A stretch of 20,000 bases of DNA from an uncultured virus (IMG/VR IMGVR_UViG_3300033074_002123) (taxonomy: Duplodnaviria > Heunggongvirae > Uroviricota > Caudoviricetes): IMG/VR virus record IMGVR_UViG_3300033074_002123, positions 110,393-130,392 of that record; one strand, given 5' to 3'. Of this stretch, positions 1 to 20,000 are shown piece after piece; position 1 is the stretch's first letter; the number at the start of each line of letters is the position of its first letter. Below the pieces are notes generated by a model, which was given only the letters and a program-made list of their open reading frames with translations, searched no databases and was not told the origin of the DNA. Both the position numbers and the translations under genes were made by a program.

Positions 1-278
1 ATAGTACCTACTATAGTATGAGCAGAACCATCCCAAGTAAAATTGGCATCTCCTTCTATAGTAGAAGCTGTTTTCCATATAGCAATTTGATTATCTACTG
101 GAGTTCCATAAATTCCTACTGTTCCAGAACCAAGTCTAGTTGCTACACCAGCATCATCAACATCATACCAACCATCAGTACGAGCTTCCAACCTTCTATA
201 ACCAGAGGTAGCAGCTCCAGCATTAGAAACCTTAAGAGCTTCTAAGCCTTTTTGAATTTTAAGATTATAAATTGACAT
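1..278 (-). CDS. Partial gene running off the window edge; probable second tail fibre / fibre-like virion protein (N-terminal 92 aa)
   Basis: Not in the ORF track; translated by hand from the ATG at 278: MSIYNLKIQKGLEALKVSNAGAATSGYRRLEARTDGWYDVDDAGVATRLGSGTVGIYGTPVDNQIAIWKTASTIEGDANFTWDGSAHTIVGT, open to the edge. GTPVDNQIAIW...IEGDANFTWDG resembles GSGEADQVAYF...LGGNNAFIYNSG in the upstream fibre. A promoter-like motif lies just upstream. Confidence 0.75.
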   Translation of the reverse strand, partial: MSIYNLKIQKGLEALKVSNAGAATSGYRRLEARTDGWYDVDDAGVATRLGSGTVGIYGTPVDNQIAIWKTASTIEGDANFTWDGSAHTIVGT

Positions 279-296
279 GATTTTAAAATTATTTTA

Positions 297-328
297 TAAA
301 GATATGAATTTTTTTTAATAAAACCAAA
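297..328 (-). promoter_or_regulatory. Bacteroidota-type primary-sigma promoter variant (TTTG-N20-TATCTTTA)
   Basis: Minus strand reads TTTG gttttattaaaaaaaattca TATCTTTA taaaa, ending 18 nt before the ATG at 278. Matches the -33/-7 consensus TTTG-N19-21-TAnnTTTG except the last base. The same architecture recurs at 16060-16090. Confidence 0.6.
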
Positions 329-359
329 CTAGAACCATTTTTTTGTGTTATCTCTTTAA

Positions 360-3300
360 CTAAACTGCTGTAAATTTACCAGCAAAATTCCAACTCCCAC
401 TTACTCTCTGTTCAATTATTAAATGACCAAATCCATCATCATATAACCTCCAACTACCATTTGTATCTTCATTCCCAATATAAAACTTCTTATCTATAGG
501 AATTTTTAAATCTTGTCTAACAGTAACTAAAGAACTTTCTACTGTAATAAGACTAGTTTTTGATAATTGAATATCAAGTTTAGTTTCAGCATTAATTATA
601 GCTTGTGTTCCAGTATGACTAAATTTAAAGTATTTAGAATTATCAATCAAATGTAATAAAGAAGTAGGTTCAATAATGTGATTACCTATACCAACATTTG
701 AATTTCTATAAATAGAAGAACCAATTAAACTCCACAAATCTGCTGGGAGATCGGAATATGTAACTTCCTTAGTAGAAGAATCATAATAAAGAACTTGTGT
801 TTGAGAAGCAGCTTTTAAAGTATGAAAATAAGGCTTAGAATATAAATTAATAGCTCCTGTTGTATCTACAGAATTTCCATATAAATTTAAACTCTCTGTA
901 GTTAAAGTTCCACCCTTTATAATTTGACCTCCTGCTCTTCCTCCCAACAAAACATATTGTAAGTGATCATCATGTTCTAAACCAGTTAACTGACTATGGT
1001 CTCCAGTAGAACCAAAACCTGCTTTAACCAAAGCACAATAATCAACATACAAATAGTGATTTGTATTTCCTGTAGCTGCATGATAAAATCTTATCTTTGC
1101 TTCACCTCCACTTGTATGTTCACTTGGGTCTGGGATAGAAATTTCTATCCATTCATAATTAGCTTGAGATTGTAAAAGCGTTATATAATCTTCCCAAATA
1201 CTATCTCCATAATCCCACATTTGAACTTTAACATCATGATTCCCAGTATAATAACATCTTAGCCATAATCTAGTAGGAGAATGAACAATGCCTGAAAATA
1301 TTAATTCAACATCAAAACCTGGAACTCCTGTTACTTCTCTTATTGTCCAAGCTACATTATCATGAACATTAGTGGTTAAATAAGTTCCTGAAGTCTGTGT
1401 CCCTTTTGTTATAACAGAACCAGTAGCTAAATAAATATATTGACTTATGGCTTCATCTACATAAGTCTTAACAGCTGAAGATGTTGGAATTCTGGTATTA
1501 TAATCTGAAAGAGTAGTTTCTATCAAACCCACAGATGCACCAGAAGCACTTAATTGTAAGTTACCATATATTCTCACTAAATCATTGTCAAATTCTCCAT
1601 AAATTAAAGGAGTAGCTGATTGAGAATTTTCAATATAAAGTTTATTACTTCCAGTTTCATTATAACCAGCAGAATAACCTAAAAAAACATTATAACTACC
1701 TAAAGTATTAAACCCAGTAAGTCCACCAATATATGTATTGTAAGAGCCTGTTTCATTCAAATTACCTGCAGCTGAACCTACTCCAACATTATAAGAACCA
1801 CTTAATGTACTTTTTAAAGCCTGATACCCAATAGCAACACCACTACTTCCTGTTGTTAAAAGACCAAAGGCTTCAAAACCTACAGCTGTAACCCCTTGAG
1901 CCTCTGTTAAGTTCTTACTTGCTAAAGCACCAACAGCAGTATTAAATCTACCTGTAGTATTTGAATTTAAAGCAAATTGTCCAACACCTACTAGAGAAGT
2001 TCCCTGTATTCCTGTTGACCCTGTTAAAGTTAAATTTCCTGCACTCTTACCTACAAAAATATTACTAGCATTCCCACTTAAATCAAAGTCATGTAAAAAA
2101 GTATTTATACCCTTATAAAAAACCCCTAAAACAGAACTTTGATTAGAAGCAACTGGCATTTTAAAATTCTGAGTTATTTCTAATTGTTCACTAGGAGTGT
2201 CTATACCAATTCCTACCCAATCACCTAAATTAGTTGGATAGAGAAAAGCAGGACCTTCTTCAGGAATAGTTCTAGTCCAATAATTATCTTCTTGTATTAT
2301 TGTTTCCCAAGATAAAACCCCTCCAGCATTTACCCTTAAAAATTTATTTTCTTCATAAAGAGAAGGCCATGTATAAGAAGAATTTCCTCCTGGGTCTTCA
2401 TCAGCTACTGCAAAAGTAACTGAACTAGTTGTACTATAAAGAGCAAGAAATCCATGAGTTCCTTCACCAACCCCTATATGTAATACTCCTGAATTATAAA
2501 TAAAAGCATTATTTCCACCAAGTACATTAGTATCTACAAAATAAGCAACCTGGTCTGCTTCTCCTGAACCTGAAATAACCCCTGAAAGATCTACTTCAAA
2601 CCAAGATAAAGTCCCACTAGCAGAAGAAATTAAAACTCCATAATCAACCTCTGGATATGCTGTTGGCCAAGAATAATCTTGAGATTCTGTAGTAGCTACT
2701 GAAGAATGAAAAGAAACCCCATAATCTGTTTCACCATCATAAAAAGTTAATAATCCTAATTCAGATTGCTCAGACTCAATATCTCCTAAAATTATACCAT
2801 GTAAATGTAAATTATCAAACTCACTATAATAAACAACATTATCTATTACATTTCCTTTTTTATATAAAACCCACTCTCCCTTAATTGAAGAAGCATTTCT
2901 AAACAAACCAGAAGTACTTATAACTTGTCCTACACCATCATAATAAGTTCCATAAATCCCTATATCAAGCAAATCAGAAACAGAATTATTTCTAGCTAAA
3001 TGAATTAAAGAATCTTCTATAGAAAGAGTTTCTGTATCAATTATAGTTTGAGTCCCCCAAACTGTTAAGTTTCCTAAAATTACTACTGTAGAAAGAGCTT
3101 CTCCTATAGTAATATTATTAGCACCAGTATTACTCCACAAATTATGAGCACCAGCTTCTTCTCCAATTATATCATTAACAACTTTTATTGAATTTGGTAA
3201 ACCAATTTGTAAAGTTTGATCATCAGCCCTAGTTTCTATTTCATCTTCAGTTCCAATTATATTTAAAGTTTGAGAGTCTAAATCTATAGAACCAGTTCCA

Positions 3301-3548
3301 CTATCACCAGCAAAATTTAAAGTAACAGCTGTTAATTCATTATAAGTAACAAACCTTCTCCACTCATTAATAGCCCCTCCATAATATCCCCAAAAACCTT
3401 CTTCTCCTAATTCACTATGATAATACATTTGTCCACCAACAGCTGTAAAAGCAGTAGGAATTGCAGAACTAGGGTGAATAACAGGATAAAGTAATCCTTT
3501 ATTTCTAAGATTTAAGGGATTAAAATATTCTAATTCAAAGCCAGGCAT
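360..3548 (-). CDS. Mosaic tail fibre / receptor-binding protein (1062 aa)
   Basis: Lies after the baseplate genes. Contains motifs I recognise from fibre proteins: FAGDSGTGSIDLDSQTL; GNLTVWGTQTIIDTETLSIEDSLI; two YxWP...GxLSW repeats; two VGIG...P motifs; 14-aa NxAVGxxA beta-roll repeats ending NKLYIENS...PLIYGEFD; PTSSAVKTYVD; DHSQLTGLEHDDHLQY; C-terminal GSWRL...QRVSGSW. Confidence 0.8.
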   Translation of the reverse strand: MPGFELEYFNPLNLRNKGLLYPVIHPSSAIPTAFTAVGGQMYYHSELGEEGFWGYYGGAINEWRRFVTYNELTAVTLNFAGDSGTGSIDLDSQTLNIIGTEDEIETRADDQTLQIGLPNSIKVVNDIIGEEAGAHNLWSNTGANNITIGEALSTVVILGNLTVWGTQTIIDTETLSIEDSLIHLARNNSVSDLLDIGIYGTYYDGVGQVISTSGLFRNASSIKGEWVLYKKGNVIDNVVYYSEFDNLHLHGIILGDIESEQSELGLLTFYDGETDYGVSFHSSVATTESQDYSWPTAYPEVDYGVLISSASGTLSWFEVDLSGVISGSGEADQVAYFVDTNVLGGNNAFIYNSGVLHIGVGEGTHGFLALYSTTSSVTFAVADEDPGGNSSYTWPSLYEENKFLRVNAGGVLSWETIIQEDNYWTRTIPEEGPAFLYPTNLGDWVGIGIDTPSEQLEITQNFKMPVASNQSSVLGVFYKGINTFLHDFDLSGNASNIFVGKSAGNLTLTGSTGIQGTSLVGVGQFALNSNTTGRFNTAVGALASKNLTEAQGVTAVGFEAFGLLTTGSSGVAIGYQALKSTLSGSYNVGVGSAAGNLNETGSYNTYIGGLTGFNTLGSYNVFLGYSAGYNETGSNKLYIENSQSATPLIYGEFDNDLVRIYGNLQLSASGASVGLIETTLSDYNTRIPTSSAVKTYVDEAISQYIYLATGSVITKGTQTSGTYLTTNVHDNVAWTIREVTGVPGFDVELIFSGIVHSPTRLWLRCYYTGNHDVKVQMWDYGDSIWEDYITLLQSQANYEWIEISIPDPSEHTSGGEAKIRFYHAATGNTNHYLYVDYCALVKAGFGSTGDHSQLTGLEHDDHLQYVLLGGRAGGQIIKGGTLTTESLNLYGNSVDTTGAINLYSKPYFHTLKAASQTQVLYYDSSTKEVTYSDLPADLWSLIGSSIYRNSNVGIGNHIIEPTSLLHLIDNSKYFKFSHTGTQAIINAETKLDIQLSKTSLITVESSLVTVRQDLKIPIDKKFYIGNEDTNGSWRLYDDGFGHLIIEQRVSGSWNFAGKFTAV

Positions 3549-3556
3549 TCTAAAAG

Positions 3557-4156
3557 CTAATTATAAAGTAAAGTTCCTACAAAATTTTCTTCTGATTCAA
3601 TTCTTACACTCCAATTATCAATATGAAGAACATACATATTTACTTCCAATCCTTTAGAATCCAAAATTGTAATAGCAGGTTTTCTGCCTAAATTGTGAGA
3701 GTAATCAAAAGGAATCCCACCTGTTAAATTTAAAGTTACAGTTTTATTTTTATCTCTTGATTTTATTCCTAAAAGAATAAACCAATATTGACCTACTTCA
3801 GCTTCAATCCCACCTGGATTGGTGGTTCTACACACTAAAATATCTGTTTCCCAACCTAATTTCCCACCAACCCCACCAGCATAACCATCATAACTTATTA
3901 TCCAATAATCGCCTGGAGAACCTACTGGGTAATCTGGATTAGTAGAAAGGTCTATATAACCTTTAAAAGTAAAATTACCACCACCAGGTACTCCACCTGA
4001 ATCAATTAAAGGTACCCATTCTTGTAAAGGAACATCCCAATAATAATGTAGATATACTCCGATATTTGTATTATACCAAAGCATAGCTGTATTAATAGGA
4101 GGCGTAGTTCCTACATGAATAGCTTTAATTAAACCAAGATTTATACTATCTGGCAT
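3557..4156 (-). CDS. Small fibre/baseplate-associated virion protein (199 aa, three short modules)
   Basis: N-terminal AIHVGTTPP...LWYNT, central FKGYIDLSTNPDYP...GDYWII...YW, and C-terminal HNLGRKPAITILDS...FVGTLLYN. I recall all three from phage fibre-associated proteins. Function not established. Confidence 0.55.
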   Translation of the reverse strand: MPDSINLGLIKAIHVGTTPPINTAMLWYNTNIGVYLHYYWDVPLQEWVPLIDSGGVPGGGNFTFKGYIDLSTNPDYPVGSPGDYWIISYDGYAGGVGGKLGWETDILVCRTTNPGGIEAEVGQYWFILLGIKSRDKNKTVTLNLTGGIPFDYSHNLGRKPAITILDSKGLEVNMYVLHIDNWSVRIESEENFVGTLLYN

Positions 4157-4159
4157 TTT

Positions 4160-4474
4160 TTAAGGTATTGTATATATTAAATAACCTTCACTATCAATAG
4201 AATAATTCTCAACTTGAGCTGAATTTTCACCTTCAATTAAATCCAACTCCCCCATAGCATTTACATTGGGTAAGATATGCTCAGGTATTTGATTTGCTGT
4301 CCCTAATCCTTCTCCTTCTAAAAATGAAACTTGATTAATCATTCCAATTTCTTCAGCTAAAAATACTTTTAATAAATCTAAATCACTAACTTTCCAATAC
4401 CAAGTATAAACCTCTATATCTAGCCAAAATATAGTAATAATTGTTAACGTTGGTATAACTACTGTCTGCCCCAT
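4160..4474 (-). CDS. Hypothetical acidic protein (104 aa), probably baseplate/fibre associated
   Basis: Separated from both neighbours by only 3 nt; directly follows baseplate J; ends YSIDSEGYLIY. No confident family. Confidence 0.55.
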   Translation of the reverse strand: MGQTVVIPTLTIITIFWLDIEVYTWYWKVSDLDLLKVFLAEEIGMINQVSFLEGEGLGTANQIPEHILPNVNAMGELDLIEGENSAQVENYSIDSEGYLIYTIP

Positions 4475-4477
4475 ATA

Positions 4478-5680
4478 TTAAATGTCTGATAAAACCGTAG
4501 CCCAATATGAAAAATCGGGGTTATTAGGATAATATAAAGGTTGTAAAGTACCTGAAACATTAGAAATAATATTACCATCTAAATCCATCATTATAAAACC
4601 TCTCATTAAGGGTAGCTTATATTTTTCAATTGCTACATCTGAATTTGGGGTAAAATAAGTATCAGGGACATACCTAACTCCTCTAGTATTTTTAACTAAT
4701 TGTAACAAATTATCCCATTCTACTTTACCCTTACTTTCACTCCAATATCTATAATCAAAATATTTTGAAAACTTAACTTGAATATCTTTTCTAACATCAT
4801 CAGCACTATAACCTTGCCATAAATCACAACGAAAACTTACATCAATAAGTTGATAAACAACATTTTTAATTTGAATACCATAATTAATTCCACCAACTGA
4901 TTGAAGTTCCACTAAAGAAAAATAAGCTTGTCCATATTCAAGTAAATCATCTCTTTCTTGTTGAGTTAAATCAACTCCATTTTGAGTAGCTACAGCTAAA
5001 ATAACCTCTCCATTCTCATTGAAGCCTTGATGATAAACTTTAAGAATGTTAGTATTAATTTTCATGAAAACTTGTTCTAACATAGCTAAAGTCCCTTTAG
5101 CTAAAATATTAGCACCTTCCTTTATTCTTTTCCTAAAATAATCATCTTGCTCAATATCTCTTCCTCCACTTGCCTTATATTCATTAATAACATACCTGTG
5201 ACCTACAGGAACAGGAGAAATTTTAGTTATAGTCAAAGCATCAACATTAGCTATATCACCTAATTGATCACTTCTTAATTTAACATAGCCCCAACCATGA
5301 GAACCAAGTGTAAGGTTTTGTTGTAATGAAAAGGTAATACCACTAGCTCCAGAAAAAATATGAGTACCAGCAACATAAGCCGTTCCTGGATTACCTACTA
5401 CCCTAGCATAAACATAACTACTAGCTGATTCAAACCTTTGAGCAACTCCAAAGATTTCAGCTGAATTATCTAAATAATCACCAAAAGCAGCATCAGGAAA
5501 AAGATGACCTTCTAAAATAGCTATTTCTTTTAAGACCTTTTGTCCTACTTTAGCTACTCCATAACTAATCCCACTTAAAACAGATTCATCTGAAACTTTT
5601 GTAACTTTATCTGTTTTGCTTAATAAAACTTCAACAAAAATTTGTTTTAGTTCTTCAATTGTAGAAACTTGGGTTATCAT
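4478..5680 (-). CDS. Baseplate wedge protein, baseplate J / T4 gp6-like (400 aa)
   Basis: Hallmark motifs FPDAAFGDYLD...FGVAQR, GDIANVDALTITKI and GGRDIEQDDYFRKRI; follows the gp25-like gene with an ATGA overlap. Confidence 0.9.
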   Translation of the reverse strand: MITQVSTIEELKQIFVEVLLSKTDKVTKVSDESVLSGISYGVAKVGQKVLKEIAILEGHLFPDAAFGDYLDNSAEIFGVAQRFESASSYVYARVVGNPGTAYVAGTHIFSGASGITFSLQQNLTLGSHGWGYVKLRSDQLGDIANVDALTITKISPVPVGHRYVINEYKASGGRDIEQDDYFRKRIKEGANILAKGTLAMLEQVFMKINTNILKVYHQGFNENGEVILAVATQNGVDLTQQERDDLLEYGQAYFSLVELQSVGGINYGIQIKNVVYQLIDVSFRCDLWQGYSADDVRKDIQVKFSKYFDYRYWSESKGKVEWDNLLQLVKNTRGVRYVPDTYFTPNSDVAIEKYKLPLMRGFIMMDLDGNIISNVSGTLQPLYYPNNPDFSYWATVLSDI

Positions 5681-6621
5681 TTGTTAAAATATATTGTTTT
5701 GTTTAATAATAAATCACCATAAACTGTTCTAATTTCAGCTTCTATAAAAACAGCATCTTGATAAAAACCTACATTAGTAATAGAAAAAGAAGAAAAAGTA
5801 TCATCTTTAGAAAAGAGAGAATAATATTGTCTAAAAATAACAGGAAAAGCAATGGCTTTTAAGTTAGAGCCAACTATAATACTTGAAGAAATTCCATCAT
5901 CAGGGAATTCTGGAACATCTCCTTTATTCAAATTACAAAGAATATCACAAGCTTGTTGAATAGTCTCTTTATAAGTAAGAACTTTTAAGTCATCATCCAC
6001 AAAAGTAATTGTTCTATCTAAATCTTTCCCATACATTTTTTCACCCTCTAAATTATCAACAACACTTTCTAAATAATTAATGGGATAGGTTTTATCAAAA
6101 ACAATTTTTAATAAAACTCCTCCTTTATTAGAATATTCTTCTTCAGTTAAATCATTTTTAACAGCTAAATCTACCCAATTATTGTCAAAATCAGAATTTT
6201 GTAAAGTTAATCTAGAAATTGTTTCTAAAGTTTCATTTTGTTTTAACCCATATTCAGATTGGATTCCTTCATTATAATTAAGGTTAGTTATAGGAGACCT
6301 CAAGAATTTAGAACTCTTTTTTATTATTTCTAAACTCTTGATAATATCCTCAATCTTATCCAATAAATTCCAATCAGCTATATTGATAAAAGACTCCCTG
6401 TTTAAATAAAAAATTTCTTCAACTTTTTTAGCTTCAGTTAATAAAATATCTAATTTTGAAAAAGCAACAGAATCAGCTACTCTAAAGTTACCAGCATAAT
6501 AATCAATTATTTTTCTTGAATCAACTTCAATAAAAGCAACATAATAATCTATCAAAGAATAGATATCATAGCCTGTTATTTTAACAAAATCAGATATAGT
6601 AGTTTCTTTAAAAGGTAACAT
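5677..6621 (-). CDS. Baseplate wedge / sheath initiator: helical N-domain + LysM-like domain + gp25/GPW-like domain (314 aa)
   Basis: LysM-like YGLKQNETLETISR...WVDLAVKNDL and gp25-like GKDLD...DDDLKVL...IQQA...KGDVPEFPDDGI. Start moved from 6687 to the ATG at 6621 (MLPFKE), which cuts the overlap with the upstream gene from 80 nt to 14 nt. Confidence 0.75.
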   Translation of the reverse strand: MLPFKETTISDFVKITGYDIYSLIDYYVAFIEVDSRKIIDYYAGNFRVADSVAFSKLDILLTEAKKVEEIFYLNRESFINIADWNLLDKIEDIIKSLEIIKKSSKFLRSPITNLNYNEGIQSEYGLKQNETLETISRLTLQNSDFDNNWVDLAVKNDLTEEEYSNKGGVLLKIVFDKTYPINYLESVVDNLEGEKMYGKDLDRTITFVDDDLKVLTYKETIQQACDILCNLNKGDVPEFPDDGISSSIIVGSNLKAIAFPVIFRQYYSLFSKDDTFSSFSITNVGFYQDAVFIEAEIRTVYGDLLLNKTIYFNK

Positions 6622-7414
6622 AGCCAAAAGGATTGCCAATTTCGTTTGGAGAAGGAATTTTATTTGCTGGGAATAGATTATAATCACTATTAGGATATTT
6701 AACAGCTAAAGCTACTTCAGAAGCTAAAAGATCTATTACCTTAGTCATGTTATCAAACATCAAAGTTTTCCTTAAAGAATTTCTCTTGTGACCTTTTTCA
6801 TAAATAGGAGAAACAGCAGATAAAGACAAAGAATAAGTCCAAATCATATTTAAGTCCTTAGATTGAGATAACTTCAAATCAGTTAATTCTACTATCCAAC
6901 TATGCCCTAAAGAAGGATTATAAAAATAAGTTCTATAAGGGTAACCCTCATGACTTAAACCACTTGATTTTTCATATAGGTGTTCAAATAATTTAATAGC
7001 CCCATATCCTGTTTTAACTTTTGGGTCAAAATATTTGTGTTTTAAATGAAAGGGGAACTTTAAATGAAGTAATCCACCTTCTACTTCAGTTTGTCCTATT
7101 AACATCTTAAATTTCTTACCAAAATTACCACTTAAAACATACTGTTTAGGAATAAAACTATCTGTTTTTAAACTAGTAATTCCACCAGCAGACTTTTTAA
7201 TATTAGTAATTTTAGAAGAAGTATATTGAATTTGTTCTGGCATTACAGGAAATACAAATAAATCAGTTGTAATTGTATCTCCATTATCTTTTATTTTAGC
7301 TAATTCAATAGAACAAATATAATATTCAAAATCATTAGGAAATAGCCAATGAAGATAAGATTTTCCTATTGATTGAACTAATTGTAAATATCTACTTCTA
7401 ACTAAATCATCCAT
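6608..7414 (-). CDS. Putative tail tube initiator / baseplate-tube junction protein (268 aa)
   Basis: FVFPVMPEQIQY...TNIKKSAGG...YVLSGNFG...WTYSLSL fits tube-fold baseplate proteins; sits between spike and wedge as in SPO1/K-like modules. Confidence 0.6.
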   Translation of the reverse strand: MDDLVRSRYLQLVQSIGKSYLHWLFPNDFEYYICSIELAKIKDNGDTITTDLFVFPVMPEQIQYTSSKITNIKKSAGGITSLKTDSFIPKQYVLSGNFGKKFKMLIGQTEVEGGLLHLKFPFHLKHKYFDPKVKTGYGAIKLFEHLYEKSSGLSHEGYPYRTYFYNPSLGHSWIVELTDLKLSQSKDLNMIWTYSLSLSAVSPIYEKGHKRNSLRKTLMFDNMTKVIDLLASEVALAVKYPNSDYNLFPANKIPSPNEIGNPFGYVTF

Positions 7415-7659
7415 TATACAAGTCCTCCTATAATTTGAGCAATACTAGTAGCTGTACCTGGGAAACCACCAGCTATAACAGTAGTATTAGTAGGATTAAT
7501 AGCACCTGGTTGAAGAACAACTTCAGCTGAATGAATAGCATCAGTTATAATCTTTGCTAAATCAGAAGCAAATAATTGAATAGCTGCTTCTGGGTCTTCT
7601 AACCCATTTCCTTTAACAGAATTTACAATTTGTTGTTGAATATATGCTTGATTAACCAT
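7414..7659 (-). CDS. Small protein after the spike; candidate spike tip (81 aa)
   Basis: Two amphipathic helices (FASDLAKIITDAIHSAEV) followed by a Gly/Thr/Pro-rich beta segment; 1 nt downstream of the spike gene; TAATG coupling to the next gene. Confidence 0.5.
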   Translation of the reverse strand: MVNQAYIQQQIVNSVKGNGLEDPEAAIQLFASDLAKIITDAIHSAEVVLQPGAINPTNTTVIAGGFPGTATSIAQIIGGLV

Positions 7660-7660
7660 A

Positions 7661-8470
7661 TTACTTAAATATTTCTGCTACTTTATTTTTTAACTCTTCT
7701 ACTTGAACCTTATTCATTATAGGTTGTACTCCCATTGAAGTTTGAACAGTAATATTAGATATTTCAGTTAAAATATCTTCTAACAATTTTTTTACAGAAT
7801 ATTCAGAACTATTTTGAATTAAAAATTTATTAGCTGTTAATTCTGAATCTTCTTTTGAAACAGTAACAAGTTTCTTTTCAGCTGTTAAATTGACATTTTC
7901 AAGAGATTGTATTGAAGAAGCTTTTCTAGTATAAAGAGCAAAATCTCCTTGAATTTCTATAACAAATCTACCTTTATCTTGAGAATTGTGAATATCTATA
8001 TAAAGACCATTTTCAAATTCAGGAGCCTTAAGATGAATAAATAAATTACCTTTCTTTCCTTGACCTCTTATAGTTACAATATTTTCTTCAAAACTTTTAA
8101 TTATCTTAAATTCTTTCTCAACAAAATTATCATACTCATCATCTTTAGCTAAAATAGCTATAACAATAGGGTGATTACTAATAATTTCATTAATAAAAAC
8201 AACTAAGCTTCCAGCTTCATCAATACCTAAAGGAAATTCAATTTCTTGTAGAACATTTTTATCAACTCTAACATCTTGAACAAATTCACCATCAGATGTT
8301 AAAATATCAATTAAATTAGTTCTATAACAATTTTCAATATATTCTCCTCTATCAACATCATAAGGAAGTACAATATAACCATATCCAACAGAATATCTTG
8401 GATTGGGAATCCTTTGCCTAGCTAAAGGGTTTCTATTTTTTCCTCTTCTAAACTCAATAGCCATAACCAT
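7661..8470 (-). CDS. Putative baseplate central spike (gp5/gpV-like position, 269 aa)
   Basis: Directly after the hub. Beta-rich N-half with GSLVVFI...PIVIAIL (OB-fold-like), then short alternating beta strands and a C-terminal TVQTSMGVQPIMN...LK segment. Alternative start at 8464. Confidence 0.6.
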   Translation of the reverse strand: MVMAIEFRRGKNRNPLARQRIPNPRYSVGYGYIVLPYDVDRGEYIENCYRTNLIDILTSDGEFVQDVRVDKNVLQEIEFPLGIDEAGSLVVFINEIISNHPIVIAILAKDDEYDNFVEKEFKIIKSFEENIVTIRGQGKKGNLFIHLKAPEFENGLYIDIHNSQDKGRFVIEIQGDFALYTRKASSIQSLENVNLTAEKKLVTVSKEDSELTANKFLIQNSSEYSVKKLLEDILTEISNITVQTSMGVQPIMNKVQVEELKNKVAEIFK

Positions 8471-10943
8471 TTTTTAAACTAAATTGTTGTCTTTTAAAGA
8501 AATAATTAAAAACATCCATATTAACTCCAAAATTTTCCTTTATCTTTACAGGTTGCCCCACATCAGCAGTTAATCTTTTAATAATAGTTTCTTTAATATA
8601 TTCAGTATCAACAATACTAAAATAAGTAATTGGATCACCCTTTTTAGTGAAATGAGTTTCTCTAATATATTCTTCCATCATACCATTTTTAACCTCCAAA
8701 ATAGTAGTTCTATCAATACGACTAGAATTAATAGAATAATTATTAGCAACACCATCTACATAAAAAATTTCACCAGTTGGTTGAAATTTAATAAAAGTTC
8801 CTCTTTTTATTCTTCTATCTCCATTTATTGTAATTGTACCTTTTCTAACAAAAGGAGAATAACTATAAATTTCAATTAAAAATCTTAAATCCTCTGCCAT
8901 TTGTTTGATTATACTATCCCTACTTATTCCTCCTCCTGACCCAACTACGCCACTATAAGGAATATAATTAGTTGGAATTTCAAACTTTTTATTTCCCCAA
9001 ATATCAGCATAAATTGGAAAAAAGACAGCTGGTAAATAACCCATAGCAACAGAACTTGCCATTCCTATAAAATTAGCTTTTGGAGTTATTTGATACCAAG
9101 AATAAATATTTTCTTCATTGAAATAGAGATTATCATTAACAACATCCCCTTCTTCTATTTCAATTACTATTGGAGACCTACTAAAAGCAGTATTTTTAGT
9201 GGCTCCTACTTTATCAGTACTTTCTTTATTTGATAAATTTTTTCTTCCAATAAAATCTAAAATAGAATCTTTACTATAAGGAGGTATTCTGGCAACTAAA
9301 TGATATAAATCTCCATAAGTATCCCCAAAAAATTCAACAAAAGGTTCCTGACAAATTTTATAAAATTGATTGAGAAAACTACCATCTGGTTGAGAAATGC
9401 TACCATCTTGTATCCTTCTATAAGAAACATTCTTATCAATAACAAGTTTCATAATTTGCCATAACCCATTAGCCAATTGAGATTTAACAGGTAAAAATTC
9501 CTCATAAGAATCTGTTATAGAAGTAACAGTATAAGGTTTCATTGGAGTAATAGGAGCTGGTTGACCTGTAGCATTACCAGTGGTAGGAGTTGAAGTAATG
9601 ATTTTAATTTCTCCTAAACCAATTTGATTAGGCAAAGAAGGAGCTGGGGTTGCTCCTCCACTACCAGGAGTAAGAGGAGCAGGATTTAAGGGAGTAACTG
9701 TAGTTGTAGTAATAGTTATTGTACGAGGAACTTTTTCATCCAATCTATAAATATAAGATCTTCTATCTCCTTTTGTCCCAAAAACATCACAATCATTAGC
9801 ATACCCTTTAAAAAGAGAATCAGGAACAACTCCCATATTAGAAAGTTGATTAATAATAAATCTCAATAAAACAGAAATTGATTGATATCTTTTAGATATG
9901 ATTAAGTGATTATATTGACCTGAAACTAATAACCTTTGAATAATTTTATTTTGGTCAGGTATATTAGTATAAAGATTCTCAGCAAACATAGTAGGATAAA
10001 AATAACTAGCATCCTCTATTAAAAGTTTCATCAAATCTCTACCAACTATACTTATTACCAAATCATTATTCATTGGACTTGTACTAACTGCATTAGAATC
10101 TACTAATCCAATCATATCATATATTTGATTTGGTAAGTCAGAAAAACCAATATTTTTCTTTTTCTTAGACCTTCTTTCTATTTTAAGAGTTTCAAACCTA
10201 ATAAAAACTAAATCATTTGTATTAATATATTTATGAAAAAATGGATTGTATCTTAAAGAAGCATCTCTGTTAAATAATTTATTCAAAAAAGCTATTTCAT
10301 AAAATTCATAACCTAGCTCTTTCAAAACATTATCAGAAACAGGAGCTATATTAAAACTAAAAGTACCTCCCCCTTTACCAACAGCAATGTTCAAGTCAGT
10401 AATAAAAGGAGAAACATCAATAAAATCACCTTTTAATTCTTTATGAACTTGTGTAGATAAGGCCCTACACCACATCCAAACAGTAATGTTGGGATAATCA
10501 GTATTATAAACTTGATTGAAACCACTACCTGTATATTGATAAACTGGTTTATAATCTGGATGACATAATAAAGTATTTAATTGTCTACCAAAAAAAGCAA
10601 CATAACTAAAATCAGGAGTAACTTGATTTTTGCCAGAAATAGCTAAAATTTCTCTAAAAGCTTTATCTATAGGAATTAAAACAACAGTATTTTTTTTAAA
10701 ATAAATTTCTCCCCAACGATTAGAATCAGCAAAAATAGGAGTCATAACATCCCTTTCAGCTTGATTTGTATAGGAATCCCAAATTCTTTCTATATTAGCT
10801 TTCCCAGTACCCCCAGCATAAAGAAGAAAATCAGTAACAGAAATATCCTTAGCAATAGAAATAGAAGTAGGATCACAAAATTCACCTACAGTATCTATCT
10901 CTATATCTACATGAGTATATCTTATGAATTTTTTAATAGCCAT
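8454..10943 (-). CDS. Baseplate hub protein (gp27/gp44-like position, 829 aa)
   Basis: Follows the tape measure. Hub-like motifs GGTFSFNI, NDLVFIRFE, MIGLVDS...ISIVGRDLMKLL, EPFVEFFGD and KGTITINGDRRIKRG...FYVDGVANNY...TTILEVKNG. Carries a Pro/Thr-rich insertion at aa 405-479. Confidence 0.75.
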   Translation of the reverse strand: MAIKKFIRYTHVDIEIDTVGEFCDPTSISIAKDISVTDFLLYAGGTGKANIERIWDSYTNQAERDVMTPIFADSNRWGEIYFKKNTVVLIPIDKAFREILAISGKNQVTPDFSYVAFFGRQLNTLLCHPDYKPVYQYTGSGFNQVYNTDYPNITVWMWCRALSTQVHKELKGDFIDVSPFITDLNIAVGKGGGTFSFNIAPVSDNVLKELGYEFYEIAFLNKLFNRDASLRYNPFFHKYINTNDLVFIRFETLKIERRSKKKKNIGFSDLPNQIYDMIGLVDSNAVSTSPMNNDLVISIVGRDLMKLLIEDASYFYPTMFAENLYTNIPDQNKIIQRLLVSGQYNHLIISKRYQSISVLLRFIINQLSNMGVVPDSLFKGYANDCDVFGTKGDRRSYIYRLDEKVPRTITITTTTVTPLNPAPLTPGSGGATPAPSLPNQIGLGEIKIITSTPTTGNATGQPAPITPMKPYTVTSITDSYEEFLPVKSQLANGLWQIMKLVIDKNVSYRRIQDGSISQPDGSFLNQFYKICQEPFVEFFGDTYGDLYHLVARIPPYSKDSILDFIGRKNLSNKESTDKVGATKNTAFSRSPIVIEIEEGDVVNDNLYFNEENIYSWYQITPKANFIGMASSVAMGYLPAVFFPIYADIWGNKKFEIPTNYIPYSGVVGSGGGISRDSIIKQMAEDLRFLIEIYSYSPFVRKGTITINGDRRIKRGTFIKFQPTGEIFYVDGVANNYSINSSRIDRTTILEVKNGMMEEYIRETHFTKKGDPITYFSIVDTEYIKETIIKRLTADVGQPVKIKENFGVNMDVFNYFFKRQQFSLKNGYGY

Positions 10944-10955
10944 ATAAAATACTCA

Positions 10956-12773
10956 TTAAGGGGTCCAAGGGCTAGCCCCACTTTGATTACCACTACCAAA
11001 ATTTCTTGCAATCCAATCTAATACATTAGATAAACCTTGACCTATAACTTCTAAAGCTGGAATAAGGGGTTTCATTAAAGTTACTACTTGGTCTCCTTTT
11101 TCTGCAAAAAGACTAGCTAATTCTGCTGTTTCTTGAGCTAATTCACCAGTTGCATCTATAGCTCTTTGTGTCATTGTCCCTTCATCCATTCTAGATTTTT
11201 CAATATCTTGAGTCCAACTATTAACATCAAGACCTCCAGATAAATAACCTTCAGCTAACTTTCTAGCCATAACTGGTTCCAAACCAAAAGTCCCTTTAAC
11301 ATTCCAATAAAATTCTTCTCTTCCTGGACTAGCTTGAAACAAAGTCTGTAAATAAGTTTCTAAATAACTTTTTTTAGTAATTGGGTCAATAGCACTTAAA
11401 GGAGCTGATTTCATTTCTTCCATTTGCCATAAACTAGCTCCAGGAGTTAAACGAGCCAAAGAAGCATATTGTAAAGCCTCTACTTGAGGTGTAGAAGCTG
11501 TTTTTAATCCTTGAGCTACTGCCGGTACTAACTTAGCTAGAATTTCAGGATTTTGAAAAGCTTTATCTAAACCAGCTAAAGCAGAAACAACACCAACATT
11601 TACCCCTTCACTAATTTCCCCTAAAGCTTCTAATTGTTGTCTATTAGTTTCATTCAAAATCTTAAAATATTCAGGTAATAAAGCTAAATTAGATCCTTGA
11701 AAAACACCAGCTTTCCTACCACCAGCAACTGCCATCCCCATCATCCCAAACACATCCTCAGTTCCCCCTCTTTGCATCCTCATAGCTTCTAATAAATCTG
11801 CTTCTTGAAAACCAAAAGCTTGTTTACCTACCATCAAACCAGCAGCATTCCTCTCATTAACCTCACCATAAGCTCTTGCTGCAGCATTAATATCTTCAAA
11901 AATTTGGGGATAGGCATATCCCATTTGAGTAAAACTAAGTTGTCCAGGTGCTCCTGTCCGAGAAAAGTTTTTAATCCAAGGTTCAAATCTTCTAAAATTA
12001 CCCCCATACATTTGAGAAAGCCCCCCCAAACCTTGCTGATAACCTTCTGCTTCAGCCATACTTCTAGTAATGAGAGACCCAACAAAGGGTATACTAGAAG
12101 CCATCATATAAAACTCATTCGGCTGTTGTAATACATTAGAAACATGAGATGCAATGTTTCTAAATCCTTGAGCTAAAGCTGTACCTGTAAATGCTCCTAA
12201 AAAGACATCTTTAAAACTACTCCCACCTCCTGCAGTTCCTCCTCCTCCATCTCCTCTTTGTTTCATTAATTGCCTTTGATATTGAAGCTTAAATTCTTCA
12301 GTATCAGAAAGGTCTGATAACTCACCCCTTTCATAAGCATTAATTTGGGCTTGGACATTTTCTCTATCAGCAGCTATTTCTTTTCTAGCTGATTCTTTAA
12401 TAGCATCTAAAATGTCCCTTAAAAGCTTAGTTTGAAGTTTAAAATCTGTCTCTTCCTTAGCAATTCGACCCATTTTAGACTCATACTGTCTTTCTGCTGC
12501 TCCTACTTCTCCAAGGTTTGCAGCATTAGCTACCCTTTCTTCCTTATATCTTTCAGCAGCAGTTCTTTTAACACCAAACTCTATTTGTTTTCTTCTTTCA
12601 AGAGCCTTTAATTGCTCTTCCATAGATTTGGTAACATCTTTTAAAGCCCTGCCTTCTTCAGCAGCCCCTCTCAAAACAGATAAGCTTAAATCTTCAGCTT
12701 TCTGCCTTAACCTATCTAATAAGGTTTGTGCTCCTCTATCTTCCCCTCTAAAGGATATAACAGTATCAGCCAT
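10956..12773 (-). CDS. Tail tape measure protein (605 aa)
   Basis: Sits after tube and chaperones and before the hub. Charged coiled-coil N-terminus (aa ~15-170), a Gly linker, then Ala/Gly/Met-rich helical sequence. Confidence 0.8.
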   Translation of the reverse strand: MADTVISFRGEDRGAQTLLDRLRQKAEDLSLSVLRGAAEEGRALKDVTKSMEEQLKALERRKQIEFGVKRTAAERYKEERVANAANLGEVGAAERQYESKMGRIAKEETDFKLQTKLLRDILDAIKESARKEIAADRENVQAQINAYERGELSDLSDTEEFKLQYQRQLMKQRGDGGGGTAGGGSSFKDVFLGAFTGTALAQGFRNIASHVSNVLQQPNEFYMMASSIPFVGSLITRSMAEAEGYQQGLGGLSQMYGGNFRRFEPWIKNFSRTGAPGQLSFTQMGYAYPQIFEDINAAARAYGEVNERNAAGLMVGKQAFGFQEADLLEAMRMQRGGTEDVFGMMGMAVAGGRKAGVFQGSNLALLPEYFKILNETNRQQLEALGEISEGVNVGVVSALAGLDKAFQNPEILAKLVPAVAQGLKTASTPQVEALQYASLARLTPGASLWQMEEMKSAPLSAIDPITKKSYLETYLQTLFQASPGREEFYWNVKGTFGLEPVMARKLAEGYLSGGLDVNSWTQDIEKSRMDEGTMTQRAIDATGELAQETAELASLFAEKGDQVVTLMKPLIPALEVIGQGLSNVLDWIARNFGSGNQSGASPWTP

Positions 12774-12778
12774 AATTA

Positions 12779-13120
12779 TTACTTAGATTGAGGAAATTTG
12801 ATTTTATCAAATTGTGACAAATCTAAATTATCATATAAATCATCCAAAGCTTCTTGTGTTATTGTAGGCTTACTTTTCTTTAACCACTTACCAGTTTCTT
12901 TGTAATTATCTCTATCCTCTTTCTTAACAATAGAAGATTCAATATAATAATTAACAAGTTTCTCTTCATCATACTCAAACTTAATATCAATCAAACACAT
13001 TTCCCTATGTTGGGGAGAATTAAAGGGAATATTATGCTTTTTCCTCCACCAATAGTCAAAGGGATATCTGTTGTTCCAATATACAATGAAGTTTCTGAGT
13101 GTATCTTCATTCCAGTTCAT
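12779..13120 (-). CDS. Second tail assembly chaperone-position protein (113 aa)
   Basis: Between chaperone and tape measure, TAATG-coupled to the chaperone. Aromatic-rich WNNRYPFDYWWRKKHNIPFNSPQHR motif. Confidence 0.55.
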   Translation of the reverse strand: MNWNEDTLRNFIVYWNNRYPFDYWWRKKHNIPFNSPQHREMCLIDIKFEYDEEKLVNYYIESSIVKKEDRDNYKETGKWLKKSKPTITQEALDDLYDNLDLSQFDKIKFPQSK

Positions 13121-13512
13121 TACTCTTTTTCTTCCTTAGGTATAGGCAATAACTCAAGGTCTTTTTGCAAAATACTAAACCATTCAGAATACCATGGAAA
13201 AAAGACTTTTTTATAAGCTAACACCATTTCTTTCATCTCAAATGGAGTTAAATTCATAATATTGTCTATTTTCAAATGAGTTTTCAATTCAGGAATTAAA
13301 ACTGTAAAAACAGCAATAGCATCAATAAAATCTAAAGCCAAATTACCACTACCACTATTGGTGCTGACCATTTGTCTATAAATCCCATTTGAGAGAGTAA
13401 TTTTCATTGTCTCAATGTCAATTGTTTGACCTACAGTAGGAAATTTGACTTCAAAAGTTTGACCTTGAAAAGCAAGTTTACAAACTTTAGATAATTCTTT
13501 CTTTTCTTCCAT
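13120..13512 (-). CDS. Tail assembly chaperone (130 aa)
   Basis: Immediately downstream of the tube gene. FEVKFPTVGQTIDIE followed by helices ending Y...WYSEW fits myophage chaperones. Confidence 0.65.
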   Translation of the reverse strand: MEEKKELSKVCKLAFQGQTFEVKFPTVGQTIDIETMKITLSNGIYRQMVSTNSGSGNLALDFIDAIAVFTVLIPELKTHLKIDNIMNLTPFEMKEMVLAYKKVFFPWYSEWFSILQKDLELLPIPKEEKE

Positions 13513-13539
13513 TTTAATTAATTTTTAAGTTATTTTTAC

Positions 13540-13575
13540 AAAAAAAAAGAACACTTAAAGTAGAAGTGTTCTTTT
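13540..13575 (-). terminator. Intrinsic terminator after the sheath-tube genes
   Basis: Perfect inverted repeat GAACACTT-N7-AAGTGTTC (13549-13571), extendable by A/T pairs, followed on the minus strand by 9 Ts (A run 13540-13548). Confidence 0.85.
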
Positions 13576-13646
13576 CTTATCTATATTACACAATAATATT
13601 TGATATTACCCTTTTCGTCGTTTCACTTCTCTTTAAATCTAAACCA

Positions 13647-14129
13647 TTAAGTTGGGAAAATAACGGGGTAAAGATATCGAAACGATTGATTTTTTCCACT
13701 AACTTGGCCTTCATTAATATTGAAATTATCTGTATCAAGAAATAAACCATTAATTACAGCATAAACATCTTCTGCTGAAGTAATAAGACCAGTTTCAGGA
13801 TCTACTTCTCCTACAACCTTTTTATACAAAACAACTTGTACCCCTACATCATTTAATAAAACATTATCTACAAATGACTTAGTATCTTGAACATCCCTTC
13901 TAATGGCTCCAGGTATAGTAGACTTAGTATAATCAATATTATAAAAATCAGCCGTTAATGTGCCAGCCCAACTAATAGCAGGAACTTCTTGTGGTGTTAA
14001 TTCTCCAAGACCCCTAACTTCAGCTCGATTAAAGTTTTCATTAACAGTAATACCTCTCATTTTACCAATAGTTACCCCATTAGCTTTAACTATGGCTAAA
14101 GCGGCATGTAATACTTGATTTGATGGCAT
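13647..14129 (-). CDS. Tail tube protein (160 aa)
   Basis: Directly after the sheath. IGKMRGITVNE...EVRGLGELTPQEVP...GTLT...NQSFRYL is the SPO1/K-type tube pattern. Confidence 0.9.
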   Translation of the reverse strand: MPSNQVLHAALAIVKANGVTIGKMRGITVNENFNRAEVRGLGELTPQEVPAISWAGTLTADFYNIDYTKSTIPGAIRRDVQDTKSFVDNVLLNDVGVQVVLYKKVVGEVDPETGLITSAEDVYAVINGLFLDTDNFNINEGQVSGKNQSFRYLYPVIFPT

Positions 14130-14163
14130 AATATGTAAATTTTAATGATTCAACAAAAAATAA

Positions 14164-15807
14164 TTATGAATTAGGGTCAATCATAAAACCTGTAAAGAAT
14201 AATTTGTTTACAGGGAAATTAGGAACAAATTCATAAGTTACCTTATAAGCATCTTGGTCTACAGTTACTGTAATATTCCTATAAGAAAGAATTAAATCAT
14301 CCTTAGTATCTGTAGCTGTTCTACTATTAAGATAACCAGCTAACCAATTTTTAACATCTTGTTTAGAAAGGGTATTTCTATTAACTCCTTCAGATTGACC
14401 TAAAAGTTGTTTCTTTGCATTATAAACAATTTCTTTATTTAATTGATTAGCAATTCTCATAATTTGGATTTCATGAGAACTACCATCCTGATTAACTAAA
14501 TAATCATTATTTTGAAGGGAATTAATAGCTTGATTGATAATAAATTTGTTAAATTCAACATCCCATTTAGTGTGAAGAACACCATATTTAAGGGCTTGTT
14601 CTCTCTCAAATTTGGTTAAGGAATGAACTTCAGCATCTATATCAATTCCTTTAAAAGTACCAGGAACTTGAGGTTGTAAACCAGCAATTCTACCTAAAAC
14701 AGCAGCTGCTTTAAAAATAGAACCATAAGTCTTATAAGTCCCATTCTTTAAAACTTTCTTAAAACCACCATGAACAATAGTAACTGAAGTATCATTCCAA
14801 TATTGAGCATCATCAATAGATCCTAAACTGACTCCATTAGCAAATTTAGTATCATCTTCTCCCCCTCCAATAAATAAAAATTCACCATATTTAGCTTCCG
14901 TTTTTAAATGAGTAAGTATTTTAGCTAAATCAGAATCCTGAGCATCTTCTCCCCACTTATCAGCTAAAATAAAACTATAATCTAAATTAGTAATGACATC
15001 TAAAACATCATCTAAAGCATTATAAGTTTCAGTACCACCACTAGCTAAAGTATTTCCTGAATAGGTAGTTAAATCAGCATCTGTAATATCTCCTGTTCCA
15101 TCTTTAGTATAAGTCTTAATAGAAAACATTGATAAAAATTGTCCATTGGTTGACATCCAAAGATGTAATTCTTCAATAGTAGCAAATTCTTCAGAAGAAA
15201 TAAGTAAATCTGGTTCTGTATCATCTGCTTGAACAAAATCCCAAGGCAAACCATCAGTACTATCTGTACCCTTGAAAGTACCTCTATAAAAATCAAGAAT
15301 ATATGTATTAGCTGTTACACCTGCTCTCATCTTAAAAGCATAACCAAAAGTTAATACATCATCATCATTCTCATCACCATTTCCACACAAACCTTCATCA
15401 ACAACCTGAAGAACAATATGGCCACCATTAGCTCCTCCTCCTGTTGGATTAAAAGCTAATTCAGCAGGAACTGTAGTAGCAGCCTTAATAAAATAAATAT
15501 TGCTTACTCCTGGTACTGTAAAACCTTCAGGCTGAAATAGCCATTTAGCCAAAGCCCAAAAAATACCTCCTCCAAGAGCACTTCTAAACTCATCAATATT
15601 GTTATAAACTTGAATAGCATTAATACCATTCTTAAGAGTACCTTTAACACCAGGCCCAGAACCAAATCCTGCTCCTGCTCCTGTATCAATAATCAACACA
15701 TTACCATAAGATAAATTCAAAGGTGGATTATTAATACCTGATTTAATTTGAGAATAGACTCCAGGTTCAGTAACTGTTTTATTCCCAAAAACAAATTTTG
15801 TAGCCAT
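14164..15807 (-). CDS. Contractile tail sheath protein (547 aa)
   Basis: N-terminal PGVYSQI, central LASGGTE, C-terminal AAAVLGRIAGL...GTFK...GVL...EIQIMRIANQL...PNFPVNKLF; typical size and position before the tube. Confidence 0.95.
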   Translation of the reverse strand: MATKFVFGNKTVTEPGVYSQIKSGINNPPLNLSYGNVLIIDTGAGAGFGSGPGVKGTLKNGINAIQVYNNIDEFRSALGGGIFWALAKWLFQPEGFTVPGVSNIYFIKAATTVPAELAFNPTGGGANGGHIVLQVVDEGLCGNGDENDDDVLTFGYAFKMRAGVTANTYILDFYRGTFKGTDSTDGLPWDFVQADDTEPDLLISSEEFATIEELHLWMSTNGQFLSMFSIKTYTKDGTGDITDADLTTYSGNTLASGGTETYNALDDVLDVITNLDYSFILADKWGEDAQDSDLAKILTHLKTEAKYGEFLFIGGGEDDTKFANGVSLGSIDDAQYWNDTSVTIVHGGFKKVLKNGTYKTYGSIFKAAAVLGRIAGLQPQVPGTFKGIDIDAEVHSLTKFEREQALKYGVLHTKWDVEFNKFIINQAINSLQNNDYLVNQDGSSHEIQIMRIANQLNKEIVYNAKKQLLGQSEGVNRNTLSKQDVKNWLAGYLNSRTATDTKDDLILSYRNITVTVDQDAYKVTYEFVPNFPVNKLFFTGFMIDPNS

Positions 15808-15828
15808 ATGTTATATTATTATATATTC

Positions 15829-16044
15829 TTATTTAATAATTTTATCTTCAGTAAAAGCTTTCTCCCAATCAGATTGAGTTTTCTTAATATTTCCATACTT
15901 TTTGGTAACATGGAGAGATAAGCGAGAAGAAAGTTTCTTAAGAGAAATAAAAGTAAAACCAGTAATTAATTCCTCTTCCTTTGGCTGATTTTTTTTACCT
16001 TTTTTAGTGATATCTAAACCACTATCAACAGTTTCTTCAGACAT
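15829..16044 (-). CDS. Small basic hypothetical protein preceding the sheath (71 aa)
   Basis: Lys-rich ORF with an A-rich leader and an upstream promoter motif. I recall a small gene of similar size before the sheath in K/SPO1-like phages. Confidence 0.65.
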   Translation of the reverse strand: MSEETVDSGLDITKKGKKNQPKEEELITGFTFISLKKLSSRLSLHVTKKYGNIKKTQSDWEKAFTEDKIIK

Positions 16045-16059
16045 TTTTCTAATTTTTTA

Positions 16060-16090
16060 TAAATTTAATAAACTTTTCTTAAAAAACAAA
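16060..16090 (-). promoter_or_regulatory. Bacteroidota-type promoter variant (TTTG-N19-TAAATTTA) for the 71-aa/sheath/tube unit
   Basis: Minus strand reads TTTG ttttttaagaaaagtttat TAAATTTA taaaa, ending 15 nt before the ATG at 16044. Same architecture as 297-328. Confidence 0.6.
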
Positions 16091-16121
16091 ACTTACAGTT
16101 TTTTATTTAACTAAATAAGTT

Positions 16122-16781
16122 TTATTGTACAGCTTTACCAGAAAAGATAATATCTTGCATCATTTGATCACTAAAAAATCTTGGAACTGAAACATCATAA
16201 TTAGAATGAAGAGTTAAAGCTCTAATAAAAATATGTTTAGGAATAAGGTCAGAGTTTATTTGTAAATCTTGCCCTCCCAATTTTGGATTTTGAAGACCAA
16301 CCAATTGAACACTATCAAAAATAGAAATAAGCAAAGATCTCATAGTATTATACATTAATAAAACTTCTAAAGTATTTTCAGAAGTAAAAATAATACTATA
16401 TTGAGCTTCAAAATTTCTATTATAAACTGGAGTAAATCTAAGATTATCATCATCCCAAAGTGGTGATTTAAAACCTTCATCTACTCCAATTCCATCAAAA
16501 GCTGCACTTTCTCCTGGTAAAGTAATATGAATAGTAGGTAAATCAGCTCTAGACACATCAAAAAATTGTCTCACAGCAACCTTTCTAGGATGGTCAGTTC
16601 TCCTTAAAAATAATTCCTTACCTTGGTCATAATAATCAAATTTTCCAAACTTATTACCATGAAGCAAATTATAGAGTAAAGATTTAGTTTCATCAGCTAA
16701 ATTAGCTTCAAAATCTTTGCTAATGTGAGTGACTAAACCCGTAATGAGATTAAATAAGACAATTTCAGGAATAATTATCAT
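16122..16781 (-). CDS. Putative tail terminator / tail completion protein (219 aa)
   Basis: Last large gene before the sheath. LPTIHITLPGES followed by alternating beta/alpha elements (YSIIFTSEN, FIRALTL) fits the terminator fold. Mainly a synteny call. Confidence 0.6.
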   Translation of the reverse strand: MIIIPEIVLFNLITGLVTHISKDFEANLADETKSLLYNLLHGNKFGKFDYYDQGKELFLRRTDHPRKVAVRQFFDVSRADLPTIHITLPGESAAFDGIGVDEGFKSPLWDDDNLRFTPVYNRNFEAQYSIIFTSENTLEVLLMYNTMRSLLISIFDSVQLVGLQNPKLGGQDLQINSDLIPKHIFIRALTLHSNYDVSVPRFFSDQMMQDIIFSGKAVQ

Positions 16782-16793
16782 AATAAATAAATT

Positions 16794-17561
16794 TTAAAAC
16801 CCCAATTCATGTAAAAATCTATCAGTACTCTTTTGAACTTCAAAAGGAACATTAGTTATAGTTAAAGCCTTTTGAGATAAATTACGAGCAGTAATACCAG
16901 TATGAATAAAAGCATCAGGGTCAGATAAATCACTAACTCTTCTAAAAGAAAAATAAGTTCCTTGGTTTAAAGTTGGATTGATATTAGGTAATCTAACTAT
17001 ACCAGCTTCAATAGGAGATTTATGTTGATAAGCTTCAAAAGTTTTACTTTTTGAAACAACCATAGCTCTTGTTCTATTTATTCTTAAATCTGGGGGGATA
17101 TCAGAAATTTTTAACCCTTTACCTTGAGGTTTAGATTTGACTATCTTATAAATTTCATCAGGCATTACACCAGAAAAAACTTCACTCTCTCCCAAAGCTC
17201 CAGGGGTAGCCCACCTAAAAGGAATTGTTAAATACCACCCTCCATTAACTTTCATTTTAGCTTTTTTGCTATGACTAAAACCTTCTTTCATATCAAAAGG
17301 ACTAACTCCTTGTTCCACCATATTAGGAACAACTCCAATTAGTTTAACATAACCAGTTCTTGGTCCAGCCTCACCTACTTTTAAGCTATTTATATATTGC
17401 CATCTAGTGGCATGTAAAGTTTGTCTAGCAAGACTTTCCCAATTGTAGGCTACTCTAGCTGTTAATTTTTTAATAACAAAGTCTATTAAATCATTAACAA
17501 TCTTCCTATCAAGATTGAATTCATCAGCTACTTGAGAAAAATCTATAATAATAGGTTCCAT
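16794..17561 (-). CDS. Neck/tail completion protein, HK97 gp10-like position (255 aa)
   Basis: Basic protein with LHATRWQYINSL...PNMVEQG..PFDMK...GGWYLTIPFR...FRRVSD...FIHTG; lies between the neck and terminator genes. Confidence 0.55.
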   Translation of the reverse strand: MEPIIIDFSQVADEFNLDRKIVNDLIDFVIKKLTARVAYNWESLARQTLHATRWQYINSLKVGEAGPRTGYVKLIGVVPNMVEQGVSPFDMKEGFSHSKKAKMKVNGGWYLTIPFRWATPGALGESEVFSGVMPDEIYKIVKSKPQGKGLKISDIPPDLRINRTRAMVVSKSKTFEAYQHKSPIEAGIVRLPNINPTLNQGTYFSFRRVSDLSDPDAFIHTGITARNLSQKALTITNVPFEVQKSTDRFLHELGF

Positions 17562-18418
17562 TATAAAACTGTAGAATTATCAAACATATAATTTCTATCA
17601 AAATTTTGCCTATCTAAAACATAATGAGCTCTTCTAGCTATAGCATGAATAGGCATTTGATGAATTTCTTCTCTACCTGAAACGACATTGGTTATGTTAG
17701 TAACCATAACTTCTCTAGGCAAATCTAAAATATGAAATTGTAAAGAGTGCAAATATCTGATAGAAAAAGTTAAATCAGAAATATTAAGGTATTCATTACT
17801 AAAAATAATCTTATTTTTTTCTACAAGAGAATAATTAGCTAAAGGGACTTTCTCTAATATAGAGTTATCTGCTACATATCTATATAAGTAAGAAATTTCT
17901 TTAACAACTCCATAAACTAAAAAAGCAAATAATTGTCCATCATAAAGTTTAGGATGAACAATTTCTGTATAAATAGAATTAGTATCCTTTAATGTAATTC
18001 TATCCATATAAGAAAGAGCATCAACATCTCTTACTGTAATAGAAACAGTGCCTAAATTTTGTTCTGTCCAAGCTCTATATTCATTAGATAAATTAATAGA
18101 ATGAATAATAGCTCTAGTAGTAACTGGGTTGATGAAAAACCAACCTGTTCCACCACAATTTTGACAAGAAGAATTATGCCCCCCTCCCTCTGATTTACAA
18201 GGGCATTTTAAAGCTTTCTCAATAACAACATCATAACCTTTATTCCATATAGCAGCTTCAAATTCTGCTTTCCTAAAATCTACTTTAGGATAGGTAGTAA
18301 GGATAAGAGGAGCAGGACTAAGTATTTTATTAACTTCATATTTAGACTCAGCTTGTTGTAAATAACCTGTAACAGTAGCTAACCCACTAATTGTCCCTTC
18401 AATATTAACTATACTCAT
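17561..18418 (-). CDS. Neck / head-closure (stopper) protein with a Cys4 Zn-binding motif (285 aa)
   Basis: EKALKCPC-x10-CQNCGGTGW (about 18140-18205) plus LSYMDRITL. I recall this CPC...CxxCxGxG signature from the neck protein of SPO1/K-like phages at this position. Confidence 0.7.
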   Translation of the reverse strand: MSIVNIEGTISGLATVTGYLQQAESKYEVNKILSPAPLILTTYPKVDFRKAEFEAAIWNKGYDVVIEKALKCPCKSEGGGHNSSCQNCGGTGWFFINPVTTRAIIHSINLSNEYRAWTEQNLGTVSITVRDVDALSYMDRITLKDTNSIYTEIVHPKLYDGQLFAFLVYGVVKEISYLYRYVADNSILEKVPLANYSLVEKNKIIFSNEYLNISDLTFSIRYLHSLQFHILDLPREVMVTNITNVVSGREEIHQMPIHAIARRAHYVLDRQNFDRNYMFDNSTVL

Positions 18419-18441
18419 AATCTATCTTTAGTTAAAAATTG

Positions 18442-18483
18442 AAAAAAGTCGGCATGTAAACCAAAAAGGAAACACACCGACTC
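18442..18483 (-). terminator. Intrinsic terminator after the 150-aa gene
   Basis: Minus-strand RNA AGUCGGUGUGU-N14-ACAUGCCGACU forms an 11-bp stem with two G-U pairs and runs into a U6 tract (A run 18442-18447). The G-U pairs form only on the minus strand. Confidence 0.75.
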
Positions 18484-18514
18484 AAAAATAAACCCAAAAC
18501 CCAAAGGCTATATT

Positions 18515-18967
18515 TTAATCTTCTTTAACCTGTAAAGCACCAGGAGCAAATTCAGGTGTATCTCCATTATTTATTTCTAATTCAGTTAATAATTGCCCAA
18601 TATATAAAACTTTACCTTCACCTGATAAATCAGTACCTACTGAAAAAGTAGTAACTCTTATATTTTCCTCAACTGTACATTGGCTAAAAATAACTTTTTC
18701 TATGTTAGAAGCACAATTTCCTACAACACTCCATCCCACATCACCATTTCTAACTACAGATATTCGACTATATCCAACATAATTAACTTCCTCTGTATTC
18801 TGTTTAACTTCTGCATTCTCACTAATGTCTGTTGTATGAAGAGCAATATAAAGAGTACCCTCAATAGCTGAACTTTTTAAACCTATACTATCCCCAACAC
18901 CTGCTAAAGCAATATTGTTGAAAATAAGTAATAAAATTTCATGTTTAAATAAAATTCCTTTAGGCAT
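18515..18967 (-). CDS. Beta-rich virion protein of a widespread ~130-150 aa family (often annotated Gp80-like / tail fibre protein)
   Basis: Motifs LLLIFNN...LYIALHT.D...EVNYVGYSRISV...W...N...VIF...FSVGT...GKVLYIG.L...GDTPEFAPGALQVKED match this family as I recall it. Confidence 0.7.
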   Translation of the reverse strand: MPKGILFKHEILLLIFNNIALAGVGDSIGLKSSAIEGTLYIALHTTDISENAEVKQNTEEVNYVGYSRISVVRNGDVGWSVVGNCASNIEKVIFSQCTVEENIRVTTFSVGTDLSGEGKVLYIGQLLTELEINNGDTPEFAPGALQVKED

Positions 18968-18975
18968 CAGTTTAA

Positions 18976-19761
18976 TTATAAACTAGTTACTGTAAATCCT
19001 TTGTAAGTATTATAAAGTCTTGGTAAAGTCTTCTGTAAATCCTCTAAATAACCTTGTATTCTCCCTCCATAAGCAGAAGTGGTACCACTTTTAGTAGTTC
19101 CAACAGATTGGCTAAGACCATCTATTCCTAAACTTTGTGAAGAAATACCTGGTCCTAGAATTAAATCCCCTGCAATTCTAAAAATATTTATAGCTGCAAG
19201 TTTTCCAATAAAATTCAACAAATCAAATGGCACTTTCTCAAATCCAGTGCAATAAGTAATTGACCAATAATTAGGTATAGTAGTTTGACCCAAAAAACCT
19301 AAATGAGGAGTAACTCCAGAATAAATAACAGAATTTACTGTACCTTGTAAAGTATGTTGAGGAACAATATAAATATGTCTATAATAAAAATCATCAGATG
19401 ATTTCCTAACAGACAACCATTCAGGTGGATATTGAATTTGTCTAACTTGATTTATAAATCCCAACAATTCAAAAGCTTTATTAGCTTGATAACTAACTCT
19501 AATATAACCCCAAGCTTTAAAATCATCCATAAAGAAGTCTCTATCTTCTTTAATGATTTGTTTTTGACACTTGAGATTAAGGTATTTTTCTACTTCATCT
19601 TGAGCTGCTTGAATAGTAGTAGAAATAATATCATTAGAAATGGACCCTCCATGCTTATCATAGATATCTATACCAAAAAAATACAGTTCTAACAATTCTT
19701 CTGGAGATATTATTAGACCTGAATTTTTCTTATAAGATATATTGAAAGTAAGAGCACCCAT
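18976..19761 (-). CDS. Head-tail adaptor / head completion protein (261 aa)
   Basis: IQAAQDEVEKYL, ITYCTGFEKVPFDL and GISSQSLGIDGLSQS...SAYGGRI are adaptor-type motifs; first large gene of the neck block. Confidence 0.75.
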   Translation of the reverse strand: MGALTFNISYKKNSGLIISPEELLELYFFGIDIYDKHGGSISNDIISTTIQAAQDEVEKYLNLKCQKQIIKEDRDFFMDDFKAWGYIRVSYQANKAFELLGFINQVRQIQYPPEWLSVRKSSDDFYYRHIYIVPQHTLQGTVNSVIYSGVTPHLGFLGQTTIPNYWSITYCTGFEKVPFDLLNFIGKLAAINIFRIAGDLILGPGISSQSLGIDGLSQSVGTTKSGTTSAYGGRIQGYLEDLQKTLPRLYNTYKGFTVTSL

Positions 19762-20000
19762 TATTGAGATTTCTGAATCAAATATTTAACTAATTCAACT
19801 TTGGTTAAACCTTTCCACTCTTCTACAGGTAAATTAGATGTATTAGCCAACTCAATCAGATCTTCTTTAGTCATTTGAGTTAGTTTCTTAGCTAAATCAA
19901 TATTAATCTTCTGTTGAGCTTCAGAAACTACTTTTTCTTTGCCTCCTTCTTGAGGTGGGATTGCTGGTTCTTTGCCTCCTTCTTGAGGTGGGATTGCTGG
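19761..20000 (-). CDS. Partial gene (C-terminal 79 aa) with Pro/Gly/Glu repeats and a HeH/Rho-N-like terminal domain
   Basis: Not in the ORF track; hand translation: PAIPPQEGGKEPAIPPQEGGKEKVVSEAQQKINIDLAKKLTQMTKEDLIELANTSNLPVEEWKGLTKVELVKYLIQKSQ*. Its stop overlaps the adaptor ATG (TAATG). Confidence 0.75.
   Translation of the reverse strand, partial: PAIPPQEGGKEPAIPPQEGGKEKVVSEAQQKINIDLAKKLTQMTKEDLIELANTSNLPVEEWKGLTKVELVKYLIQKSQ
19935..20000. repeat. Perfect 33-bp tandem repeat, at least 2 copies, reaching the window edge
   Basis: ttctttgcctccttcttgaggtgggattgctgg at 19935-19967 and 19968-20000; encodes PAIPPQEGGKE on the minus strand. Confidence 0.95.

Follow-up and report, generated by a model that had tools for sequence, protein, structure and literature searches.

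A 130-kb myophage of a probable Bacteroidota host carries an SPO1-like neck and tail module

The window considered here is a stretch of 20,000 nt from the IMG/VR record IMGVR_UViG_3300033074_002123 (positions 110,393 to 130,392). The record is a complete phage genome of 130,392 bp with a GC content of 29.8%, in which a 66-bp assembly overlap is the sole repeat seen with regard to terminal redundancy. The window is a late structural operon encoding the neck, the tail, the baseplate core and the first fibres. All of its ORFs, and all features described below, lie on the minus strand. The virion gene order proposed in an earlier note on this DNA is borne out by the ORF order together with PHROG, Pfam and structure labels, although two genes, of 150 and 81 aa, had been left out of that list.

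A gene of about 194 aa follows the major capsid gene, in the position of SPO1 gp6.2, and runs across the contig end; its 3′ end (19761..20000) contains a 33-bp tandem repeat and matches phrog_2724 weakly. The head-tail adaptor (18976..19761; phrog_772, E 2e-33) is the counterpart of SPO1 gp6.3 and 812 gp98, with a profile match to the former at E 2e-55. The overlooked 150-aa gene (18515..18967; PF23140) encodes a Gp80-like accessory virion protein and, being present in one of 84 related loci, is a lineage-specific insertion. It is followed by a terminator-like hairpin with a U-run (18440..18490, from folding only and without a shuffle control) and by the neck or stopper protein with its CPC..CxxC motif (17561..18418; phrog_1004, E 2e-24), equivalent to SPO1 gp6.4 by profile match. 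The first neck or tail-completion protein (255 aa, 16794..17561) corresponds to SPO1 gp7.1; it matches phrog_16819 (E 4e-36) and phrog_1127, as well as its Herelleviridae counterpart in profile comparison. The second completion or terminator protein (16122..16781) matches the SPO1 gp7.2 profile at E 1e-12. A promoter-like TTTG-N19-TAnnTTTA sequence (16060..16090) precedes a 71-aa gene (15829..16044), labelled only by its position in the place of SPO1 gp8.1, and the contractile tail sheath (14164..15807). The sheath is supported by a profile match and by an AF2 model (pLDDT 89) whose top Foldseek match is the sheath of phage 812 (E 8e-23). The tail tube gene (13647..14129; phrog_3776/985, profile match) comes next, and a second terminator-like hairpin with a U-run, again from folding only, lies behind it (13540..13580).

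The next two genes occupy the chaperone positions. The first (tail assembly chaperone 1, 13120..13512) is assigned by position and a weak match to a YungSlug chaperone profile (E 0.006), the second (12779..13120) by position only, and the latter is kept within the clade. The 605-aa tape measure (10956..12773) is without a Pfam or PHROG match and is recognised through the SPO1 gp11.2 profile (E 1e-10). The 829-aa baseplate hub (8454..10943) matches SPO1 gp12.1 (E 4e-17) and, weakly and confined to the hub part, phrog_1015 (E 1e-4). Behind the central spike (7661..8470) lies the 81-aa gene missing from the earlier list (7414..7659), which matches only unnamed viral clusters and is possibly spike-associated. 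The tail tube initiator (6608..7414) is equivalent to SPO1 gp13.1 by profile match (E 2e-8), with a weak, below cut-off hit to PF23980. The LysM/gp25-like sheath initiator (5677..6606) is labelled from ESM Atlas features, which match sheath-initiator, LysM and gp25 clusters (top score 0.90). Its longest frame opens at GTG 6687 and gives 336 aa, but the alternative ATG 6606 fits the orthologue lengths of about 308 aa. The baseplate wedge protein (Baseplate_J, 4478..5680; PF04865, E 4e-14; phrog_6), a 104-aa gene with no Pfam or PHROG family (4160..4474) and a 199-aa gene with weak hits to unnamed PHROGs (3557..4156), probably fibre-associated, lead to a tail fibre or spike-like protein of 1062 aa (360..3548; phrog_6002/18186/4636) that is partly paralogous to two more fibres downstream. 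A second promoter-like sequence, TTTG-N20-TAnnTTTA (297..328), precedes a 1009-aa fibre gene, of which the window holds the 5′ end (1..278; DUF2793, phrog_7049).

The spike comprises an OB fold and a beta region (AF2 pLDDT 81.5), and its model matches VgrG, P2 gpV and the R2 pyocin spike in Foldseek (E 2e-5 to 1e-4); it is thus predicted to fold like the membrane-piercing P2 gpV. The short spike alone is not a mark of a diderm host, because the spike gene of SPO1 is also short (351 aa). The hubs of Adastra and 812 bear wall-hydrolase domains; HMM searches found no wall hydrolase here on the hub (CHAP or peptidase) or on the tape measure (lysin).

The leaders of the genome differ from those of the Herelleviridae control. 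Shine-Dalgarno (SD) sequences precede six of 144 starts genome-wide, so that strong SD use is absent, compared with 1/40 in Chryseobacterium phage MA9V-3, 1/40 in Bacteroides phage DAC16 and 35/36 in the Herelleviridae control Adastra. The earlier statement that AGGAG-type sequences are lacking holds in general and fails at one gene, that starting at 7414, with AGGAGG 9 nt upstream, inside the preceding ORF; a weaker TAAGGA stands ahead of the gene starting at 13120. The previously counted A at −3 in 14 of the 21 window starts is recovered with ATG 6606 and becomes 15 with longest-frame starts. In Flavobacterium johnsoniae, A is the reported base at −3, −12 and −13 of the leader, and −6 is also a determinant (PMC6847099). 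In the present genome the leaders have 18% GC; A occupies −3 in 85 of 144 starts, against a local leader A content of 0.465 (p 0.0017), and reaches 0.63 at −12 and 0.69 at −13, while −6 is not enriched (0.44).

The promoter motif noted earlier is likewise enriched, both in the window and across the genome. TTTG-N19-21-TAnnTTTA occurs six times in the window, always on the coding strand; 1.66 copies are expected, and 3 of 200 shuffles reach the observed count. The two intergenic copies are followed by a start 15 and 18 nt further on. Genome-wide there are 26 copies on the coding strand versus 7.7 ± 1.9 in 30 shuffles, and six on the other strand. The spacer length peaks at 20, and 10 of the 26 copies are no more than 100 nt away from a start, a zone that comprises 12.8% of positions. 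The copy before the pre-sheath gene recurs in the close relative L014 and in MA9V-3. The Bacteroidota −33/−7 consensus is TTTG / TAnnTTTG with a nearly invariant G (PMC6847099). The motif here shares with it the TTTG box, the 19-21 nt spacer, TAnnTTT and the upstream placement, but ends in A instead of G; the canonical G-ending form is not enriched genome-wide (5 versus 3.8 expected).

These leaders agree with the RecA and DnaE proteins on the host proposed in the earlier note, which, judged from sequence, is very probably a member of the Bacteroidota. Among the 120 RecA matches listed, 21 name an organism, and all 21 are Bacteroidota; the top DnaE matches are MA9V-3, the Cellulophaga phiST group, Tenacibaculum phage Larrie and the DAC group. 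Both proteins point to Bacteroidota, and all relatives that were isolated or assigned by CRISPR infect this phylum. That the leader and promoter signals simply mirror A/T richness in some other SD-poor, low-GC host lineage is very improbable. The base composition of genome and leaders and the non-canonical promoter variant would suit such a host, as would in-clade contigs found in Saccharibacteria or Bacilli bins; yet A at −3 exceeds the local A content, the motif has a preferred spacing and position, and RecA, DnaE and the relatives with a host concur. Three of the four in-clade contigs in genome bins carry non-Bacteroidota labels (Bacilli and two Saccharibacteria), but they are SD-less and probably mis-binned.

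The head, neck and tail proteins demonstrate an SPO1-like ancestry. Profiles built from relatives match the positionally equivalent Herelleviridae gene in 11 of 14 families, while no Herelleviridae match was obtained for the second chaperone and for the genes of 269 and 336 aa; with 812 as the nearest fold of the sheath, this upholds the Herelleviridae-related module of the earlier note. Okubovirus Adastra has the same PHROG families in the same order. Overall, Spounavirinae (SPO1, Adastra, CP-51, SP-10, YungSlug) and 812 share with this phage both the families and the order of the capsid, protease, portal, adaptor, neck, completion, sheath, tube, tape measure, hub, tube initiator and wedge genes. 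Capsid identity falls from 51% with the DAC group through 43% (MA9V-3) and 36-39% (SPO1-like phages) to 24-28% (Twort and Bastille types), and the portal follows a similar pattern. A tblastn search with the sheath returned 16 records, led by MA9V-3 (42.6%), a gut contig (39%) and six Bacteroides phages (28-29%) and closed by eight Bacillus phages (21-22%), with no T4-, P2- or Mu-like phages among them; the outcomes that the earlier note named as refuting thus did not appear, either here or in the genome-wide SD scan. The view of this gene order as a hallmark of the Bacillota type proved too narrow. Two phages of diderm hosts, Mecenats66 of Morganella and PHB04 of Bordetella (Phabquatrovirus), have a Herelle-like capsid-to-tube order; they form their own long branch on the capsid and sheath trees, and their capsids are only 26-27% identical to that of this phage.

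Herelleviridae are defined by placement inside the family on marker trees; they infect Bacillota, have genomes of about 125-170 kb, a range that includes the present 130,392 bp, and carry long direct terminal repeats on their virion DNA. That this phage is a true member, such as a divergent Spounavirinae phage shifted to a Bacteroidota host, is extremely improbable and already largely refuted. Genome size, gene order and a capsid and portal nearer to SPO1-like than to Twort or Bastille types speak for membership. On the capsid trees, however, a 97/95 branch keeps the Bacteroidota clade outside the sampled Herelleviridae. The two also differ in host phylum, SD use, terminase family, polymerase and sigma factor. 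The large terminase belongs to phrog_38, those of SPO1 and 812 to phrog_675, with no BLAST similarity between them, and none of 89 terminase matches is a Bacillus or Staphylococcus phage. DnaE is found in 19 of 19 near-complete relatives and not in Adastra, and SPO1 carries a sigma gene, while no sigma factor (Sigma70_r2) was detected here. Adaptation from Herelleviridae would presuppose a direction of change, for which unrooted trees give no evidence.

Taken together, the operon would be transcribed by the host RNA polymerase, or by that enzyme after redirection through an unrecognised phage factor, from −33/−7-type promoters ending in A, and host ribosomes would initiate at A-rich, SD-less leaders. 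The structural proteins are expected to assemble into a neck and a contractile tail of the 812/SPO1 type. The fibres would bind a surface receptor, the wedge and the sheath initiator would set off contraction, and the short gpV-like spike on its apparently hydrolase-free hub may pierce the outer membrane. Packaging would rely on the phrog_38 terminase, of a family other than that of Herelleviridae, and replication on a DnaE-type polymerase common to other Bacteroidota phages.

The earlier label of an undescribed lineage was not upheld. The module is colinear in all 84 loci tested, many of them truncated, and also in MA9V-3, in DAC16 and the other cluster-gamma phages and across three genera of 'Gratiaviridae', a family proposed by Benler et al. 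2021 (PMC8008677). MA9V-3 (PV245944), a myovirus by TEM, is left unclassified in its description (PMC13120357). It shares with this phage the gene order, SD-less leaders and the A-ending motif ahead of the small gene that precedes the sheath, and 37 ORFs match (sheath 43%, portal 47%, baseplate J 47%, DnaE 37%); it is smaller (103 kb), and its terminase, of another phrog_38 lineage, does not match. The Bacteroides cluster-gamma phages (DAC16/19/20/22/23 and SJC03), myoviruses by TEM, are presented in the accessible text of the preprint as a novel clade, with no link to Gratiaviridae or Herelleviridae (bioRxiv 10.1101/2020.03.04.977157). They share the gene order, SD-less leaders and DnaE (capsid 51%, adaptor 45%, terminase 40%), but measure 167-179 kb, have only 29% sheath identity and use the canonical G-ending promoter motif.

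Of the 18 Gratiaviridae references (PMC8008677), 17 measure 97-113 kb, and the family spans two gene-sharing clusters (VC 494/701). SbcCD, RecA, SF2 and SF1 helicases, DnaG and a DnaE near phiST are described, DPS/Mn-catalase and a HipA-like kinase (the latter in 5/18 references) are accessory, and SPO1 and Herelleviridae go unmentioned in the main text. This phage has in common with the group, as far as described there, the contractile tail, DnaG primase, phiST-near DnaE polymerase, SbcC, SbcD and RecA, besides the capsid, protease, portal, baseplate, sheath and colinear module (capsid 41-55%, sheath 36-40%, terminase 35-45%). It also encodes an SNF2 helicase and DnaB; no SF1 helicase was detected. 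It differs in its larger genome, identities below within-genus level, the A-ending promoter variant and the absence of Pfam matches to DPS/Mn-catalase or HipA-like kinase among 169 proteins scanned.

Three of the four Gratiaviridae genera were sampled, I8931 being without a protospacer in 4/4 genomes. The link to the family comes in part from OJPY01000041.1, for which a protospacer is listed that recurs, at an unchanged coordinate, in an IMG/VR contig of equal length and in 10 contigs from the sheath search. Capsid, sheath and terminase homologues were found in 5/5, 3/5 and 2/5 protospacer-tagged I8946 records and in 4/5, 4/5 and 5/5 of those of I8938. The Bacteroidota clade has support of 100/99 on the capsid tree and 100/100 on the sheath tree. 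Two capsid trees place this genome with I8938 and DAC16 (85/97; 91/97), apart from I8953 and I8946, the branch joining it to I8938 being under the starred support threshold. On the terminase tree it lies in a basal polytomy, grouped with the three genera (89/96 versus two long outgroups).

Very probably, this is a lytic myophage with a genome of 130 kb that infects a member of the Bacteroidota and belongs to the clade of Gratiaviridae, the DAC16 group and MA9V-3, as a new member, probably at genus level, of that known but unratified clade. It is less likely, though conceivable, that it represents a separate, undescribed Bacteroidota myophage family, a mere sister of Gratiaviridae. Its only close relative found is L014 (capsid 92-93%, sheath 76%), and identity to named Gratiaviridae is 35-55%; together with the genome size, the terminase polytomy and a group that has no NCBI taxonomy entry and is split over two gene-sharing clusters, this favours a family of its own. 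Against it, named genera bracket the genome on both capsid trees, and its replication and structural gene sets agree with the Gratiaviridae description.

The union of Gratiaviridae, the DAC group and MA9V-3 as one clade with an SPO1-like virion looks unreported in the literature searched, and it seems that the kinship of the proposed group to the well-studied SPO1-like phages of Gram-positive hosts has not been pointed out before. DPS and catalase do not define Gratiaviridae, since ferritin, present in three of 48 records, is missing from I8953-like records too. Unlike Gratiaviridae, the present genome carries a deazaguanine and polyamine gene cluster.

The window is the final 20 kb of a single 130,392-bp contig (G000:C1; 29.8% GC), whose IMG/VR record gives terminal repeats and a completeness rating of 100%. 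A 66-bp overlap of the ends closes the circle and thus places the capsid gene (phrog_752; C1:488-1975, outside the window) immediately upstream of the gene with which the window begins. The minus strand carries nearly all of the genes. Also encoded outside the window are a protease (phrog_1028), the portal, terminase, DnaE, DnaG, DnaB, RecA, SbcCD, an SNF2 helicase, ribonucleotide reductase, thymidylate synthase, a CHAP/NlpC protein and a weakly matching Rz-like spanin; the family matches for the genome include no integrase. There is a single tRNA gene, tRNA-Leu(TAA), at G000:C1:31569-31654.

Every virion gene named in the earlier note is present, in the order it described, and the SPO1-like ancestry proposed for the module is borne out by profile matches and by the sheath fold. 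Profiles built from IMG/VR relatives were run against 902 ORFs of ten reference loci, and for 11 of 14 families the profile matches a Herelleviridae gene at the equivalent position. The SPO1 genes matched are gp6.3, 6.4, 7.1, 7.2, 9.1, 10.1, 11.2, 12.1, 13.1 and 14.2, while the chaperone profile weakly matches the chaperone of YungSlug. The second chaperone, the spike (269 aa) and the sheath initiator (336 aa) have no profile match in these 902 ORFs; the initiator resembles sheath-initiator/LysM/gp25 clusters (0.90), and family searches yielded no name for an 81-aa gene. Adastra, the Okubovirus control, has the PHROG families of capsid, adaptor, neck, 255-aa gene, tube, hub and wedge in this order too. 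The order is also found outside phages of Bacillota, in Morganella phage Mecenats66 and Bordetella phage PHB04.

The sheath model (pLDDT 89) has the phage 812 sheath as its best Foldseek match (E 8e-23), with phiCD508, P1, Mu and T4 ranked below it. A sheath profile run against PDB sequences returned nothing up to an E-value of 1, so this placement comes from the fold search. An origin from T4-, P2- or Mu-like phages was rejected, as their sheaths rank under those of 812 and phiCD508 and give no sequence match; at 10-13% identity they align unreliably and were left out of the trees. The spike model matches VgrG, P2 gpV and the R2 pyocin spike (E 2e-5 to 1e-4, with low TM scores). The window's tail would work like the SPO1/812 tail.

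A Gp80-like gene (PF23140; window 18515-18967), followed by a terminator-like hairpin, is inserted between adaptor and neck and occurs in only one of 84 related loci (L014, the closest relative). Three fibre genes (1062, 1009 and 1759 aa; G000:C1:95486-113940) have repeated segments in common and stand between baseplate J and a 550-aa gene, whose homologue in Chryseobacterium phage MA9V-3 directly follows baseplate J. In MT835500 (L010:31341-39431), carboxypeptidase-regulatory-like repeats form a 2696-aa chain to which baseplate J is fused. Some sheath homologues (P0006-P0009, L020, L025, L029 and others) reach 655-670 aa, and this excess of about 110 aa implies that they contain an inserted domain.

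Membership of Herelleviridae itself is rejected on the basis of the terminase, the trees and the polymerase. The terminase belongs to phrog_38, whereas that of the Herelleviridae phages SPO1 and 812 belongs to phrog_675; the type found here occurs in 15 of the 19 near-complete relatives among 48 records searched. All 19 carry DnaE, which is absent from Adastra. A further difference from Herelleviridae is that a search of the genome for a sigma domain (Sigma70_r2) found none. Likewise, no hydrolase domain was detected in hub or tape measure, whereas Adastra and 812 carry such domains. MA9V-3 and the other four near-complete relatives (G001, G006, G012, G014) are without this terminase type, MA9V-3 having another phrog_38 terminase (L012:15884-17395); such exchange within the clade weakens any taxonomy based on the terminase only. 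Terminases of gut members of the proposed family 'Gratiaviridae' (L110-L123, L143-L146) match in two pieces within frames of 700-717 aa, a pattern that would fit an inserted element, for example an intein.

Of 8000 scored candidates, 332 clusters are homologues of the sheath; the clusters looked up for 10 of these homologues bear no organism names. A single-sequence sheath scan of viral and genome contigs returned no relatives, but an alignment located 408 stretches of IMG/VR that encode the sheath, and 80 of them were retrieved. At all 84 loci compared, the genes found are colinear. The nearest isolates are MA9V-3 and Bacteroides phages DAC16/19/20/22/23/SJC03, in whose records all structural genes are annotated as hypothetical. 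Both are myoviruses by TEM according to PMC13120357 and bioRxiv 10.1101/2020.03.04.977157, respectively. The description of 'Gratiaviridae' in PMC8008677 also fits this genome, and the genomes of that family were therefore tagged through published protospacers. A protospacer of OJPY01000041.1 recurs, at an unchanged coordinate, in an equally long IMG/VR contig, and 10 of the contigs that the sheath query had retrieved contain it as well. For genera I8946 and I8938, tagged by one shared protospacer each (for I8931, 4 of 4 genomes had no protospacer), capsid homologues occur in 5/5 (41-42%) and 4/5 records (55%), sheaths in 3/5 and 4/5, and terminases in 2/5 and 5/5; the missing homologues reflect incomplete records. 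As family markers, ferritin/DPS (3 of 48 records) and HipA/glycosyltransferase (Pfam scan of 28 proteins of relatives) were uninformative.

Trees were computed under LG+G4, with no mixture model, and each capsid or sheath tree drew on 18-20 of the 80 IMG/VR loci. They are unrooted and so do not give the direction of transfer. The capsid tree (35 rows) places this genome, DAC16, MA9V-3, Gratiaviridae and IMG/VR relatives on one side (100/99) and splits off 12 Herelleviridae (97/95). The sheath tree (34 rows) recovers the clade at 100/100, with a warning of long branches meeting at DAC16. Adding I8938 to the capsid tree unites it with this genome and DAC16 (85/97; 91/97) and leaves I8953/I8946 apart, so that named genera bracket this genome. 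In the terminase tree (20 rows), this genome shares a group with three Gratiaviridae genera, as part of a basal polytomy. The module matches known isolates and proposed genera, and the 'undescribed lineage' of the earlier note has to be given up; this genome is best placed in the Gratiaviridae-DAC-MA9V-3 clade, as a new member of probably genus rank.

The reported lack of Shine-Dalgarno (SD) leaders holds genome-wide; one window gene has AGGAGG upstream. Among 144 ATG-led ORFs of at least 60 aa, 6 starts show anti-SD pairing that reaches -6.5 kcal/mol, compared with 77 of 1000 non-start ATGs, making pairing rarer at starts; the comparison phages gave 1/40 (MA9V-3), 1/40 (DAC16) and 35/36 (Adastra). 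A is enriched at -3 (85/144), -12 and -13, and not at -6; PMC6847099 reports A-3, A-6, A-12 and A-13 as determinants in F. johnsoniae. The proposed -33/-7 Bacteroidota promoter is upheld in part: the coding strand holds 26 copies of TTTG-N19-21-TAnnTTTA where 7.7 are expected, but the final base of the motif departs from the consensus. For ten copies a start is no more than 100 nt away, the commonest spacer length is 20, and L014 and MA9V-3 both retain the copy that precedes the small pre-sheath gene. In the set of 80 IMG/VR loci, the G-ending form is coding-strand biased (62 vs 28) and the A-ending form is not (32 vs 45). This genome shares the A-ending -7 box (window 297-328, 16060-16090; genome-wide) with L014 and MA9V-3, most relatives having the G form.

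The Bacteroidota host proposed earlier is very probable. It agrees with these leaders, with RecA (21 of 21 organism-named matches are Bacteroidota, among 120 matches listed), with DnaE (best 14 matches to Bacteroidota phages) and with spacers from Bacteroidetes published for Gratiaviridae genomes (PMC8008677), a line of evidence that is indirect but consistent. Of four in-clade contigs found in genome bins, three bear non-Bacteroidota labels, which counts against this host; bin labels were nevertheless discounted as a guide to the host, since the contigs are short or whole-phage and all four are SD-less under any label. Outside the clade, related capsids occur in bins of Desulfobacterota and other groups, and there SD sequences are used. 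SPO1-like capsids that belong neither to Herelleviridae nor to this clade (L204, on a 2.6-Mb contig that looks integrated; L205, L202, L203, L172, L173) come from Desulfosarcina, Desulfobacterales, Gemmatimonadetes and Saccharibacteria bins and from Proteobacteria phages.

The single genome is a further member of a known, still unratified group, and it is the cross-group link that is worth reporting. We lean slightly towards the view that Gratiaviridae, the cluster-gamma (DAC16-group) isolates, MA9V-3 and several hundred environmental contigs make up a single clade of Bacteroidota myophages, at the level of a family or an order. Their virion would be the sister machine of SPO1/812, retooled to do without wall hydrolases, and terminase, polymerase and expression signals would have been exchanged; with the PHB04-like and Desulfobacterota-associated phages added, the clade would reveal a Herelle-like virion lineage that has gone unrecognised and spans four or more bacterial phyla. 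The open literature searched, as distinct from subscription journals and ICTV proposals, yielded no statement linking Bacteroidota SPO1-like phages to Herelleviridae. The main text of PMC8008677 mentions neither Herelle, SPO1 nor DAC16, the main text of the cluster-gamma preprint (bioRxiv 10.1101/2020.03.04.977157) does not contain 'Herelle', and the MA9V-3 paper (PMC13120357) has a single mention of Herelleviridae, shown as distinct in its Smc tree. Gratiaviridae and Herelleviridae are named together in surveys and reviews with 1-3 mentions. NCBI taxonomy lacks Gratiaviridae and leaves DAC16 unclassified.

The link names genes listed as 'hypothetical' in all isolate records, joins three separately described phage groups and gives cultured phages (MA9V-3, DAC20) to a family known only from metagenomes. 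As the phage 812 baseplate mechanism was solved for a Gram-positive wall (PMC13433997), a related tail used on Gram-negative cells lends itself to testing which parts are adaptations to the host envelope. If the link is true, the existing isolates make a monoderm versus diderm comparison of one tail machine testable by cryo-EM.

The A-ending promoter variant and a DNA-modification cluster are side leads. The latter (G000:C1:75135-87557; L005:7135-19557 on a piece of the same contig) comprises deazaguanine genes (QueD, QueE, FolE, QueC, ArcS-like DUF5591) interleaved with agmatinase, deoxyhypusine/homospermidine synthase and MazG, together with arginine dihydrolase-like, agmatine-deiminase-like and pyruvoyl decarboxylase-like genes. 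This combination suggests a polyamine-bearing deazaguanine DNA modification; the family libraries named no DpdA. Finally, a short PxGTxKxW-like motif is common to 11 genes (G000:C1:7840-23671 and 33678-36994) with no family match except one weak ATPase-like, and is possibly a targeting signal for head-internal proteins. MA9V-3 has genes resembling this set near its head module.
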